DNA of 64,000 nucleotides from an uncultured Acidobacteriota bacterium (GTDB lineage: Bacteria; Acidobacteriota; Vicinamibacteria; Vicinamibacterales; UBA8438). Numbering within the stretch: the stretch's first letter is position 1; each line of letters starts with the position of its first letter. Of the stretch, positions 1 to 64,000 are shown piece by piece. The position numbers and the translations under genes were made by a program. The notes under the pieces were generated by a model. It was given only the letters and a program-made list of their open reading frames with translations, was not told the DNA's origin and ran no database searches. The stretch covers positions 76,909 to 140,908 of the forward strand of contig CAJWLU010000008.1 of assembly GCA_913043225.1 (NCBI GenBank), in the 5' to 3' direction.

Positions 1-990
1 AGCGGGCGTCAGCCGCACAACTCGGAGATCACGTGGCTAACTGCGGCACGTCGACCGGGTCTCGACGGCTTCCGTAACTCCATCTCGATCGACCAGGTGG
101 CGGCCAACCAGTTCGGTTACAGCACCCGGTTCCCGTCGATCGTGCTCGGCACCGCTACCGCACAAAGCCAGTCGTTCACGACTAGTGGCGCCATGGTGCC
201 GGCCGAAGCCAGTGCGGCCGAGCTGTTCCGGAAGCTGTTCCTGCAGGGCACCCCTGAGGAGCTCGAACGCGAGGCCCAGAGTCTCGAGGATGGCGGCAGT
301 ATCCTTGATCGGCTCAAGACGCAGACCGACGCGTTGCGGCGGCGGGTGAGCGCGGCCGACCAGCGCAAGCTCGATGCCTATTACCAGGCGGTGCGCACCG
401 CCGAGCAGGATCTGGGCGAGGTCAAGGCCTGGCAGACGCGGGCGAAGCCGGTCGTCGGTGCCGAGCAGCCGACCGACCTGCCGAACCCGGCCGACCTAAT
501 CGGGCGGATCAAGCTAATGTTCAACCTTATCCCACTGATTCTAGAGACTGACTCGTCGCGTGTGGTCAGCATGATGATCCAGGACCACGGCGTTGTGCCC
601 ACTGTGCAAGGCGTCAGCTCGGACCAGCACAGCCTGTCGCACCACGGCCAGGACCCGGGCAAGATTGAGCAGCTCAAGAAGATCGAACTGCAGATCGTCG
701 AGGCGTTCGGCACGCTGATGGACGATCTCCAGAGCCGGACCGATGAGAATGGGTCGCTGCTCGACCAGACGACGGTGCTCTTCGGCAGCAACCTGGGCAA
801 CGCCAACGCGCACACGCCCGTCGACCTGCCGGTTCTGGTCGCCGGCGGCGGTTTCTCGCACGGGCAGCACATTGCCCACCAGGGCGAGCACAACGCTCCG
901 CTCTGCGACCTGTTCGTCACCTTGCTGCAGAACGTCGGAGTGGAAACCGATCAGTTTAGCCAGAGCAAGAGCACCCTCACCTGGGGGTGA
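1..990 (+). CDS. DUF1552 domain protein (5' truncated by window edge)
   Basis: Frame is open from base 1 (SGRQPHNSEITWLT...NSISIDQVAA). It has DQHSLSHH, GSLLDQTTVLFGSNLGNANAH and LPVLVAGG motifs typical of DUF1552 and is paralogous to 51549..52883. Confidence 0.88.
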   Translation, partial: SGRQPHNSEITWLTAARRPGLDGFRNSISIDQVAANQFGYSTRFPSIVLGTATAQSQSFTTSGAMVPAEASAAELFRKLFLQGTPEELEREAQSLEDGGSILDRLKTQTDALRRRVSAADQRKLDAYYQAVRTAEQDLGEVKAWQTRAKPVVGAEQPTDLPNPADLIGRIKLMFNLIPLILETDSSRVVSMMIQDHGVVPTVQGVSSDQHSLSHHGQDPGKIEQLKKIELQIVEAFGTLMDDLQSRTDENGSLLDQTTVLFGSNLGNANAHTPVDLPVLVAGGGFSHGQHIAHQGEHNAPLCDLFVTLLQNVGVETDQFSQSKSTLTWG

Positions 991-1000
991 GCGATCTTGT

Positions 1001-1024
1001 CGGGCGGGGCTTTGGCCCCGCCCG
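1001..1024 (+). terminator. GC-rich hairpin after DUF1552 gene (no clear U-tract)
   Basis: cgggcggggc-tttg-gccccgcccg, a perfect 10-bp stem 10 nt after the stop codon. Confidence 0.5.
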
Positions 1025-1105
1025 CACGTTCATACCCGTTCGCACTATCGAGGCATCGCCTTGCCGGCGTCCGTTCTCTCCTAAGACACTAGAGAGGCTC
1101 AGTCT

Positions 1106-3556
1106 ATGTACCGGGTCGTAGTTCTTGTTCTGATCGGTGTGCTTACGGGTACCGGGGCCGCGACGGCCCAGTCGCTGCAGGAAGACGTCCGTCCGCTTGT
1201 GCGCGAGTCGTGCGTGCGTTGCCACGGTGTGCGCACCGTCACCCCGCTCAACCTGGTCGATCTCGGGTACGACCTGTCGGACCGCGAGACGTTCGCGACC
1301 TGGGAGAAAGTCTACGAGCGGCTCGAACGAGGGGAGATGCCCCCGTCGACGGCGGCCCAGCCTGACGGAACGGTTGTTGACGCCGCGCTCGCCTCGCTGA
1401 AGCTGGCCTTGACCGACGCGAGCGTGACGGCGCGCGGTGATCAGCGCACGCCTCTGCGCCGGCTGACCCGTCTCGAGTACGGCTACACCATCTCGGATCT
1501 GATCGGGGTGGACGAGGAGATCGGCGAAGAGCTGGGCCAGAGTCTGCCGGCCGAGGCCGACTCGGGCGGGTTCGACACCGTCGCCGCCAACCAGGCGATG
1601 TCGCCGCTCCATATCCAGAGCTATCTCGCCGCCGCTGACGCCGCTCTGGACGCCGCGCTGGTCGTCGGGCCGCCGCCGCCGGTCGACCTGTATCACGTCG
1701 ACTACGGTGTCTCGCAGTATCTCTATGGCATCGCCAACGCGAGAGCGATCGGCCTCGGCAGCGTCTTGCAGCTCGATGACGCCTACGTCCAGTTCTTCGA
1801 CTTCACCTCCACCTACACGTTCCACAGCATGTCGGAGGGGATCGCCATCCCGTATCCCGGCCGGTACGACGTGACCGTGGAGGCCTATCCCTATCAGGCC
1901 CGGACACCGGTCGGGTTCATGGTGTACCACGGTAAGCTGGCGGGCGTGGCGGCGTCGCTCGACGAGCTGATCGGGGCCTACGATCTGGAGGCCGGCGAGA
2001 CGACGGCGGTCAAGCTGAGGCCGTTCATGCGTCCTGGCGACCTGATCGGCGTGACGCCGATCGATACCGATGTTCCCCCGGACGCCGATCCCGCCACCCT
2101 CTCACCGGCGGACCCCGCCGACGGTTACATCGATCTCATCCAGGACTATCCCGGCGAAGGAGTGGCGTTCAAGTCGATGACGATCGAGGGGCCCATCCTC
2201 GACGCCTGGCCTCCCGAGAGCACGCGTCAGCTCCTGGTCGGGGTCGAGTTTGATGAGGAGCACCAGGTCCGTCTGACCAAGGAGCCGTATGCTCACGTGG
2301 TGGACGTCGTGGCGGCCTTCGCCCCGCGCGCGTTCCGCCGGCCGTTAAGCGATGAGCAGATCGAGGCCTATGCCTCGTTGGCGCGTCCCCTGATAGAAGA
2401 GGGGCGGCCGTTCCTCGAGGCGGTGCGGGTACCCTTGCGCGCCATTCTCAGCGCGCCAGCCTTTCTCTTTCACGGCGCGTCGGCGTCGGCCGAGCTCGAC
2501 GACTTCGACCTGGCCACCAGGCTGTCGTACTTTCTCTGGCGAAGCATGCCCGACGAGGCGCTGCTCGCGGCGGCCCGCGACGGCCGGCTGTCTGACTCGT
2601 CGGCGCTGATCGCGCAGGTCGACCGGATGCTGGACGACCCGAAGTCCTCGCGGTTCGTCAAAGACTTCGCCGGCCAGGCGTTCCGGATCTACGAGTTGAG
2701 GTCCACCACGCCTGACCCGGGGCTCTATCCGGAATACGAAGACCGGCTTGGCCAGGCGATGGCCTGGGAGACGCAGCTCTTCTTCGGTGAGCTGATCGCC
2801 AGCAACCTCGGGGCGGGCGCCCTGATCGACGCCGACTTCACGTTCTTGAATCGGCGGCTGGCCGACCACTACGGCGTGCCGGATGTCGTCGGCATGCAGA
2901 TGCGCAAGGTGGACCTCCCGGCCGGGAGTCCGCGCGGCGGGCTGCTGACCCAGGCCGCCGTCCACAAGATCACGGCCAACGGCACCGCGACCTCACCGAT
3001 TCCCCGTGGCAACTTCGTCTTGACGAACCTACTGGGGCGTCCGGCGCCGCCACCGCCCGCCGAGGTGGGCGCGCTCGAACCGGATACCCGCGGTACGACG
3101 ACCATCCGTGAGCAGCTCGACGCCCACCGGAGCAGCCCGGTGTGCGCGAACTGTCACCGGGTGATCGACCCGCCCGGGTTCGCCATGGAGTCGTTCGACC
3201 CGATCGGCGGGTTCAGGACGAACTATCGCGTGCCGGGTGAGGCGATGGACTTCGACGGTTTCATAGTGCCCGGGCCTTTCACGGACGGAGCGCGGGTCGA
3301 CGCGAGCGGCGTGACCCCAGGGGGCGACAGCTTCGCGGACATCAACGAGTACAAGCGACTGCTGATCGATACCGAGCTCGACGCGGTGGCCGGTCACTTG
3401 GCGTCGCAATTGCTGATCTTTGCGACCGGTGCCGAGATCGCGTTCGCCGACCGTGCGGCGGTCGACGGCATCGTTAATGCCGGTCGCACCGAAGGCCATC
3501 CGGTGCGCACGATGATTCAGCGGATCGTTGGCAGTGACCTGTTCAAGACGCGCTGA
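1106..3556 (+). CDS. DUF1592/1588/1587/1595/1585 di-heme cytochrome c-like exported protein, paralog A
   Basis: Signal peptide, CVRCH...GEMPP, RRLTRLEY, RLSYFLWRSMPD, RGGLL, CANCH-xx-IDPPGF. Confidence 0.92.
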   Translation: MYRVVVLVLIGVLTGTGAATAQSLQEDVRPLVRESCVRCHGVRTVTPLNLVDLGYDLSDRETFATWEKVYERLERGEMPPSTAAQPDGTVVDAALASLKLALTDASVTARGDQRTPLRRLTRLEYGYTISDLIGVDEEIGEELGQSLPAEADSGGFDTVAANQAMSPLHIQSYLAAADAALDAALVVGPPPPVDLYHVDYGVSQYLYGIANARAIGLGSVLQLDDAYVQFFDFTSTYTFHSMSEGIAIPYPGRYDVTVEAYPYQARTPVGFMVYHGKLAGVAASLDELIGAYDLEAGETTAVKLRPFMRPGDLIGVTPIDTDVPPDADPATLSPADPADGYIDLIQDYPGEGVAFKSMTIEGPILDAWPPESTRQLLVGVEFDEEHQVRLTKEPYAHVVDVVAAFAPRAFRRPLSDEQIEAYASLARPLIEEGRPFLEAVRVPLRAILSAPAFLFHGASASAELDDFDLATRLSYFLWRSMPDEALLAAARDGRLSDSSALIAQVDRMLDDPKSSRFVKDFAGQAFRIYELRSTTPDPGLYPEYEDRLGQAMAWETQLFFGELIASNLGAGALIDADFTFLNRRLADHYGVPDVVGMQMRKVDLPAGSPRGGLLTQAAVHKITANGTATSPIPRGNFVLTNLLGRPAPPPPAEVGALEPDTRGTTTIREQLDAHRSSPVCANCHRVIDPPGFAMESFDPIGGFRTNYRVPGEAMDFDGFIVPGPFTDGARVDASGVTPGGDSFADINEYKRLLIDTELDAVAGHLASQLLIFATGAEIAFADRAAVDGIVNAGRTEGHPVRTMIQRIVGSDLFKTR

Positions 3557-3627
3557 CCCAGGTGTGTCTGTCCGGGTCGACGTTATACTTCCCTCTACAG
3601 AGGTGTGAGCTCCATAACGAGGTTCCT

Positions 3628-4671
3628 ATGAGTGTGTACCGCCTAATTTGTTTCGTGCTGGTTGCAGTTGCGGCGCTTTCCCTTGGCGCAGTACCGGCTC
3701 GGGCCCAGGATGATCAAGGCGTCATCCGAGGGTGGGTGTTCATCGAGGGTGGGGACCGAGACGGGGTCCCGGGTGCTGTGGTGACAGCTGAACCCCCAGC
3801 GTATCAGGCTGACGGCATCACGGAAGAGACACTGGCCATCACGGTTGAAGCCGACGTTTCTGACAACGGGCGTTTCAACCTTAACTGGCTTCGCAGTGGC
3901 ATTTGGAACGTGACTGCCTCTGCCGAGGGGTTCAGCGACGTGCGGCTCCGGATCGAGGTAACCCAGGGGACGGCCAGAGAGTCGTACGCCTGCACGGAGA
4001 CCCAGGTGCAGAAGTGCCAGGATCCGGTCGAGTTCCATATGGCTCGCCTCAAGACCGAGGCCAATGTGACCGTCGATGCGGCGCTCGGTGACGCTGAGGA
4101 CACCGAACGGGAAGAGGCCAGGCTGCAGCTGACTGCGGCCGACGATGCCTATAACGCCGGTGATTATTGGACGGCCATTAGCAGCTACGACCAGTTGTTG
4201 GAGAGTTGGCCGCAGATGGCCATGCTTCATGAGGACCGCGGAGACGCCTATCGGTCACTTGGGCAGTTCGCGGAGGCCCTTACGGCATACGAACTCTTCT
4301 TGGCGACCGAGCCGGAGGCCGACGTGGTCGAGGCGGTCGAGCGAAAAATGGTCCGGGCGCGGCTGCTGGCTGGTGATCTCGACGCCGCCGGAGATCTGGC
4401 GTCCGCCGGGGGCGACGCGTCGCGAGAGGACCTCTATAACTTGGGCGAGGTGGCGTTCCAGCAAGGCAACATCGACGACGCCGCCGGCTGGTACGAGAAG
4501 TCGGCGGCTGCTGACCCGACCTGGGAGGCACCCGTTTTCAAGCTTGGGATGGTTGCATTGAATCGTGGGGACATGGAGGGCGCTAAGGTGTTCTTCCGGA
4601 CGGTGGTCGAATTGGCGCCGGACTCTCCGGAAGGGGTGCAGGCGGCCGCCACGCTCTCGGCGCTTCCGTAG
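3628..4671 (+). CDS. Exported TPR protein with N-terminal carboxypeptidase-regulatory-like (Ig-like) domain
   Basis: ATG 3628 follows gagg. Signal peptide ends ARA-Q; GIWNVTASAEGF beta-sandwich motif; C-terminal TPRs (LYNLGEVAF, FKLGMVAL). Confidence 0.8.
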   Translation: MSVYRLICFVLVAVAALSLGAVPARAQDDQGVIRGWVFIEGGDRDGVPGAVVTAEPPAYQADGITEETLAITVEADVSDNGRFNLNWLRSGIWNVTASAEGFSDVRLRIEVTQGTARESYACTETQVQKCQDPVEFHMARLKTEANVTVDAALGDAEDTEREEARLQLTAADDAYNAGDYWTAISSYDQLLESWPQMAMLHEDRGDAYRSLGQFAEALTAYELFLATEPEADVVEAVERKMVRARLLAGDLDAAGDLASAGGDASREDLYNLGEVAFQQGNIDDAAGWYEKSAAADPTWEAPVFKLGMVALNRGDMEGAKVFFRTVVELAPDSPEGVQAAATLSALP

Positions 4672-4704
4672 TACGTGACTGACTCCGTAATTGAGGCATC
4701 TGAT

Positions 4705-5628
4705 ATGAACGTCGACACATACCGTAACGTTTTTTCGAGTGCGCTGGCGTTGACGCTTGTGCTGTTTGGGGCACCTGTCACGTTTGCCCAGTCGCCGGCG
4801 TTGTTCGTGAGTTTTACCGACGCCAACGACGGTACCCCCGTCACCGACATTACCGCTGATGAGGTCGTCATCGAGGTGGACGGAGCCCATGGCGAGACAC
4901 TCAACCTCGAACCGATCGACTGGCCGGTACGGGTCACTATCTTTGTCGATAACGGGGTGGCGAGTGTGCCCGCGTTGGCCGACATGCGCGAGGGGGTCAC
5001 GCTTTTCCTGGAAGAAATGCCGCCTGACGTTGAGGTGGCCATCGGAACCATCGGCGGACGACCACAGTTTCAGGCTCGGCATACGACCGATCGAGCGGAG
5101 CTTGCTGATGCCATCGGTACGATTGCGCCGGACATGGAAGGTGCAGCCATGTTTGTTGACGCGCTCTATGAAGAAGCGGAGCGGATGCACGAGGACGAGG
5201 AAGGGCAGTACTTCCCGGTTGTCGTGATGGTTGCGACCAATGGTCCCGAGGGCAGCAGTCGGGTGCGAGAACGGCCGTTCAGGGAGATGATGGAACGTCT
5301 GTTCGCGAACAGCGCCACCGTTCACACCAAGATGTGGGCTATCATCAGCGCCGGGGGTATCGCGCAGGGGGGCGACCAGGGCCAGCTTGGGCAAAGCATC
5401 GGTGAAGCGACGGGTGGCACTTTCGAAGCATTGACCTCGTCTAATGGGTTCCGGACCCTGCTGCCGGCGCTGGCCCAAGATATTGCCCGGAAGCACCGCC
5501 TAGTAAGCAGCCAGTATCGCGTAACCTTTGCGCCTCCGGAGGAGGCATCCGACCAACCGGCCATCCGGGTCTTGACCACCCGCTCCGGAGTGAATATGAC
5601 GCCGACTATGAACGGGAACATTCCGTAG
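4705..5628 (+). CDS. Acidobacterial VWA-like exported protein, paralog 1
   Basis: Signal peptide; D..G.PVTDIT N-terminus; PVRVTIFVDN; QYRVTFAPP C-terminal motif. Confidence 0.7.
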   Translation: MNVDTYRNVFSSALALTLVLFGAPVTFAQSPALFVSFTDANDGTPVTDITADEVVIEVDGAHGETLNLEPIDWPVRVTIFVDNGVASVPALADMREGVTLFLEEMPPDVEVAIGTIGGRPQFQARHTTDRAELADAIGTIAPDMEGAAMFVDALYEEAERMHEDEEGQYFPVVVMVATNGPEGSSRVRERPFREMMERLFANSATVHTKMWAIISAGGIAQGGDQGQLGQSIGEATGGTFEALTSSNGFRTLLPALAQDIARKHRLVSSQYRVTFAPPEEASDQPAIRVLTTRSGVNMTPTMNGNIP

Positions 5629-5959
5629 AGAGCTCGGTGTTGCGTCGCCGAGGGCCATTTTCAGGATTGTTCACTGCGTCTAACCCTATCCAATCGTTTG
5701 GATGGTAAATTCAAACACTTGAACGACCGATAGTAGGTTGAACGGTTGAGATGGAGCTAAATCTGGGCTGATTGGTGTGAGTTCAGGATGGCTTGAATCT
5801 TGCTGAGTCTTCCGTGGAAGCGGCTGAGGCTTGCCTCGGCTTCGGTGTGTGTGTTAAAAATTGGTGAAACGAAAGAGCGTGACAGGTTCCTGTTTGCGTC
5901 CGTGTGACGGAGACTGGACACCCCTGAAGTTATGGGGCCTCTGGAGGGAATGCAGGGAT

Positions 5960-8869
5960 ATGCCTAGGAACATTGGCGCAATTGTCGTACTCGTTATCGC
6001 CGGCCTCGTGTTGGCACCGTCCGCAGGCTGGGCGCAGGAAGATGCCGGCATCGGCGGCCGAATTGTCGACGACACCGGGGGCGTGCTCCCTGGCGTGTCG
6101 GTCAACGTTACCAGTCCTGCACTCCTCGCCGATCGCGAGGCATTCAGTGACGCAGCCGGAAACTTTCTCGTCACCAACCTGCCCTCGGGCGAGTATACGG
6201 TGACATTCACGTTGCAGGGCTTCGGCACCGTCGTACGCGAGGGGGTCACGCTCCAGGGTGCCTTCGTGGCGGATCTCGACATCGAACTCGGCGTCGGCGC
6301 CGTTGCTGAAACCCTGACGGTACGGGGCGCCGCGCCCCTCGTCGACGTTAGGAGCACGCGGAACCAGCAGGTGCTGACTGCCGACCGGGTGAACGTTCTC
6401 CCGGGCGCAGCGAACATCTATCAGGCATCCCAGTACGTGCCTGGTGTGGTTATCGGTGGACCCTACGGCGGGCGTCCGGAACTACACGGATCGGATGCTT
6501 TGGACGGCCTGCCTGCCATCGACGGCGTGCAGACTGGAGCGCAGCTCCAAGGCCGCGGTGAGTGGGGCGGCGGCATCGGTGGCGTCACCAACGAGGCGCA
6601 GGTCACCGAAGTCGTCTTCGACGTCGCGTCGCAGTCCGCTGAGTACGCCACAAGCGGGATGCGGACCAACGTCGTCCCCAAGTCGGGCGGAAACACGTTC
6701 GCCTACAACGTCTTCGTAGACGGCACGAACTCGAAGTTTCAGTCGAACAACCTGAGTCCGGCCCTTGAGGAACAGGGCTTCGCGTTCGCGCCGGTCGACT
6801 ATCGGTGGAATCTCAATCCCGCGGTTGGGGGCCCGATCGTTCGAGACAAGCTTTGGTTCTTTGGCTCGGTCCTGACCGGGCAGAGCCGAAACTTCATTCT
6901 CGACCAGTTCTTTGACCTGAATGAACCGTCGACGCCGTCTTCGGTCACCGAGGACGATCTGCGGGCCTTCAATCAGCGGACCCCGAATCAGCAGAGCCTC
7001 CGCCTGACGTGGCAGGCCACCCAACGGCACAAGTTCGCGGTCAACATCATGCACGAGAACACGCCTTATTCCCGTGCTATGCCGTCTGGCGTATTTGGTA
7101 AGATTGCCCCGGCGTCAGCCTACCAAGGCGATAGCCCGGACCTACTCGTCAGCACGCGATGGACCGCACCAGTGACGAATGCGCTGCTCTTGGAGGCAGA
7201 CTTCGCATACCAGAAGGCCCACATCAACACGCGGCCGATGGATCACGGCGAAGCGCGGATGCAGATTTCTGACGTCGCGAGCGGTGCTGTTACCTCGAGC
7301 AGTTTCCAGAACCACCACAACATCGACTATCACCACCGTGTCAACGCGTCGATGTCGTACGTGACCGGCTCGCACAACTTCAAGGCGGGCCTCAAGTACG
7401 ACCGGAATAACACCTCCCTCTCCTACACGCCGCCAGGGGAGATCTTCTCGGGCTACGCGTTCAACGGGTGGCCGATCGGGATCCTGGTGGGTGTTAACGG
7501 GACCAGCAAAAGCAACATCAACATGAACTGCGACTGTGGCATCTATGTGCAGGATGCTTGGACGCTAGACCGGCTGACGATCAACGGTGGGTTCCGGTTC
7601 GACTGGTTCAATAACTCAGTTCCGGGCGGTACCCGTCCCGAGGGCTACTGGGCGCCGGCGCTGACGCTTCCTGACCCCATCATCGAAAACGTGCCGAACT
7701 GGAAGAATTTCAACGGGCGGTTCGGTATCGCCTATGACCTGTTCGGTGACGGTTCGACTGCGGTGAAGATGTCCGCGGGGCGCTTCGTTGAGTACCACGG
7801 CACCGGGCTGACCCAGGGCTTCAACCCGGTCAACGCCTATTCACTCGACTGGCGGTCGTGGACTGACCTCAATTACGACGGCACTGCGCTTAACCCTGAT
7901 GGGACACCGCAGTTCGACGAGGTTGGGCCTTCGAACAACCCGAACTTTGGGACCGGCACCATCCAGACTCAGCTTGACCCGGATGCGCCGCGGAACACCA
8001 ACTGGGAGTACTCGGCCGGCATCGAGCGCCAGCTTGGTCCCGGCTGGTCGGTTAGCGGAATGTGGCACCGACGGAGCTACGGCAACTTCCGGTGGACCGA
8101 TAACCTGAACACCTCCGCGGCCGACTGGTCGTTGGCAGGGACGTGGACCGGTCCGAGCGACTCGCAGCTGCCAGCTCAGGCACAGAATGTTGTGGTGCCG
8201 ATCTATACCACCAGCCCGGATCTCAACATCCTGTCGGGCAACGACCTCCTCACCGGGGCGGAGAATGACTGGAGGACGTGGAACGGGTTCGAGCTCATCG
8301 TCGACGGTGAGCTCTGGCGTGGCGGCTTCATGACCGCCAGCGTCACCGCTGGTTCGGCGACCAACAACTTCTGCCAGAGCGGTATTGCAGAGAATCCGAA
8401 CTCTCTGCGGTTCTGTAACTACACCACGCCGTATCGGCCGATGGCCAAGCTGTCGGGTGGGCTGCCGTTGCCCTTCGACACCATGATTTCAGGTATCTTC
8501 CAGGTGTTCCCTGGCGAGGAGATCCAGGCCAACTACACCCTCGACCCGACCGATTTCCCTGGTCTGATCAACTTGGGGGACACGACCGCCACGATTCCAA
8601 CTCTGAGCGTCGGCTTGATCGAGCCGGGGACTGAGTTCGAGCCGTATCGGACGCAGACGAACTTCCGGTTCTCGAAGGTCATCACGATGGGTGGTGGCAA
8701 TGTGCGGGCGCGTGTTTACATGGACGCCCAGAACATCTTCAATAAGGCTCGGGTCACGAGCCGGAACCGGTCCTGGGGTGGCGGTGGAGTCAAGAACCCC
8801 GAGTTCCTCAGGGTCATTAACATCGAGCCGGGGCGCGTGCTCTCGTTCGGGGTGCAGACCTACTTCTAG
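5960..8869 (+). CDS. TonB-dependent receptor with carboxypeptidase-regulatory-like N-terminal domain
   Basis: Signal peptide; DDTGGVLPGVSV, GEYTVTFTLQGF, GGPIVRDKLWFF, YVQDAW, GIAYDLFGDG; C-terminal VQTYF. Confidence 0.93.
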   Translation: MPRNIGAIVVLVIAGLVLAPSAGWAQEDAGIGGRIVDDTGGVLPGVSVNVTSPALLADREAFSDAAGNFLVTNLPSGEYTVTFTLQGFGTVVREGVTLQGAFVADLDIELGVGAVAETLTVRGAAPLVDVRSTRNQQVLTADRVNVLPGAANIYQASQYVPGVVIGGPYGGRPELHGSDALDGLPAIDGVQTGAQLQGRGEWGGGIGGVTNEAQVTEVVFDVASQSAEYATSGMRTNVVPKSGGNTFAYNVFVDGTNSKFQSNNLSPALEEQGFAFAPVDYRWNLNPAVGGPIVRDKLWFFGSVLTGQSRNFILDQFFDLNEPSTPSSVTEDDLRAFNQRTPNQQSLRLTWQATQRHKFAVNIMHENTPYSRAMPSGVFGKIAPASAYQGDSPDLLVSTRWTAPVTNALLLEADFAYQKAHINTRPMDHGEARMQISDVASGAVTSSSFQNHHNIDYHHRVNASMSYVTGSHNFKAGLKYDRNNTSLSYTPPGEIFSGYAFNGWPIGILVGVNGTSKSNINMNCDCGIYVQDAWTLDRLTINGGFRFDWFNNSVPGGTRPEGYWAPALTLPDPIIENVPNWKNFNGRFGIAYDLFGDGSTAVKMSAGRFVEYHGTGLTQGFNPVNAYSLDWRSWTDLNYDGTALNPDGTPQFDEVGPSNNPNFGTGTIQTQLDPDAPRNTNWEYSAGIERQLGPGWSVSGMWHRRSYGNFRWTDNLNTSAADWSLAGTWTGPSDSQLPAQAQNVVVPIYTTSPDLNILSGNDLLTGAENDWRTWNGFELIVDGELWRGGFMTASVTAGSATNNFCQSGIAENPNSLRFCNYTTPYRPMAKLSGGLPLPFDTMISGIFQVFPGEEIQANYTLDPTDFPGLINLGDTTATIPTLSVGLIEPGTEFEPYRTQTNFRFSKVITMGGGNVRARVYMDAQNIFNKARVTSRNRSWGGGGVKNPEFLRVINIEPGRVLSFGVQTYF

Positions 8870-8892
8870 AGCCGTTTTTCCGGGGTAACATG

Positions 8893-8931
8893 AAACGCCG
8901 GGGAGCCGAAAGGCTCCCCGGCGTTTTTTTT
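8893..8931 (+). terminator. Intrinsic terminator after TonB receptor
   Basis: aaacgccggggagcc-gaaa-ggctccccggcgttt followed by a T run. Confidence 0.9.
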
Positions 8932-8942
8932 GGGCGCGCATC

Positions 8943-10724
8943 ATGCCAAGTCTCTTGTTTTTCGGCCGCGGTCTCGCCGCTGGGCTACTGCTCGCGGTTG
9001 CTGCCGACGCGTTACCACAGCCCGCAGCACCCCACGCTGGCGAGGTCTGGTTCACCGAACAAGCCGAGGCGGTTGGCATCGACTTTGTGCACTTCAATGG
9101 GATGTCGGGCGAGCTCTACGTGAGTGAACTTTTGGCCCCGGGCGCCGCGGTGTTTGACATGGACAACGACGGTGACCTCGACATCTATCTCATTCAGGGG
9201 CAAATGCTCGGTCCGGGCAAAACGCTCGACGATGCGCTTCTTCCGCCGCAGACCACTCCGTTGACGGACCGCCTCTATAGGAACGATTTGGCCATTGATA
9301 GTGACGGGCGACGCATACTGCAATTCAGAGATGTCACCGAAGCGAGTGGGCTCGACGTGCGCTCGTACGGCATGGGCGTCGCCGCGGGCGACGTCGACAA
9401 TGATGGCTGGGTCGACCTTTATCGCACCGGCCTTGGTCCGGATCAGCTGTTCCTCAATAACGGCGACGGAACCTTTGCCGATGTGTCGGACCGGATCGGC
9501 ATGGGGAATCCGGGGTGGGGTGTGTCGGCGTCATTCGTGGACTTCGATGGTGACGGCTGGCTCGACCTGTTCGTGGGCAACTACCTCCAGCACGATCTCG
9601 ACGCCCGCCAGCCAGAATGTCTGACGCGTACGGGGGAACGGGACTACTGTGGCCCGCAGGCCTACGCGGCTGTCCCCGATCGGTTGTTTCGCAACCGCGG
9701 CGACGGCACGTTCGTCGACGTGACGACCCAGGCTCTGGTGGCCGGTGAGTTCGGTCCCGCGCTCGGCGTGGTCGCTTCGGATCTTGACGGTGATGGCTGG
9801 CAGGACCTTTACGTGGCGAACGACGCCGCGCCAAACCAGCTGTGGATCAACCAGCAGGACGGGAGCTTTCGCAACGGCGCGCTGCTGGCTGGTACGGCGT
9901 TCAACGGCGATGGTCGGGTCGAGGGCAGTATGGGGGTCGATGCCGGCGATTTCGACGGTGATGGTGACGACGATCTCTTTATGACGCACCTGACGACGGA
10001 GACCAATACTCTCTATGTCAACACTGGTGCCGGGTTGTTCGAGGACCGGACCGTGCAGACCGGTCTCGGCGGCCCGAGTCTGGCCTATACCGGATTCGGG
10101 ACCGCCTGGGTGGACCTGGACAACGATGGGTGGCTCGACCTGCTGGTAGCGAATGGTGCCGTGCAGGCCAAGCATCAGCGGTTCTCGAGCCAGAGTTCGT
10201 CCGCGTCGTCACCGGCGACGGGGGCGCCGGCACTGGCCCAGCCCAATCAACTGTTCCGCAATCTGGGCAACGGCCGGTTTGAGGAGACCAGCGACCGGGC
10301 TGGCGTCGTATTCGAGCTGTCTGGAGTGAGTCGAGGCGCCGCGTTCGGTGACGTGGACAACGACGGTGACGTGGACGTACTGGTCACCAACAACAACGGT
10401 CGGGCACGGCTGCTGATCAACGAGGTCGGTCACCAGCGGTCGTGGGTCGGGTTGCGGCTGGTCGGTGGCGCAGGGCCTCGCGACATGCTGGGTGCGCGGG
10501 TCGGTGTGTTCCGCGACGTGGGCGCTCCGCTTTGGCGTCGGGCAAGGGCCGACGGGAGCTACGCTTCGGCCAGCGATCCCAGGGTGCTTGTGGGGCTGGG
10601 CGAGGCGACGACGGTCGACCATGTTCGCGTGATCTGGCCTGGTGGTCGTGAAGAGGCCTGGACGGATATTCCGGTGAACCGGTGGCTGACCCTCACCGAG
10701 GGCACTGGTCGGAGCCAGCCATGA
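8943..10724 (+). CDS. CRTAC1 family / FG-GAP(VCBS) repeat protein with ASPIC-UnbV C-terminus, paralog 1
   Basis: Many DxDNDGxxDL repeats; SRGAAFGDVDNDGD; SYASASDPRVLVGLG; VIWPGG. Confidence 0.92.
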   Translation: MPSLLFFGRGLAAGLLLAVAADALPQPAAPHAGEVWFTEQAEAVGIDFVHFNGMSGELYVSELLAPGAAVFDMDNDGDLDIYLIQGQMLGPGKTLDDALLPPQTTPLTDRLYRNDLAIDSDGRRILQFRDVTEASGLDVRSYGMGVAAGDVDNDGWVDLYRTGLGPDQLFLNNGDGTFADVSDRIGMGNPGWGVSASFVDFDGDGWLDLFVGNYLQHDLDARQPECLTRTGERDYCGPQAYAAVPDRLFRNRGDGTFVDVTTQALVAGEFGPALGVVASDLDGDGWQDLYVANDAAPNQLWINQQDGSFRNGALLAGTAFNGDGRVEGSMGVDAGDFDGDGDDDLFMTHLTTETNTLYVNTGAGLFEDRTVQTGLGGPSLAYTGFGTAWVDLDNDGWLDLLVANGAVQAKHQRFSSQSSSASSPATGAPALAQPNQLFRNLGNGRFEETSDRAGVVFELSGVSRGAAFGDVDNDGDVDVLVTNNNGRARLLINEVGHQRSWVGLRLVGGAGPRDMLGARVGVFRDVGAPLWRRARADGSYASASDPRVLVGLGEATTVDHVRVIWPGGREEAWTDIPVNRWLTLTEGTGRSQP

Positions 10725-12388
10725 GCCGGCATCCCATGCGATTAGGGACGCTCTCGCTGGCGGGTCTGCTGCTGGCGACGCCGGGCGCGGCGATTGTCGG
10801 CACGGTCGCGGTCTACGCCGTCTCTCAGGCTGCCGAACCGTCCGTCGTGGCGGTGGTGCTCCCCGATCTTGAAGGCATGCATCCGTCGGTGCGGGAGCAG
10901 ATACGCGAGGCCCATCGAGCGTTGCTGGCGCTCGAGCCCGAGGATCGGAGCACGGCCTACGGACAGTTGGGCACTCTCCTGTTCGCCGGTGAGTATCTGG
11001 TCGAGGCGGAGACCTGCTTTCGCAATGCTCAGCGGCTCGCGCCAGACGTGTTTCGCTGGTCCTACTATCTGGGGCACGTGTACAAGAGCACCGGGCGGCT
11101 GACCCAGGCTGTGGAGCAGTTTGAGCAGGCGCTGCGATTGCGGCCAGGTGATCTCCCGACACTCGTGTGGCTCGGGCAGGTCCTCATCGACCTCGGTCAG
11201 CCAAAGGCCGCGGAGTTGCTGCTCGCCGACGCCGACGGGCGGCATCCGGACACCCAGTCCGTGCTGTTCCAGCTGGGTCGCGCCGCTGGCGCCATGGGGG
11301 ACCATGAGGAGGCGGTGAGCCGCCTGGAGGCTGCACTTGAGTTGAATCCCGGTGCCACGATGGTGCACTACCCGCTGGCTATGGCGTATCGCGGGCTCGG
11401 CGACCTCGAGCGGGCAGAGGCACACCTCGGCCGAAGCGGCAGAGCGGTCGGCGCTGGAGTGGCCGTGACGGTGCCCGATCCGCTGATGGCCGACGTCAAC
11501 ACGGCGCTGCGAAGCCCGCAGGCCTTCTGGGATCTCGGACTGTACGCCGGCTCGCTCGGCAACTGGCCCGAGGCGGTGAGGCAGTTCCAGAGCGCGGTCG
11601 AGCTGGCGCCAGACGTGTCGGCGCTGCGCCTAAACCTTTCCCTGGCGCTGAACCGGGTGGGCGAGGCGCGCTTCGCACTCGAGCAACTCGAGGAGGCGGT
11701 GCGTCTGGAGCCGGAGTTGGCCCTGGCGCATCTCGAAATGGGTGCGCTGTTCGAGCGGAGTGGAAGCGATCCCGAGGCGATCGACCATTTCACTCTAGCG
11801 ACGACGCACGCCCCGGGTCTGGTCGAAGCTCATCTCAGGCTGGCCGATGCGCTTCGTCGCACGGGCCAAGTCAACGCGTCCCTCGCCTCGTACGGGCAGG
11901 TGCTTAAGCTCGACCCTGGTCGGGCTGAGGCGCGCTTCGGTGAGGTGATGGCTCTGGTGCGCCTGATGCGCCATCGCGACGCCGTGACGCGTTTGCGCGA
12001 GGCGTTGGAGCATCATCCGGGGGAGCAGGCGTTCCGGCAGGCGTTGTCGCGACTGTTGGCGGCGTCGCCAGACCCGATGGTGCGCGACGGTGCCGAGGCG
12101 CTGGCGTTGGTCCAGCCGTTGACCGCGGACGGCGCCACCACGGCCGTGGCCGAGACGATCGCGATGGCGTTTGCTGAGCAAGGTGACTTTCTCGAGGCGG
12201 TCGACTGGCAGCGGGCGGCGATGTCGGGCGCTGCCGGTGCCGGGCACCCGGAGGTCGCGCAGCAAATGGCGGTGAATCTGGCGCTGTACAGGACCGGACA
12301 AGCTTGTCGAACCCCTTGGCGAGACGACGCGCCGGAACATCGACCTGGGCCGATCGTGGAAGCAGGATTGCTTGATCCAGGTCCTTGA
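10721..12388 (+). CDS. Exported TPR repeat protein
   Basis: ATGA overlap with the upstream gene; signal peptide; TPR repeats; PDPLM hinge; C-terminal LLAASPDPMVRDG motif. Confidence 0.85.
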   Translation: MSRHPMRLGTLSLAGLLLATPGAAIVGTVAVYAVSQAAEPSVVAVVLPDLEGMHPSVREQIREAHRALLALEPEDRSTAYGQLGTLLFAGEYLVEAETCFRNAQRLAPDVFRWSYYLGHVYKSTGRLTQAVEQFEQALRLRPGDLPTLVWLGQVLIDLGQPKAAELLLADADGRHPDTQSVLFQLGRAAGAMGDHEEAVSRLEAALELNPGATMVHYPLAMAYRGLGDLERAEAHLGRSGRAVGAGVAVTVPDPLMADVNTALRSPQAFWDLGLYAGSLGNWPEAVRQFQSAVELAPDVSALRLNLSLALNRVGEARFALEQLEEAVRLEPELALAHLEMGALFERSGSDPEAIDHFTLATTHAPGLVEAHLRLADALRRTGQVNASLASYGQVLKLDPGRAEARFGEVMALVRLMRHRDAVTRLREALEHHPGEQAFRQALSRLLAASPDPMVRDGAEALALVQPLTADGATTAVAETIAMAFAEQGDFLEAVDWQRAAMSGAAGAGHPEVAQQMAVNLALYRTGQACRTPWRDDAPEHRPGPIVEAGLLDPGP

Positions 12389-12418
12389 AAAGTGACTCGA
12401 TTGAAAACCAGAAATCCC

Positions 12419-13348
12419 ATGACGACCACAGCTCACTCGTGCCGCCGACGTCTTACCGCTGGGCTGCTCACTGTCGGCCTCTTCGCCTGGGGAGTGGCCG
12501 GAACCAGCGATGTCGTGCTGGCGCAGAGTCGGTCGTTCTTCATCAGCTTTGCCGATGCCGATGGCGTGCCGGTCACCGATCTGACTCGTGAGGACGTGGT
12601 CGTGGAATTGGACGGTGAGCTCGCCGAGACGCTCAGCCTTGAACCGATCGACTGGCCGGTACGGGTCACCGTGTTTGTTGACAACGGTATCAACACCAGG
12701 CCGATGTTGGACGACATCCGTGAGGGACTCGAGGGCTTCGTGGCAGCGTTGGTACCAGATGTTGAAGTGGCGATCGCCACGACCGGGGGACGACCGCAGT
12801 TCTGGGCCGAGCACACCATCAACCGGGTAGAGCTCGCCGACGCGATCGGAGTGTTGTCCCCGGCCATCGACGGCCACTCGACCTATCTTGATGCGCTCTA
12901 TGAAGAAGCGGAGCGGATGCACGAAGACGAGGTCGGAGAGTACTTCCCGGTCGTCGTTATGATCTCGACCAACGGCCCCGAGGGGAGCACTCGCGTCCGC
13001 GACCGGCCATTCAGGGAGATGATGGAGCGCTTACTCGCGAACTCCGCCACGGTGCACACGATGATGTTCGCCCACCCGTCGTTCTCCGGGGCCCCACAGA
13101 TGCGGTGGGGTATCGACATCGCCGAGGCAACCGGGGGTGGTTATCGAGGGTTGAGCTCACCTAACGGGTTCCGTGTCCTCCTGCCCCAACTGGCCGAAGA
13201 CATTGCCCGCAAACACCGGCTGATGAGCAATCAGTTCCGCCTGACATACATGCCGCCCGAGGGCAGCTCCGACCGACCGGCTGTACGGGTGCTCACGACG
13301 CGCACCAGCATCAACATGGTGCCGACCAGAGACGGAAAGGTTCCCTAG
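12419..13348 (+). CDS. Acidobacterial VWA-like exported protein, paralog 2
   Basis: Close paralog of 4705..5628 (LEPIDWPVRVT, DALYEEAERMHEDE, TNGPEGS). Confidence 0.7.
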   Translation: MTTTAHSCRRRLTAGLLTVGLFAWGVAGTSDVVLAQSRSFFISFADADGVPVTDLTREDVVVELDGELAETLSLEPIDWPVRVTVFVDNGINTRPMLDDIREGLEGFVAALVPDVEVAIATTGGRPQFWAEHTINRVELADAIGVLSPAIDGHSTYLDALYEEAERMHEDEVGEYFPVVVMISTNGPEGSTRVRDRPFREMMERLLANSATVHTMMFAHPSFSGAPQMRWGIDIAEATGGGYRGLSSPNGFRVLLPQLAEDIARKHRLMSNQFRLTYMPPEGSSDRPAVRVLTTRTSINMVPTRDGKVP

Positions 13349-13357
13349 AGAACGGTC

Positions 13358-14797
13358 CTACCGGGCGAGCTGCTGCTCGATGGCGGCGGCGAGATCCTGG
13401 AGACCGTAGCGGCGCGCGAGCGGAAGCGCCTGGCGAAGCCAGCGCTCTGCCTCGGTCATGCGGCCCAGCCTCGCATTGTAGTCCGCCAGCTCATACATGA
13501 AGACGGGGGTCTCTGGTGACTCCGGCGTCAGACCCCGCTCGATGCTCGCGAAGCCGCGGGTTACGTCTCCCTGTTGCACGAGCAGCCGTCCGAGGCGGAC
13601 ATGTGCGCCAACGCCGTTCGGCCGTTCGGAGAGGGCGAGCTCGTACTGTTTCATGGCGTCGGCGACCCGCCCCATACCCTCGTATAGTACTCCCAGGCTG
13701 AAGCGGGCGTCATAGTGTGCCGCGTTGAGCTCGAGCGCCCGCACGAGCGGCGCCTCTGATTCGGCCGACCGGCCGGTCTGGAATAGGAGCGTCGCGTAGT
13801 TGTAGTGGGCGTCTGCAAGGTTCGGATTCAGCTCCACCACGCGACGGTAGTGCTGCTCGGCTCGTTCCGCCTGTCCCGTCCGGGTGTAGAGGTTGATGAG
13901 GTTCAGGTGCGCCTGCACAAGATCGGGGTCGTTTGCCAGGGCCTGTTCGTACTGCTGGATCGACTCGACGACTTTGTCCTCGAGCTGTAGGCGGAACGCT
14001 TGCGTCTCGCGCGAACGTGGGTCGGTTCGAAGGGCGTGGATGTCGCTCATCAACGGGTCGTCGGCCGGCGGCCGGCGGCCAGAGGTGCGGGTCGCCACCG
14101 CCATGTGCCGACCTGCGGCCTCTATCTGGCCCAGGTCGCGATAGGTGAGCCCCAGCGCGTAGTGGGCCGCTCCGAACTCGGGTGCGAGCTCGATGGCCTG
14201 CGTCAGCTGGTCTCTGGCAGCCGCCGAGTCACCGAGCTCAGACAGGGCCCGGCCAAGCCCGTAGACCGCGGGCACGAGTGCGGGGTGATCACGTTTCAGC
14301 GCTTCGTAGCGCGTCCGACTGTCCTCTATCGCGCCGCTTGAGAGCAGCACGTCAGCCAGCTGCAGACCGGCCGGCGCATACGACGGATCGAGACCGACTG
14401 CCTGGCGCAGTGCGTCGAGCGCGCCCTCGTGGTCACCGAGCCTGGTCTTGACGCGCCCGAGATAGTATAGCCACGCGAACTGATCCGGTTGGAGGAAGAG
14501 GGCCCGTTCGTAGCATCTCGCCGCCCCCTCGAACTTGTCATAGGCATGGAGCACCATGCCGAGTCGGGCCACCGCCGACGCGCTGTCCGGCGCGCTCTGC
14601 GCGGCGTCGAGCGCGTACCCAACGACGCTGCCGATATGTGGTCCGAACTCGGTGGGGCTGGCGACCATCGCCGCGAGGTCCAACCAGAGTTGCCGCGTCT
14701 CCACGTCCTCGGCGTTCCTGGGGGGGGGAGAACACGCCGCGAGCAGCAGGGCCGCCGCCACGCAGGTGGCGTTGAGTGCTGAGAGGTGAGGGTGCAT
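13358..14797 (-). CDS. TPR repeat lipoprotein
   Basis: LLLAAC lipobox; multiple TPRs (WLYYLG, AHYALG, AHYNYA); DDPLM hinge like 10721..12388. Confidence 0.85.
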   Translation of the reverse strand: MHPHLSALNATCVAAALLLAACSPPPRNAEDVETRQLWLDLAAMVASPTEFGPHIGSVVGYALDAAQSAPDSASAVARLGMVLHAYDKFEGAARCYERALFLQPDQFAWLYYLGRVKTRLGDHEGALDALRQAVGLDPSYAPAGLQLADVLLSSGAIEDSRTRYEALKRDHPALVPAVYGLGRALSELGDSAAARDQLTQAIELAPEFGAAHYALGLTYRDLGQIEAAGRHMAVATRTSGRRPPADDPLMSDIHALRTDPRSRETQAFRLQLEDKVVESIQQYEQALANDPDLVQAHLNLINLYTRTGQAERAEQHYRRVVELNPNLADAHYNYATLLFQTGRSAESEAPLVRALELNAAHYDARFSLGVLYEGMGRVADAMKQYELALSERPNGVGAHVRLGRLLVQQGDVTRGFASIERGLTPESPETPVFMYELADYNARLGRMTEAERWLRQALPLARRYGLQDLAAAIEQQLAR

Positions 14798-14868
14798 CGA
14801 TGGCTGCCAGGCGCATTATATGAGCTTGAGGGCGACCGCTGGCCCGTGCGCGGAGCTCTCGGGCCCAG

Positions 14869-14896
14869 TTGACCGTCCCGTGTGGGGCCTTACAAT
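14869..14896 (+). promoter_or_regulatory. Candidate sigma70 promoter for the CRTAC1/cytochrome operon (divergent TATAAT on the minus strand at 14815-14820)
   Basis: TTGACC-16 nt-TACAAT in a divergent intergenic region. Confidence 0.45.
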
Positions 14897-14936
14897 CTGG
14901 GATGGACCGTCCGTACTGGCGGGCGAGGAACACGGG

Positions 14937-17252
14937 ATGGCAGACGACATCGACCGATTCGATTGTGGCAGGGCTGACCAGACCGCGAGGCGCCGGCGCG
15001 TCGCGTTGGGCTGGGTGCGTGCCCTCTCGTTGCTCACCGTGGCTGTCTGTGTCGACACCGTGGCCGCCCAGCCGCCGTTGTCCGGGTCTCCATACGATAG
15101 CCACGAGCGGATGCTGGCCGTGCTCCAGCTCGTTGCGACCAATACGTCTGACATCCCGTATATCGGAGACGGCGCGGCGATGCGGCTCCGATCTCAGCTC
15201 AGCGCGCTTCCCGCGACGGCTCCTGCTGCCGAGCGCTGGCAGCTGATGATGGTGCTGGCCGAGGAGGAGTTACGTCTCGGCAACGAGGCCGAGTCTTTAC
15301 GTCTGCTGACCGAGGCTCTCGCCCTGGTGCCGAACGCCGAGGAGAACCGCGTCGGGATCAACTTCAACCACTACCGCCTGGGCATCGCCTATCTACGACT
15401 GGCCGAGACCCAGAACTGCGTGCTGCATCCGAATGCCGAAGCCTGCATTCTTCCTCTCCGCGAGGGGGGGATTCACAGCCAGCAGACGCCGGCCCGGCAG
15501 GCCATCGCCGCGTTCCTCGAAGTGCTCGAGCATGCTCCGGCCCCATCTGCGCCGGCGTCCGCTCTCGACGCGACGACCCAGCAGCACTTCGCGACGCGCT
15601 GGCTGCTGAACATCGCCTACATGACCGTGGGAGGGTATCCGGACGAAGTGCCCAAGGCCTATCTGATTCCGCCGGCCGCCTTCGAATCGGCCGAGGCAAT
15701 TCCTCGCTTCGACAACATCGCGCCAAACCTTGGGCTGGCGACCTACGACATGTCCGGCGGGGCGATCGTCGACGATTTCGACAACGACGGCTTTCTGGAT
15801 CTTGTGGTCTCGACCTGGGATACCCGGGGACAGCTTCGCTTCTTTAGGAACAACGGGGACGGCAGCTTCTCCGAACGTACGTCCGAGGCGGGGCTCGACG
15901 GGCTGTATGGCGGCCTGAACATCATTCAGGCCGACTACGACAACGATGGCAACATGGACTTCCTCGTCACCCGCGGGGCGTGGCAGGCCGAGCTCGGTCG
16001 TCGGCCCAACTCCCTGGTACGGAACAACGGCGATGGGACGTTCACCGACGTGACGTTCGACGCAGGGTTGGGGCGGGTGCACTACCCCAGCCAGACGGCG
16101 TCGTGGGGCGACTACGACAACGACGGTGACCTCGATCTGTACGTTGGCAACGAGATGACCCAGACCGTCTACGCTCCCAGTCAGCTCTTCCGCAACAACG
16201 GCGACGGTACCTTCATCGATGTGGCCGAGGCGGCGGGGGTGAGGAACCTGGCACGCGCCAAGGCGGTCGTCTGGGGCGACTACGACGCCGATGGTCTGCC
16301 GGACCTCTACGTGTCTAACTTCGGGCAGGCCAATCGGTTGTATCGGAACACGGGGGACGGGACCTTTGTGGATGAGGCGGCACGTCTGGGGGTGGCCGAG
16401 CCAATCGGGAGTTTTCCGGCCTGGTTCTGGGACGTGGACAACGACGGCCGCCTGGATCTGTATGTCTCCGCCTACACCGCCGACATCGAGCACCTGGCGG
16501 CCGACGCCTTGGGTGTGCCAGTCAATATCCCGATGTCGCGTTTGTACCGGGGGGCTGACGACGGGAGATTCGAGGAGGTGGCCGAGAACTACGGTCTGAG
16601 GGAGCCGGCCGCGGCCATGGGAGCCAACTTCGGCGACCTCGACAACGATGGCTATCTCGACTTCTACCTCGGCACCGGCTATCCGGATTACCACACCGTG
16701 ATGCCGAACCTGATGTATCGCAATCAGGCTGGGCGTGGTTTCTCGAATGTCACCTACTCGGGCGGATTCGGCCATCTGCAGAAGGGACACGCCGTCGCGT
16801 TCGCGGATCTCGACAACGATGGCGACCAGGACGTGTTCGAGCAAATGGGGGGAGCCTTTCCTGGCGATCGGTTCGGTAATGCGCTGTACGAGAACCCGGG
16901 CTTCGGGAACCGTTGGGTCACCGTCAAGCTGCAGGGCGTACGTTCTAACCGTTCGGCGGTCGGCGCCCGTATTCGAGTGGTCGTCGTTGACGAGACCGGG
17001 GCGGGGCAGCGCTCCATCTATCGCCATGTGAACAGCGGCGGTAGTTTTGGCGCCAATCCGCTCCGTCAGACCATCGGCCTTGGTGACGTGTCTCGTATCG
17101 AGCGGCTCGAGGTGTTTTGGCCTACCACCGGTCTGACCCAGACGTTCGTCGATGTCCCGATCGATACCGGCATCCACATCGTCGAAGGCGAGGAGTCCTA
17201 TTCCCAGCTTGGGATGATGACGCTCGCGCTCGGCTCGCGGGCCGCGGAGTGA
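14937..17252 (+). CDS. CRTAC1 family protein with N-terminal helical extension, paralog 2
   Basis: N-terminal ETQNCVLHPNAEACILP and WLLNIAYMT motifs; FG-GAP repeats; GHLQKGH; SGGSFGANP ASPIC-UnbV end. Confidence 0.9.
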   Translation: MADDIDRFDCGRADQTARRRRVALGWVRALSLLTVAVCVDTVAAQPPLSGSPYDSHERMLAVLQLVATNTSDIPYIGDGAAMRLRSQLSALPATAPAAERWQLMMVLAEEELRLGNEAESLRLLTEALALVPNAEENRVGINFNHYRLGIAYLRLAETQNCVLHPNAEACILPLREGGIHSQQTPARQAIAAFLEVLEHAPAPSAPASALDATTQQHFATRWLLNIAYMTVGGYPDEVPKAYLIPPAAFESAEAIPRFDNIAPNLGLATYDMSGGAIVDDFDNDGFLDLVVSTWDTRGQLRFFRNNGDGSFSERTSEAGLDGLYGGLNIIQADYDNDGNMDFLVTRGAWQAELGRRPNSLVRNNGDGTFTDVTFDAGLGRVHYPSQTASWGDYDNDGDLDLYVGNEMTQTVYAPSQLFRNNGDGTFIDVAEAAGVRNLARAKAVVWGDYDADGLPDLYVSNFGQANRLYRNTGDGTFVDEAARLGVAEPIGSFPAWFWDVDNDGRLDLYVSAYTADIEHLAADALGVPVNIPMSRLYRGADDGRFEEVAENYGLREPAAAMGANFGDLDNDGYLDFYLGTGYPDYHTVMPNLMYRNQAGRGFSNVTYSGGFGHLQKGHAVAFADLDNDGDQDVFEQMGGAFPGDRFGNALYENPGFGNRWVTVKLQGVRSNRSAVGARIRVVVVDETGAGQRSIYRHVNSGGSFGANPLRQTIGLGDVSRIERLEVFWPTTGLTQTFVDVPIDTGIHIVEGEESYSQLGMMTLALGSRAAE

Positions 17253-17263
17253 TACCGGGCGGC

Positions 17264-19030
17264 ATGCGCGGCTTTAGGTCCTTGGCAGCCGGGTGTGGCG
17301 TGCTGGCTCTCGTGGCGTGCGCGGGTGAGCCCCCGGCGCAGACGACTTCGACGGCGACCCCGATGCCCCAGCCCCCGGGGCCACCCGTGTTCCGGGATGT
17401 CGCCCTCGACACCGGTCTCGATTTCACCCATGTAATCGGCGCCTCTGGCGCCTATTTCCTCCCAGAGATTATGGGAGCCGGCGTCGCGCTCGTCGACTAC
17501 GATGGCGACGAAGACTTGGACATCTACTTGCTGCAAGGGACGCGGTTGGGCTCAGTCGAGACAGATGAGCCAGCGGCCGGGGATGACGTCCAGGAAACGG
17601 GGCATCGCCTGTTCCGGAACGAACTCTCCGAGACCGGTCGTCTTGGTTTCATCGACGTGACCGACGACGCCGGCGTCGGGCTCAGGGAATACGGGATGGG
17701 TGTGGCGGTCGGCGATATCGACAACGACGGCGACCCCGATCTCTATGTGACCGCTTTCGGCAGGAACGTGCTCTATAGGAACGATGGAGACGGCTCGTTC
17801 AGCGACGTGACCGCTGCCGCCGGTGTTGACGACCGACGCTGGAGTGCCAGTGCGTCGTTTCTGGATTATGACCGCGACGGGCGACTCGATCTCTTTGTGA
17901 CGAACTACGTGGACTTCGCTGTCCTCGACAACACCGAGTGCTACGGCGTGGAGGGCAAGCGCGACTACTGCAATCCCTTGTCGTATTCACCTGTGCCAGA
18001 TCGTCTGTTTCGCAATGCCGGGGACGGCACGTTCACGGATGTCTCTGGGAGTTCCGGCATCCAGCGGGCGTTCGGGAGCGGTCTCGGCGTGGTCGCCGCC
18101 GACTTCAATGGCGATGGCTGGCCAGACATCTATGTTGCCAACGACGGCAATGCGAACCAGTTGTGGCAGAACAACAAGGACGGGACATTCACCGATGTCG
18201 CCCTGCTCTCGGGCACGGCCTACAACGCGAACGGCGATGCGGAAGGTGGGATGGGCGCGACGGCGGGTGACGTTGATGGCGACGGCGACGAAGATCTCTT
18301 CGTTTCACATCTGGGCGAGGAAACCAACACGCTCTACGTGAATGGTCGCGAGGGGGTGTTCCGAGATGACACGCTCCGTTCGGGGTTGGGTGCGGCGAGT
18401 ATCGGGTACACGGGGTTTGGCGCACGGTGGTTCGACTATGACCAGGACGGGTCGCTGGATCTGTTCGTGGCCAACGGTGCGGTCAGCAACGTCGAATCGC
18501 GTCGAGGCACACCGTATCCATTCCAGCAACGTAACCAGCTGTTCCGTGGTCTCGGTGACGGCCGTCTCGCCGAGGTTCGAGGTGACGCCGGGTCGGCGAT
18601 TGAATTCGTGGAGGTCTCTCGTGGGGCCGCGTTCGGGGACGTCGACAATGATGGGGACGTTGATATCGTCGTCTCCAACAACAACGGCCCGGTGCGGCTT
18701 CTGTTGAACGAGGCTGGCCCGCCGGCTGGGTCACTGAGCCTTCGTTTCGAAGGCGTCGACAGCAGCCGCGATGGTATCGGTGCCCGGGTTGCGCTGCTTA
18801 GGGTTGATGCCGATCCGATCTGGCGCCGGGTACACCGAGACGGAAGCTATCTCAGTGCGAGCGACCCTCGGGTGGTCTTTGGACTGGGCGACGGAGGCGA
18901 AGAGGCTGTCGAAGGGATTGGAGTCGTCTGGCCAGACGGGACGCGCGAGCGCTGGGCGCGCGGCGACCTTGAATCGGGTACGACCCGCCTACGTCAGGGA
19001 TCCGGGCAGCCCTGGCTGGCTGGAACGTAA
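17264..19030 (+). CDS. CRTAC1 family lipoprotein, paralog 3 (alternative start GTG 17249)
   Basis: LVAC lipobox; FG-GAP repeats; SYLSASDPRVVFGLG; VVWPDG. Confidence 0.9.
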   Translation: MRGFRSLAAGCGVLALVACAGEPPAQTTSTATPMPQPPGPPVFRDVALDTGLDFTHVIGASGAYFLPEIMGAGVALVDYDGDEDLDIYLLQGTRLGSVETDEPAAGDDVQETGHRLFRNELSETGRLGFIDVTDDAGVGLREYGMGVAVGDIDNDGDPDLYVTAFGRNVLYRNDGDGSFSDVTAAAGVDDRRWSASASFLDYDRDGRLDLFVTNYVDFAVLDNTECYGVEGKRDYCNPLSYSPVPDRLFRNAGDGTFTDVSGSSGIQRAFGSGLGVVAADFNGDGWPDIYVANDGNANQLWQNNKDGTFTDVALLSGTAYNANGDAEGGMGATAGDVDGDGDEDLFVSHLGEETNTLYVNGREGVFRDDTLRSGLGAASIGYTGFGARWFDYDQDGSLDLFVANGAVSNVESRRGTPYPFQQRNQLFRGLGDGRLAEVRGDAGSAIEFVEVSRGAAFGDVDNDGDVDIVVSNNNGPVRLLLNEAGPPAGSLSLRFEGVDSSRDGIGARVALLRVDADPIWRRVHRDGSYLSASDPRVVFGLGDGGEEAVEGIGVVWPDGTRERWARGDLESGTTRLRQGSGQPWLAGT

Positions 19031-19064
19031 CGGGAGGGCGCGTCCCACAAGTAAACTGGGTATC

Positions 19065-20597
19065 GTGACTGCGAAGAGACGACGGAAGAAGCCGGTCGGT
19101 CGCACACGGGGGCGTGGTCAAGGGCAGGAAGGGAGCGCTCGCTCTGTCTCTGATGTGGGACACCGTTCGGTGTTGACCACTAGGAGAGTGGTGTACGGGG
19201 CCATGGTGGCGGGCCTCGTCCTCTTCTTGTCGGTTGCTGCTGGGCAGTTCTCGTTCCTTAGCGACCGACAGCCGGCCAGTGTCGAGGCTGGTCTATCCGA
19301 GCCGGTGGACGCTCCGGCGGAGTCTGAGTCTGTCCAGACGCCGACCCTGCCGCTCCCTACAAGCTCGAGCTCCGAGCTAGCCATACCGGTTAATGACCCC
19401 GTGCTGGTAATGGATCCATGGGCGCGCTATGCCTCCAACGAGCTGCTTGGCAAGGTTCTGTTGCCAGAAGGGAGCGACGCGTCGGTTGGTGACGGCGGAG
19501 TTGGCTCGGCCGGGTTCGTGGGTCCGCAGGCCTGCGCTGAGTGCCATCGGGGCCGTTATGAGGGCTTTGTCGAGACGTCCCACTATCATTCCTCTCAGGT
19601 CGCCACGGCCGACACGGTCATGGGGGCCTTCGAGACGCCGAGTAACCAGGTGGCGACCCGGGTGCGTCAGCTGGGCTACCGAATGGACACTCGTCCCGAC
19701 GGTCTCTACCAGACGGTCGTCGTTGATGGTCGAGATGCTCACGCCGAGCGGATGGACATCGTCGTGGGGTCAGGCAAGATTGGGCAGAGCTACTTGTACT
19801 GGCGTGATGATGAGCTATTTCAGCTCCCGATCTCCTATCTCACGACGCCGGATTCGTGGATGAATAGTCCGGGCTACCCGGACGGGATGGCCGACTTCAA
19901 GAGGCCGGTGGTCGGCGGATGTCTCCAGTGCCACTCGACATGGTTCGAGGCCAGGAGCGCCGATTTGATGAATCACCGCTTCCTCCCCGAAGGGTTCGTA
20001 CTGGGGGTCACCTGCGAGCGCTGCCACGGTCCTGGCGAGGACCACGTCGCCTACCACCGGGCTCAGCCGGATGATCGTGAAGCCCGACACATCGTCCACC
20101 CGGGCCAGTTACCGAATGAGCGGTTGACTGATATCTGTCGCCAGTGCCACGGCGGGCTCGCGTCACCGACGCGTGCACCTTTTTCGTTCCGCCCTGGGGA
20201 GGATTTGAACGATTACATCGAGCCCCCAGCCGGTCGGCCGGGTATCCATACCAACAATCAGATGCAGCAACTGAGTCTGAGCCGCTGCTTCCAGGAGAGC
20301 GCGGACATGTCGTGCATTACTTGCCACAATCCGCACCAGAACGAACGTGGCAACGACGCGCTGTTCGCCATCCGTTGCCAGCAGTGCCACGAGGCGGCTG
20401 ATCATCCACTCGAGTCAACCGTTGGCGCGACAGCGCTTGGCGAGAACTGTACGAGTTGCCATATGCCCAAGAGCCCGTTGTTAGAGACTCCTCTGCGATC
20501 GAGCGAGGGTGTGGTGTTTCCGGAGATGGTCGATCACTTCATCCGGACTGGAGTCAGCGATCAGGATCTTGTGGAGAGGCTAGCGTCAGAACGCTAG
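19065..20597 (+). CDS. Membrane-anchored multiheme cytochrome c (7 CxxCH)
   Basis: CAECH, CLQCH, CERCH, CRQCH, CITCH, CQQCH, CTSCH; basic N-terminus followed by a TM helix; GSGKIGQSYL motif; start uncertain. Confidence 0.88.
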   Translation: MTAKRRRKKPVGRTRGRGQGQEGSARSVSDVGHRSVLTTRRVVYGAMVAGLVLFLSVAAGQFSFLSDRQPASVEAGLSEPVDAPAESESVQTPTLPLPTSSSSELAIPVNDPVLVMDPWARYASNELLGKVLLPEGSDASVGDGGVGSAGFVGPQACAECHRGRYEGFVETSHYHSSQVATADTVMGAFETPSNQVATRVRQLGYRMDTRPDGLYQTVVVDGRDAHAERMDIVVGSGKIGQSYLYWRDDELFQLPISYLTTPDSWMNSPGYPDGMADFKRPVVGGCLQCHSTWFEARSADLMNHRFLPEGFVLGVTCERCHGPGEDHVAYHRAQPDDREARHIVHPGQLPNERLTDICRQCHGGLASPTRAPFSFRPGEDLNDYIEPPAGRPGIHTNNQMQQLSLSRCFQESADMSCITCHNPHQNERGNDALFAIRCQQCHEAADHPLESTVGATALGENCTSCHMPKSPLLETPLRSSEGVVFPEMVDHFIRTGVSDQDLVERLASER

Positions 20598-21023
20598 GTC
20601 GTCGACGAGGCCCGTGACGGCGCGTAGAGCGAACCGGAGTTCTTGCTGATTGTCCTTGTCGAGCCGCATTCTGAGTGCGCCCTGTGGGAGTGCGCCTGCT
20701 CGGATCGTTAGCCAGTGGGTGCGTGGGCGCGTGCCGACGATCCCACCCCAACGCGAGCCTTCTTCGACCGAGTAGGCCAGTGCGGTGACCTGATCGATGG
20801 GGATAACCGCATAGACCGCCCGTTCCATTCCACGCTTTTCATCGACGAGACGGATCTCACCGGCATCTGCGTCGATCTCGAGCCGCGCATCCCGCTTCTT
20901 CTCGTCTCCACCCCCGTCGGTCACGAAGACGTCCACCTTCCGGAATTCCTGAACGTCGGAGGCGTTGAGTGCCGGCACGGCCAGCGTTGAGAGCGTCGCG
21001 ATCACGATGAGTCGACAGGTCAT
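20586..21023 (-). CDS. Small exported hypothetical protein
   Basis: Signal peptide (LNA-S), upstream agga SD, protein-like composition. Confidence 0.65.
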   Translation of the reverse strand: MTCRLIVIATLSTLAVPALNASDVQEFRKVDVFVTDGGGDEKKRDARLEIDADAGEIRLVDEKRGMERAVYAVIPIDQVTALAYSVEEGSRWGGIVGTRPRTHWLTIRAGALPQGALRMRLDKDNQQELRFALRAVTGLVDDLAF

Positions 21024-21137
21024 CAGCTTTTCCTGTGCTCTATAGTATGTCCGCGCTGCGCTAAACGACGAACTGCGATTTTCGGAGTGAGTAAATGCTC
21101 ACCTTGTTCAGAGAACAGATATAGACTGGTCAGAACG

Positions 21138-23582
21138 ATGTACTCTCATGTTCTCCGCACGCTGCCACTGGCCCTGTTCGCGAGCGTTGCCGCGGCGCAG
21201 CCGTTCGAACACGACCTCCGTCCGCTGGTACGCGATTCGTGCGTCCGGTGCCACGGCGTTCGCACCGTTACGCCGCTGAACCTAGTCGATCTGGATTATG
21301 ACCTGACCGACCGCGAGACCTTTGCCACCTGGGAGAAGGTGTACGAGCGGCTTGAGCGGGGTGAGATGCCGCCCGACACGGCTCCCCAGCCGGCGCGGGC
21401 GATGGTTGACGCGGCGTTGACGTCGCTCGGGTCGGCGTTGACCGACGCGAACCTGTCAGCCCGCGGCGGCCAGCGCACGCCGCTCCGGCGGCTCACTCGC
21501 CTAGAGTACGGTTTCACGATAGCTGACCTGCTCGGCGTGGACGAGGCACTGGGGGCTGAGCTCGCGCAGCTGTTGCCGGCCGAAGCTGATTCTGGTGGGT
21601 TCGACACCGTGGCCGCCAATCAGGCAATGTCGCCCCTGCACGTGCAGAGCTATCTCGCGGCCGCCGATGCTGCGCTCGACGCGGCGCTTCAGGTGGGAGC
21701 CCCACCGCCGATCGAGGCCCGCGTCCGGAACTATCGTCAGTCTGACTATCTGGCTCTGCTCGAAGGTTGTGACTTCCGGGCGTGTGGTGCGATCCGTCAG
21801 CTCGACGACGCCTACGTTGCCTTCTCTGAGGTCGCCTCTACCTTCTCATTCCATACCGGCTGGGCTTCCGAGTTGATCGAGATTCCCGCACCCGGTCGCT
21901 ATAGGGTCTCGGTCGAGGCCTATCCGTTTCAGGCCGATACGGTGGTCACGCTGGCGCTCTATCAGGGGCGTCTGGTCGCGGTGAACGCTGCCATGAACCG
22001 GCTGATCGCCACTATGGATCTGGTCGGCGACGAGAGCCGGACGTTGGAGGTGACACCGTTCCTCTATCCGGGTGATCTGATTGCCCCGGTGCCATTCGAC
22101 AACGAGGCGCCTCCAGGAGACCGGCCCGAGAACTACTTCGCTCCGGAGAAGCACGTGCGGGACTATGAGGGTGAAGGCATCGCACTGAAGTCGATCACGA
22201 TCGACGGTCCTCTCTATGACTCGTGGCCGCCCCCGAGCACGCATGCCCTGCTGTCTGGGATCATGTTCGATGCGAACCACAACGTCGTGCTCTCGAAGAC
22301 ACCCTACGAGCACGTGGTGGACGTCGTCGAGCGGTTCGCGCCCCTGGCCTTCCGTCGGCCGCTGGCTGAGGGCGAGCTCGAAACGTATGCAAGCTTGGCC
22401 GAGCCGCTGCTCGCCGAGGGCCGCTCCTTCGTCGACGCGGTGCGAGTGCCGTTGCGGGCGGTGCTGAGCGCACCCGCGTTCCTGTTCCACGGGGCGGCCG
22501 GGGCGTCCGGTGCGCTCGACGACTTCGAATTGGCCACGCGGCTGTCGTATTTTCTGTGGCGGAGCCAGCCTGACGAAGTGTTGTTCGAGCTGGCGCACTC
22601 GGGGCGGCTGTCGAATCCGGAGATCTTGTCCGGGGAGGTCGAACGGATGCTCGACGATCCGAAGGTCGAGCGGTTCGTACACGACTTTTTTGGGCAGGCA
22701 CTGCGGCTGAACGAGTTGCGCGCCACGAGTCCGGATCCCGGTCTCTACCCGGAGTACGACGACCGTCTGGGGCAGGCGATGGAGCAGGAGACGCAGCTGT
22801 TCCTCGCCGAGTTGATCGCGACCGATGAGGGCGTGGACAGTCTCATCGATGCGGAGTTCACCTTCCTGAACCGTCGACTGGCAGAGCACTACGGCGTCGA
22901 AGGGGTCACCGGCACCGAGATGCGCCAAGTGACACTGCCGGCCGAGAGCCCGCGCGGAGGTCTGCTGACGCAGGCCAGCATCCACAAGATCACGGCGAAC
23001 GGCACGACGACGTCTCCAATCCCGCGCGGCAACTTCGTGCTGTCGAACCTGCTGGGTCGGCCTGCACCCCCACCGCCTGAGGCAGTCGGCGCGCTCGAAC
23101 CGGACACCCGGGGTACTACGACTATCCGCGAACAGCTCGACGCACATCGGAACAGCCCGGTGTGCGCCAGCTGTCACCGCTCCATCGATCCGCCCGGCTT
23201 CGCGCTCGAGTCGTTCGACCCGATCGGTGGGTTCCGTACTCGCTATCGGGTCTCTGGGGGACCGGACGTCGACCGCGGGAACGGGGATCTTCAGCCTGCT
23301 CTCTACGCGGAAGGTCCGGCGGTGGACGCAAGCGGCATCACTCTTGGCGGGCAGCGGTTCACCGGGCTCGAGGAGTACAAGGCGCTGTTGCTTGAGACCG
23401 AGCTCGACGCCGTCGCACGGCACCTCACCACGGAGTTCTTCGTGTTCTCGACCGGCGCCGAGGTAGAATTCGCCGACCGGCCGGCGATCGCAGCGATCGT
23501 GGATGCCGGTCGCACGGACCGTTATCCAATCCGCAGCATGATTCACGGCGTCGTCGCGAGCGATTTATTTCGTCAGCGGTAG
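21138..23582 (+). CDS. DUF1592-type di-heme exported protein, paralog B
   Basis: CVRCH...GEMPP, RLSYFLW, CASCH; near-identical framework to paralog A. Confidence 0.92.
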   Translation: MYSHVLRTLPLALFASVAAAQPFEHDLRPLVRDSCVRCHGVRTVTPLNLVDLDYDLTDRETFATWEKVYERLERGEMPPDTAPQPARAMVDAALTSLGSALTDANLSARGGQRTPLRRLTRLEYGFTIADLLGVDEALGAELAQLLPAEADSGGFDTVAANQAMSPLHVQSYLAAADAALDAALQVGAPPPIEARVRNYRQSDYLALLEGCDFRACGAIRQLDDAYVAFSEVASTFSFHTGWASELIEIPAPGRYRVSVEAYPFQADTVVTLALYQGRLVAVNAAMNRLIATMDLVGDESRTLEVTPFLYPGDLIAPVPFDNEAPPGDRPENYFAPEKHVRDYEGEGIALKSITIDGPLYDSWPPPSTHALLSGIMFDANHNVVLSKTPYEHVVDVVERFAPLAFRRPLAEGELETYASLAEPLLAEGRSFVDAVRVPLRAVLSAPAFLFHGAAGASGALDDFELATRLSYFLWRSQPDEVLFELAHSGRLSNPEILSGEVERMLDDPKVERFVHDFFGQALRLNELRATSPDPGLYPEYDDRLGQAMEQETQLFLAELIATDEGVDSLIDAEFTFLNRRLAEHYGVEGVTGTEMRQVTLPAESPRGGLLTQASIHKITANGTTTSPIPRGNFVLSNLLGRPAPPPPEAVGALEPDTRGTTTIREQLDAHRNSPVCASCHRSIDPPGFALESFDPIGGFRTRYRVSGGPDVDRGNGDLQPALYAEGPAVDASGITLGGQRFTGLEEYKALLLETELDAVARHLTTEFFVFSTGAEVEFADRPAIAAIVDAGRTDRYPIRSMIHGVVASDLFRQR

Positions 23583-23615
23583 AGCAAGGCTGGAGCCGCG
23601 GCGGCAGGAGGCAGG

Positions 23616-26063
23616 ATGAGGAGTCTTTGGTTGTTGCTGGTGGCTCTGGCCCTGGTTCCCGACCTGGCTTATCCCCAGTCGTTCGGGGACGACGTCCGCC
23701 CTCTGCTGCGCGAGTCCTGCGTGCGATGCCACGGTGTTCGTACGGTCACGCCACTCAACCTTGTAGACCTTGGCGACGACCTCACTGATCACGAGACGTT
23801 TCAGGCCTGGGAGAAGGTCTACGACCGGCTCTCACGCGGCGAGATGCCGCCCGCCGCGGCGCCGCCGGCTGACGGCCAGCAGGTCGACGCCGCGCTTGCC
23901 GCGTTGAAGGACGCTCTGACGGAGAGGAGTCTGGCCGAGCGAGGCGAGCAGCGCACGCCGCTGCGCCGTCTCACTCGATTGGAGTACGCCTACACGATCC
24001 AGGATTTGCTGGGCATCGACGATGCGATTGCCTCCGATCTCAGTCAGACGCTGCCGGCGGAGGCCGACTCCGGTGGGTTTGACACGGTCGCTGCCAATCA
24101 GAGCATGTCGCCGCTTCATATCCAGTCCTATCTGGAGGTGGCCGATCGCGCACTCGACACGGCGCTCGCCGTGGGACCACCTCCACCGGTCGATACCTAT
24201 GTGATCGACTATGCAAACTCCAGGTATCTCTATGGGATAAGCCGGGGGAAGGGGCTAGGTATCGGCGTGGTGAAGGAGCTCGACGACGGCTACGCGATGT
24301 TCTTCGATGTGGGGAGCTACATCTTCCACAGCATGACCGAAGGCGTGGCCATTCCCTATCCGGGCCGTTACCGGGTGACGGCCGAGGCCTACCCATATCA
24401 GGCCGACGCTCCGGTCAACTTGATGGTCTATCGGGGGAGGATGTCGGGCCAGGCGGCGTCCCTCGACGGGATGGTGGGCTCGTTCGACCTCACGGGGCCC
24501 CGGACCATCGAGGTCACACCGTTTCTGCGGCCGGGAGAGCTGATCAGCTTCTCACCCGGCGATCTCTCCGGGCTCGACGGGCTGCCGGAGGAGGAGCGTG
24601 GGGGCTATCCACCTGAGGATCCGTTCGACGGCTGGGGTGGGATGCACGGCTATCCCGGGAGTGGCATCGTCCTCAAGACGATGACGATCGAGGGGCCTCT
24701 GCTCGACTCGTGGCCAGCCCCCTCTACGCGGGCCCTGTTACCCGGGGTCGAGTTCGACCGGGACGGCGCGCCGCGGTTCACCCGGTCACAGGACGAGCAC
24801 CTGGTCGATATCGTGGCGTCATTCGCGCCACGCGCCTTCCGCCGGCCGCTCGAAGATGGCGAACTTGATGCCTACGTCGACCTCGGGCGACCGTTGCTGG
24901 CCGAGGGGCGTGCCTTCCTTGAGGCGGTCCGGGTGGCGCTGCGCGCGGTGCTGAGTGCCCCGTCGTTCCTCTATCACGCTGGGTCGCCCGGAGAGCTGGA
25001 CGACTTCAGCCTCGCTACCCGCCTGTCCTACTTCCTGTGGCGCAGCATGCCGGACGCGGAGCTGTTCGACACTGCCAGGGCCGGTCAGCTGGTCGACCCC
25101 AAGGTGCTGCGCCGCCAGGTCGACCGGATGCTCGATGATCCAAAGGCCGAGCGGTTTACCAGAGACTTCGCCGGGCAGGCGTTCCGGCTCTACGAGTTGT
25201 CGGCTACGAGCCCCGATCCCGGCCTCTACCCGGAGTTCGACGACCGCTTGGCCCGGGCGATGGCTCAGGAGACACAGCTGTTCCTGGCCGAGCTGGTCAG
25301 TGAGAACCTCGGAGTCGGTCAGCTGATAGATGCTGACTTCACGTTCCTGAATCGCCGGCTCGCCGAGCACTACGACGTCGATGGTGTGGCTGGTGCGCGG
25401 ATGCGACGGGTTACGCTCCCCCCCGACAGCCCACGCGGCGGGTTGTTGACGCAGGCGAGTATCCATAAGATCACGGCCAACGGCACCACCACATCGCCGA
25501 TTCCACGCGGCAACTTCGTACTGTCGAACCTGCTCGGACGGCCCGCGCCGCCCCCGCCCGCTGAGGTTGGTGCGCTCGAGCCGGACACTCGCGGCACCAC
25601 AACCATACGCGAGCAGCTCGACGCGCACCGCACCAGTCCGGTGTGCGCGAACTGTCACCGGGTCATCGATCCGCCGGGGTTCGCTCTGGAGGCGTTCGAT
25701 CCGATCGGGCAGTTCCGGACGCGGTATCGCACGTCGGGAGGGGAGAACGTCGCCGGAGAATTCAAGCTGTCGGTGCCGGCCCCCTTTACCGAGGGAGGGG
25801 AGGTTGACCCCAGCGGCGTGACGCCAGACGGTGACGCCTTCGCCGGTATCAAGGACTACAAGCGTCTGCTTCTTGAGCGCGAAGTCGACCAGGTCGCCAG
25901 ACATTTGGCATCGAGTCTGCTGGTGTTCGGCACCGGTGCCGAGCAGGCCTTCGCCGATAGAGATACCGTTGAGGCGATCGTCTCCAGCGGTCGCGACCAG
26001 GGGCACCAGGTGCGCACGATGATTCACGAGGTCGTCCAGAGCGATCTGTTCCGTCGTCGGTAA
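23616..26063 (+). CDS. DUF1592-type di-heme exported protein, paralog C
   Basis: ggagg SD; CVRCH, RLSYFLW, CANCH. Confidence 0.92.
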   Translation: MRSLWLLLVALALVPDLAYPQSFGDDVRPLLRESCVRCHGVRTVTPLNLVDLGDDLTDHETFQAWEKVYDRLSRGEMPPAAAPPADGQQVDAALAALKDALTERSLAERGEQRTPLRRLTRLEYAYTIQDLLGIDDAIASDLSQTLPAEADSGGFDTVAANQSMSPLHIQSYLEVADRALDTALAVGPPPPVDTYVIDYANSRYLYGISRGKGLGIGVVKELDDGYAMFFDVGSYIFHSMTEGVAIPYPGRYRVTAEAYPYQADAPVNLMVYRGRMSGQAASLDGMVGSFDLTGPRTIEVTPFLRPGELISFSPGDLSGLDGLPEEERGGYPPEDPFDGWGGMHGYPGSGIVLKTMTIEGPLLDSWPAPSTRALLPGVEFDRDGAPRFTRSQDEHLVDIVASFAPRAFRRPLEDGELDAYVDLGRPLLAEGRAFLEAVRVALRAVLSAPSFLYHAGSPGELDDFSLATRLSYFLWRSMPDAELFDTARAGQLVDPKVLRRQVDRMLDDPKAERFTRDFAGQAFRLYELSATSPDPGLYPEFDDRLARAMAQETQLFLAELVSENLGVGQLIDADFTFLNRRLAEHYDVDGVAGARMRRVTLPPDSPRGGLLTQASIHKITANGTTTSPIPRGNFVLSNLLGRPAPPPPAEVGALEPDTRGTTTIREQLDAHRTSPVCANCHRVIDPPGFALEAFDPIGQFRTRYRTSGGENVAGEFKLSVPAPFTEGGEVDPSGVTPDGDAFAGIKDYKRLLLEREVDQVARHLASSLLVFGTGAEQAFADRDTVEAIVSSGRDQGHQVRTMIHEVVQSDLFRRR

Positions 26064-26065
26064 CC

Positions 26066-27208
26066 ATGACCGACCTGGCGGGCACGACCACCCGATCTCT
26101 CGCCCCGCTTTTCCGTTCGTTTCCCTTTGGTGCCCGTGAGTTGGCGAACCGGGTGGTCATGGCCCCCATGACCCGAACGCACGCACCACAGCAGACCCCA
26201 GGGCCAGACGTTACCGCCTATTACCGACGACGCGCCGAGGGCGGTACGGGGCTCATCATCACCGAAGGGACGAACCCTGACCATCCAGCCGCCAGTGTTT
26301 CCTCCCGGGTTCCCGCCTTCTTCGGCGAGTCTCCACTGGCTGGCTGGAGGCACGTGGTGGACGAGGTGCATGCGGCTGGCGCCGCCATCGCGCCGCAACT
26401 CTGGCACACCGGATCGATGCGACTCTCGCGCACCGGCCCCCCAAATCCGGAGCTTCCAGGATTCGCGCCCTCGGCGATTCCGCACCCGTCCCACCCCGAG
26501 GCCGACGCCGAGATTCCCCACGCCATGACCCACGCGGACATCGACGAGATGATCGCGTCGTTCGCCCGGGCGGCTGGGGTTGCCCGCGAGATCGGGTTCG
26601 ATGGTGTGGAGCTGCACGGGGCGCACGGTTATCTTGTTGATGCGTTTTCCTGGACCGCGACCAATCAGCGCACCGATGAGTACGGGGGCTCGCTCGATGC
26701 GCGGACACGGTTCGCCACCGAGCTCGTTGCGGCAGTGCGGACGGCGGTGGGGCAGGATTTCCCGCTGATCTTCCGGTTCTCACAATGGAAGCGGGGCGCC
26801 TACGACCACAAGGTGGCGACGACCCCCGCCGAGCTCGACCGCTGGCTCATGCCGCTGGTCGAGGCGGGCGTCGACATGCTCCACGCCAGCACCCGTCGGC
26901 TCGACGAGCCGGAGTTTGACGGTTCTGGGCTGAACCTGGCCGGTTGGGCGAAGAAGATCACGGGCCTTCCCACGATCACGGTGGGCAGTGTGGGCCTCGA
27001 CATCGACTATGTGATGTCGCGCGAGGGAAGCGATGCGCGGAAGGTGGGTATGGATCGCCTGCTCGAACGGCTCGAACGCGACGAGTTCGATCTGGTTGCC
27101 GTGGGTCGTGCGCTGCTCGCCGACCCGGCCTGGGCGGCCAAGCTCCGCGATGGGCAGGAGGCCGACATCGTCGGCTTCGAGCGGGAGCATCTCACCCGCT
27201 ACTATTAG
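26066..27208 (+). CDS. NADH:flavin oxidoreductase (old yellow enzyme family)
   Basis: NRVVMAPMTR, GLIITEG, GFDGVELHGAHGYL, NQRTDEYGGS, AVGRALLADP. Confidence 0.93.
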   Translation: MTDLAGTTTRSLAPLFRSFPFGARELANRVVMAPMTRTHAPQQTPGPDVTAYYRRRAEGGTGLIITEGTNPDHPAASVSSRVPAFFGESPLAGWRHVVDEVHAAGAAIAPQLWHTGSMRLSRTGPPNPELPGFAPSAIPHPSHPEADAEIPHAMTHADIDEMIASFARAAGVAREIGFDGVELHGAHGYLVDAFSWTATNQRTDEYGGSLDARTRFATELVAAVRTAVGQDFPLIFRFSQWKRGAYDHKVATTPAELDRWLMPLVEAGVDMLHASTRRLDEPEFDGSGLNLAGWAKKITGLPTITVGSVGLDIDYVMSREGSDARKVGMDRLLERLERDEFDLVAVGRALLADPAWAAKLRDGQEADIVGFEREHLTRYY

Positions 27209-27259
27209 CGCTGAGAGTCTGATCCCCGTGGTACGATCACGACTTCGCGAGGTCGACAG

Positions 27260-29722
27260 ATGAGCGATATGGCGAGATTCCACCGAGCGGGGTTGGCGGC
27301 CGTGTGCCTGCTGGGTATGACAACGGCGGCGACCTCAGGCCAGCCCCTGGAAGACGATGTCGGACCGCTCGTGCGCGAGTCCTGCGTCCGCTGTCACGGT
27401 GTGCGCACGGTAACTCCCCTCAATCTGGTCGACCTCGGCTATGACCTGTCCGATCGTGAGACCTTCAGGACCTGGGAGAAGGTTTATGAACGGCTCGAGC
27501 GGGGCGAGATGCCACCGTCAACGGCTCCCCGGCCCAAAGCCGCGTCTGTTGAATCGGCTCTTGGCGCCCTTCGGCAGGCTCTCTCCGAGGCGAGCTTGGT
27601 TGCCCGAGGCGAGCAGCGGGGGGCACTGCGCCGGCTGACCAGGCTTGAGTATGCCAACACCGTGTCCGATTTGCTTGGCGTTGACCCTGAGATAGGTACC
27701 GAGCTGTCTCTGACCCTGCCGGCTGAGGCCGATTCGGGCGGTTTCGATACCGTCGCCGCTAACCAGAGCATGTCGCCGCTCCATGTCCGGAGCTATCTGG
27801 CCGCGGCCGACGAGGTGCTGGACGTCGCACTTGTCACCGGACCGCCCCCGCCGGTCGAGCGCTACGAGATCGACTACGCGACCTCCGAGCGTCTGTATCG
27901 CCATAGCCAGAGGATCGGCCTTGGCGCGGGCATGGCAAGACAACTCGACGACGCCTACGTGGCGTTCTTCGACTATGCGGCGACCTACACGTTCCACAGC
28001 GAGGCTGAGGGCGTCTCCATCCCCTATCCCGGCCGCTACCGCGTCAGCGTCGAGGCATATCGCTATCAGGCCGAGACCCCGGTGGCGCTGAAGATCTACC
28101 GGGGGCTGAAGGCCGGGGTTGCCTCCACGCTCAACGACTTGATCGGCTGGTTCGACCTCACCGACGACGAGACCGTTACGGTCGAAGTCATGCCCTTCCT
28201 CCGCCCCGGACATCTCATCGGGGTGGCCCCGGACGACGCGGACGGCGATGACGACCCAGCTCTGGCCTTCGAGGATCGGTCGCAGGGCTATCGGGAGGTT
28301 CTGAAGACCTACGAGGGTGAAGGCATTGCCTTCAAGACGATGACCATCGAGGGGCCGTTGCTTGAGAGCTGGCCTCCTCGGAGCACGCGCGACCTGCTGC
28401 CCGGCGTCGGGTTCGATCACGACGGCTACGTTCAGTTTGCGAAGGCGCCGTTCGAGCACGTGGTCGACGCTGTGGCGGCGTTCGCACCGCGCGCGTTCCG
28501 CCGTCCGGTCGACGTCGACGAGGTGATGACGTATGCCTCGCTGGCGCGCCCGGTTCTCGAGGCCGGGCGGCCGTTCATCGAGGCGGTGCGGGTGCCGCTG
28601 CGCGCGATCCTAAGCGCGCCGTCGTTCCTTTATTTGAGTGGTGAGTCGGCCTCACCACACCTCGACGATGTCGAGCTGGCAACGCGGTTGTCGTACTTCC
28701 TGTGGCGGAGTCACCCTGACAGCGAGCTGTCCGAGCTCGCGGTCGACGGACGGCTGCAAGACCCGGCGGTGCTGGTCGGTCAGGTCGACCGCTTGCTGAA
28801 CGACCCGCGTTCACGGCGTTTTGTTAATGATTTTCTCGGGCAGGCGTTCCGGCTCTACGAGATGACGGCCACGAATCCGGATCCGGGACTGTATCCGGAG
28901 TTTGACGATCGGCTCGGGCAGGCGATGGTGGCCGAGACGCAGTTGTTTCTGGCCGAATTGATCGCCGAGGATCTCAGCGCGGCCAACCTGATCGACGCCG
29001 ACTTTACCTTTGTGAACCGTCCGTTGGCCGAGCACTACGGGCTGCCTGGGATCTTGGGCACGGAGATGCGGAAGGTGCCGCTGCCGGCGGACAGTCCTCG
29101 CGGCGGCTTGCTCAGTCAGTCGAGCGTACTCAAGATCACGGCCAACGGTACGAACACGTCTCCGATCCCGCGCGGGAACTTCGTGCTGGAGAACCTCCTC
29201 GGTCGACCAGCGCCGCCCCCGCCGGCCGAGGTGGGCGCGCTCGAGCCGGATACCCGGGGAACCATCACCATTCGCGAGCAACTTGACGCGCACCGGAAGA
29301 GCCCAACCTGCGCTAACTGTCATCGGGTCATTGACCCGCCAGGGTTCGCCCTGGAATCGTTCGACCCGATCGGCGGGTTCCGCGCTAGTTACCGGATCTC
29401 TGGTGGTCAGAAGGAGTTTGGGTCGTTCATTATCCGGAACCCGTATCTCGAGGGCCCATCGGTCGACTCGAGCGGGGTGACTCCAGATGGGATGTCATTC
29501 AGTGGGTTCGTGGACTACAAGCAGCATCTGCTCGACCGTGAGCTCGACGCGGTGGCTCGTCACCTGGTGTCGCAGCTCATTGTCTTTTCGACCGGGGCCG
29601 ACACTGCGTTCGCCGACCGAGTTTGGATCGACGCCATCGTGGATGCGGAGCGAGAGGCCGGATACCCAGTCCGTTCATTGATCCACCGGATCGTGGCGAG
29701 CGATCTGTTCCGCCAGAGGTAG
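27260..29722 (+). CDS. DUF1592-type di-heme exported protein, paralog D
   Basis: CVRCH, RLSYFLW, CANCH; same framework as A-C. Confidence 0.92.
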   Translation: MSDMARFHRAGLAAVCLLGMTTAATSGQPLEDDVGPLVRESCVRCHGVRTVTPLNLVDLGYDLSDRETFRTWEKVYERLERGEMPPSTAPRPKAASVESALGALRQALSEASLVARGEQRGALRRLTRLEYANTVSDLLGVDPEIGTELSLTLPAEADSGGFDTVAANQSMSPLHVRSYLAAADEVLDVALVTGPPPPVERYEIDYATSERLYRHSQRIGLGAGMARQLDDAYVAFFDYAATYTFHSEAEGVSIPYPGRYRVSVEAYRYQAETPVALKIYRGLKAGVASTLNDLIGWFDLTDDETVTVEVMPFLRPGHLIGVAPDDADGDDDPALAFEDRSQGYREVLKTYEGEGIAFKTMTIEGPLLESWPPRSTRDLLPGVGFDHDGYVQFAKAPFEHVVDAVAAFAPRAFRRPVDVDEVMTYASLARPVLEAGRPFIEAVRVPLRAILSAPSFLYLSGESASPHLDDVELATRLSYFLWRSHPDSELSELAVDGRLQDPAVLVGQVDRLLNDPRSRRFVNDFLGQAFRLYEMTATNPDPGLYPEFDDRLGQAMVAETQLFLAELIAEDLSAANLIDADFTFVNRPLAEHYGLPGILGTEMRKVPLPADSPRGGLLSQSSVLKITANGTNTSPIPRGNFVLENLLGRPAPPPPAEVGALEPDTRGTITIREQLDAHRKSPTCANCHRVIDPPGFALESFDPIGGFRASYRISGGQKEFGSFIIRNPYLEGPSVDSSGVTPDGMSFSGFVDYKQHLLDRELDAVARHLVSQLIVFSTGADTAFADRVWIDAIVDAEREAGYPVRSLIHRIVASDLFRQR

Positions 29723-30535
29723 ATGCACTCGATGTTCAGACAGTCCGTTATCGGCCTGGCTTTCCTGGCCCTGGCGACACCGGCCGCGGCTCAGGACGAG
29801 GGATCCCCCCACGAAGTCCGTACGACCAAGTTCACCATCACCAACGTCGACGCCAGCAAGAGCTTCTACGAGGACCTCATTGGGCTGAAAGAGGTGAACC
29901 GGTTCGAGACCACTGGCTTGGTCGAGCCGTTCATGGCGTTCGACGAGCAGGGTGGTCGGATTGGACTGCTGGCGTTCACCGAGCACGAGAACATCGAGAA
30001 GACCCCGCTGCCGGTGTCGGTGGTTAGCGTGTCGGATCTCGATCCGGTGCTGGCCCGCTTCGAGGCGGCGAACCATCCGTACCAGGAGTACTCGGCCGAG
30101 ATGACCGGCAGCGTTCGGCTTGCGATCGCGCGGGACCCAAGCGGTAACGCCATCGAGATAGTCGAGCGGGACGGTCCTGGGCGCGTGTCTGGTGCGCGGC
30201 TCATCGTGGACGACCGGGCCGAAGTGGAGGAGTTCTTCGTCCGGGTCTTCGGTATCGATCCTGGCCGGCGGATCCAGACCGATGGCTTCGACGAGGTGTT
30301 CTTTGACTTCGATGGGGGGATGTATCTGGCACTCTATCAGCCGATGGATGCGGTGAAGGCGGCGTTTCCCAGGAGCGACCAGCCGGTGGTCGCCATCTAC
30401 ACCCGTGACTTCGATGGCGTCCTCGAGCGGGTCAAGGCCGGAGGCCTGCGCGTCCGTGAGTTCGGCACCGGTATGTTCCTGGCCGACGACCCGTCCGGCA
30501 ACGTGGTCGAGGTCGTGCGTCTGGCCATTCAGTAG
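29723..30535 (+). CDS. Exported tandem VOC (glyoxalase/bleomycin-resistance fold) protein 1
   Basis: Signal peptide AAA-Q; SKSFYEDLIGL; two DPSGNxxE motifs. Confidence 0.8.
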   Translation: MHSMFRQSVIGLAFLALATPAAAQDEGSPHEVRTTKFTITNVDASKSFYEDLIGLKEVNRFETTGLVEPFMAFDEQGGRIGLLAFTEHENIEKTPLPVSVVSVSDLDPVLARFEAANHPYQEYSAEMTGSVRLAIARDPSGNAIEIVERDGPGRVSGARLIVDDRAEVEEFFVRVFGIDPGRRIQTDGFDEVFFDFDGGMYLALYQPMDAVKAAFPRSDQPVVAIYTRDFDGVLERVKAGGLRVREFGTGMFLADDPSGNVVEVVRLAIQ

Positions 30536-30544
30536 CAAGGAGAC

Positions 30545-31354
30545 GTGATGAAGTATCGAGACTTCCGGCCTGCCCGGTTGCTGTGCGCGGCGGCTGCATT
30601 TTTGTTGCCGCTGGCGGCCGCGGCACAGACCTCGCCGCACACCGTCACCACGACGAAGTTCACCGTCGAAGACGCGAGCATCGGCAAGAGCTTTTACGAG
30701 GATCTGGTGGGCATGCCCGAGCTGCGTCGCTACGTCGACGAAGGTCGGCTCGTGGAGCCGTTCATGGGCTGGAGCGAGGACGGTCGGATGGGGCTGCTTG
30801 CCTACGCGGTGAAGGAGACGGTCAAGAAGAGCCCGCACCCGGTCTCGGTGGTGCTGCTGCCGGACCTGGATGCCGTCGGAGCCAGGTTCGAGGCGGCGGA
30901 ACAGCCGTTCAACCTGTACGAGCTTGACGGTGGGTTGCGGCTGGCGATCGTGACCGACCCGAGCGGCAACGCCATCGAGCTGGTGGAGGCCGACGGCGAT
31001 CCGTCCGTCGCCGGCGCCAGGCTCATCGTCGACGACCGGGAAGCGGTGGAGGAGTGGTTCATCCAGGTGTTCGACGCTAAGGTGGATAACCGTATCGTGA
31101 CCGCCACTTTCGACGAAGTGTTCCTCAATCTCGGAGAGGGCATGTTCGTGGCGCTCTATGAGCCTCTGGGCGCTGACGCAGGTCCCCAGCCCAAGAGCGA
31201 GCATCCGGTGGTGGCCATCTACTCGACCGAGTACGACGAGGTGCTCGAGCGGATTAAGGCCATCGGCTTGCCCGTGCGGCAGCGCGGCGACCGTGTGCTC
31301 TTCGCCGACGACCCGTCCGGCAACGTGGTCGAGGTCGTTCGCCAGAGCAACTAG
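30545..31354 (+). CDS. Exported tandem VOC protein 2
   Basis: Paralog of 29723..30535; signal peptide; two DPSGNxxE motifs. Confidence 0.8.
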   Translation: MMKYRDFRPARLLCAAAAFLLPLAAAAQTSPHTVTTTKFTVEDASIGKSFYEDLVGMPELRRYVDEGRLVEPFMGWSEDGRMGLLAYAVKETVKKSPHPVSVVLLPDLDAVGARFEAAEQPFNLYELDGGLRLAIVTDPSGNAIELVEADGDPSVAGARLIVDDREAVEEWFIQVFDAKVDNRIVTATFDEVFLNLGEGMFVALYEPLGADAGPQPKSEHPVVAIYSTEYDEVLERIKAIGLPVRQRGDRVLFADDPSGNVVEVVRQSN

Positions 31355-31367
31355 GGGATCAGGCGTT

Positions 31368-32114
31368 GTGGGCCGGCTGAAGAATCAAGTCGCGCTGGTG
31401 ACCGGCGGGAGCCGTGGGATCGGTGCCGCCACGGCACAGATCTTTGCTGCCGAAGGGGCCCGTGTCGTCATCACCCACCGCGACAGCGCCGATGAAGCCA
31501 CCGCGGTGGTCGAAGCACTGCCCGGGGACGGACATCGAGTGATTCAGGCATCGGCGGTCGATTCGGATGCCTTAGCCCGGGCCGCTGCGTCGGTGGCCGA
31601 GACCGAGGGGCGCCTCGACGTGCTGGTGAACAATGCCGCGCGCAGTCGGCCCATCCCGCACGGAGATTTCGACGCGCTCGATGATGAGTTCTTCGATGCC
31701 ATCATGCAGACGAACGTGCGGGGGGTGTTCGCGACCGTGCGCGCCTTCCGATCGCTGCTGGCGTACGACGGTGGCGGCGTGGTGGTGAACGTGTCGTCGC
31801 TGGCGGCGCGGATGGCCGAGGGTAGCAACATCGCCTACAGCGCCTCGAAGGCAGCGCTCGACAACATGACAGTGTCGCTGGCTCGGGCCCTGGCGCCTGA
31901 GATTCGAGTGGTGTCGGTCGCGCCCGGACTCGTGCTGACCAAGTTCACCAGTACTTGGGCGCCTGAAGTGCGACAGCGGCAAATCGATAGAACGCCGCTC
32001 GGTCGGCTGGCCACCCCTGAAGACATCGGGCGGGCCATCCTTGCCGTCGCCACCGATCTCACCGCGACGACCGGCGCCGTGGTCCCGGTCGACGGCGGCC
32101 GGCAGCTGGGCTAG
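31368..32114 (+). CDS. Short-chain dehydrogenase/reductase
   Basis: TGGSRGIG, LVNNA, YSASK, VDGG; start GTG 31368 inferred. Confidence 0.92.
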   Translation: MGRLKNQVALVTGGSRGIGAATAQIFAAEGARVVITHRDSADEATAVVEALPGDGHRVIQASAVDSDALARAAASVAETEGRLDVLVNNAARSRPIPHGDFDALDDEFFDAIMQTNVRGVFATVRAFRSLLAYDGGGVVVNVSSLAARMAEGSNIAYSASKAALDNMTVSLARALAPEIRVVSVAPGLVLTKFTSTWAPEVRQRQIDRTPLGRLATPEDIGRAILAVATDLTATTGAVVPVDGGRQLG

Positions 32115-32458
32115 GCTGCGACTTTTTTGTCCGGCTCCACTCCGGAGGCCGCCGCCTCCGCCCGGAGGCGGCGGTCGATCACGAACGGTCCAAAGGGCAG
32201 CAAGGCGGCCACCATAATCCGGGTGGCCCATTCGACCGAGTGGCCCCGGCGGCGCATGCCGCTCACCACGAGCCACCCGAGCCACATGAACAGCGCACCG
32301 TGGGCCGAACCCACGATGCGAACGGCCAGCGCCATATCGGCGCCGTACTTAAGCGGCATCGCGACAAACACCAGCAGGACAAACGAGAAGCCTTCGATCA
32401 GGGCTACCGATCGCAGGTGCGCGCCTGGTGAGCCGAAATGACGCCGCAGCAACGACAT
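32111..32458 (-). CDS. DUF3817 family small membrane protein
   Basis: EGFSFVLLVFVAMPLKY, GSAHGALF, LLPFGPF. Confidence 0.85.
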   Translation of the reverse strand: MSLLRRHFGSPGAHLRSVALIEGFSFVLLVFVAMPLKYGADMALAVRIVGSAHGALFMWLGWLVVSGMRRRGHSVEWATRIMVAALLPFGPFVIDRRLRAEAAASGVEPDKKVAA

Positions 32459-32462
32459 GGCG

Positions 32463-33470
32463 TCAGCGGGCTTCGCAGTCCCAGCAGAGGATGCCTGGCT
32501 CGTCGGGAGCCTCATCGGGCGTGCCGTCCTGTGCCCGCGCGCCACGCAGGATGTTGGGGACCGCGTAGTTCCCCTCGTGACACGCCACCTCGAACAGTGG
32601 GCCCACGGTCGATCGCAGTGAGATAGCGGCGGTCCAGGGAGCCGTCCAGCGGGTGGGATCGTCTGTGGTGTACTCGTAGCGAATCAGGCCTTCCTCTTCG
32701 AGCGTGAAGCGCTCGGTTAGGGTGCGGATCCCCCTCCCGGCCAGTCCCAGCTGCTGCAGCTGGTGCGAGAAGAGCGTTGACTGCACGACCAGAGTGTCTC
32801 CGTCCCACCGGGCACGCAGGTCGCCGGTTCGTTGCCGGAGGGTGCCGTGTGGCCGGTCCGTAATCGGAGCAATTCGCCAGGTTCTGAACGCTTCCGCATA
32901 GATCGCGAAGTAGTCTTCGGTCAGGAATAGCTGCACCAGGTTGTTGTAGGGCAGGGGACTTAGCGGAAGACCGTGCAGCGCCAGGCAACGGTCGCCCTGG
33001 CCGAGGTCCAGGTAGTCGTCCCACGGGAGGATGGCCCCGAAGCCGCGACGGCGTTCCCCGTCTGCCATCGCCGAGGGGGTTCGGTCCGGATAGCGTCCGT
33101 TCGGCGGATCGATAAGGCGCGAGGTCCGACGGTCAGCCACCACCTTGGTGCCGAACTCGAGACCCCACTGCCACGCATGGCCATTGGCCCCGGCGAGATC
33201 GCCTGCTTCTGCGCGACGTACCGGCGCGTTCAGCGCGTTCGTATCACGGTCGATGGCGGCTTGCTCTAGCGCCGCGGCCTGCTCTTCGGTGAGGTACTCC
33301 TGGTCGGCGTACTGCTCGGGCCGTTGCATCGGCGTGACGCTGCTGTAGTCGTAGAGGCCGTTGAGGTCTGGGGTGCCCCACGGCGTCCGTGGCACCTGAG
33401 CGATGGCCGAGGTGGCGACCAGAGTCAGCAGCGTGACCAGCGCGGCGAACGAGAAATGTCTGACGTGCAT
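32463..33470 (-). CDS. Exported hypothetical protein ('PDLNG...ACHEGNY' family), paralog 1
   Basis: Signal peptide; RTPWGTPDLNG, DRC, PYNN, WDGDTLVV, EVACHEGNY; C-terminal CWDC. Confidence 0.82.
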   Translation of the reverse strand: MHVRHFSFAALVTLLTLVATSAIAQVPRTPWGTPDLNGLYDYSSVTPMQRPEQYADQEYLTEEQAAALEQAAIDRDTNALNAPVRRAEAGDLAGANGHAWQWGLEFGTKVVADRRTSRLIDPPNGRYPDRTPSAMADGERRRGFGAILPWDDYLDLGQGDRCLALHGLPLSPLPYNNLVQLFLTEDYFAIYAEAFRTWRIAPITDRPHGTLRQRTGDLRARWDGDTLVVQSTLFSHQLQQLGLAGRGIRTLTERFTLEEEGLIRYEYTTDDPTRWTAPWTAAISLRSTVGPLFEVACHEGNYAVPNILRGARAQDGTPDEAPDEPGILCWDCEAR

Positions 33471-33718
33471 CTGTGGCTCCTGAGATCGTGCCCGGAAGGG
33501 ACGAATGCTGGATGAACTGTCCACATTATACTCCATGTGAGTGTTTGCTTACCTAAAGAGCGACATCGAATGCCGCCCTATTCACCCGGAATGACGATTA
33601 CGTCGCCCCGCTCAAGCCGAAGCCGTCGACGAAGAAGAAGACGGAGCCAAACGATAGCTGTCTGGAAGGCTCCTGACAGCGACACGACAGTCGGTGTGCG
33701 GCCCCGCCCGACGACGAC

Positions 33719-35674
33719 CTAGGCGACGGTGGCCTGGAACTGTGTTGCGTAGAGTTCCGCATAGGGGCCGCCGGCGGCAAGTAAGGCGTCGTGGGTGCCC
33801 TGTTCGACGATCTGGCCCTCCTGCATCATCAGGATCAGATCGGCGTCCCGGATCGTCGACAACCGGTGCGCGATCACGAAGCTCGTGCGGTCGGAACGGA
33901 GCGCGGCCATCGCCTGTTGCAGCAGCAACTCGGTCCGCGTGTCGACCGAGCTGGTGGCCTCATCCAAGATAAGTAGCGTCGGGTCTACTACGAAGGCCCT
34001 GGCAATCGTGATCAGCTGTCGTTCCCCTGCGCTCAGATTACTTCCGTCTTCGGTGACGACGGTGTCGTAGCGTTCCGGGAGGCGACCGACGAAGCGGTCC
34101 ACAAACGCCGCCTCCGAGGCACGTCGGACTTCCTCGTCGGTCGCGTCGGGTCGACCGTAGGCGATGTTGTTCCGGATGCTGCCCTCGAAGAGCCAGGTGT
34201 CTTGTAACACCATGCCGACCTGCCCGCGAAGCTGGCCACGTGGCATGCTGGCCACGTCGACGCCGTCGAGCGTAATCCGGCCCGTCTGCAACTCGTAGAA
34301 CCGCATGACCAGGTTGACAAGGGTGGTCTTACCCGCGCCGGTCGGGCCGACAATGGCCACGGTTTGGCCCGGTTCGGCGACGAGCGACAGGTCCTCGATG
34401 AGGGGCTGGTCCGGCACATAGCTGAACGTGACCTCCTCGAAGGCGACCCTTCCTCGTCGGCTGTTAGCGGCCAGCGGTGCAGGATTGCTCGCTTCTTCCT
34501 CCGCGTCGAGGAGCTCGAAGACCCGTTCGGCCGAGGCTACCCCGGACTGCAGCAGGTTCATCATCGACGCCAGCTGACTGAGCGGGTGCGTCAGCTGACC
34601 GGCGTAGCTGATGAGTGCCTGCACCGTACCGAGGCTCATCGTGCCGCCCGCCACACGGAGGCCTCCAACCACCGCTAGCGCCAGATACGTCACGCTGCCG
34701 ATGAAGAACATCGTGGGCATAATTAGCCCGGAGATGAACTGGGCACCGAAGCCGGCCGCGAACAGGTCCTGGTTCTCTCGGTCGAAGGCGGCGTTTACCT
34801 CCTGACGGCGGCCGAACACTGTGATCAGGTCGTGGCCGGTGAAGGCCTCTTCGACGCGGGTGGTGAGCGCCCCGGTGCGGCGCCACTGTTCCACGAAGTA
34901 GCGCTGCGAGCGTCTCATGATGAACGCCGTCACCGCCAGACTGATCGGGATACCGATGAGCGCGACGGCGGCCAGGCTAACCGACAGCCACAGCATCATG
35001 CCGATGATGCCCAGCACGGTCAGGAGCGACGTTAATGACTGGCTCATTGTCTGGCTCAGACTCTGGGCCACGTTGTCGATGTCGTTGGTCACCCGGCTGA
35101 GGAGCTCGCCACGTGGCTGTCGATCGAAGTAGGCCAAGGGGAGTCGGTGGATCTTGGCTTCAACTTCGTTGCGGAGCCGGCGTACGCTGGCTTGCACCAC
35201 CTCGTTCAGCAGGTAGCCCTGCAGCCAGCTGAGGAGACCGGACGTTACATAGATGCCGAGCGCCAGCAGTAAAACTACGGCGACCGCGGAGAGGTCGATT
35301 CCCTGGCCGGGCACGAGGTGTTCCATCGCGGCCACCATGTCGGCGGTTGCGCTGCCATCGGCCCGGAGTGACGCGATCGCGTCGTCACGAGTGAGACCGG
35401 TCGGGAACTGCCGGCCAAACACGCCTGCGAACACCAGGTCCGTGGCGCGAGCCAGGATGATGGGCGCCGCTGCCGTCAGCGCCATACTTGCCAGGGCGAG
35501 TCCGACGACTGCGGCCAGCTTCGGCCGCTCTGGACCCAACTGCTGCAGCATCCGCCGAGCCGACGGGACGAAGCGGATCGCCTGCTGCGCGATCATGGCT
35601 GACGGCCCGGGACTGTCGGCCTTTACCCGCTCGGTCTGTTTCAGGCGGCCCGACGATCGCGCGGAGTCGTTCAC
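33719..35674 (-). CDS. Heterodimeric ABC exporter, TMD-NBD subunit 2
   Basis: GTGA overlap with partner; GPTGAGKT, LSAGERQL, LILDEAT, IAHRLST. Confidence 0.93.
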   Translation of the reverse strand: MNDSARSSGRLKQTERVKADSPGPSAMIAQQAIRFVPSARRMLQQLGPERPKLAAVVGLALASMALTAAAPIILARATDLVFAGVFGRQFPTGLTRDDAIASLRADGSATADMVAAMEHLVPGQGIDLSAVAVVLLLALGIYVTSGLLSWLQGYLLNEVVQASVRRLRNEVEAKIHRLPLAYFDRQPRGELLSRVTNDIDNVAQSLSQTMSQSLTSLLTVLGIIGMMLWLSVSLAAVALIGIPISLAVTAFIMRRSQRYFVEQWRRTGALTTRVEEAFTGHDLITVFGRRQEVNAAFDRENQDLFAAGFGAQFISGLIMPTMFFIGSVTYLALAVVGGLRVAGGTMSLGTVQALISYAGQLTHPLSQLASMMNLLQSGVASAERVFELLDAEEEASNPAPLAANSRRGRVAFEEVTFSYVPDQPLIEDLSLVAEPGQTVAIVGPTGAGKTTLVNLVMRFYELQTGRITLDGVDVASMPRGQLRGQVGMVLQDTWLFEGSIRNNIAYGRPDATDEEVRRASEAAFVDRFVGRLPERYDTVVTEDGSNLSAGERQLITIARAFVVDPTLLILDEATSSVDTRTELLLQQAMAALRSDRTSFVIAHRLSTIRDADLILMMQEGQIVEQGTHDALLAAGGPYAELYATQFQATVA

Positions 35675-37407
35675 GCCACCCCTCCCTCGGCGAACTGCGA
35701 CCGCACGATCTCTTGATAGGTGCTGCAGCCGGTCTGCAATTGCTGGTGGGTGCCGTGTCCGACGATGCGACCGTCGTCCAGAACGACGATCTGGTCCGCG
35801 TCCATGATGGAAGAGACACGTTGCGCTACCACGAGGACAGCCGCGTCGTGCATCTGCGGTTCGAGCGCACGGCGGAGCTGGGCTTCGGTGGCTAAGTCGA
35901 GGGCCGAGAAGGCGTCGTCGAACAGATAGATCTCGGGCCGGCGGACTACTACTCTGGCGATCGCGAGACGCTGTCGTTGGCCCCCTGACACCGTCGTGCC
36001 GCCCTGTGCGATCGGGGTGTCCAGCCCCTGCGGCATCGCTTCTACGAAGTTCCGGGCCTGCGCGGTCTCGAGCGCAGCCCACAGCTCGTCGTCGGTGGCG
36101 TGAGGTTTGCCGTGGCGAAGATTCGAGGCCACGGTACCCGAGAAGAGATAGCTCTGCTGAGGTACGAGGCCGATCCGTTCCCACAGTATTTCTGGAGAGA
36201 GTTGTCGTACGTCGACGCCACTCACTTCCACGTGGCCGCCGGTCACATCGAAGAGGCGCGGGACCAGAGAAAGCAGCGTCGTTTTTCCAGCCCCCGTCGA
36301 CCCGATCACGGCGACGGTCTGCCCCGACGCCACCTCAATGTTGATGTCGTCGAGCACCGCCCGGCTGGCGCCCGGATAGCTGAAGTCGACCTGTGACAAC
36401 GTCACCGTTCCAGGGCGTGGCAGGTCGGTCACGGGTGTGGCCGGCGGGGCGACCGAGGAGTGGGTGTCAAGCACCTCGGTGATCCGGTCGGCGGCTACCA
36501 AGGCTCGAGGCACCATCATCAGCATGAAGGTCGCCAGCATCACCGCAACCAGGCTCTGAACCAGGTAGGCCATGAAGGCGGTCAGTGAGCCCAGTTGCAT
36601 CAGGCCGCCGTCGACCCGTAGCGCGCCGAACCAGAATACCGCCACCACCGAGATGTTCAGCACGAGGATGATCACGGGAAACATGGCCGCCATCCAGCGA
36701 CCCACTTGGAGGGCGACCTCGGTCAGCATACGATTGGCCTGATCGAAGCGGGCGCACTCCTGTGCCTCCCGTACGAAGGCGCGCACCACCCGGATGCCAG
36801 TGATCTGTTCCCTCAGCGTTTTGTTGACCTGGTCGATGCGCGGCTGCATCACGCGGAACGCGGGGATCATCTTCACGAGGATGAATCGGAGCCCGCCCAC
36901 CATGGCGGGCACTGTCACCAGCAGCAGCCAGGAGAGAGTCGCGTCTTCCCTTACTGCCATGATGACGCCACCCGTCAGCATAATCGGGGCGCTGGCCATC
37001 ATGGTGCAGGCCGTGAGCACGACCATTTGCACCTGGCCGAGATCATTCGTACACCGGGTGATCAGCGTGGGCGCACCGAACTGACCCATCTCGCGGCGGG
37101 AGAAGGTGCCCACATGGGTGAACACGGCCGCGCGTAGGTCGCGCCCAAGGCCCATAGCGGTCCGGGCCCCGAAATAGACCGCAGCCGCCGTGCCCGTGAT
37201 CTGGGCCAGCGCTGCGGCCAACATCATTATTCCCGTCTGCGTGATGTAGCCAGTGTCGCCGAGTGTGACGCCCTGGTCGATGATGTCGGCATTGAGCGCT
37301 GGTAGAAACAGTGCCGCTCCGGTCGACCAGATCTGGAAGATGACCACACCTGTCAAGAGTGGGTAGTACGGCCGAAGATAGGTCCGAAGCAGTCGGAGAA
37401 GTGCCAT
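35671..37407 (-). CDS. Heterodimeric ABC exporter, TMD-NBD subunit 1
   Basis: GSTGAGKT, VSGGQRQR, degenerate Walker B YLFDD and switch VAQR. Confidence 0.93.
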   Translation of the reverse strand: MALLRLLRTYLRPYYPLLTGVVIFQIWSTGAALFLPALNADIIDQGVTLGDTGYITQTGIMMLAAALAQITGTAAAVYFGARTAMGLGRDLRAAVFTHVGTFSRREMGQFGAPTLITRCTNDLGQVQMVVLTACTMMASAPIMLTGGVIMAVREDATLSWLLLVTVPAMVGGLRFILVKMIPAFRVMQPRIDQVNKTLREQITGIRVVRAFVREAQECARFDQANRMLTEVALQVGRWMAAMFPVIILVLNISVVAVFWFGALRVDGGLMQLGSLTAFMAYLVQSLVAVMLATFMLMMVPRALVAADRITEVLDTHSSVAPPATPVTDLPRPGTVTLSQVDFSYPGASRAVLDDINIEVASGQTVAVIGSTGAGKTTLLSLVPRLFDVTGGHVEVSGVDVRQLSPEILWERIGLVPQQSYLFSGTVASNLRHGKPHATDDELWAALETAQARNFVEAMPQGLDTPIAQGGTTVSGGQRQRLAIARVVVRRPEIYLFDDAFSALDLATEAQLRRALEPQMHDAAVLVVAQRVSSIMDADQIVVLDDGRIVGHGTHQQLQTGCSTYQEIVRSQFAEGGVA

Positions 37408-37470
37408 GCGGCTAAGGCAGCGGCGCGGGCATCCAGCGCAAATGCCTGTAAGGTCGCCGGTCGGACGAGG

Positions 37471-39234
37471 TCAGCGACCGGCGACCGGCGGGAGTGCAAA
37501 CACGAAGAGGTTATTGCCGACGCCTGGGGTTAGCTCCGGGGTCAAACGGAGGAAGCCGGAAGAGCTCGAGGCGCTGCCGGTGCTGACGGCGACGTACTGG
37601 CGGCCGTCGACGGCGTAAGTTACTGGATAGCCGGTCACCGGGGCTCCGAGGTTGACCTCCCAGAGCACCTCACCGGTTTCGTCGCTGAGCGCCCGGAACC
37701 GCCCGTTGACGTCCCCACCAAAGACCAGTCCACCGCCTGTGGCCATCAGCGACATGGTACCGGCGCGCTGCTCGTAGAGCCACTCAGTTTCGCCAGTTTC
37801 TGCCGAGATGGCGCGGACGGTGCCCACCTGGTCGGTTCCGGGGGCCAGCTGGAACCGGGCCGCCAGACGGTAGATGGCGAGACCGCCCTCCATGGTCGAG
37901 AGTACTCGGGCGCAGACGTTCCGCAGCGGGTAGTACATCGTGTTGGTCCTGGGGCTGTAGGCGCCCGCTTCCCAGTCCTTGCCGCCGAGCCATCCGGGGC
38001 AAGAGAGTATCTCCTGGCCGAGGGCGCTAAAGACCACCTCCGGGTTGATGCTGACGGCGCCGGTTGCGCCATCGATATCACTGATCAGGTTCTGCCCCAC
38101 AGTCGGCGTGGCCCAGAGAAATTCTCCCGTTTCCCGGTCGAGGGTGTAGACGAGCCCGGTCTTGCCCGGAATGCCGGTGATCACCTTCCGTTTTTCGCCC
38201 GGCTGTATGCGTGGGTTGATCCAGCTGACGGCCTCCGGATTCGGACTGACGGCGGTGTCGACCAGGAGCCGCTCGAACGGATGGTCCATGTCCCAGTGGT
38301 CGTTGACGTGCTGGTAGTACCACCGGATCTCGCCCGTGTTACCGTCGAGCGCGAGTGTGGAGTTGTGGTAGAGGTGCGTTAGTTCGGTGCCCCCGAGCAT
38401 AAATTTTGGCGCCGGTGAGGTGACCGAGGTGCCGATGTAGACCAGATCCAGCTCGGGGTCGTAGCTGGGCACCATCCACGAGCCGACGTGCACCCGCTCT
38501 TCGAACGGTACGTCGCCCCACGTTTCGTCACCCGGTTCTCCCGGTGCTGGTACCAGTCGCCTGCGCCACACTTCTTCGCCGGTCGCTGCATCGTGAGCGA
38601 CGATCACGCACGAGTTGGGCCCACCGTTCGGACGGCAGCTCCGACCCGACACTGCCTTCCCGTTCGCGATGATTGGTCCGGAGGTATGCCGGGCCGGCGT
38701 TGTCTCGTAGTCCAGGATCTCCGTTTCCCAGACCACTTCACCGCTCACCGCGTCGAGGGCGTAGATGTAGTCGTCGTTACCGGTGTCGATGATCACGTTC
38801 CCGTAGATCGCCACATTCCGGTTCACTTCGACGAGACCGCCCAACACCTGCACGACATCGTCCGGCAGCGGCCGGCGGTATTCCCACAACAGATCGCCCG
38901 TGACGGCGTCAAAGGTTTGGAGGTGGTCGTTCGGATTGGGAAAGTAGAGCCGGCCGCCGTAGACCAGAGGCGTGCCCTCCTGGCTGCCACCGGCGAGCGT
39001 CCGGGTCCAGACGAGCTGAAGTTGGTTGACCGACTCGCGGTTGACCTGGTCGAGCGGACTGTAGCCCCATCCATTGAGGGTCCGACGCCACATCAGCCAG
39101 TCCTCCGCCGCCGGATTCTGCAGCATTTCGTCGGTGACCGGGATGAAGTCGGCCGACGGCTGCGCCTCGGTTGTTGAGGCGAGCAGCAGGAGTACGGCGA
39201 AGGGAATGGCGAGCAGGGTTCTAGTCAGTGTCAC
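37471..39234 (-). CDS. PQQ-binding-like beta-propeller (quinoprotein dehydrogenase family)
   Basis: DWLMWRRT...YSPLDQVN, WYYQ...DHWDMD, LDRETGEFLW, YAVDGRQYVAV; signal peptide. Confidence 0.88.
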   Translation of the reverse strand: MTLTRTLLAIPFAVLLLLASTTEAQPSADFIPVTDEMLQNPAAEDWLMWRRTLNGWGYSPLDQVNRESVNQLQLVWTRTLAGGSQEGTPLVYGGRLYFPNPNDHLQTFDAVTGDLLWEYRRPLPDDVVQVLGGLVEVNRNVAIYGNVIIDTGNDDYIYALDAVSGEVVWETEILDYETTPARHTSGPIIANGKAVSGRSCRPNGGPNSCVIVAHDAATGEEVWRRRLVPAPGEPGDETWGDVPFEERVHVGSWMVPSYDPELDLVYIGTSVTSPAPKFMLGGTELTHLYHNSTLALDGNTGEIRWYYQHVNDHWDMDHPFERLLVDTAVSPNPEAVSWINPRIQPGEKRKVITGIPGKTGLVYTLDRETGEFLWATPTVGQNLISDIDGATGAVSINPEVVFSALGQEILSCPGWLGGKDWEAGAYSPRTNTMYYPLRNVCARVLSTMEGGLAIYRLAARFQLAPGTDQVGTVRAISAETGETEWLYEQRAGTMSLMATGGGLVFGGDVNGRFRALSDETGEVLWEVNLGAPVTGYPVTYAVDGRQYVAVSTGSASSSSGFLRLTPELTPGVGNNLFVFALPPVAGR

Positions 39235-39267
39235 GGGAGTTGCCTCTCTGGTCTTCGGGCAGTTCGC

Positions 39268-39447
39268 CTACGGTTCTAGGTGCCCGTTGAAGACCATGTC
39301 TTCCAGGTCGAACTTCTTCTTTACTTCGTTGTTGGCGACGCGGGTGTCCAGCGCTACTTCCTCATCTTTGAACGTGACTGGCCAGCTCTTCTGGAGCAGG
39401 AAGGGCCACTGGCTCGTACCTTCGTTCAGATCACGGAGCAGCCGCAC
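39268..39447 (-). pseudogene. Probable C-terminal fragment of a conserved hypothetical gene
   Basis: 59-aa frame not in the ORF track: VRLLRDLNEGTSQWPFLLQKSWPVTFKDEEVALDTRVANNEVKKKFDLEDMVFNGHLEP. It has coding-like codon usage, and the ending resembles acidobacterial 'KKFKLKDMVFNGKLEL' C-termini (from recall). Confidence 0.45.
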
Positions 39448-39476
39448 GCCCTCTGGTGCGATCGGCGGCGACGCAC

Positions 39477-40433
39477 CTATTTCTTCTTCGCGGCCTCCAT
39501 CTCATCGAGGCGGGCTCCGTGCAGCATGTGCTCTGCGGCGTAGTTCCCCTCGTGGCACGCGTTCTCGAAGATCGGCAGCGGGTTGGGCCGGAGCGTCTGC
39601 ACCGCGGTCCATGGCGCGGTCCAGATGGTGTCGTCCCGCAGCGTGTACTCATACTTGATGTTGTTGCCCACGCGAGTGAATCGTTCCACTAGATGCGACT
39701 CTGGGCTGCTGCCCACGAGTTGGAGCCACCAGCTGAAGTTCGTCGTTTCGACTACCAGTGTGTCACCTTCCCAGTGTCCTCGGGAGTCCCCGAATGCTTG
39801 CTTGAGGGTCCCGTGCGGACGGCGGGTGATTGGGATGATCCGAGTGGCGTTGATCATCTCAGCTACCATCACGACGTGGTCCTCGGTCTGGAAGATCTGC
39901 ACGTTGTTGTTGTAGGGCAGTGGATAGATTGGGAGTCCGGCGTTGCCGAGGCACCGGTCGAAGTAACTCAGGTCTTCCGGGCCCTCAAGCGGAGCGGCGC
40001 CGAATGAGCCGCCGACGCCGTAGCGGGTCATGCCCTGTTCGGTCCGAGGCGGCCGTCGGCCATTGGGGGGATCGACGATCAGTGACGTGCGCCTGTTCTC
40101 CACCACCTGGGTCCCGTAGTCCATCCAGAACCGGTTGTAGGCGCCTATGGAGCCGCCTGCTTCGGTCCGCTGCGCCGGCGCGGTGTCGGCCGCCACATTT
40201 TGATCAATCGCGCCTTGTTCGATCGAACGGGCCTCTTCCTCGGTCAGAAATTCCCGATCGCCGTATTCTTCCGGGCGCTCGAGCGGTGTCAACGATCTGA
40301 AGTCCCACACGCCGTTGAGGTCCGGTTTCCCCCAGCCGGTTCGGGTGATCTCGCTTGACTGGGCGATGGCGACGGTCGGCGCTAGCAACGCGGCGGCGAG
40401 CGCCGTAACTAGCGTGTTCTGATGGGTGCGCAT
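39477..40433 (-). CDS. Exported hypothetical protein ('ACHEGNY' family), paralog 2
   Basis: RTGWGKPDLNGVW, DRC, PYNNN, GHWEGDTLVVET, ENACHEGNY. Confidence 0.85.
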   Translation of the reverse strand: MRTHQNTLVTALAAALLAPTVAIAQSSEITRTGWGKPDLNGVWDFRSLTPLERPEEYGDREFLTEEEARSIEQGAIDQNVAADTAPAQRTEAGGSIGAYNRFWMDYGTQVVENRRTSLIVDPPNGRRPPRTEQGMTRYGVGGSFGAAPLEGPEDLSYFDRCLGNAGLPIYPLPYNNNVQIFQTEDHVVMVAEMINATRIIPITRRPHGTLKQAFGDSRGHWEGDTLVVETTNFSWWLQLVGSSPESHLVERFTRVGNNIKYEYTLRDDTIWTAPWTAVQTLRPNPLPIFENACHEGNYAAEHMLHGARLDEMEAAKKK

Positions 40434-40530
40434 GGCTCTTCTGCCTCTGTAGAGTAGCTCTAGCCCAGCCGAGCGGCGTAAGGCTTCTGCCCTGGTGGGG
40501 CGCGGCTTGCAGCCCCGCCAAGGTATCCCG

Positions 40531-40566
40531 AAAGGAAACGACCGGAGACCCGAAGGCCACCGGTCG
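40531..40566 (-). terminator. Intrinsic terminator after the TonB receptor remnant
   Basis: Minus strand cgaccggtggcc-ttcg-ggtctccggtcg-tttccttt. Confidence 0.7.
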
Positions 40567-40598
40567 CCGATATTACCTGATAGTTCCGTTCAAGCGAA

Positions 40599-40733
40599 CT
40601 AGAAGCAGGTCTGGATCCTGAGCGAGAGCACCTGGGCCGGGTTGGTCGTGATGCGACGGACGGATTCGTCCTTGATGGTCGTGTCGCCGCCGAAGACCTC
40701 GTTTCGATCCAGCATGTTCAGACTGTTGAACAG
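40599..40733 (-). pseudogene. 3' remnant of a TonB-dependent receptor gene
   Basis: LFNSLNMLDRNEVFGGDTTIKDESVRRITTNPAQVLSLRIQTCF* aligns without gaps to the end of 5960..8869 (IFNKARVTSRNRSWGGGGVKNPEFLRVINIEPGRVLSFGVQTYF*). Confidence 0.75.
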
Positions 40734-40858
40734 TCTATGCAAGGCCGGTTTTTGATCTTCCCTCGCCGCCTTCTATTAGCGGCTCCCAGACACGCAGATT
40801 ACGGCGGAGCCAAGGAGGTTCCTGCGCGGCTTGCTGATACACTTTCAAAAGCGAGCCA

Positions 40859-41578
40859 ATGACCGAGGGGCCTGACCACGGCGACGACATAACCATCAAC
40901 GAGCTTGTCGGGGCTAAAGATCCAGTTGCTTCGAGTGCGGACGCTGCCAGTATGGATCCTGTTCCCAGACGGCGGCTGAGCGCCCACGAGCGCCGCGATC
41001 AGATCATCGACGCCGCCATTGCGCTGTTCGGAACGCGCGGCTACAACGGCACCACCACCCGAGCGCTGGCCGATGCCGCCGGGGTTAGTGAGGCGACCGT
41101 CTTCAAGCATTTCCCAACCAAGGACGCGCTCCATTCCGAGGCCTTCAGCAGCCGGGTGATCGATACTCAGGACGAGCTGATCGCCGAGCTTCGGGCACTG
41201 GCCGCCGAGCGAAAGGATGAGGCGCTACTGAAGAGGGTCGTGTCGGCGATTATTCAGGGGCTCGAAATTCACCGAGATATGCAGCGGATGCTGCTGTTCG
41301 CCTGGCTTGAGCAGAGTGTTGAGGAGAACACCCGCTTGTCCGATCGGGTCTTAGAGTTTCCGCTCTTTCCTTTCCTTGAGCAGTGGATCTTAGCGCGGCA
41401 GACTGAGGGGGAGTTCGTGGACGACGCCCTCCCGTTGCTTACGGCGGCCGTTCTCGGGCTGCCGCTGTACTACGGCACGCAGCACAAGCTCTACGGGTTG
41501 CCAACGAAACAGTCCGACGAAGAGGTTGCAGCCACCTTCGCCGCGTTCCTCTTGCGCGGCCTCCGCCGCTCGCGTTAG
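40859..41578 (+). CDS. TetR/AcrR family transcriptional regulator (alternative start 40951)
   Basis: RRDQIIDAAIALF...TTTRALADAAGVSEATVFKHFPTK. Confidence 0.92.
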   Translation: MTEGPDHGDDITINELVGAKDPVASSADAASMDPVPRRRLSAHERRDQIIDAAIALFGTRGYNGTTTRALADAAGVSEATVFKHFPTKDALHSEAFSSRVIDTQDELIAELRALAAERKDEALLKRVVSAIIQGLEIHRDMQRMLLFAWLEQSVEENTRLSDRVLEFPLFPFLEQWILARQTEGEFVDDALPLLTAAVLGLPLYYGTQHKLYGLPTKQSDEEVAATFAAFLLRGLRRSR

Positions 41579-42999
41579 GCGATGATGTCGTCTACGACGA
41601 CGCCTGCCACGTCGGTTAGCCTGAAGTCTCGCCCCTGACTCTTATAGGTCAGCCGCTCGTGATCCAGTCCGAGCAGGTGGAGCAGTGTTGCATGCAGATC
41701 GTGGATGTGCACTTTGTCTTCCACGGCGTAGTAGCCGTAGTCATCGGTACGGCCGTGGCTGTGCCCCGGCTTCACGCCTCCGCCCGCCATGAACATCGTG
41801 TAGCCGTGCGGGTTGTGGTCCCGTCCGTTGCGCGCACCCGCTTCGGCTCCGGGAGTGCGTCCAAATTCTCCTCCCCAGAGCACGAGCGTCTCGTCCAGCA
41901 AGCCGCGCGACTTTAGGTCGGTGATCAGACCGGCCACCGGTTTGTCGATTTCTGCGCAGCTTTGCGGCAGACCCGTGATCAGGCCTGAGTGGTGGTCCCA
42001 CTTCGTATCCGGACCGTGCGTGGCCTGGACGAATCGCACGCCAGATTCCGAGAACCGGCGGGCGAGGAGGCAACGGAGTCCAAAGTCGGACGTGAGAGGG
42101 TCGTCCAAGCCATAGAGCTTACGCGTCGCCTCCGACTCACCGTGGATGCTCATCAGCTCCGGTGCCTCGGTCTGCATCCTGAACGCCAGCTCGTAGGACT
42201 CGATGCGGCCCTCGAGCGCGAGGTCGGGTCCGGTTGCCGCCAGCTGCCGGCGCTGCCAGCGCTGGAGCAGGTCGAGCTCGGTGCGTTGGACGTTGGTGCC
42301 GACCGCCCGGTTCTCTAGGAAGTCGATGGTCGCGTCCGCGGTCGACATACGCGCGGTGCCGATCGCTGTGCCGTTGTAGGCGGCCGGAAGAAACGCCGCC
42401 GAGTAGTTCTGGACCCCGCCGTGCTGATAGGACGGGCAGATGGTGATGAAGCCCGGGAGGTCTTCGTTGTCGGTGCCGAGCCCGTAGGCAATCCAGGAGC
42501 CCATCGACGGCCGAACGAACCGGTCGCTGCCGGTGTTCATAGCGAGGATGGCGCCGCCGTGGGCGGCGTTGGTGCCATACATCGACCGAACGAAGCAGAG
42601 GTCGTCGGCGACGCCGGCTAGATTCGGCATCAGCTCGCTGATCCAGTGCCCAGATTGCCCATGCTGCTTGAAGTCCCACGGGCTCTTGAACAGGTTGCCC
42701 GTCTCGTTGAACTGCACGTCGGGCTTGGCGAATGGGAGCGGCTTGTTGTCGTCCCGGATTAGCAGCGGTTTGTACTCGAACAGGTCGTGTTGTGACGGGC
42801 CTCCGTGCATGTGCAGGAAGATGATTCGTTTCGCCTTGGGCGCGAAGTGCGGTGCCTTCACGGCCAGTGGATTGGCTTGGGCCGCAACGAGTTCTTCCTG
42901 CAGGAGCGAGGACAGCGCGAGCCCCCCGAATCCGCAGCCACAGGCCTTCAGCATGTCCCGCCGCGATACCGGCGGGGTCTGATAGTGGGGATACTTCAT
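41575..42999 (-). CDS. DUF1501 domain protein (Tat-like signal)
   Basis: SRRDML, FLHMHGGPSQ, RPSMGSW, WDHH, GEFGRTP, GRDHNP, HDLHAT. Confidence 0.92.
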   Translation of the reverse strand: MKYPHYQTPPVSRRDMLKACGCGFGGLALSSLLQEELVAAQANPLAVKAPHFAPKAKRIIFLHMHGGPSQHDLFEYKPLLIRDDNKPLPFAKPDVQFNETGNLFKSPWDFKQHGQSGHWISELMPNLAGVADDLCFVRSMYGTNAAHGGAILAMNTGSDRFVRPSMGSWIAYGLGTDNEDLPGFITICPSYQHGGVQNYSAAFLPAAYNGTAIGTARMSTADATIDFLENRAVGTNVQRTELDLLQRWQRRQLAATGPDLALEGRIESYELAFRMQTEAPELMSIHGESEATRKLYGLDDPLTSDFGLRCLLARRFSESGVRFVQATHGPDTKWDHHSGLITGLPQSCAEIDKPVAGLITDLKSRGLLDETLVLWGGEFGRTPGAEAGARNGRDHNPHGYTMFMAGGGVKPGHSHGRTDDYGYYAVEDKVHIHDLHATLLHLLGLDHERLTYKSQGRDFRLTDVAGVVVDDIIA

Positions 43000-43007
43000 A
43001 GCGGGTC

Positions 43008-45995
43008 TCAGTCGATGTAGATGAACTCGCTGGCGCCCAGGATCACGTGGCACAGCCGGGTCCACGCGAATGTCTCTTCCTCACCCGCGGGCGCAACGTT
43101 ACGCATTTCGGCGAGGAATGACAGGCTGTCGTCAATCTCTGCCTGGGACGCTTGTCGGCCGTAGGCGTAGACGAATGCGGTCGCGATGCGCGCTTCTGGG
43201 CTCGCGGCGGTGTCGGCCAGGAGCCGCTCGGCGAATCGACGGGCCTGGGTCTCGACGAATTCGCTGTTCATCATCAGGAGCGCCTGCGATGGCACCACCG
43301 TCGCCGGCCGTGCCCCCACCGAGTCGCTCGCGTTCCCAAAGTCGAAGCCCGCGAAGATGTCATAGATCGCGTTTCGCACGACGGGCATGTAGACCGATCG
43401 ACGCGGCGCGGCGTAGAAGTTGAACTGTCCGAAGGTGTTGCCCTCGCTGAAGACGTACCCGCGCGGGTTGTACTCTTCCACCCGGCCGCCCATGGTTAGG
43501 TCTAGGGTGCCCGCCAGTTGGAGGAGGCTGTCGCGAATCGGCTCCACTTCGAGCCGGCGCCGGTTCATCCGCCAATGCAGCTGGTTGCCCTCGTCGGTCG
43601 CCGCCTGCACCCTCCCGTAGTCCGTGCTGAGCCGATAGGTGCTCGAAAGCAGAATCTCGCGATGGAGCGCCTTGACGGACCATCCCTGCTCGATAAACCG
43701 GCGGGCGAGCCAGTCCAGTAGCTCCGGGTGGGTGGGCGTCGAGCCGGTCGCCCCGAAATTGCTCGGGGTATCGACGAGACCGCGGCCAAAGTGCCAGTGC
43801 CAGAGGCGGTTAACCATGACCCGGGCCGTGAGAGGGTGCTCCGGATGGGTGATCCATTCCGCTAGCTGCAGCCGGCCGCTCTCGTTGGCTGGAATCGGTG
43901 GTGGTGGCACCAGGTGGTCGGTGACCCGAAGGAATCCGCGCGGCTGTGGGGTGTCGGTCAGGTTAAGGTGGCTGCCTCGGATGTGGACCGGTAGGTCTAC
44001 GATCTCGTCCTCCTGAACCGACATCGCGTAGAGAGGCCTGGGCGGCGACGCCGCTTCGCGCTCTTCGACTACTGCCCGGAGCGCGGCCAGCTCGGTCATC
44101 ACCTCTTCGGGGTAGAAGCGCTCTTCTTCGGTCTGCGGCAGACAGAGGATGCAGAGCCGACCGTCGTAGACCAGCCGCCGCAGCTCTTCCTGCTCTCGTG
44201 GTAGCCGGAAATCCCGGGGCGACAGCTCTTCTTCGTCTCTTAGCCCGAGTCGCTGGAGGTGTTCGCTCCAGGCGATGTCGATCACGCCGAAGAGGTTGGC
44301 GTAGCGCCAGGCGACCTCTTCGAGGCTACGGGGCGCCGGACCGCGCACCAGATTTCGTGTGAGCGGGGCGATGAGCACCTTCTCGGAAGCGATCAGCGAC
44401 CGGAGATCTTCGGTCACCTTTTCATAGGTTGACGGGTCGGCGGAGGCGTAGGTGTCCCAGATCTCGAAGACCACACTTGGGTTCGCACCGTCGCCCTGTA
44501 CCGGCGGCCCCTCCCGATAGTCGAAGAACGCTCGCACCCACTTGGCGACGACCGCCACCTCGAGTCCATCACGTTCAGCGATCCGGTAGACCTCGTCCAT
44601 GGCGACTCGGTTCGCCTCTTCGTCCTCGCTCCAGTAAGAGTACGCCTCCTCGGCGGCGAGCAGATACGCGGCGAGCGCTTCCCGCCGCGGTCGGCGGAGT
44701 TCCTCGTTCTGGGCATCGATGACGGCGGATACGGCTTCTTCCGCTTCTTCGACTAACTCCTGCGCCGCCTCGTAGGCGTCGACCGTGGCCTCGTCGGCCA
44801 ACGGGCGTTCCACCCAGCGGCTGTCTTCACCGCCCATCGTCTTGGTGGATCGCATAATGCCGGCCATCGCGTAGTAATCGGCGGTGGGGATCGGATCGAA
44901 CTTGTGGTCGTGACACCGCGCGCAGCCGATCGGTTCGGCCAAGAAGGCCCGTCCCACCACGTTTACTTGCTCATCGACGATGTCGATCAGCATCTTGTCG
45001 ACGTCCTGCTCGGCCAGCACCTTGGCGCCCACCGTCAGGAAACCGGTCGCCCTTAGGTTCGCGAACCGTTCCTCGTCCGAGGCCGCCGGCAGCAGGTCCC
45101 CCGCGATCTGGGCCTTGACGAACTGGTGGTAAGGCAGGTCGTCGTTGAAAGCGGCGATCACCCAGTCGCGATAGAGGAACGCGTTTCGATGGGCGACGTT
45201 CTCGTCTAGCCCGTTCGAGTCAGCGTAGCGGGCCACGTCCAGCCAGTGCCGGCCCCAGCGTTCCCCGTAGCGGGGCGACGCTAGCAGCCGGTCAACCACA
45301 CGCTCGTAGGCATCCGATCTGGTGTCAGCCAGAAACGCGTCGATCGCGGCCGGGGTGGGGGGCAGGCCCGTCAGGTCAAAGGTAACGCGGCGCAGGAGTT
45401 GGCGCTTGCCGGCTGGGCCAACGGGGTCAAGGCCTTCCAGTTCGAGGCGGGACAGGATGAACCGATCGATCGGTTTTCGCACCCAGGATTCGTTTCGCAC
45501 GGGCGGGGGCGTCGGGCGACGCATCGCCTGGAACGCCCAGTGCTCGCGCCCGGGACCGAAGTCGTACTCGGCGCCGGCGTCCGAACGAGCGGCCACCACG
45601 GGTGTGTCCGAGACTCTGGGGTCGGGGGCGCCGGCAGTAATCCACCGTTCGAAGTCGGCGACCACATCGTCGGGAAGCCGTCCGTCGGGCGGCATTTTGA
45701 TAGGGCCCTCATACTGGATGGCCTTGATCAGGAGACTGTCGTCAGGGGCGCCGGCGACCATGACAGCCCCGCTGTCACCACCGGCCTGCATGCCCTCCGC
45801 GTCCATTAGCACAAGCCCGCCCCGGACCCGCTCTGGGTCGGCTCCGTGGCACTGATAGCAGCGCTCGGCGAGGACGGGGCGAATCTTCGATTCGAAGTGT
45901 TCCAGATCGTCGGTGGTACCCGGCTGGGCGGACGCGTTCGTGGACGTCGAGAGGAGTAGCAGCGATGCGGCCAGCGTCGATCTCAAGAGGCGCAT
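43008..45995 (-). CDS. Planctomycete cytochrome c + DUF1549 + DUF1553 protein
   Basis: CYQCH..MPP, HWAF, DLTGLPPT, WLDVARYADS, CARCHDHKFDP, ARVMVNRLW, PTHPELLDWLA. Confidence 0.93.
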   Translation of the reverse strand: MRLLRSTLAASLLLLSTSTNASAQPGTTDDLEHFESKIRPVLAERCYQCHGADPERVRGGLVLMDAEGMQAGGDSGAVMVAGAPDDSLLIKAIQYEGPIKMPPDGRLPDDVVADFERWITAGAPDPRVSDTPVVAARSDAGAEYDFGPGREHWAFQAMRRPTPPPVRNESWVRKPIDRFILSRLELEGLDPVGPAGKRQLLRRVTFDLTGLPPTPAAIDAFLADTRSDAYERVVDRLLASPRYGERWGRHWLDVARYADSNGLDENVAHRNAFLYRDWVIAAFNDDLPYHQFVKAQIAGDLLPAASDEERFANLRATGFLTVGAKVLAEQDVDKMLIDIVDEQVNVVGRAFLAEPIGCARCHDHKFDPIPTADYYAMAGIMRSTKTMGGEDSRWVERPLADEATVDAYEAAQELVEEAEEAVSAVIDAQNEELRRPRREALAAYLLAAEEAYSYWSEDEEANRVAMDEVYRIAERDGLEVAVVAKWVRAFFDYREGPPVQGDGANPSVVFEIWDTYASADPSTYEKVTEDLRSLIASEKVLIAPLTRNLVRGPAPRSLEEVAWRYANLFGVIDIAWSEHLQRLGLRDEEELSPRDFRLPREQEELRRLVYDGRLCILCLPQTEEERFYPEEVMTELAALRAVVEEREAASPPRPLYAMSVQEDEIVDLPVHIRGSHLNLTDTPQPRGFLRVTDHLVPPPPIPANESGRLQLAEWITHPEHPLTARVMVNRLWHWHFGRGLVDTPSNFGATGSTPTHPELLDWLARRFIEQGWSVKALHREILLSSTYRLSTDYGRVQAATDEGNQLHWRMNRRRLEVEPIRDSLLQLAGTLDLTMGGRVEEYNPRGYVFSEGNTFGQFNFYAAPRRSVYMPVVRNAIYDIFAGFDFGNASDSVGARPATVVPSQALLMMNSEFVETQARRFAERLLADTAASPEARIATAFVYAYGRQASQAEIDDSLSFLAEMRNVAPAGEEETFAWTRLCHVILGASEFIYID

Positions 45996-46331
45996 TCTGA
46001 GTGTCAACCCTACCTCAGTCGCGTCGTGTGACCAAGGAGTCAAGGGGTGGGCACACGCTGCCAGGGATGAGGGATGAGTCTTAGACTCCTGTCGGCGGCC
46101 GGATCAAGTAGGACGCGTAGTTAGTACCGATGCGGGAACAGGGCGAAGACGTGGCTCTTCCTTGGCTGAATTCACGAGTAGCGACGTCGCAGTTTGTACG
46201 GCCGCGTCCTCAATTAGCGAGAGCGGCGCTGGCGCGGTGAACATCTCTTCCAGACTGGTAGCTGTGGACCCCTGCGTCCCTGGTGGTATGAATCACCACG
46301 TGCGAAGATGGCCCACGCTAAGGAGGTTGTC

Positions 46332-47768
46332 ATGCAATTTGGGCGATGGGTTCTCGTCATCGGGTCGGTGATCGTGGCGGTACCGGCTTCGGTCTCGGCG
46401 CAGTCGCCTGACGACCTTGGCGGTGTCGTCTACGTGTCGGCAGTAGCCGCGCCCGGCGGCGACGGAAGCCGTCAGGCGCCGTTTCGGACCCTGGCTGCGG
46501 CGCAGGCAGCGTCGGCGGCGGGCGACACGATCCACCTGTTGCCCTCTGACCAGGTGCTCGATGGAGCGATCACGCTGAAGCCGGGCCAGAAGTTGCTTGG
46601 CCTTACCTCCGACGGCACTCCGGCCACTGACCCGGTCGAGCGGGTGCGTCTGACCAGCACAGCCGAGTTGCCCGAGGGCACGGTGGTGACCTTGGGCGGA
46701 AACAATGAGATCGCCGGTGTTCACTTTGAAGAGATGGTGGGACACGCCATTGCTGGCCACGGGGTCGACTATTCTGGGACTTTCATCCATCACGCGACCT
46801 TCGAAGGCAACGCCGACGAGCACATCGCGGACGAGCGCGGGCAGGTCTACGCCGTGAGTTTCGATGCCAGCCTCGGTGTGCGCTACGACGTTCGTATCGA
46901 AGACAGCCTTTTTCGGGACGGAGAAGACCTGGGAGCGATCCGGGTGTTTCATTCGGGTGATAGTGAGGGCCGCTACCACTTTGCCCGCAATGAGTTCTTC
47001 AGCCTGGGCGGACGGCCCTACTTCGTCCGGACCCGGGAGACCAGCCGAGTCGAGACGGTGATTCTGGACTCGGTGGCCGATAGCATCGGGCGTGGTGACC
47101 GGAACTCGGACAGCATCATTCCGTATCTGATGGGGCGTTCCGAGCAGGTCATGCTGGTGCGCAACTACCGGTTTGACAACACCCAGCAGGTGGGCAACCG
47201 GTCGAGCACCGGCATCGAGGGCTATATCTTCGGTTCGCCTCGGGAAGACGAAGCCAACTGGTGTGATGGATGCCGGTTAACACTGGTCATCGAGGACAGC
47301 GTGCTGCGAAACGCCGTTACCGACCCGATCCAGTTCTCTAATTCTGGACGTGACTCGGTGCTGCGCTACGTCATTCGAGATACCAAGATTCTCGGGGGCA
47401 CGCCTCGTCAGGGTGGCGGCGGAATCTCGGTGAACCTGCAGGATGAGCCTGACAGCGATGGTAGCACCACACTGCTCGTAGAGGGCACCGACGTGGTCGG
47501 TACCGACGGGTTCGGGTTGAGCGTCAACAACGGCGGCGGAGGGGATGCGCTGACCGTGGACCTTGGTGGCGGGCCGCTCGGGAGCCAGGGCGGCAACCGG
47601 CTGCTGGACAACGATCGTGGGCCGCTGCGGCTGGCTCCGGGGTGGACCATCCACGCTGGCGGGAACTGGTGGGGTGGCGACGAGCCGGCCGTCCTGGGGC
47701 CGGACGACCAGCCGTCGTCACACTCCGAGGTCTTTCTCGATCCGGTCTTGAGCGAAGACCCCCTATAG
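46332..47768 (+). CDS. Exported protein, probable right-handed beta-helix
   Basis: aaggagg SD; signal peptide; VYVS...GDGSRQAPFRTL...AGDTI start and AGGNWWG end typical of beta-helix proteins. Confidence 0.7.
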   Translation: MQFGRWVLVIGSVIVAVPASVSAQSPDDLGGVVYVSAVAAPGGDGSRQAPFRTLAAAQAASAAGDTIHLLPSDQVLDGAITLKPGQKLLGLTSDGTPATDPVERVRLTSTAELPEGTVVTLGGNNEIAGVHFEEMVGHAIAGHGVDYSGTFIHHATFEGNADEHIADERGQVYAVSFDASLGVRYDVRIEDSLFRDGEDLGAIRVFHSGDSEGRYHFARNEFFSLGGRPYFVRTRETSRVETVILDSVADSIGRGDRNSDSIIPYLMGRSEQVMLVRNYRFDNTQQVGNRSSTGIEGYIFGSPREDEANWCDGCRLTLVIEDSVLRNAVTDPIQFSNSGRDSVLRYVIRDTKILGGTPRQGGGGISVNLQDEPDSDGSTTLLVEGTDVVGTDGFGLSVNNGGGGDALTVDLGGGPLGSQGGNRLLDNDRGPLRLAPGWTIHAGGNWWGGDEPAVLGPDDQPSSHSEVFLDPVLSEDPL

Positions 47769-47775
47769 GCAGGCG

Positions 47776-48723
47776 CTACTGCCCATCGTAGAGATACTGC
47801 ACCGTCGCCTGGAGCCGATCCTCGGTGGCGACGTAATCGCTGTACTGGCTGGGCACGCTGTAAGACGAGACCACTTCGTCCACCGAGCGGCCAGCGGCTT
47901 TTCCGGCTTCGGCCTTCGCCACGACGTCATTGTAGAACCCGCCGTAGTCCACGAAGTCCTGCCAGGGTAGGGGCACCGGGTTGTGGCCTGGGATGACCCG
48001 GTCGACGCCGGAGATGCCGGCGGCTGCCTTGGTCAGGGTTTTGCCGAACTCGGTTGCGCTGCCGTTGCTGCTGGCGACGTCGAGATAAGGTAGCCCCTTG
48101 CGGGCCATCATGTCGCCGGTATGCATCACCCGCGCGTCGCGGAACACGACAAACGTGTCGCCGTCGGTGTGGCCGCGCCCGAAGTAGTACAAGTCGATGC
48201 TGTCGGCACCGCTGTGCACCGTCATCCGGTCGCTGAAGGTCTGGTCCGGTAGAAACCGCGCGTTCTCACCCTTGAAGGCGTCGCAGTTCTTGATCGAGCC
48301 GCCCTGGAAGCCGGTGCCGTCGCCACAGTCGTCGCTGCGGAGGTTGGCCGCCGTGTTCTCGTGGACGACGATGTTGACGCTTTCTGGAAACTCAGCGTTG
48401 GCACCGGTGTGGTCCCAGTGGGTGTGCGTATTGATGATTGTGGTGACCGGCTTGTCGGTGAGTGCGCGCACAACACTTAGGATGTCCGGGCCGTAGCCCT
48501 TGATCTTCGTGTCGACGAGGGTGACCCCGTCGCTGGCCACGAAGATGGCGGTGTTGCCGCCGCCACCCATGCCCTGTACAGATGGGGCATTGGCCAACAT
48601 GAACAGGTTGTCGTCGAGTTCCTGTACGGCCAAGGTCGCGCGATCCTGACGAGCCTCGTTGACGGCGACGGTCGTCAGGACGCCGACAAGAATCAAAAGC
48701 GTCAGGCAGCTGCTGCGTGTCAT
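47776..48723 (-). CDS. Exported MBL-fold metallo-hydrolase
   Basis: INTHTHWDHTG, GHTDGD, HTGD, IPGH. Confidence 0.9.
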   Translation of the reverse strand: MTRSSCLTLLILVGVLTTVAVNEARQDRATLAVQELDDNLFMLANAPSVQGMGGGGNTAIFVASDGVTLVDTKIKGYGPDILSVVRALTDKPVTTIINTHTHWDHTGANAEFPESVNIVVHENTAANLRSDDCGDGTGFQGGSIKNCDAFKGENARFLPDQTFSDRMTVHSGADSIDLYYFGRGHTDGDTFVVFRDARVMHTGDMMARKGLPYLDVASSNGSATEFGKTLTKAAAGISGVDRVIPGHNPVPLPWQDFVDYGGFYNDVVAKAEAGKAAGRSVDEVVSSYSVPSQYSDYVATEDRLQATVQYLYDGQ

Positions 48724-48816
48724 CGTATCCTCTCCTGTTTTCATGAGGCGGTGCCCCAGACCCCACGCTGTGTCGTGCGGTCGCGGCCACACTATACTGG
48801 CGTTTTAGCCGCGAGA

Positions 48817-48978
48817 CTACAGGTTAGGGACGCCCGACGGAATGAACGCCACCGAGTGAACCGGGCCGCCGCGCTCCCCTTCAATTTCCGCCAGGAGCGC
48901 CACGACGCATGTCCCGGAGGGCGGGAGCGCTGACAGGTCGACCAGAGTCTCCCACCCGATGACGTTTTTGCCATACAA
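48817..48978 (-). pseudogene. C-terminal remnant of a cyclase / kynurenine-formamidase-like gene
   Basis: LYGKNVIGWETLVDLSALPPSGTCVVALLAEIEGERGGPVHSVAF matches the degraded cyclase-family ending (ENlanL.aLP..G...vAlP.kI.gg.GgP.R.vA); no N-terminal part present. Confidence 0.65.
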
Positions 48979-49053
48979 GTTGTAGGGAGACCTCACATTA
49001 TCGGGATCGGATCGGTCCCAAGGAGCCGCGTCTGGAGGTATCATGGTGTAGCT

Positions 49054-51513
49054 ATGCGTTGGCGTTTGCTGCCGATTTTGCTGGCGGGGCTGGTGCCCTT
49101 GGTTGTCCCGTCCTCCGTGTGGGGGCAGGCCATGTCGGCCGAGTTGACACGCGCGGTCCTCGACCAGTACTGCGTTCGCTGTCACAACGAGCGCCGCCCG
49201 ACGGCCGACGTCGTGCTCGACCGCGATCTGAGCAACGTGGCGGCTGATGCCGAGGTCTGGGAGCGCGTGCTGGTCAAGCTTCGGGCCCAAACGATGCCGC
49301 CGGGCGGCAATCCGCGCCCGAGTGAGGACGTCTATCGTGGCGTCTCGTCGTGGTTGGCCTCGGAAATCGACCGGGTGGCACTGGTGGATCCCGATCCTGG
49401 GCGGGGTGAGACATTGCACCGGTTGAACCGCGCGGAGTATCACGCCGCGGTTCGCGATCTTTTGTCCGTCGACGTTGATGTGGCGTTACTCCTGCCGGTC
49501 GACAACACCTACGAGCACGGTTTCGACAATAACGGCGACATGCTCTCGATCTCGCCGGACCTGGTGTCCCGCTATCTGTCTGCGGCCCGGAAGATCAGCC
49601 GGCTTGCCGTCGGCATTCCGCCGGTCGGTCCCACTGTCGACACCTACCGGGTGCATCCGGGACTGTTGCAGGACGACCGACAGCACGACGCTCTGTCATT
49701 CGGGTCTCGAGGCGGCCTGGCTATTCGACACTACTTTCCAGTGGACGGGGAGTACACGATCAGCATTGGGCTGCACCGGAATTTCTCCGACTACATCATC
49801 GGATTCTCGGCGCCCCAGGTGATCGACGTGCGGGTCGACGGGGCGCTTGTAACGCGCTTTGATGTCGGCAACGCCGACGCCGTGGGACAGATGGCTCCCC
49901 TGAGCTTCTCCGGAAACATCGCTGGAGATCCAGACTGGGAGTACTACATGAACACCGGCGACGCTGGTCTCGAGGTGACCTTCTCGGCCCTGGCTGGGTC
50001 GCGCGTGGTGGGTGTGTCGTTTCTGCGTCAGCAGTCAGAGCACGAGGGCATCCTGCAGCCACGCAACCGCGGCTACGGGCGATTCGTCGACGAGCGGTAC
50101 GACGAGAACGCTCTGCTCGAGCACGTGTCGATCGGCGGGCCCTACACGGTGGAGGGAGTGGGCGACACGCCTAGTCGTGGACAGATCTTCGTGTGTCAGC
50201 CGGACGCCGAAACGGCAGAGGCGGCGTGCGCGATCGAGATTCTCGAGCGGCTTGCGGCGCGGGCGTTTCGGCGTCCGGTAGGCGAGTCCGAGGTCGCGAC
50301 GTTCATGACGTTCTTCGCCGAAGGCCGCCGCGATGGCACGTTTGACGATGGCATCCAGTTCGCGCTTGAGCGGCTGCTGGTCGACCCAGAGTTCCTGTTC
50401 CGGATCGAGCGGGACCCGATCGATGTGGGGCCCGGCGATCGCTACGTGTTGAGCGATCTGGAACTGGCCTCTAGGCTCTCGTTTTTCCTGTGGAGCAGCA
50501 TTCCGGACCAGGAGTTGCTCGAAGTGGCGACTAGCGGCCGGCTGCGTGAGCCAGGCGTCCTCGACGCTCAGACCAGCCGGTTGCTTGCCGATCCGCGCTC
50601 GCACGCGCTGGTGGACAATTTCGTGAGCCAATGGCTCCGGCTGCGCAATCTCGACTCACAGGAGCGCGAGTCAGCGGAGTATCCCGAGTTCGACGAGAAC
50701 CTGCGCGAAGCGTTCCGCCGGGAAACGGAGCTGTTCGTCGGTACCAGCATCCGCGAAGATCGCAGTCTGCTGGAACTGCTCGATGCCGGTTACACCTTTG
50801 TCAACGAGCGGCTGGCCCGGTTCTACGGTATCGAGGGTGTCTACGGCGATCGGTTCCGACGGGTGGCGCTTGGCCCGGATCATCCGCGCCGCGGATTGCT
50901 GGGGAAGGGTGGGTTGCTGATGGTCACCTCCTATCCCAACCGTACCTCGCCGGTGCTGCGTGGCAAGTGGTTGCTCGAGAGCATTCTCGGGGCGCCGCCG
51001 CCTGAGCCTCCACCTAACGTGCCAGGCTTGCCGGATCGTGGCGAAGAAGGCGAGCCGGCCTCGGTCCGCGAGCGCCTCGAACGGCATCGTGCCAACCCCG
51101 CGTGCGTCTCCTGTCACGCTCCGATGGACCCGCTCGGTTTCGCGCTCGAGAACTTCGACGCGATCGGCGGGTGGCGGGACACGAGCGAGGCCGGGCAGCC
51201 GATTGACGCCTCGGCCACCATGCCGAGCGGGGTGGCCTTCGACGGGCCGGCTGGGCTCCGGCGCGAACTGCTACGGAGGGGTGACGACTTTGCGGGCGCG
51301 GTAACCGAGAAGTTACTGGCCTATGCCCTTGGACGCGGTCTGGTGTATCAGGACCGTCCGAGCGTGCGACAGATTGCGCGGGATTCGGCGGCCGACGAGT
51401 ATCGGTGGTCGTCCATCGTGCTGGGGATCGTCAAAAGCGCGCCGTTCCAGGAGCGGCGCGCCCGGGCCGACGGCGAGACACGAGTTGCGTCGGCGTCACC
51501 GGCGTCTAGGTAA
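49054..51513 (+). CDS. DUF1592-type di-heme protein, distant paralog E
   Basis: CVRCH..TMPP, HRLNRAEY, RLSFFLWSSIPD, RTSPVLRGKW, CVSCH. Confidence 0.93.
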   Translation: MRWRLLPILLAGLVPLVVPSSVWGQAMSAELTRAVLDQYCVRCHNERRPTADVVLDRDLSNVAADAEVWERVLVKLRAQTMPPGGNPRPSEDVYRGVSSWLASEIDRVALVDPDPGRGETLHRLNRAEYHAAVRDLLSVDVDVALLLPVDNTYEHGFDNNGDMLSISPDLVSRYLSAARKISRLAVGIPPVGPTVDTYRVHPGLLQDDRQHDALSFGSRGGLAIRHYFPVDGEYTISIGLHRNFSDYIIGFSAPQVIDVRVDGALVTRFDVGNADAVGQMAPLSFSGNIAGDPDWEYYMNTGDAGLEVTFSALAGSRVVGVSFLRQQSEHEGILQPRNRGYGRFVDERYDENALLEHVSIGGPYTVEGVGDTPSRGQIFVCQPDAETAEAACAIEILERLAARAFRRPVGESEVATFMTFFAEGRRDGTFDDGIQFALERLLVDPEFLFRIERDPIDVGPGDRYVLSDLELASRLSFFLWSSIPDQELLEVATSGRLREPGVLDAQTSRLLADPRSHALVDNFVSQWLRLRNLDSQERESAEYPEFDENLREAFRRETELFVGTSIREDRSLLELLDAGYTFVNERLARFYGIEGVYGDRFRRVALGPDHPRRGLLGKGGLLMVTSYPNRTSPVLRGKWLLESILGAPPPEPPPNVPGLPDRGEEGEPASVRERLERHRANPACVSCHAPMDPLGFALENFDAIGGWRDTSEAGQPIDASATMPSGVAFDGPAGLRRELLRRGDDFAGAVTEKLLAYALGRGLVYQDRPSVRQIARDSAADEYRWSSIVLGIVKSAPFQERRARADGETRVASASPASR

Positions 51514-51548
51514 GCGGGGACCCTGAACAGAGGGAGCCAGGTCGGATC

Positions 51549-52883
51549 ATGATCATCACCAAGATGTCGCTGCCACGGCGCACCGTCTTACGCGGACTGG
51601 GTACCGCGCTCGCCTTGCCGCTGCTAGATGCGATGGTGCCCGCCGCGTCGGCCCTGGCACGCACGGCCGCCAAGCCGAGACGCCGATTCGGCGTGGTCTA
51701 TGTGCCCAACGGTATCGCGATGGAGTACTGGACGCCGGCCGAAGTGGGTCGCGGTTTCCCCTTGACGCCGATCCTGCAGCCATTGGCGGAGTTCAAAGAC
51801 CAGATGACGGTGGTCTCCGGCCTCAGAGGCTACTGGACCCCCGCGCACGCCGGTGCATCGACAACGTTCCTGACCGGCGCCGCCGGTGTGGCGGGTGAGA
51901 CGGCACCGGTCGCTGACACCTCCATGGACCAGTTGCTGGCCCGCGAGTACGGGCAGGAGACAGAGCTTGCCTCGCTGCAGCTGGCCATCGACAGCCGGGC
52001 CAATGCCGGCCAGTGCAGCGGTGGGCACAGCTGCGTGTACACGAATACCATCTGCTGGCGGAGCCGGACGACGCCGTTGCCGATGGAGAACAACCCGCGC
52101 GTGGTGTTCGAGCAGATGTTCGGCGATAGTGGCAGCACCGACCCGGCTGTGCGGCAGGTCAGGATGGCGCGTGACCGTTCCATTCTCGACTCGGTTACCG
52201 ACAAGGTTGCTACCCTGCAGCGGGAGCTGGGGCAGGACGACAGTCTGAAGATTGACGAGTATCTCGAGGGGGTCCGCGACATCGAGCGTCGGATTCAGCG
52301 TGCCGAGCAGCGACAGAGCGTCGATCTTCCAGAGGTGATGCAGCCTGAAGGTATCCCGTCGACGTTTGCCGACCACGTCCGGCTGATGTTCGATCTGCAG
52401 TTGCTGGCGCACCAGGTGGATCTGACCCGGGTCACCACGTTCATGCTTGGGCGGGAAGTCAGCTCGCGAACCTATACCGAGATCGGAGTGCCGGACGCAC
52501 ATCACCCGTTGTCGCACCACGAATACAAGCCGGAAAAGATCGCGTTGATGTCGAAGGTCAACGCCTATCACGCCTCGCTGTTCGCGGAGTATCTGACCAA
52601 GCTGCGCAATACGCCGGACGGCGACGGATCGCTGCTAGATAACATGCTGTTGATGTACGGGTGCGGTATGTCGGACAGCAACGCGCACAGCCCGCTCGAC
52701 CTACCGGTGCTACTGTTGGGTGGCTGCGGGGGCCAGATCGAGGGCGACCGCCATCTGCACTACCCCGACGATCCCTTGATGCCGAACCTGCTGGTGACGC
52801 TGATGGAGAAGCTCGACGTTCCGGTCGATCGTGTGGGGGAGAGCGATGGGCGGCTGCGGCTTGACGGCCTGGCCGGCGTGTAG
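51549..52883 (+). CDS. DUF1552 domain protein (Tat-like signal)
   Basis: PRRTVLRGLG, YVPNG, HHPLSHH, GSLLDN, SDSNAH. Confidence 0.93.
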   Translation: MIITKMSLPRRTVLRGLGTALALPLLDAMVPAASALARTAAKPRRRFGVVYVPNGIAMEYWTPAEVGRGFPLTPILQPLAEFKDQMTVVSGLRGYWTPAHAGASTTFLTGAAGVAGETAPVADTSMDQLLAREYGQETELASLQLAIDSRANAGQCSGGHSCVYTNTICWRSRTTPLPMENNPRVVFEQMFGDSGSTDPAVRQVRMARDRSILDSVTDKVATLQRELGQDDSLKIDEYLEGVRDIERRIQRAEQRQSVDLPEVMQPEGIPSTFADHVRLMFDLQLLAHQVDLTRVTTFMLGREVSSRTYTEIGVPDAHHPLSHHEYKPEKIALMSKVNAYHASLFAEYLTKLRNTPDGDGSLLDNMLLMYGCGMSDSNAHSPLDLPVLLLGGCGGQIEGDRHLHYPDDPLMPNLLVTLMEKLDVPVDRVGESDGRLRLDGLAGV

Positions 52884-52892
52884 CGCTTGGCG

Positions 52893-54305
52893 CTAGCGGC
52901 TCGCGCCTAGTTCTTTCAACAGTTGCACTGACGCGTTGTCGTCGTCGCCTCTGGCCAGTGCCAGTGGCGTGCGGCCTTCGTCGTCCTCGGCCTCCAGGTT
53001 TGCCCCACGTTCCACCAGTAGACGGATCACCGACCCGTGCCGGCGTCTGGCGGCCGTATGCAGCGCCGTGGTGCCGCCGGTATCCGCCGCGGCTACGGGT
53101 ACCCCGGCGTCGAGGGCGGCTTCCGCGGCCGCGCGCACGACCCTCTGTTGCGCGGCCGGATCAGCCACCACCCCGGGTTCGACCCGTTGCCTGGTAGCGA
53201 CGGCGGCCAGAAGTGCCGTCGTGCCCGAGTCGGTCGTCATCGAGGCGTCGCCGCCGTGCTCCATGAGGGTCCGCATGATCTCCGGGCGGCCGAAGTGCGC
53301 GGCGAGCCAGAACGGTGTGGCGCCGACCACGCCGTGTTCGAGGACGAAGTCCGGGCTGTTGCGCCGGCCCGGGCTGCCGTGCTCGATGGGTGCGTCTGGG
53401 TTTGCGCCAGCGCCGAGCAATGAGCGCGCGAGGGCGCCATCACCCCGAAGAATAGCCCCATGAAGCGCGGTGTACCCCGCGTCTGACGCGTTCGGGTCGG
53501 CGCCCTCGGCGAGTAGGTAGCGCGCCAGCGCGCCGTGACCACTCATGGCCGCGACTACTAGGGCGCTATTGCCCATCGGCGACGCGTCGTTCACGTCGGC
53601 CCCGGCGGCTACGAGGTGGCTGGCAGTCTCCACGTCGCCGTGGCGCGCGGCAAAGAGCATCGCGGTGTTCCCGCCCTGGCTGGTGTCGAAGACGCCCGTA
53701 GGTGCGAATCCGGCCGTCCGGGTGTGCATGCGACGGGGGCGTTCCGACGAACGAAGATGCATGTCGGCGCCTCGTGCCGCCAGGAGCTCCACCACTTCGG
53801 CATGGCCTTCGGCGATGGCCCACATTAGGGCCGTCTGCCCTCGAGTTGCCTCCTGGGCGTCGAGCTGGGCGCCAGCGTCGACCAGATGCCGGACCACGTC
53901 GCGGTTACCCGTGCGGGCGGCGGTCATCAGTATCGTTTCACCTGATGGCAACGCGGCGTTGGCGTCGGCGCCAGCCTCCAGCAGCAGTTTGGTCATGGCC
54001 GGGCTGCCGTTCATGCCGGCCAGCCAGAGCGGGGTGGCGCCAAACTCATTGGCGGCGCCGGCGGTCACGCCAGCCTCGACGAGCGACGTCGCCATCGCTA
54101 GGTCGTCGTGGTGCGCGGCCCAGTGGAGTGCGGTGGCGCCATCGGCCTGTGGAGTATCCGGATCGGACCCGTCGGCGAGCAGGGTGGCGACCCTGTTAGC
54201 GTCGCCTTCTCTGGCGGCGTCGAGCAGGGGGCTCGTCTGGCTCCATGACAGGGTCGCCGTCGCGACCAGGCACATTCCCGTGAGGGCAAGCGTTCGTCTT
54301 TGCAC
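52893..54305 (-). CDS. Exported ankyrin repeat protein (start approximate)
   Basis: GATALHWAA, GATPLWLA, GQTALMWA, GTTALHTAA repeats; signal peptide SWS-Q. Confidence 0.9.
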   Translation of the reverse strand: MQRRTLALTGMCLVATATLSWSQTSPLLDAAREGDANRVATLLADGSDPDTPQADGATALHWAAHHDDLAMATSLVEAGVTAGAANEFGATPLWLAGMNGSPAMTKLLLEAGADANAALPSGETILMTAARTGNRDVVRHLVDAGAQLDAQEATRGQTALMWAIAEGHAEVVELLAARGADMHLRSSERPRRMHTRTAGFAPTGVFDTSQGGNTAMLFAARHGDVETASHLVAAGADVNDASPMGNSALVVAAMSGHGALARYLLAEGADPNASDAGYTALHGAILRGDGALARSLLGAGANPDAPIEHGSPGRRNSPDFVLEHGVVGATPFWLAAHFGRPEIMRTLMEHGGDASMTTDSGTTALLAAVATRQRVEPGVVADPAAQQRVVRAAAEAALDAGVPVAAADTGGTTALHTAARRRHGSVIRLLVERGANLEAEDDEGRTPLALARGDDDNASVQLLKELGASR

Positions 54306-54331
54306 GCCATGAGGGTGTACCCCGAGGCGCC

Positions 54332-55318
54332 TTAGGTCAAGTCCTGGTGTCGGCGGGCTGCGGTCCAGCGCTGACGATACACGTCGGCGATAACCGCCAG
54401 GACGATCACGCCGCCGGTGACGAGCCGTTTGGTCGGGTCCTGCACGCCGATCTGGCTCAGTCCGGTCGCCAGCACGCCCATGATGACCACGCCGAGCGAG
54501 CTGTTTACGGCCGAGCCTTTGCCGCCCATCAGCCGGGTGCCGCCGATGACGGCGGCCGCGATCGCACTCAGCTCGAACCCGGTGCCAGCGTTGGGGTCTG
54601 CCGAGGCCAGCCGCGCGACCTGCATCACGCCGGCCACGGCGGCGAGCAGCCCCGACAGGGCGAAGATGGTCAGCTTGACGCGACGAGTGTCGACGCCGGC
54701 TAGTCGTACCGCTTCTTCGTTCGTGCCGATGGCGATCGCCTGTCGCCCGAGCACGGTGCGGGTCAGCACCACCTCGGCGAGGATCACCAGCGCGACGGCG
54801 GCAAGGAAGGGCGCCGAGAGCCCGAGCCATGACAGATCGGCCAGCCACTCGATGTCGGTGCCGATGTACTGGGTCCGCGACCCGGTCACCAGATAGGCGC
54901 CCCCGCGCGCCGCCTCCATCATCCCCAGGGTTACGATGAAGGAGGGGAGCGCCCACCGGACGACGATGGCGCCGTTGACCAGCCCAGCCAGCAGGCCCGT
55001 GGTCAAGCCGGCCGCGATCGCTGCCGGCCAGTTCCAACCGAGCTGGGTCATGGCCACGCCCAGCACCCCTTGGCTGACAGCCAGGACCGAGCCGACCGAG
55101 AGGTCGATTCCGCCAGCAACGAGGACGAGGGTCATCGCGACAGCGAGTGTGAGCGCTGTGGGGAGTTGGTTGGCGATGGTGGCCAGTGAGGCGCTCGTCA
55201 GGAACGCGTCGCTCAGCAGACCGAAGCCGAGACTCAGCGTGACGAGCACGCCGACAAGGCTCAGTCCCTCACGCATGGTCAGCTCTGCCAGGAGACGGTG
55301 ACGCGCTTGGGGCGACAT
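54332..55318 (-). CDS. rbsC: Ribose-type ABC transporter permease (start may be 55276)
   Basis: GGIDLSVGS, PSFIVTLG, IGTNEEAVRLAG, AAAVIGGT. Confidence 0.85.
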   Translation of the reverse strand: MSPQARHRLLAELTMREGLSLVGVLVTLSLGFGLLSDAFLTSASLATIANQLPTALTLAVAMTLVLVAGGIDLSVGSVLAVSQGVLGVAMTQLGWNWPAAIAAGLTTGLLAGLVNGAIVVRWALPSFIVTLGMMEAARGGAYLVTGSRTQYIGTDIEWLADLSWLGLSAPFLAAVALVILAEVVLTRTVLGRQAIAIGTNEEAVRLAGVDTRRVKLTIFALSGLLAAVAGVMQVARLASADPNAGTGFELSAIAAAVIGGTRLMGGKGSAVNSSLGVVIMGVLATGLSQIGVQDPTKRLVTGGVIVLAVIADVYRQRWTAARRHQDLT

Positions 55319-56816
55319 GGCTACTGAAGGCGGCGGTCATGATTGCCTCCGGATCAAAGATCGGGCCCTTGAAGGTGGCGACGAGGCGGCCCCTCGACAG
55401 GACCGCAATCCGGTCAGATAGGGTCGTCAGCTCTCGAAGGTCCGAGGAGACAAGCAGTACCGCGCTCCCGCTGTCGGCCAGCCCGGCGAGGAGCTGATGG
55501 ATCTCGGCGCGCGCGCCGGCGTCGATGCCGCGGGTGGGCTCGTCGAAGATCAGGATCCGTGGTTCGCGGAGCAGCCAGCGGGCGATCAGGGTCTTTTGCT
55601 GATTGCCGCCGCTCAACCGGTCGATCGGCTGCTCGGTCGAGGTACACTTCACGCGGAGTCGGTGGATTAGGGCATCGACAGCGGTCTGCTCCGCCGTGCG
55701 ATCCATCCAGCCAAAGCGACGCGCGAGACGGCCCAGGCTGGCTAGGGCGACGTTTACGCGGACCGGGAGCGAACCGAGGAGGCCGTGCCGATGGCGGTCT
55801 TCGCCCAGCATGGCGATGCCCCGCTTGACAGCCTGACGTGGAGACGCGAATCGCTGGCCGTCCTCGTCGTCATCGACACGAAGTTCTCCGCCGACCGCGG
55901 TGTCAGCGCCATAGACGGCCCGCATCGTCTCGCTCCGACCGGCCCCGACCAGTCCGGCAAAACCCAGCACCTCGCCCCAGTGCAGGTCGAAGCTGATGCT
56001 CTGGACAGCCGGTCCTGCCTCGAGACTGCGTACCCGGAGCGCTGGTTGGTCAGAGGATGGCGTGGTGCGGGTGACGGCGTCAGCCACGGTCCGCCCCACC
56101 ATCAGTCGGATGAGCTCTTCGGTCGACACCGCGTCGGTCGGCTTCGAGGCCACCTGTCGTCCATCGCGCAAGACCGTGACCCGATTGGCCAGGCGGAGGA
56201 TTTCCTCGAGCCGATGTGAGATGTAGAGCAGGGCAGTACCCTGCGTCTGGAGCTCGCCCAGCACCTCGAATAGCCGCTCCGCTTCAGCATCAGTCAGCGC
56301 GGCGGTGGGTTCATCCAGCAGAAGGAGGCGGCACGGCAAATGGATCGCCGCCGCAATTTCCACCAGTTGGCGCTGGCCGATGCCCAGGCTGGCCATAGGC
56401 TGCCCCGGGGCGACCTGCTGAAGGCCCACGCGGTCGAGGAGTGGACGGCTCTCACGCGCAAGCGCTTCTCGGTCGATCCAACCCCAGTTATGGGGCCACT
56501 GCTCAAGAAAGAGGCTCTCGCCGACGGTCAAGGTCTCGACCGCGACGAGCTCTTGGAGGACGGTACGGACACCGCGCGCCGTCGCTTCGGCGCGGTCCGT
56601 TGGGCGATACGGCGCGCCGTCTAGCGTCATGGCACCCCCCGAGGCAGGGGTCAGGCCAGAGAGGATCTTGACCAAGGTGGTCTTGCCCGCGCCGTTCTCA
56701 CCCACGAGGGCATGGCATTCGCCCGGCCTGAGATCGAGGTCGACGCCCTCGATCACTGGCACGTCGTAGCTCTTCTCAAGCCCCTTGGCGACGAGTAGTG
56801 CCCTGCCGTCGGTCAT
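55269..56816 (-). CDS. rbsA: Sugar ABC transporter tandem ATPase
   Basis: GENGAGKT, LDEPTAAL, LSGGNQQK, DEPTRGID. Confidence 0.88.
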   Translation of the reverse strand: MTDGRALLVAKGLEKSYDVPVIEGVDLDLRPGECHALVGENGAGKTTLVKILSGLTPASGGAMTLDGAPYRPTDRAEATARGVRTVLQELVAVETLTVGESLFLEQWPHNWGWIDREALARESRPLLDRVGLQQVAPGQPMASLGIGQRQLVEIAAAIHLPCRLLLLDEPTAALTDAEAERLFEVLGELQTQGTALLYISHRLEEILRLANRVTVLRDGRQVASKPTDAVSTEELIRLMVGRTVADAVTRTTPSSDQPALRVRSLEAGPAVQSISFDLHWGEVLGFAGLVGAGRSETMRAVYGADTAVGGELRVDDDEDGQRFASPRQAVKRGIAMLGEDRHRHGLLGSLPVRVNVALASLGRLARRFGWMDRTAEQTAVDALIHRLRVKCTSTEQPIDRLSGGNQQKTLIARWLLREPRILIFDEPTRGIDAGARAEIHQLLAGLADSGSAVLLVSSDLRELTTLSDRIAVLSRGRLVATFKGPIFDPEAIMTAAFSSHVAPSASPSPGRADHA

Positions 56817-57802
56817 GGCATCGTGTCGGCCATGATCAGCGTAACCTCAGTCTGGAGATCGGCAGGGGTTTCACCACCGTCCAGGATGGCCAGGGCGTGT
56901 TCAATGCCGTTGACGGCAATCTGGTCCGCATGTTGGTCGACGGTCGCCAGCACCGAACCGTTCCGAACCAGCTCCTGCACGGCGGAGATGTTGTCGAACC
57001 CGACAATGGCCACGTCCTCGGAACGCCCCGCTGCCCGCACCGCGGCAGCTGCGCCCAGGGCCATGCTGTCGTTGGCGCAGAGCAGTGCGGTCAGCTCCGG
57101 GTGGGCTAGGAGCAGGGCCGCAGCCACGCCATTGGCGCGGTCCATTTCCCAGTAACCCGACTGCGCGGCGACCACGGCCATGCCGGCCGCCTGCATCGCA
57201 TCTTCGAAACCGAGGCGACGCTGGAGGGCGTTGTAGGCGCCGGGAGCGCCCTCGATGATGGCCACCTCGTCCCCTGGGTTCAGGGTGCCGGCGAGGACCT
57301 CGCCGGCCTGTCGGGCTCCACCTCGGTTGTCCGGACCTACGAATGGGATGTCGAGACCACGTTCCGCCAGGGCGTCCTCGTCGAGTCGGTTGTCGATGTT
57401 GACTACCGTCACGCCGGCCTCGACGGCGCGCGCGGCAGCCGAGACCAGGGCCTGCGAGTCGGCCGGGGCCAGCACCAAGACATCCGCGCCACGAGCAACC
57501 ATCTGTTCCATCAGGTCGATCTGTCGGGCGACATCCAGCTCGTCCTTGATGCCCTCGGCGATCAGCTCATACCGATCCGGGTTGGTCTGCTGGTGGGCAC
57601 GGGCACCGTCCTCCATCGTCAGGAAGAACTCATTCGCCAACGACTTCATGACCAGCGCCACGACCGGCCGGTCGTTCGATACGACAGGGGGATCGGCATC
57701 GTCAGAAGACGGCTCCGAGCTGGTGCATCCGAGACTGAACAGCCCGAGCGCGGCGAGCGCCGGGAGGAAAACGTAACGGGACCGGGTCCATCGGCTCTGC
57801 AC
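56813..57802 (-). CDS. rbsB: Ribose-type sugar-binding lipoprotein
   Basis: SLGC lipobox; ALVMKSLANEFFLTMEDGA, CANDSMALGA, VGFDNI. Confidence 0.82.
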   Translation of the reverse strand: MQSRWTRSRYVFLPALAALGLFSLGCTSSEPSSDDADPPVVSNDRPVVALVMKSLANEFFLTMEDGARAHQQTNPDRYELIAEGIKDELDVARQIDLMEQMVARGADVLVLAPADSQALVSAAARAVEAGVTVVNIDNRLDEDALAERGLDIPFVGPDNRGGARQAGEVLAGTLNPGDEVAIIEGAPGAYNALQRRLGFEDAMQAAGMAVVAAQSGYWEMDRANGVAAALLLAHPELTALLCANDSMALGAAAAVRAAGRSEDVAIVGFDNISAVQELVRNGSVLATVDQHADQIAVNGIEHALAILDGGETPADLQTEVTLIMADTMP

Positions 57803-59155
57803 TTATCGAGGCTCCTCACCTGCGACCTGCTCCAGAGCTGGCACGACCGGCGCCTGGCGGGGAATCGAGATGCGCGTATCGGTGATTTCTCCGCCATTGG
57901 CGACGATGTTCTGGTGGCCTACCTCCACCGTGGCCGCGATAATGTCGTCCCACTGGATGACCTCGGGGTAGATCTCCTCGACGGTCAGGCGTGTCCGGGT
58001 GGCGGAGGCGTTGCTGATCGGGAGATCCCGAAGCTCATTCCAGGGGGCCGGGATGTTCGACATGCCCAGGATGGTGCCGATGATGCCGGCCGAGGTCGAG
58101 GGGTTGCAGTCACTGTCCAGACCGCACCGCATCGAGATGTTCATGGTCTTCCAGAAGTCGCCCTCGCCATAGAGGAGGCCGAGGTAGACGCACGCGCCGT
58201 TGGTGCGGACGTCCAGGCCCAGAAACTGTCCCCATTTGTCGAAGATGACCTCCCAGGCCGCCTCCCAGTCGTCCGGGTTTGTGTCGTGGGCCGCGATGAC
58301 GTCGTGGATCATCTCGGCGTACCCGCTTTCTGGAGGAATCACTGTCAGGCTGTGTTCGACCAGTCGTCGGACATCACTCTCGAAGAAGGCTTCCCCGTAC
58401 ATGGCCGCGACCGCCATCCCGGCATACACGCCGTCTCCGTAGTTCATCAGGTGACCGGCTCGGTCCGCAAGGTCATTGCTTGCCTGTGGAAGTCCCGGGG
58501 AGATGAGGCCGAAGATGTCCGACTCAATCTGGAAGTCGATGGCGTTACCGAGCGAGCTGTAGTCGGGGTTGCCCGACCGCGGTGGCCAGACTTCGGCCTG
58601 GAAGTTCTCGAACGCGTTTTTGTTGGCGCCCCAGATCATGTTGGGGTCCAGGTAGTTCACCCACGCCTCGGCCATTTGCTGGTCGGTGACGTCGAGTCCA
58701 TACTCCTGAAAGGAGTGGAGGAACAGGAACTCGATATACAGGTCGTCCTGCGAGGGCATCTGTTGTGGCGTGTAGGGCTCCCAGTTTTCGCGGTCGTTCT
58801 TGTACCGCCGCATGATGTCCAGCATCTCCTGGTATTGCTGGGCTTCGATGTAGGGCTGGGCCTCCTCGTAGTAGAGCTCCGGCTTCAGGCGGTAGTAGCC
58901 GTCGAAATCGTGCGGGATGATCTCGCCTGGCCACAGGAACTCAGTGGGTGCGCCAAAGAGTACGCCGACGGCCTGGCCGATCCATCCTCCGGCTACCTTG
59001 TCCTCATAGACGTCGCGCGTCAGCGTCCGCATCTCGGGCGCCTGCGCTGCCTCGGCCGGCTGGGCTACCTGGCTGTCGACGCAGCTGACGCAGGTGGCCG
59101 CGATGAGGGTGGACAGTAGGAACACACGGGCGCGTCTGGGGCTGAGAAAGGTCAT
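57803..59155 (-). CDS. Exported ADP-ribosylglycohydrolase-family protein
   Basis: DKVAGGWIGQAVGVLFGAPTEF, QDDLYIE, IDFQIESD, GLDSDCN; signal or lipoprotein N-terminus. Confidence 0.82.
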   Translation of the reverse strand: MTFLSPRRARVFLLSTLIAATCVSCVDSQVAQPAEAAQAPEMRTLTRDVYEDKVAGGWIGQAVGVLFGAPTEFLWPGEIIPHDFDGYYRLKPELYYEEAQPYIEAQQYQEMLDIMRRYKNDRENWEPYTPQQMPSQDDLYIEFLFLHSFQEYGLDVTDQQMAEAWVNYLDPNMIWGANKNAFENFQAEVWPPRSGNPDYSSLGNAIDFQIESDIFGLISPGLPQASNDLADRAGHLMNYGDGVYAGMAVAAMYGEAFFESDVRRLVEHSLTVIPPESGYAEMIHDVIAAHDTNPDDWEAAWEVIFDKWGQFLGLDVRTNGACVYLGLLYGEGDFWKTMNISMRCGLDSDCNPSTSAGIIGTILGMSNIPAPWNELRDLPISNASATRTRLTVEEIYPEVIQWDDIIAATVEVGHQNIVANGGEITDTRISIPRQAPVVPALEQVAGEEPR

Positions 59156-59285
59156 GTCACTCCGTTCGGGGTGGGTGGCGATGGAGTCGGGCCGCTGGCC
59201 CATCAGAATCGACGATGTATACCACACTGGATGCGGTCGGAGCTTGGTTTCCGCCAGCCTACTGTGTGCCGCCGCGCCGTACGGA

Positions 59286-59494
59286 TTAGCGTCGGAACCT
59301 GGCACGTCGGCGGCCGGCCCTGGCGTTCTTGTCGACGCGAAGCTGCCTGGCCGTCCTGAGCACGCCGGCCAGGGTGGCAAAGGTCCGGCCGTTCACCCGA
59401 AAGTTGGCGTTGCCCATGTGGGGTTGTCCTCGGGCCCTTCAGGGGTGAGCGCCAGGCGTCGGAAATCATCGGTGGTGGCCGTGAAGTCGGTCAT
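59286..59494 (-). pseudogene. Frameshifted MmcQ/YjbR-family gene remnant
   Basis: MTDFTATTDDFRRLALTPEGPEDN, then a frameshift near 59420 gives HMGNANFRVNGRTFATLA (family motif HMG.pdFRV.GriFATL). Confidence 0.65.
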
Positions 59495-59558
59495 GGCGGC
59501 CCACGTGGCCGGCGTCCAGCATGCCACCCGCGTGAGCCGCGCCGTAGAATGGAGCATT

Positions 59559-61871
59559 ATGAGAACCTTGAGCATACGTTTGCTCTATGTGTTGGTATGC
59601 CTGATCACGGCAGGTTGTGGCGGCCCTTTGCCAGCCGTTTCACTCGACGAGCTTGCTCATAAAGCCCTAGCGCAGATTGAGGGCGAACTGGTCGTGCCAG
59701 GGCTTGGCGAGGCGGTCGAAGTGGTGCGCGACCGCTGGGGCGTGCCCCACATCTACGCGGAGAATGACGACGATCTGTTCTTTGCCCAGGGGTATGTCAT
59801 GGCCCAGGACCGCCTTTGGCAGATGGAGATGTGGCGCCGCTGGCATGAAGGGCGCCTGGCGGAGATCTTTGGTCCGCTCGCGCTCGACTACGACCGCAGG
59901 ACCAGGCTGATGATGTATCGCGGTCCCTGGGACGACTCGGAGTGGTCCAGCTACCATCCCGATGCTGAGCGGCTGTTCACGGCGCATGCCTCCGGCGTCA
60001 ACGCCTACATCGACCAACATCGCGACAACCTGCCGGTCGAGTTCCAGCTCACCGGCATCGTGCCGGAGCCCTGGACGGCGGAGACGGTGGTGCTGCGGTG
60101 GGCCGCGCTGGCCGTGCCCAGTGTGAGGGGGCACGCCATTCAGGAGATGCGGCTGGCCCGCGACGTGGCGCGGTTGGGTGTCGAGGAGGCGAATCGTCTG
60201 GCCGGTCCTGATCCGTGGGACGACCTGGTGGTGCCCGAAGGTCTCGATGTCGGACTGATCACTGACAAGATCATCGAGGCGATGGAGACCGGCGACGGCG
60301 ACCCGTTCTTGCCCGGTCGTTTGCCAGCGCTCGAGGTGGTGGAGGCGTATCGCGGACTCGCATCGGGGATCCCGGTGGCCCGCATGGTCGAGGGCCCGGC
60401 CGGCATCGAGGGGAGTAACAACTGGGTGATGAGCGGTGCGCGCAGTCCGACCGGTGTTCCGATCCTGGCCAACGACCCGCACCGTCGCATCGAGATGCCA
60501 GCCCTTCGCTACTTCGTCCATCTAGTGGCGCCCGGCTGGAACGTGATCGGGGGTGGGGAGCCGCCGTTCGCCGGAGTCGATGCGGGCAACAACGAGAGGC
60601 TGGCCTGGGGCTTCACCTTCGCCGGCACCGATATGGTCGATGTCTACGTCGAGCAGCTGCACCCGGAGGATCCGACCCTGGTGCGTTGGCAGGACGGCTG
60701 GGAGCCGCTACGCCTGCTCGAGGAGAAAATTCCGGTCAAGGGACGGGATCCGGAACGGGTGGTCCTGAAGTTCAGTCGCCATGGGCCGGTGTTCTACGAG
60801 GATCTAGAGAACGGATTGGCGTATGCAGTGCGCTCGGTCGTGCAGCATCCGGGCACCGCCGCCTACAAGGGAAGCTTCCAGCTGGCCCAGGCAAAGGGCT
60901 GCGACGATTTCTTCGACCGGGCCATGCACTGGCTCGTGCCGACACACAGTCTCATCTGCGGTGATGTGGACGGTAACATCGCGCTCCAGGTGACCGGATT
61001 AACGCCGGACCGGGACGGCTGGAACGGCCGACTGCCGGTGCCGGGCGACGGGCGCTACGAATGGCGAGGATTTCGCACCGACCTCCCGCGGGAGTTCAAC
61101 CCGGAGCGGGGCTACATCGTCACGGCGAACAACAACGTGCATCCGCCCGACTACGAAGGGCGTCCCGTTTTCTATCACTCCTGGCGCGGGGTGGAGACGT
61201 CACGCATTACCCGTTTGCACCAGCTGCTCGGGACCGCCTCGGCGCTGACGGTCGACGACCATCGGCGCATTCAGCACGACGTGCTTCTGCTGAGGGCCGA
61301 GCGCGACCTCGTCGCGTTCCAGGGCTGGACGTCCGAGGATCCGGACGTGGAGTGGGCTAGGGCGCAGATTGCCGAGTGGGATGCTCGGTTGACGCGGGAC
61401 AGCATAGCCGCTGCGCTCTACGTGCGGTGGAGAGATGAGGTCAATGCGGGGGCCCGCGACGCGGAATCACAAGAGGCGCGACGACGGTTTATCGAGGAGG
61501 GGCTGCGAGCCGCCGTGCTGCGGCTGACGCGAGAGCTTGGTCCCAACCGGTCGGGGTGGCGGCACGGCCGGGTGCATGCCAGCACGCTGCCGCACATGAT
61601 GTCGCCAGCCTTCGATCTTCCCACGGTGGAACGGCCGGGCGGTTTCGGGACCGTCAACGCCACCGGCGCCAACTTCAGGCGCATCATCGATCTCGCTGAC
61701 CTGGACCGGTCAGTGGCTAGCAACGCCCCCGGACAGTCGGCTCAACCGGGCAGCCCGTTCTATGGCAATTTGGTTGACCATTTGGGAAACGGAGAGTACT
61801 TTCCGCTGCTCTACAGTCGCGAGGCGGTCGATGCGGAAATGGCGCATCGGCTCTGGCTCCGGCCCGAGTAG
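59559..61871 (+). CDS. Penicillin acylase / AHL acylase family Ntn-hydrolase (lipoprotein)
   Basis: TAGC lipobox; RDRWGVPHIYA, AQDRLWQME, GSNNW (catalytic Ser), ANDPH, TANN, PGQS. Confidence 0.92.
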   Translation: MRTLSIRLLYVLVCLITAGCGGPLPAVSLDELAHKALAQIEGELVVPGLGEAVEVVRDRWGVPHIYAENDDDLFFAQGYVMAQDRLWQMEMWRRWHEGRLAEIFGPLALDYDRRTRLMMYRGPWDDSEWSSYHPDAERLFTAHASGVNAYIDQHRDNLPVEFQLTGIVPEPWTAETVVLRWAALAVPSVRGHAIQEMRLARDVARLGVEEANRLAGPDPWDDLVVPEGLDVGLITDKIIEAMETGDGDPFLPGRLPALEVVEAYRGLASGIPVARMVEGPAGIEGSNNWVMSGARSPTGVPILANDPHRRIEMPALRYFVHLVAPGWNVIGGGEPPFAGVDAGNNERLAWGFTFAGTDMVDVYVEQLHPEDPTLVRWQDGWEPLRLLEEKIPVKGRDPERVVLKFSRHGPVFYEDLENGLAYAVRSVVQHPGTAAYKGSFQLAQAKGCDDFFDRAMHWLVPTHSLICGDVDGNIALQVTGLTPDRDGWNGRLPVPGDGRYEWRGFRTDLPREFNPERGYIVTANNNVHPPDYEGRPVFYHSWRGVETSRITRLHQLLGTASALTVDDHRRIQHDVLLLRAERDLVAFQGWTSEDPDVEWARAQIAEWDARLTRDSIAAALYVRWRDEVNAGARDAESQEARRRFIEEGLRAAVLRLTRELGPNRSGWRHGRVHASTLPHMMSPAFDLPTVERPGGFGTVNATGANFRRIIDLADLDRSVASNAPGQSAQPGSPFYGNLVDHLGNGEYFPLLYSREAVDAEMAHRLWLRPE

Positions 61872-61883
61872 AGGGTAGGTTCT

Positions 61884-63926
61884 TTAGTTCGCCGTCGGCA
61901 CGAACCAGATCGGCGACGACCAGGCCCGTTCCTGCAGTGTCGGATGCAGATTCGGGTTTGGCGGGACGCCAGCCCGCACGGCATCCCAGGTCGACCATCG
62001 GCAGGTCGGATTCTCCAGTACGCGGACGTAGTAGAACGCGCGATGGGCTGGGTCGAAGTCTGGATCGCGCCAGACGGTCTTCAACTCGCCGGCGCCGAGT
62101 CCGGGTGCGATCGAACAGTCAGTGAGATCTACCGAGGCGCCGTTGTCCGGACAGCGGTGGGTGGCTGGATTGACGTTTCCACTGTCGGCGCATGCCACAT
62201 CGTAGACCTGCTCGTGATGAGCGCCATCGATCGTCCAGCCTTTGACGATCTGGAGGCGTTGGAGTGCCGCTGACGCGGGATCACGCGTCGCCCAGGCGAT
62301 GAAGGTGGGGCTCGTGTCGTCGGCGCCCAAGAGTTCGCCGCCCATGCTGACTCCCCGCGTATAGGCTTCCTCCAAGAGAGCGGCCTGTGTCAGCAGCGTG
62401 TCGTCGAATCCGTAACCCCCAAACAGGCGTACCGTTATCCGCGGGCCGGAGGTGGCGAATGTTTCCTTGCGCCTGAACGCCCGGTAGATGGCGTCCCGCG
62501 TGTTCTCCTCGGCCCATACCCCGGTGAGGCCGCTTGCGCTCCAGGTTTCGTAGCCGCCGGTTGCATAGTCCCGTCCCTCGACCTCCTCGACCCGCAGCCG
62601 GCCTGCCTCTTCGACCAGTGCCGCGATGTCTGGAGTGAGCGGCACTGATCCCCGGAGGTCTGGGCGGCCATCGAGAATGCCGACCTTGCCAAAGTAGGTC
62701 TCTTCATCGAGCGGAGCAGCTCCCGTGTGGTTGTCCGAGGCTCCGACGAACCCGAACCGATACGGATTGACGGTTCCCTGGTCGGCCAGTCTGAGCCCAT
62801 TCAACAGCGCCTCGCGGGCGTAGGAGCCGCTCGGCTGGCTGGGGAGCGAGGTACCGACCCGGTAGGGCATCAATTCGAAGTCTGCCCATTCGTCGTTGTC
62901 GGAAAGAAGCGGGTGGGTTTCGGAGGTGCCCTTGATCTGGGTCAGCTCGACCAGGGGTTCATTCCGAATCCGTCTCGCGGCCGACCCGTCGTCGAGCGGG
63001 TTGCCCGCCCAGTCCTCCAGCGTGAACATCTGGCCGTTCGAACCGTTCGAGTTGTGGGGAATGGCCAACGCCTCGATGCCCTGGGCGCGCAACCGGTCCA
63101 TCCAGTCCCACAGCCCTTCTGGATTCTGGCTGTGCAGGCGCGAGAACGGCAGCGCTGGTAGACGATCCGCGTCACGGAAGATGACGTTTCGGTGCAGGTT
63201 GCCGCGCTCGTCGGTCGACGAGGTGTACTCGTAGGCCACAAAGGTAGTGAAGCGTCCGGGCTGATTGTGCCGCCGTGCGGCGCCGACGATGTCGGCCCAC
63301 GCGTTGCGGGCCACGTCATTCACCATTCCGATGTCGATGCTGCCGTCCGCGACGCCAGTGCGCGTCTGCGGAATAAACCCGCGGAAGGCGGACACGCGTT
63401 CCACAAGACCGTCTGTCGTCCGGTTTTCCGGGGCATTGAAAAAATGAAGGTCCTCGGCATGGGGGAGCTGGCCAAACGGTGTCGAAGGGTCCGCCGCCTG
63501 GGCCACTCCGCCGAGGAACTGGGCGTGGTCCGTCACGGCATAGAAGTCGAGCGGGGTGCGCAACCGAACCTCGTATCCGGCTGGGTGTTCGATCGGTTCC
63601 CCTTGCGCGAAGCGATACGCATCGTCCGGGGTCGCCACGGTTCCGAACGCGAACGCATCGAACGAGTAGGTCGTGTGTACGTGGAGGTCGCCGAAGAAGG
63701 CGGTCCGAGTCGCATTTGCGGCGGCGTCAGCCACGATCACGCCAGGTGGCATCGCCAGCTCGGGGGGGCGCGCGGGCGTCTCGTTTGTGGCGGGCGCCTG
63801 AGCGGGGGTCTCACGTGACGGGTTTTGGCTCGTGTCTCCACAAGCGCCGGTGGCGAGTAACACCAGCCACAGTCCCGCACCGCACCAGGGAGGCTCGTTC
63901 GTATGTCGGCTCACCGAGCTCCTCAT
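61884..63926 (-). CDS. DUF3604 domain lipoprotein (PHP-like metal site)
   Basis: FFGDLHVHTTYSFDA, AVTDHA, NLHRNVIF, IPHNSNGSNG, QERAWSSPIW. Confidence 0.92.
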   Translation of the reverse strand: MRSSVSRHTNEPPWCGAGLWLVLLATGACGDTSQNPSRETPAQAPATNETPARPPELAMPPGVIVADAAANATRTAFFGDLHVHTTYSFDAFAFGTVATPDDAYRFAQGEPIEHPAGYEVRLRTPLDFYAVTDHAQFLGGVAQAADPSTPFGQLPHAEDLHFFNAPENRTTDGLVERVSAFRGFIPQTRTGVADGSIDIGMVNDVARNAWADIVGAARRHNQPGRFTTFVAYEYTSSTDERGNLHRNVIFRDADRLPALPFSRLHSQNPEGLWDWMDRLRAQGIEALAIPHNSNGSNGQMFTLEDWAGNPLDDGSAARRIRNEPLVELTQIKGTSETHPLLSDNDEWADFELMPYRVGTSLPSQPSGSYAREALLNGLRLADQGTVNPYRFGFVGASDNHTGAAPLDEETYFGKVGILDGRPDLRGSVPLTPDIAALVEEAGRLRVEEVEGRDYATGGYETWSASGLTGVWAEENTRDAIYRAFRRKETFATSGPRITVRLFGGYGFDDTLLTQAALLEEAYTRGVSMGGELLGADDTSPTFIAWATRDPASAALQRLQIVKGWTIDGAHHEQVYDVACADSGNVNPATHRCPDNGASVDLTDCSIAPGLGAGELKTVWRDPDFDPAHRAFYYVRVLENPTCRWSTWDAVRAGVPPNPNLHPTLQERAWSSPIWFVPTAN

Positions 63927-63943
63927 TCGGTAGATCGTAGGAC

Positions 63944-63981
63944 AAAAAGAAACGCCGGTGGGAGCAAGCTCCCACCGGCGT
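63944..63981 (-). terminator. Intrinsic terminator of a minus-strand gene lying beyond the window
   Basis: acgccggtgggagc-aa-gctcccaccggcgt with an A-rich tract on its left. Confidence 0.8.
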
Positions 63982-64000
63982 AAAGGTCAGACGCGATGCT

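Follow-up and report, generated by a model that had tools for sequence, protein, structure and literature searches.

The stretch of DNA analyzed here (the window; 64,000 nt, G000:C8:76909-140908) raises the question of what a bacterium might do with several similar di-haem proteins that keep a common framework and differ most in a few loops. It belongs to a 3.85-Mb genome that is 96% complete, and the sequencing runs containing its DNA are mostly marine metagenomes. Pairs of DUF1592 and DUF1552 genes encode exported systems that are abundant in environmental bacteria and still lack an explanation, with 32 DUF1592 genes in this genome alone. In their published description they constitute the Group III "planctomycete-specific" cytochromes (PSCyt3/PSD2-5, corresponding to DUF1588/1585/1587/1592/1595), which pair with DUF1552, occur in many copies per genome and have no known function (PMC5615132). 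An earlier note on this locus had read four such genes, A to D, as specificity variants of one periplasmic haem machine, either receptor or enzyme, with hypervariable loops forming a ligand pocket and invariant surfaces docking a common partner.

All features described here lie on the forward strand unless stated otherwise. The window opens with the 3' part (1..990) of a clade-specific DUF1552 (HXXSHH) gene (full gene G000:C8:76636-77898; PF07586, E 3.5e-55), and paralog A (816 aa, 1106..3556) lies directly 3' of it. Paralogs B (814 aa, 21138..23582) and C (815 aa, 23616..26063) are 33 nt apart and are followed by an FMN oxidoreductase gene (PF00724, 26066..27208), which sits 2 nt from C and 51 nt from D (820 aa, 27260..29722) and is probably co-transcribed with these neighbours. 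D is followed by two genes of the glyoxalase/VOC fold, whose N-termini resemble signal peptides, and by a short-chain dehydrogenase gene (29723..32114). Further downstream, a canonical DUF1592 gene with its own DUF1552 (49054..52883), about 30% identical to A, serves as an internal control from outside the clade; the open reading frame at 33719-36184, considered as a fifth paralog, reads as an ABC transporter and was ruled out. Contigs from RNA runs overlap A, B, D and the DUF1552 gene, but at low depth and with no silent control for comparison, so that they do not count as evidence of expression. Inspection by eye revealed no common motif upstream of the clade genes.

Several other genes accompany the paralogs. 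Between A and B lie three FG-GAP/ASPIC-UnbV propeller genes interspersed with TPR genes (8943-19030) and two paralogous, unannotated secreted proteins (4675-5628 and 12392-13348), while a multihaem cytochrome with seven CxxCH motifs, possibly an electron partner, is encoded directly 5' of B (18771-20597). On the reverse strand, positions 41575-46043 hold a sister module, a DUF1501 gene paired with a PSCyt1/PSCyt2/PSD1 gene. Positions 32463-33536 and, on the reverse strand, 39477-40433 encode members of a secreted family that lacks annotation and any Pfam match and begins with "TxWGxPDLxG"; a family with a similar start, judged by eye, adjoins clade loci in 32 of 50 genomes. In the same-genus genome G001, the orthologs of C and D (L103, G001:C184) are about 775 nt apart, too short a distance for a 380-aa FMN oxidoreductase.

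The four genes are intact, start with ATG and share 0.63-0.66 pairwise identity. Each encodes a signal-peptide-like N-terminus and two CxxCH motifs (at residues 36 and 680 in A), as judged from sequence motifs, and in all four PSCyt3 (PF07627), PSD4 (PF07631) and the domains that often accompany them, PSD2, PSD3 and PSD5 (PF07624, PF07626 and PF07637), exceed the curated cut-offs, giving the di-haem architecture DUF1587/1595/1592/1588/1585; none of five proteins matched NCBIfam. The gene coordinates, CxxCH pairs and eight loop peptides that the earlier note reported were all recovered, and the four peptides it called invariant are identical in A-D in spite of extensive synonymous change, with 17/19, 15/17, 8/10 and 7/10 of their codons varying. 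Its statement that divergence concentrates in a few loops holds with a refinement. The three loops are indeed the most divergent (mean pairwise p-distance 0.68, 0.79 and 0.65 for loops 1 to 3; the framework has 0.32 and the region of the second haem, the most conserved part, 0.15), yet the whole middle domain diverges (0.53 over residues 188-365), with two further divergent segments at residues 231-243 and 273-282. This domain, supported by fold match and substitution rates, spans 1667..2200 in A and approximately 21696-22211, 24174-24698 and 27839-28357 in B, C and D. In A it contains loop 1 (1718-1759) and loop 2 (2069-2146), and loop 3 (residues 705-727, 3218..3286) is a predicted beta-hairpin 3' of haem 2. 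Loop 1 of B (21747-21788) and of the clade members X0 and C37 carries a cysteine pair (CDFxAC, CLGC), possibly a disulfide; B and X0 share it with their G001 orthologs, and G035/G046 have it as well. The sole coding indel listed in A is a GCGTCG (Ala-Ser) repeat at window position 2476 (residue 457) that varies by 1-2 units among conspecific sequences and is probably a neutral linker microsatellite.

The predicted model of A (pLDDT 90.9, pTM 0.90) comprises helical haem domains and a beta-sandwich at residues 192-366, a jelly-roll whose best structural match is CBM36 (Z 10.8, rmsd 2.6, 118 residues aligned), followed by CBM35 (Z 10.1) and CBM6 (Z 9.7); adhesin, MAM and Eph domains score only slightly lower (Z 9-10). 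Sequence comparison is silent on this likeness in the clade: none of 31 clade domains matched a CBM model at E<=5, and the clade jelly-rolls had no sequence match in the PDB. PDB searches with both full alignments reached at best E 0.1, the ESM Atlas returned only unnamed or PSD3/PSD5 clusters, and the profiles of clade and canonical jelly-rolls compare with a probability of 3%, an undetectable similarity. Among 16 canonical jelly-rolls, one matches CBM60 (E 1e-4). In the model loop 1 comes after the first strand of the jelly-roll and loop 2 before the last, so that both should share one end of the domain, opposite its attachment. The earlier suggestion that the variable loops gather on one surface may thus hold for loops 1 and 2, but segment 273-282 would fall at the other end by strand order and loop 3 lies outside the domain, which makes a single three-loop pocket doubtful.

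It could be argued that these loops select protein partners, such as electron donors or acceptors, instead of small molecules. The same fold performs protein recognition in the MAM, Eph and gingipain adhesin domains, and PQQ dehydrogenases, candidates for such partners, adjoin clade loci in 13 of 50 genomes. Nonetheless, the top structural matches are carbohydrate-binding modules, the one canonical sequence match is to CBM60, and no partner family follows paralog type among the clustered loci, so we regard selection of protein partners as rather unlikely. The neighbours of clade loci are, in general, generic secreted enzymes that point to no specific pathway or substrate; the glyoxalase is found again next to clade loci in 6 of 50 genomes.

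The genomic context of A-D sets them apart from other DUF1592 proteins. A BLASTP search over all 24,248 ORFs of at least 80 aa in this genome identified 26 DUF1552 genes alongside the 32 DUF1592 genes, seven of which form one clade (A and six others that are 61-66% identical to it, the remainder being 28-38% identical). The set of four is therefore real but incomplete, three more members lying outside the window: X0 (G000:C8:74092-76635), C37 (C37:106-2667, 105 nt from its contig end) and C35 (C35:20718-23201). A DUF1552 gene lies directly downstream of all 25 non-clade DUF1592 genes, the usual pairing that the earlier note had mentioned, as opposed to one of the seven clade genes, X0. The single clade DUF1552 gene sits between X0 and A, no adjacent DUF1552 accompanies B, C, D or C35, and C37 is at a contig edge. 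Among 78 metagenome loci collected independently, 57 had room downstream, and 51 of these showed an adjacent DUF1552.

The clade DUF1552 is the sole match in the genome at E<=1e-90 and is about 28% identical to the canonical DUF1552 of the window. It has a twin-arginine N-terminus, its alignment contains four invariant histidines (H295, H299, H300 and H356), and it has no counterpart (window 1-990; L123:3155-4396) of the Cys-rich segment GxCDxGxSCxY, which the aligned canonical copies of the genome conserve. In the metagenome loci, all matches of a regular-expression search for this segment lay next to DUF1552 proteins whose scores place them nearer the canonical type, and these sequence patterns suggest two chemically different DUF1552 subfamilies. 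The predicted model (pLDDT 81.7) adopts an alpha/beta fold of the sulfatase/alkaline-phosphatase superfamily, with 147 Foldseek matches at E<=0.001 and sulfamidase and LtaS at the top (TM ~0.4). Sulfatases are recognized by a CxPxR motif and by Asp/Asp...Asp-His metal ligands; by eye, both are absent from the DUF1552 alignment, which shows the invariant histidine cluster instead. The clade DUF1552 is probably a metal-binding protein.

The ratio of seven DUF1592 genes to one clade-specific DUF1552 gene fits the common partner postulated by the earlier note, and we consider it probable that one DUF1552 protein is shared by the clade DUF1592 proteins. A mirror test over 26 adjacent pairs, in which DUF1552 distance correlates 0.61 with core and 0.44 with jelly-roll distance, is weak and confounded by common descent. 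Alternatively, the orphan paralogs might act without DUF1552, as stand-alone haem proteins that bind or sense ligands. It would agree with such a role that B, C, D and C35 lack an adjacent DUF1552 and that B, C and D belong to a gene run of their own, in the company of flavin and VOC enzymes. On the other hand, the orphans retain the clade-invariant peptides of the DUF1552-linked copies, clade DUF1552 is present in nearly all the listed family genomes with clade DUF1592, and Pfam reveals no anchor or output domain. We accordingly deem stand-alone action unlikely, and, since a signal peptide is all that is seen beside the haem domains in the way of such features, an enzyme subunit is a likelier identity for these proteins than the receptor that had also been proposed.

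The excess of DUF1592 over DUF1552 recurs in relatives. At least 54 of 104 family genomes carry clade DUF1592 and at least 57 carry clade DUF1552, figures that are lower bounds because 9 and 17 candidates, respectively, were scored per genome. The clade was not found in 12 genomes from other families of the order; it also occurs in Gammaproteobacteria, with a member in one Pseudomonadales genome. Most genomes have a single clade pair and many keep ratios of 1:1 or 2:2, but DUF1592 is in excess in the single-contig genomes G033 (2:1) and G012 (6:3), as well as in G001 (4:1), G038 (4:1), G096 (4:2) and G099 (4:1, plus a second DUF1552 truncated at a contig end); G009 shows the reverse, with one DUF1592 and two DUF1552 genes. 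A tree of the 76 near full-length sequences retained from 95 distinct matches pairs B, C, D and X0 with one G001 ortholog apiece (1:1, support 99-100). Collecting orthologs, as the earlier note had advised, shows that copy number varies and that four types persist in two species.

Divergence of ligand loops between paralogs is in itself ordinary. Expressed as Fitch changes per site relative to core, 29 single-copy orthologs evolve at 1.28 [0.49-2.18] in loop 1, 1.40 [0.76-2.15] in loop 2 and 0.32 [0.06-0.65] in segments 231-243 plus 273-282, as opposed to 2.26, 2.67 and 1.88 in the seven paralogs of this genome, at similar core divergence (1.25 and 1.36 per site for orthologs and paralogs); the ortholog and paralog intervals overlap for loop 1 and are barely apart for loop 2. 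Because the loops had been defined on these seven paralogs, two further genomes were checked out of sample, and the corresponding rates were 2.67, 3.57 and 2.43 for six G012 paralogs and 2.31, 3.72 and 2.55 for four G096 paralogs. Loop 3 is equally variable in orthologs (2.63) and paralogs (2.44) and therefore behaves as ordinary drift. The possibility that the same variability would appear among single-copy orthologs, which would have pointed to neutral change, is thus realized in loop 3 and not in loops 1 and 2, and this lends support to the specificity reading for the latter.

Pairwise distances depict the same behaviour. In 22 cross-genome reciprocal nearest pairs, chosen on core alone, distances are 0.084 for core, 0.107 for loop 1 and 0.089 for loop 2, and when cross-genome pairs are binned by core distance, loop distance approximates core distance up to 0.2. 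In the 14 same-genome pairs with core distances below 0.25, however, loop distance averages 0.50-0.62 in every bin. Loop dN/dS is 0.07-0.18 in four ortholog pairs between this genome and G001, which denotes purifying selection on loops 1 and 2 within the genus, and 0.20-1.25 across 21 paralog pairs of this genome, where near-saturated synonymous change (pS 0.52-0.68) makes the values rough and no proof of positive selection. Canonical paralogs with a DUF1552 of their own likewise vary most in the jelly-roll (0.69 against 0.45), and a variable middle domain is therefore a family-wide trait. Loops 1 and 2 look like fixed specificity types, paralog-specific and yet conserved, and we hold it highly likely that they encode different specificities.

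Evidence from relatives shows that the jelly-roll segment has been exchanged between copies. The two copies of G033, about 2 Mb apart, match exactly in DNA for 498 nt ending at residue 186 and for 1073 nt beginning at residue 346, with strong differences across residues 186-345; in one of them the jelly-roll is closest to that of the G038/G039 copies, at a distance of 0.17, although the cores are 0.27 apart. The G033 junctions may be an assembly artefact. On 42 of the 76 tree sequences, the core tree fits the jelly-roll worse by 611 log-likelihood units and is rejected by three equal-sized core segments by 89-151; since all four partitions reject it in the AU test, the information lies solely in how large the conflict is. 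The same mosaic pattern appears in 24 of 260 close pairs of database proteins, which share members and are thus non-independent, with a median ratio of 1.0. Among the paralogs of G000 itself, a search for recent gene conversion found no identical tract of 40 nt or longer.

These data also bear on the notion that relaxed selection soon after duplication let the loops drift until mutual packing fixed them, so that the paralogs would be functionally equivalent dosage copies. The age of the paralogs, a dN/dS that nowhere clearly exceeds 1 and the drift actually seen in loop 3 would all suit it. Such a process does not readily account for same-genome loop distances that stay high in each bin while cross-genome pairs follow the core, for G033 flanks that were homogenized while the jelly-roll stayed distinct, or for four types retained 1:1 in two species, and we consequently judge it improbable. 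An actively diversified repertoire, immune-like or of the DGR type, is largely refuted and exceedingly improbable: loop indels between paralogs and module exchange in relatives could be cited in its favour, but polymorphic sites within 90% clusters are about as dense in loop 1 (3/92) and loop 2 (5/132) as in core (73/2360; 24 near full-length members of four clusters, out of 43 listed), a contig from another study covers B-D with 267 differences and no gaps, and long identical tracts are missing between the G000 paralogs. The term hypervariable is wrong for loops 1 and 2, and a repertoire that is still diversifying finds no support. A 3-nt insertion next to loop 2 of C occurs in one contig only, at a depth of 2.4.

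We return to the reading in which A-D are alternative subunits of a single redox enzyme in the periplasm, each recognizing a substrate and transferring electrons, with the clade DUF1552 as the other subunit. We give this reading roughly even odds; that the enzyme acts on small molecules is, in our estimate, equally balanced. Against the reading stand the many genomes with ratios of 1:1 or 2:2, the 1:2 ratio of G009, the family-wide variability of the middle domain and neighbours that suggest no particular pathway. In such an enzyme the di-haem subunit, exported by Sec, would use clade-invariant surfaces (PSD3 146-163 and PSCyt3 611-670) to dock the DUF1552 protein, exported by Tat; the loops of the jelly-roll would choose a substrate that is small and soluble and may be a sugar derivative, the histidine cluster of DUF1552 would bind the metal for the chemistry, and electrons would pass from haem 2 to haem 1 and onward. 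More tentatively, and with the balance somewhat against it, one Tat-exported metallo-subunit may combine with any of as many as seven di-haem subunits, the jelly-roll cassettes recombining across genera of marine Acidobacteriota. The clade separates constant from variable parts, one DUF1552 from seven partners, in a way that allows likely roles to be assigned, and G033 offers a natural near-isogenic pair that differs almost solely in the jelly-roll. It thus provides a natural test panel for a long-unexplained gene pair, turning an open question into a small experiment.

With regard to known systems, A-D resemble Group III in having the same five Pfam domains, two CxxCH motifs, an export signal and many copies per genome, A alone of the four lying next to a DUF1552 gene, and a carbohydrate-related role had been proposed there from CBM fusions; they differ in that the clade has one DUF1552 for seven DUF1592 genes and in that their CBM-like domain is invisible to Pfam and detected by fold alone (PMC5615132). 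The clade DUF1552 differs as well from the other DUF1552 proteins of the genome in its missing Cys-rich segment. The DUF1501 module with PSCyt1/PSCyt2/PSD1 follows the same plan of a Tat protein and an exported cytochrome with different domains; the portion of its account at hand describes it as highly duplicated, proposes electron transfer to sugars or proteins, and reports neither a shared partner nor module exchange (PMC3542564). Within a search for DUF1592/DUF1552 that extended to papers outside subscription, no published account of the clade, of partner sharing or of module exchange was found. The gene pair, its copy number and the CBM fusions have been described already.

In the C-glycoside deglycosidases DgpB/C and CarB/C, a metal-binding subunit is joined by a beta-sandwich in a second chain that sets specificity at the interface; these are TIM-barrel enzymes devoid of haem, and their beta-sandwich subunits cannot be exchanged between enzymes, which we count against swappable subunits in the clade (PMC8563793). 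The sequence link to DUF6379 reaches only E 0.14, and in canonical paralogs only, so that this likeness is analogy and not homology. In CBM6, CBM35 and CBM36, the binding site lies in loops connecting the two sheets and its shape determines specificity (PMC9843283). The predicted clade jelly-roll is co-linear with these modules across the whole domain, but it shares 5-15% identity with them, has some 50 extra loop residues and is embedded in a haem protein. The HsdS subunit of type I restriction systems combines conserved flanks and a swapped specificity domain with a common catalytic partner. In the clade, no inversion system or within-species switching is seen, and the proteins are unrelated; its plan of conserved flanks, an exchanged domain and a probably shared partner is nonetheless the same. 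If the combinatorial reading holds, recombining jelly-roll cassettes would be the counterpart of type I target-recognition domains, with dissolved organic compounds as the targets.
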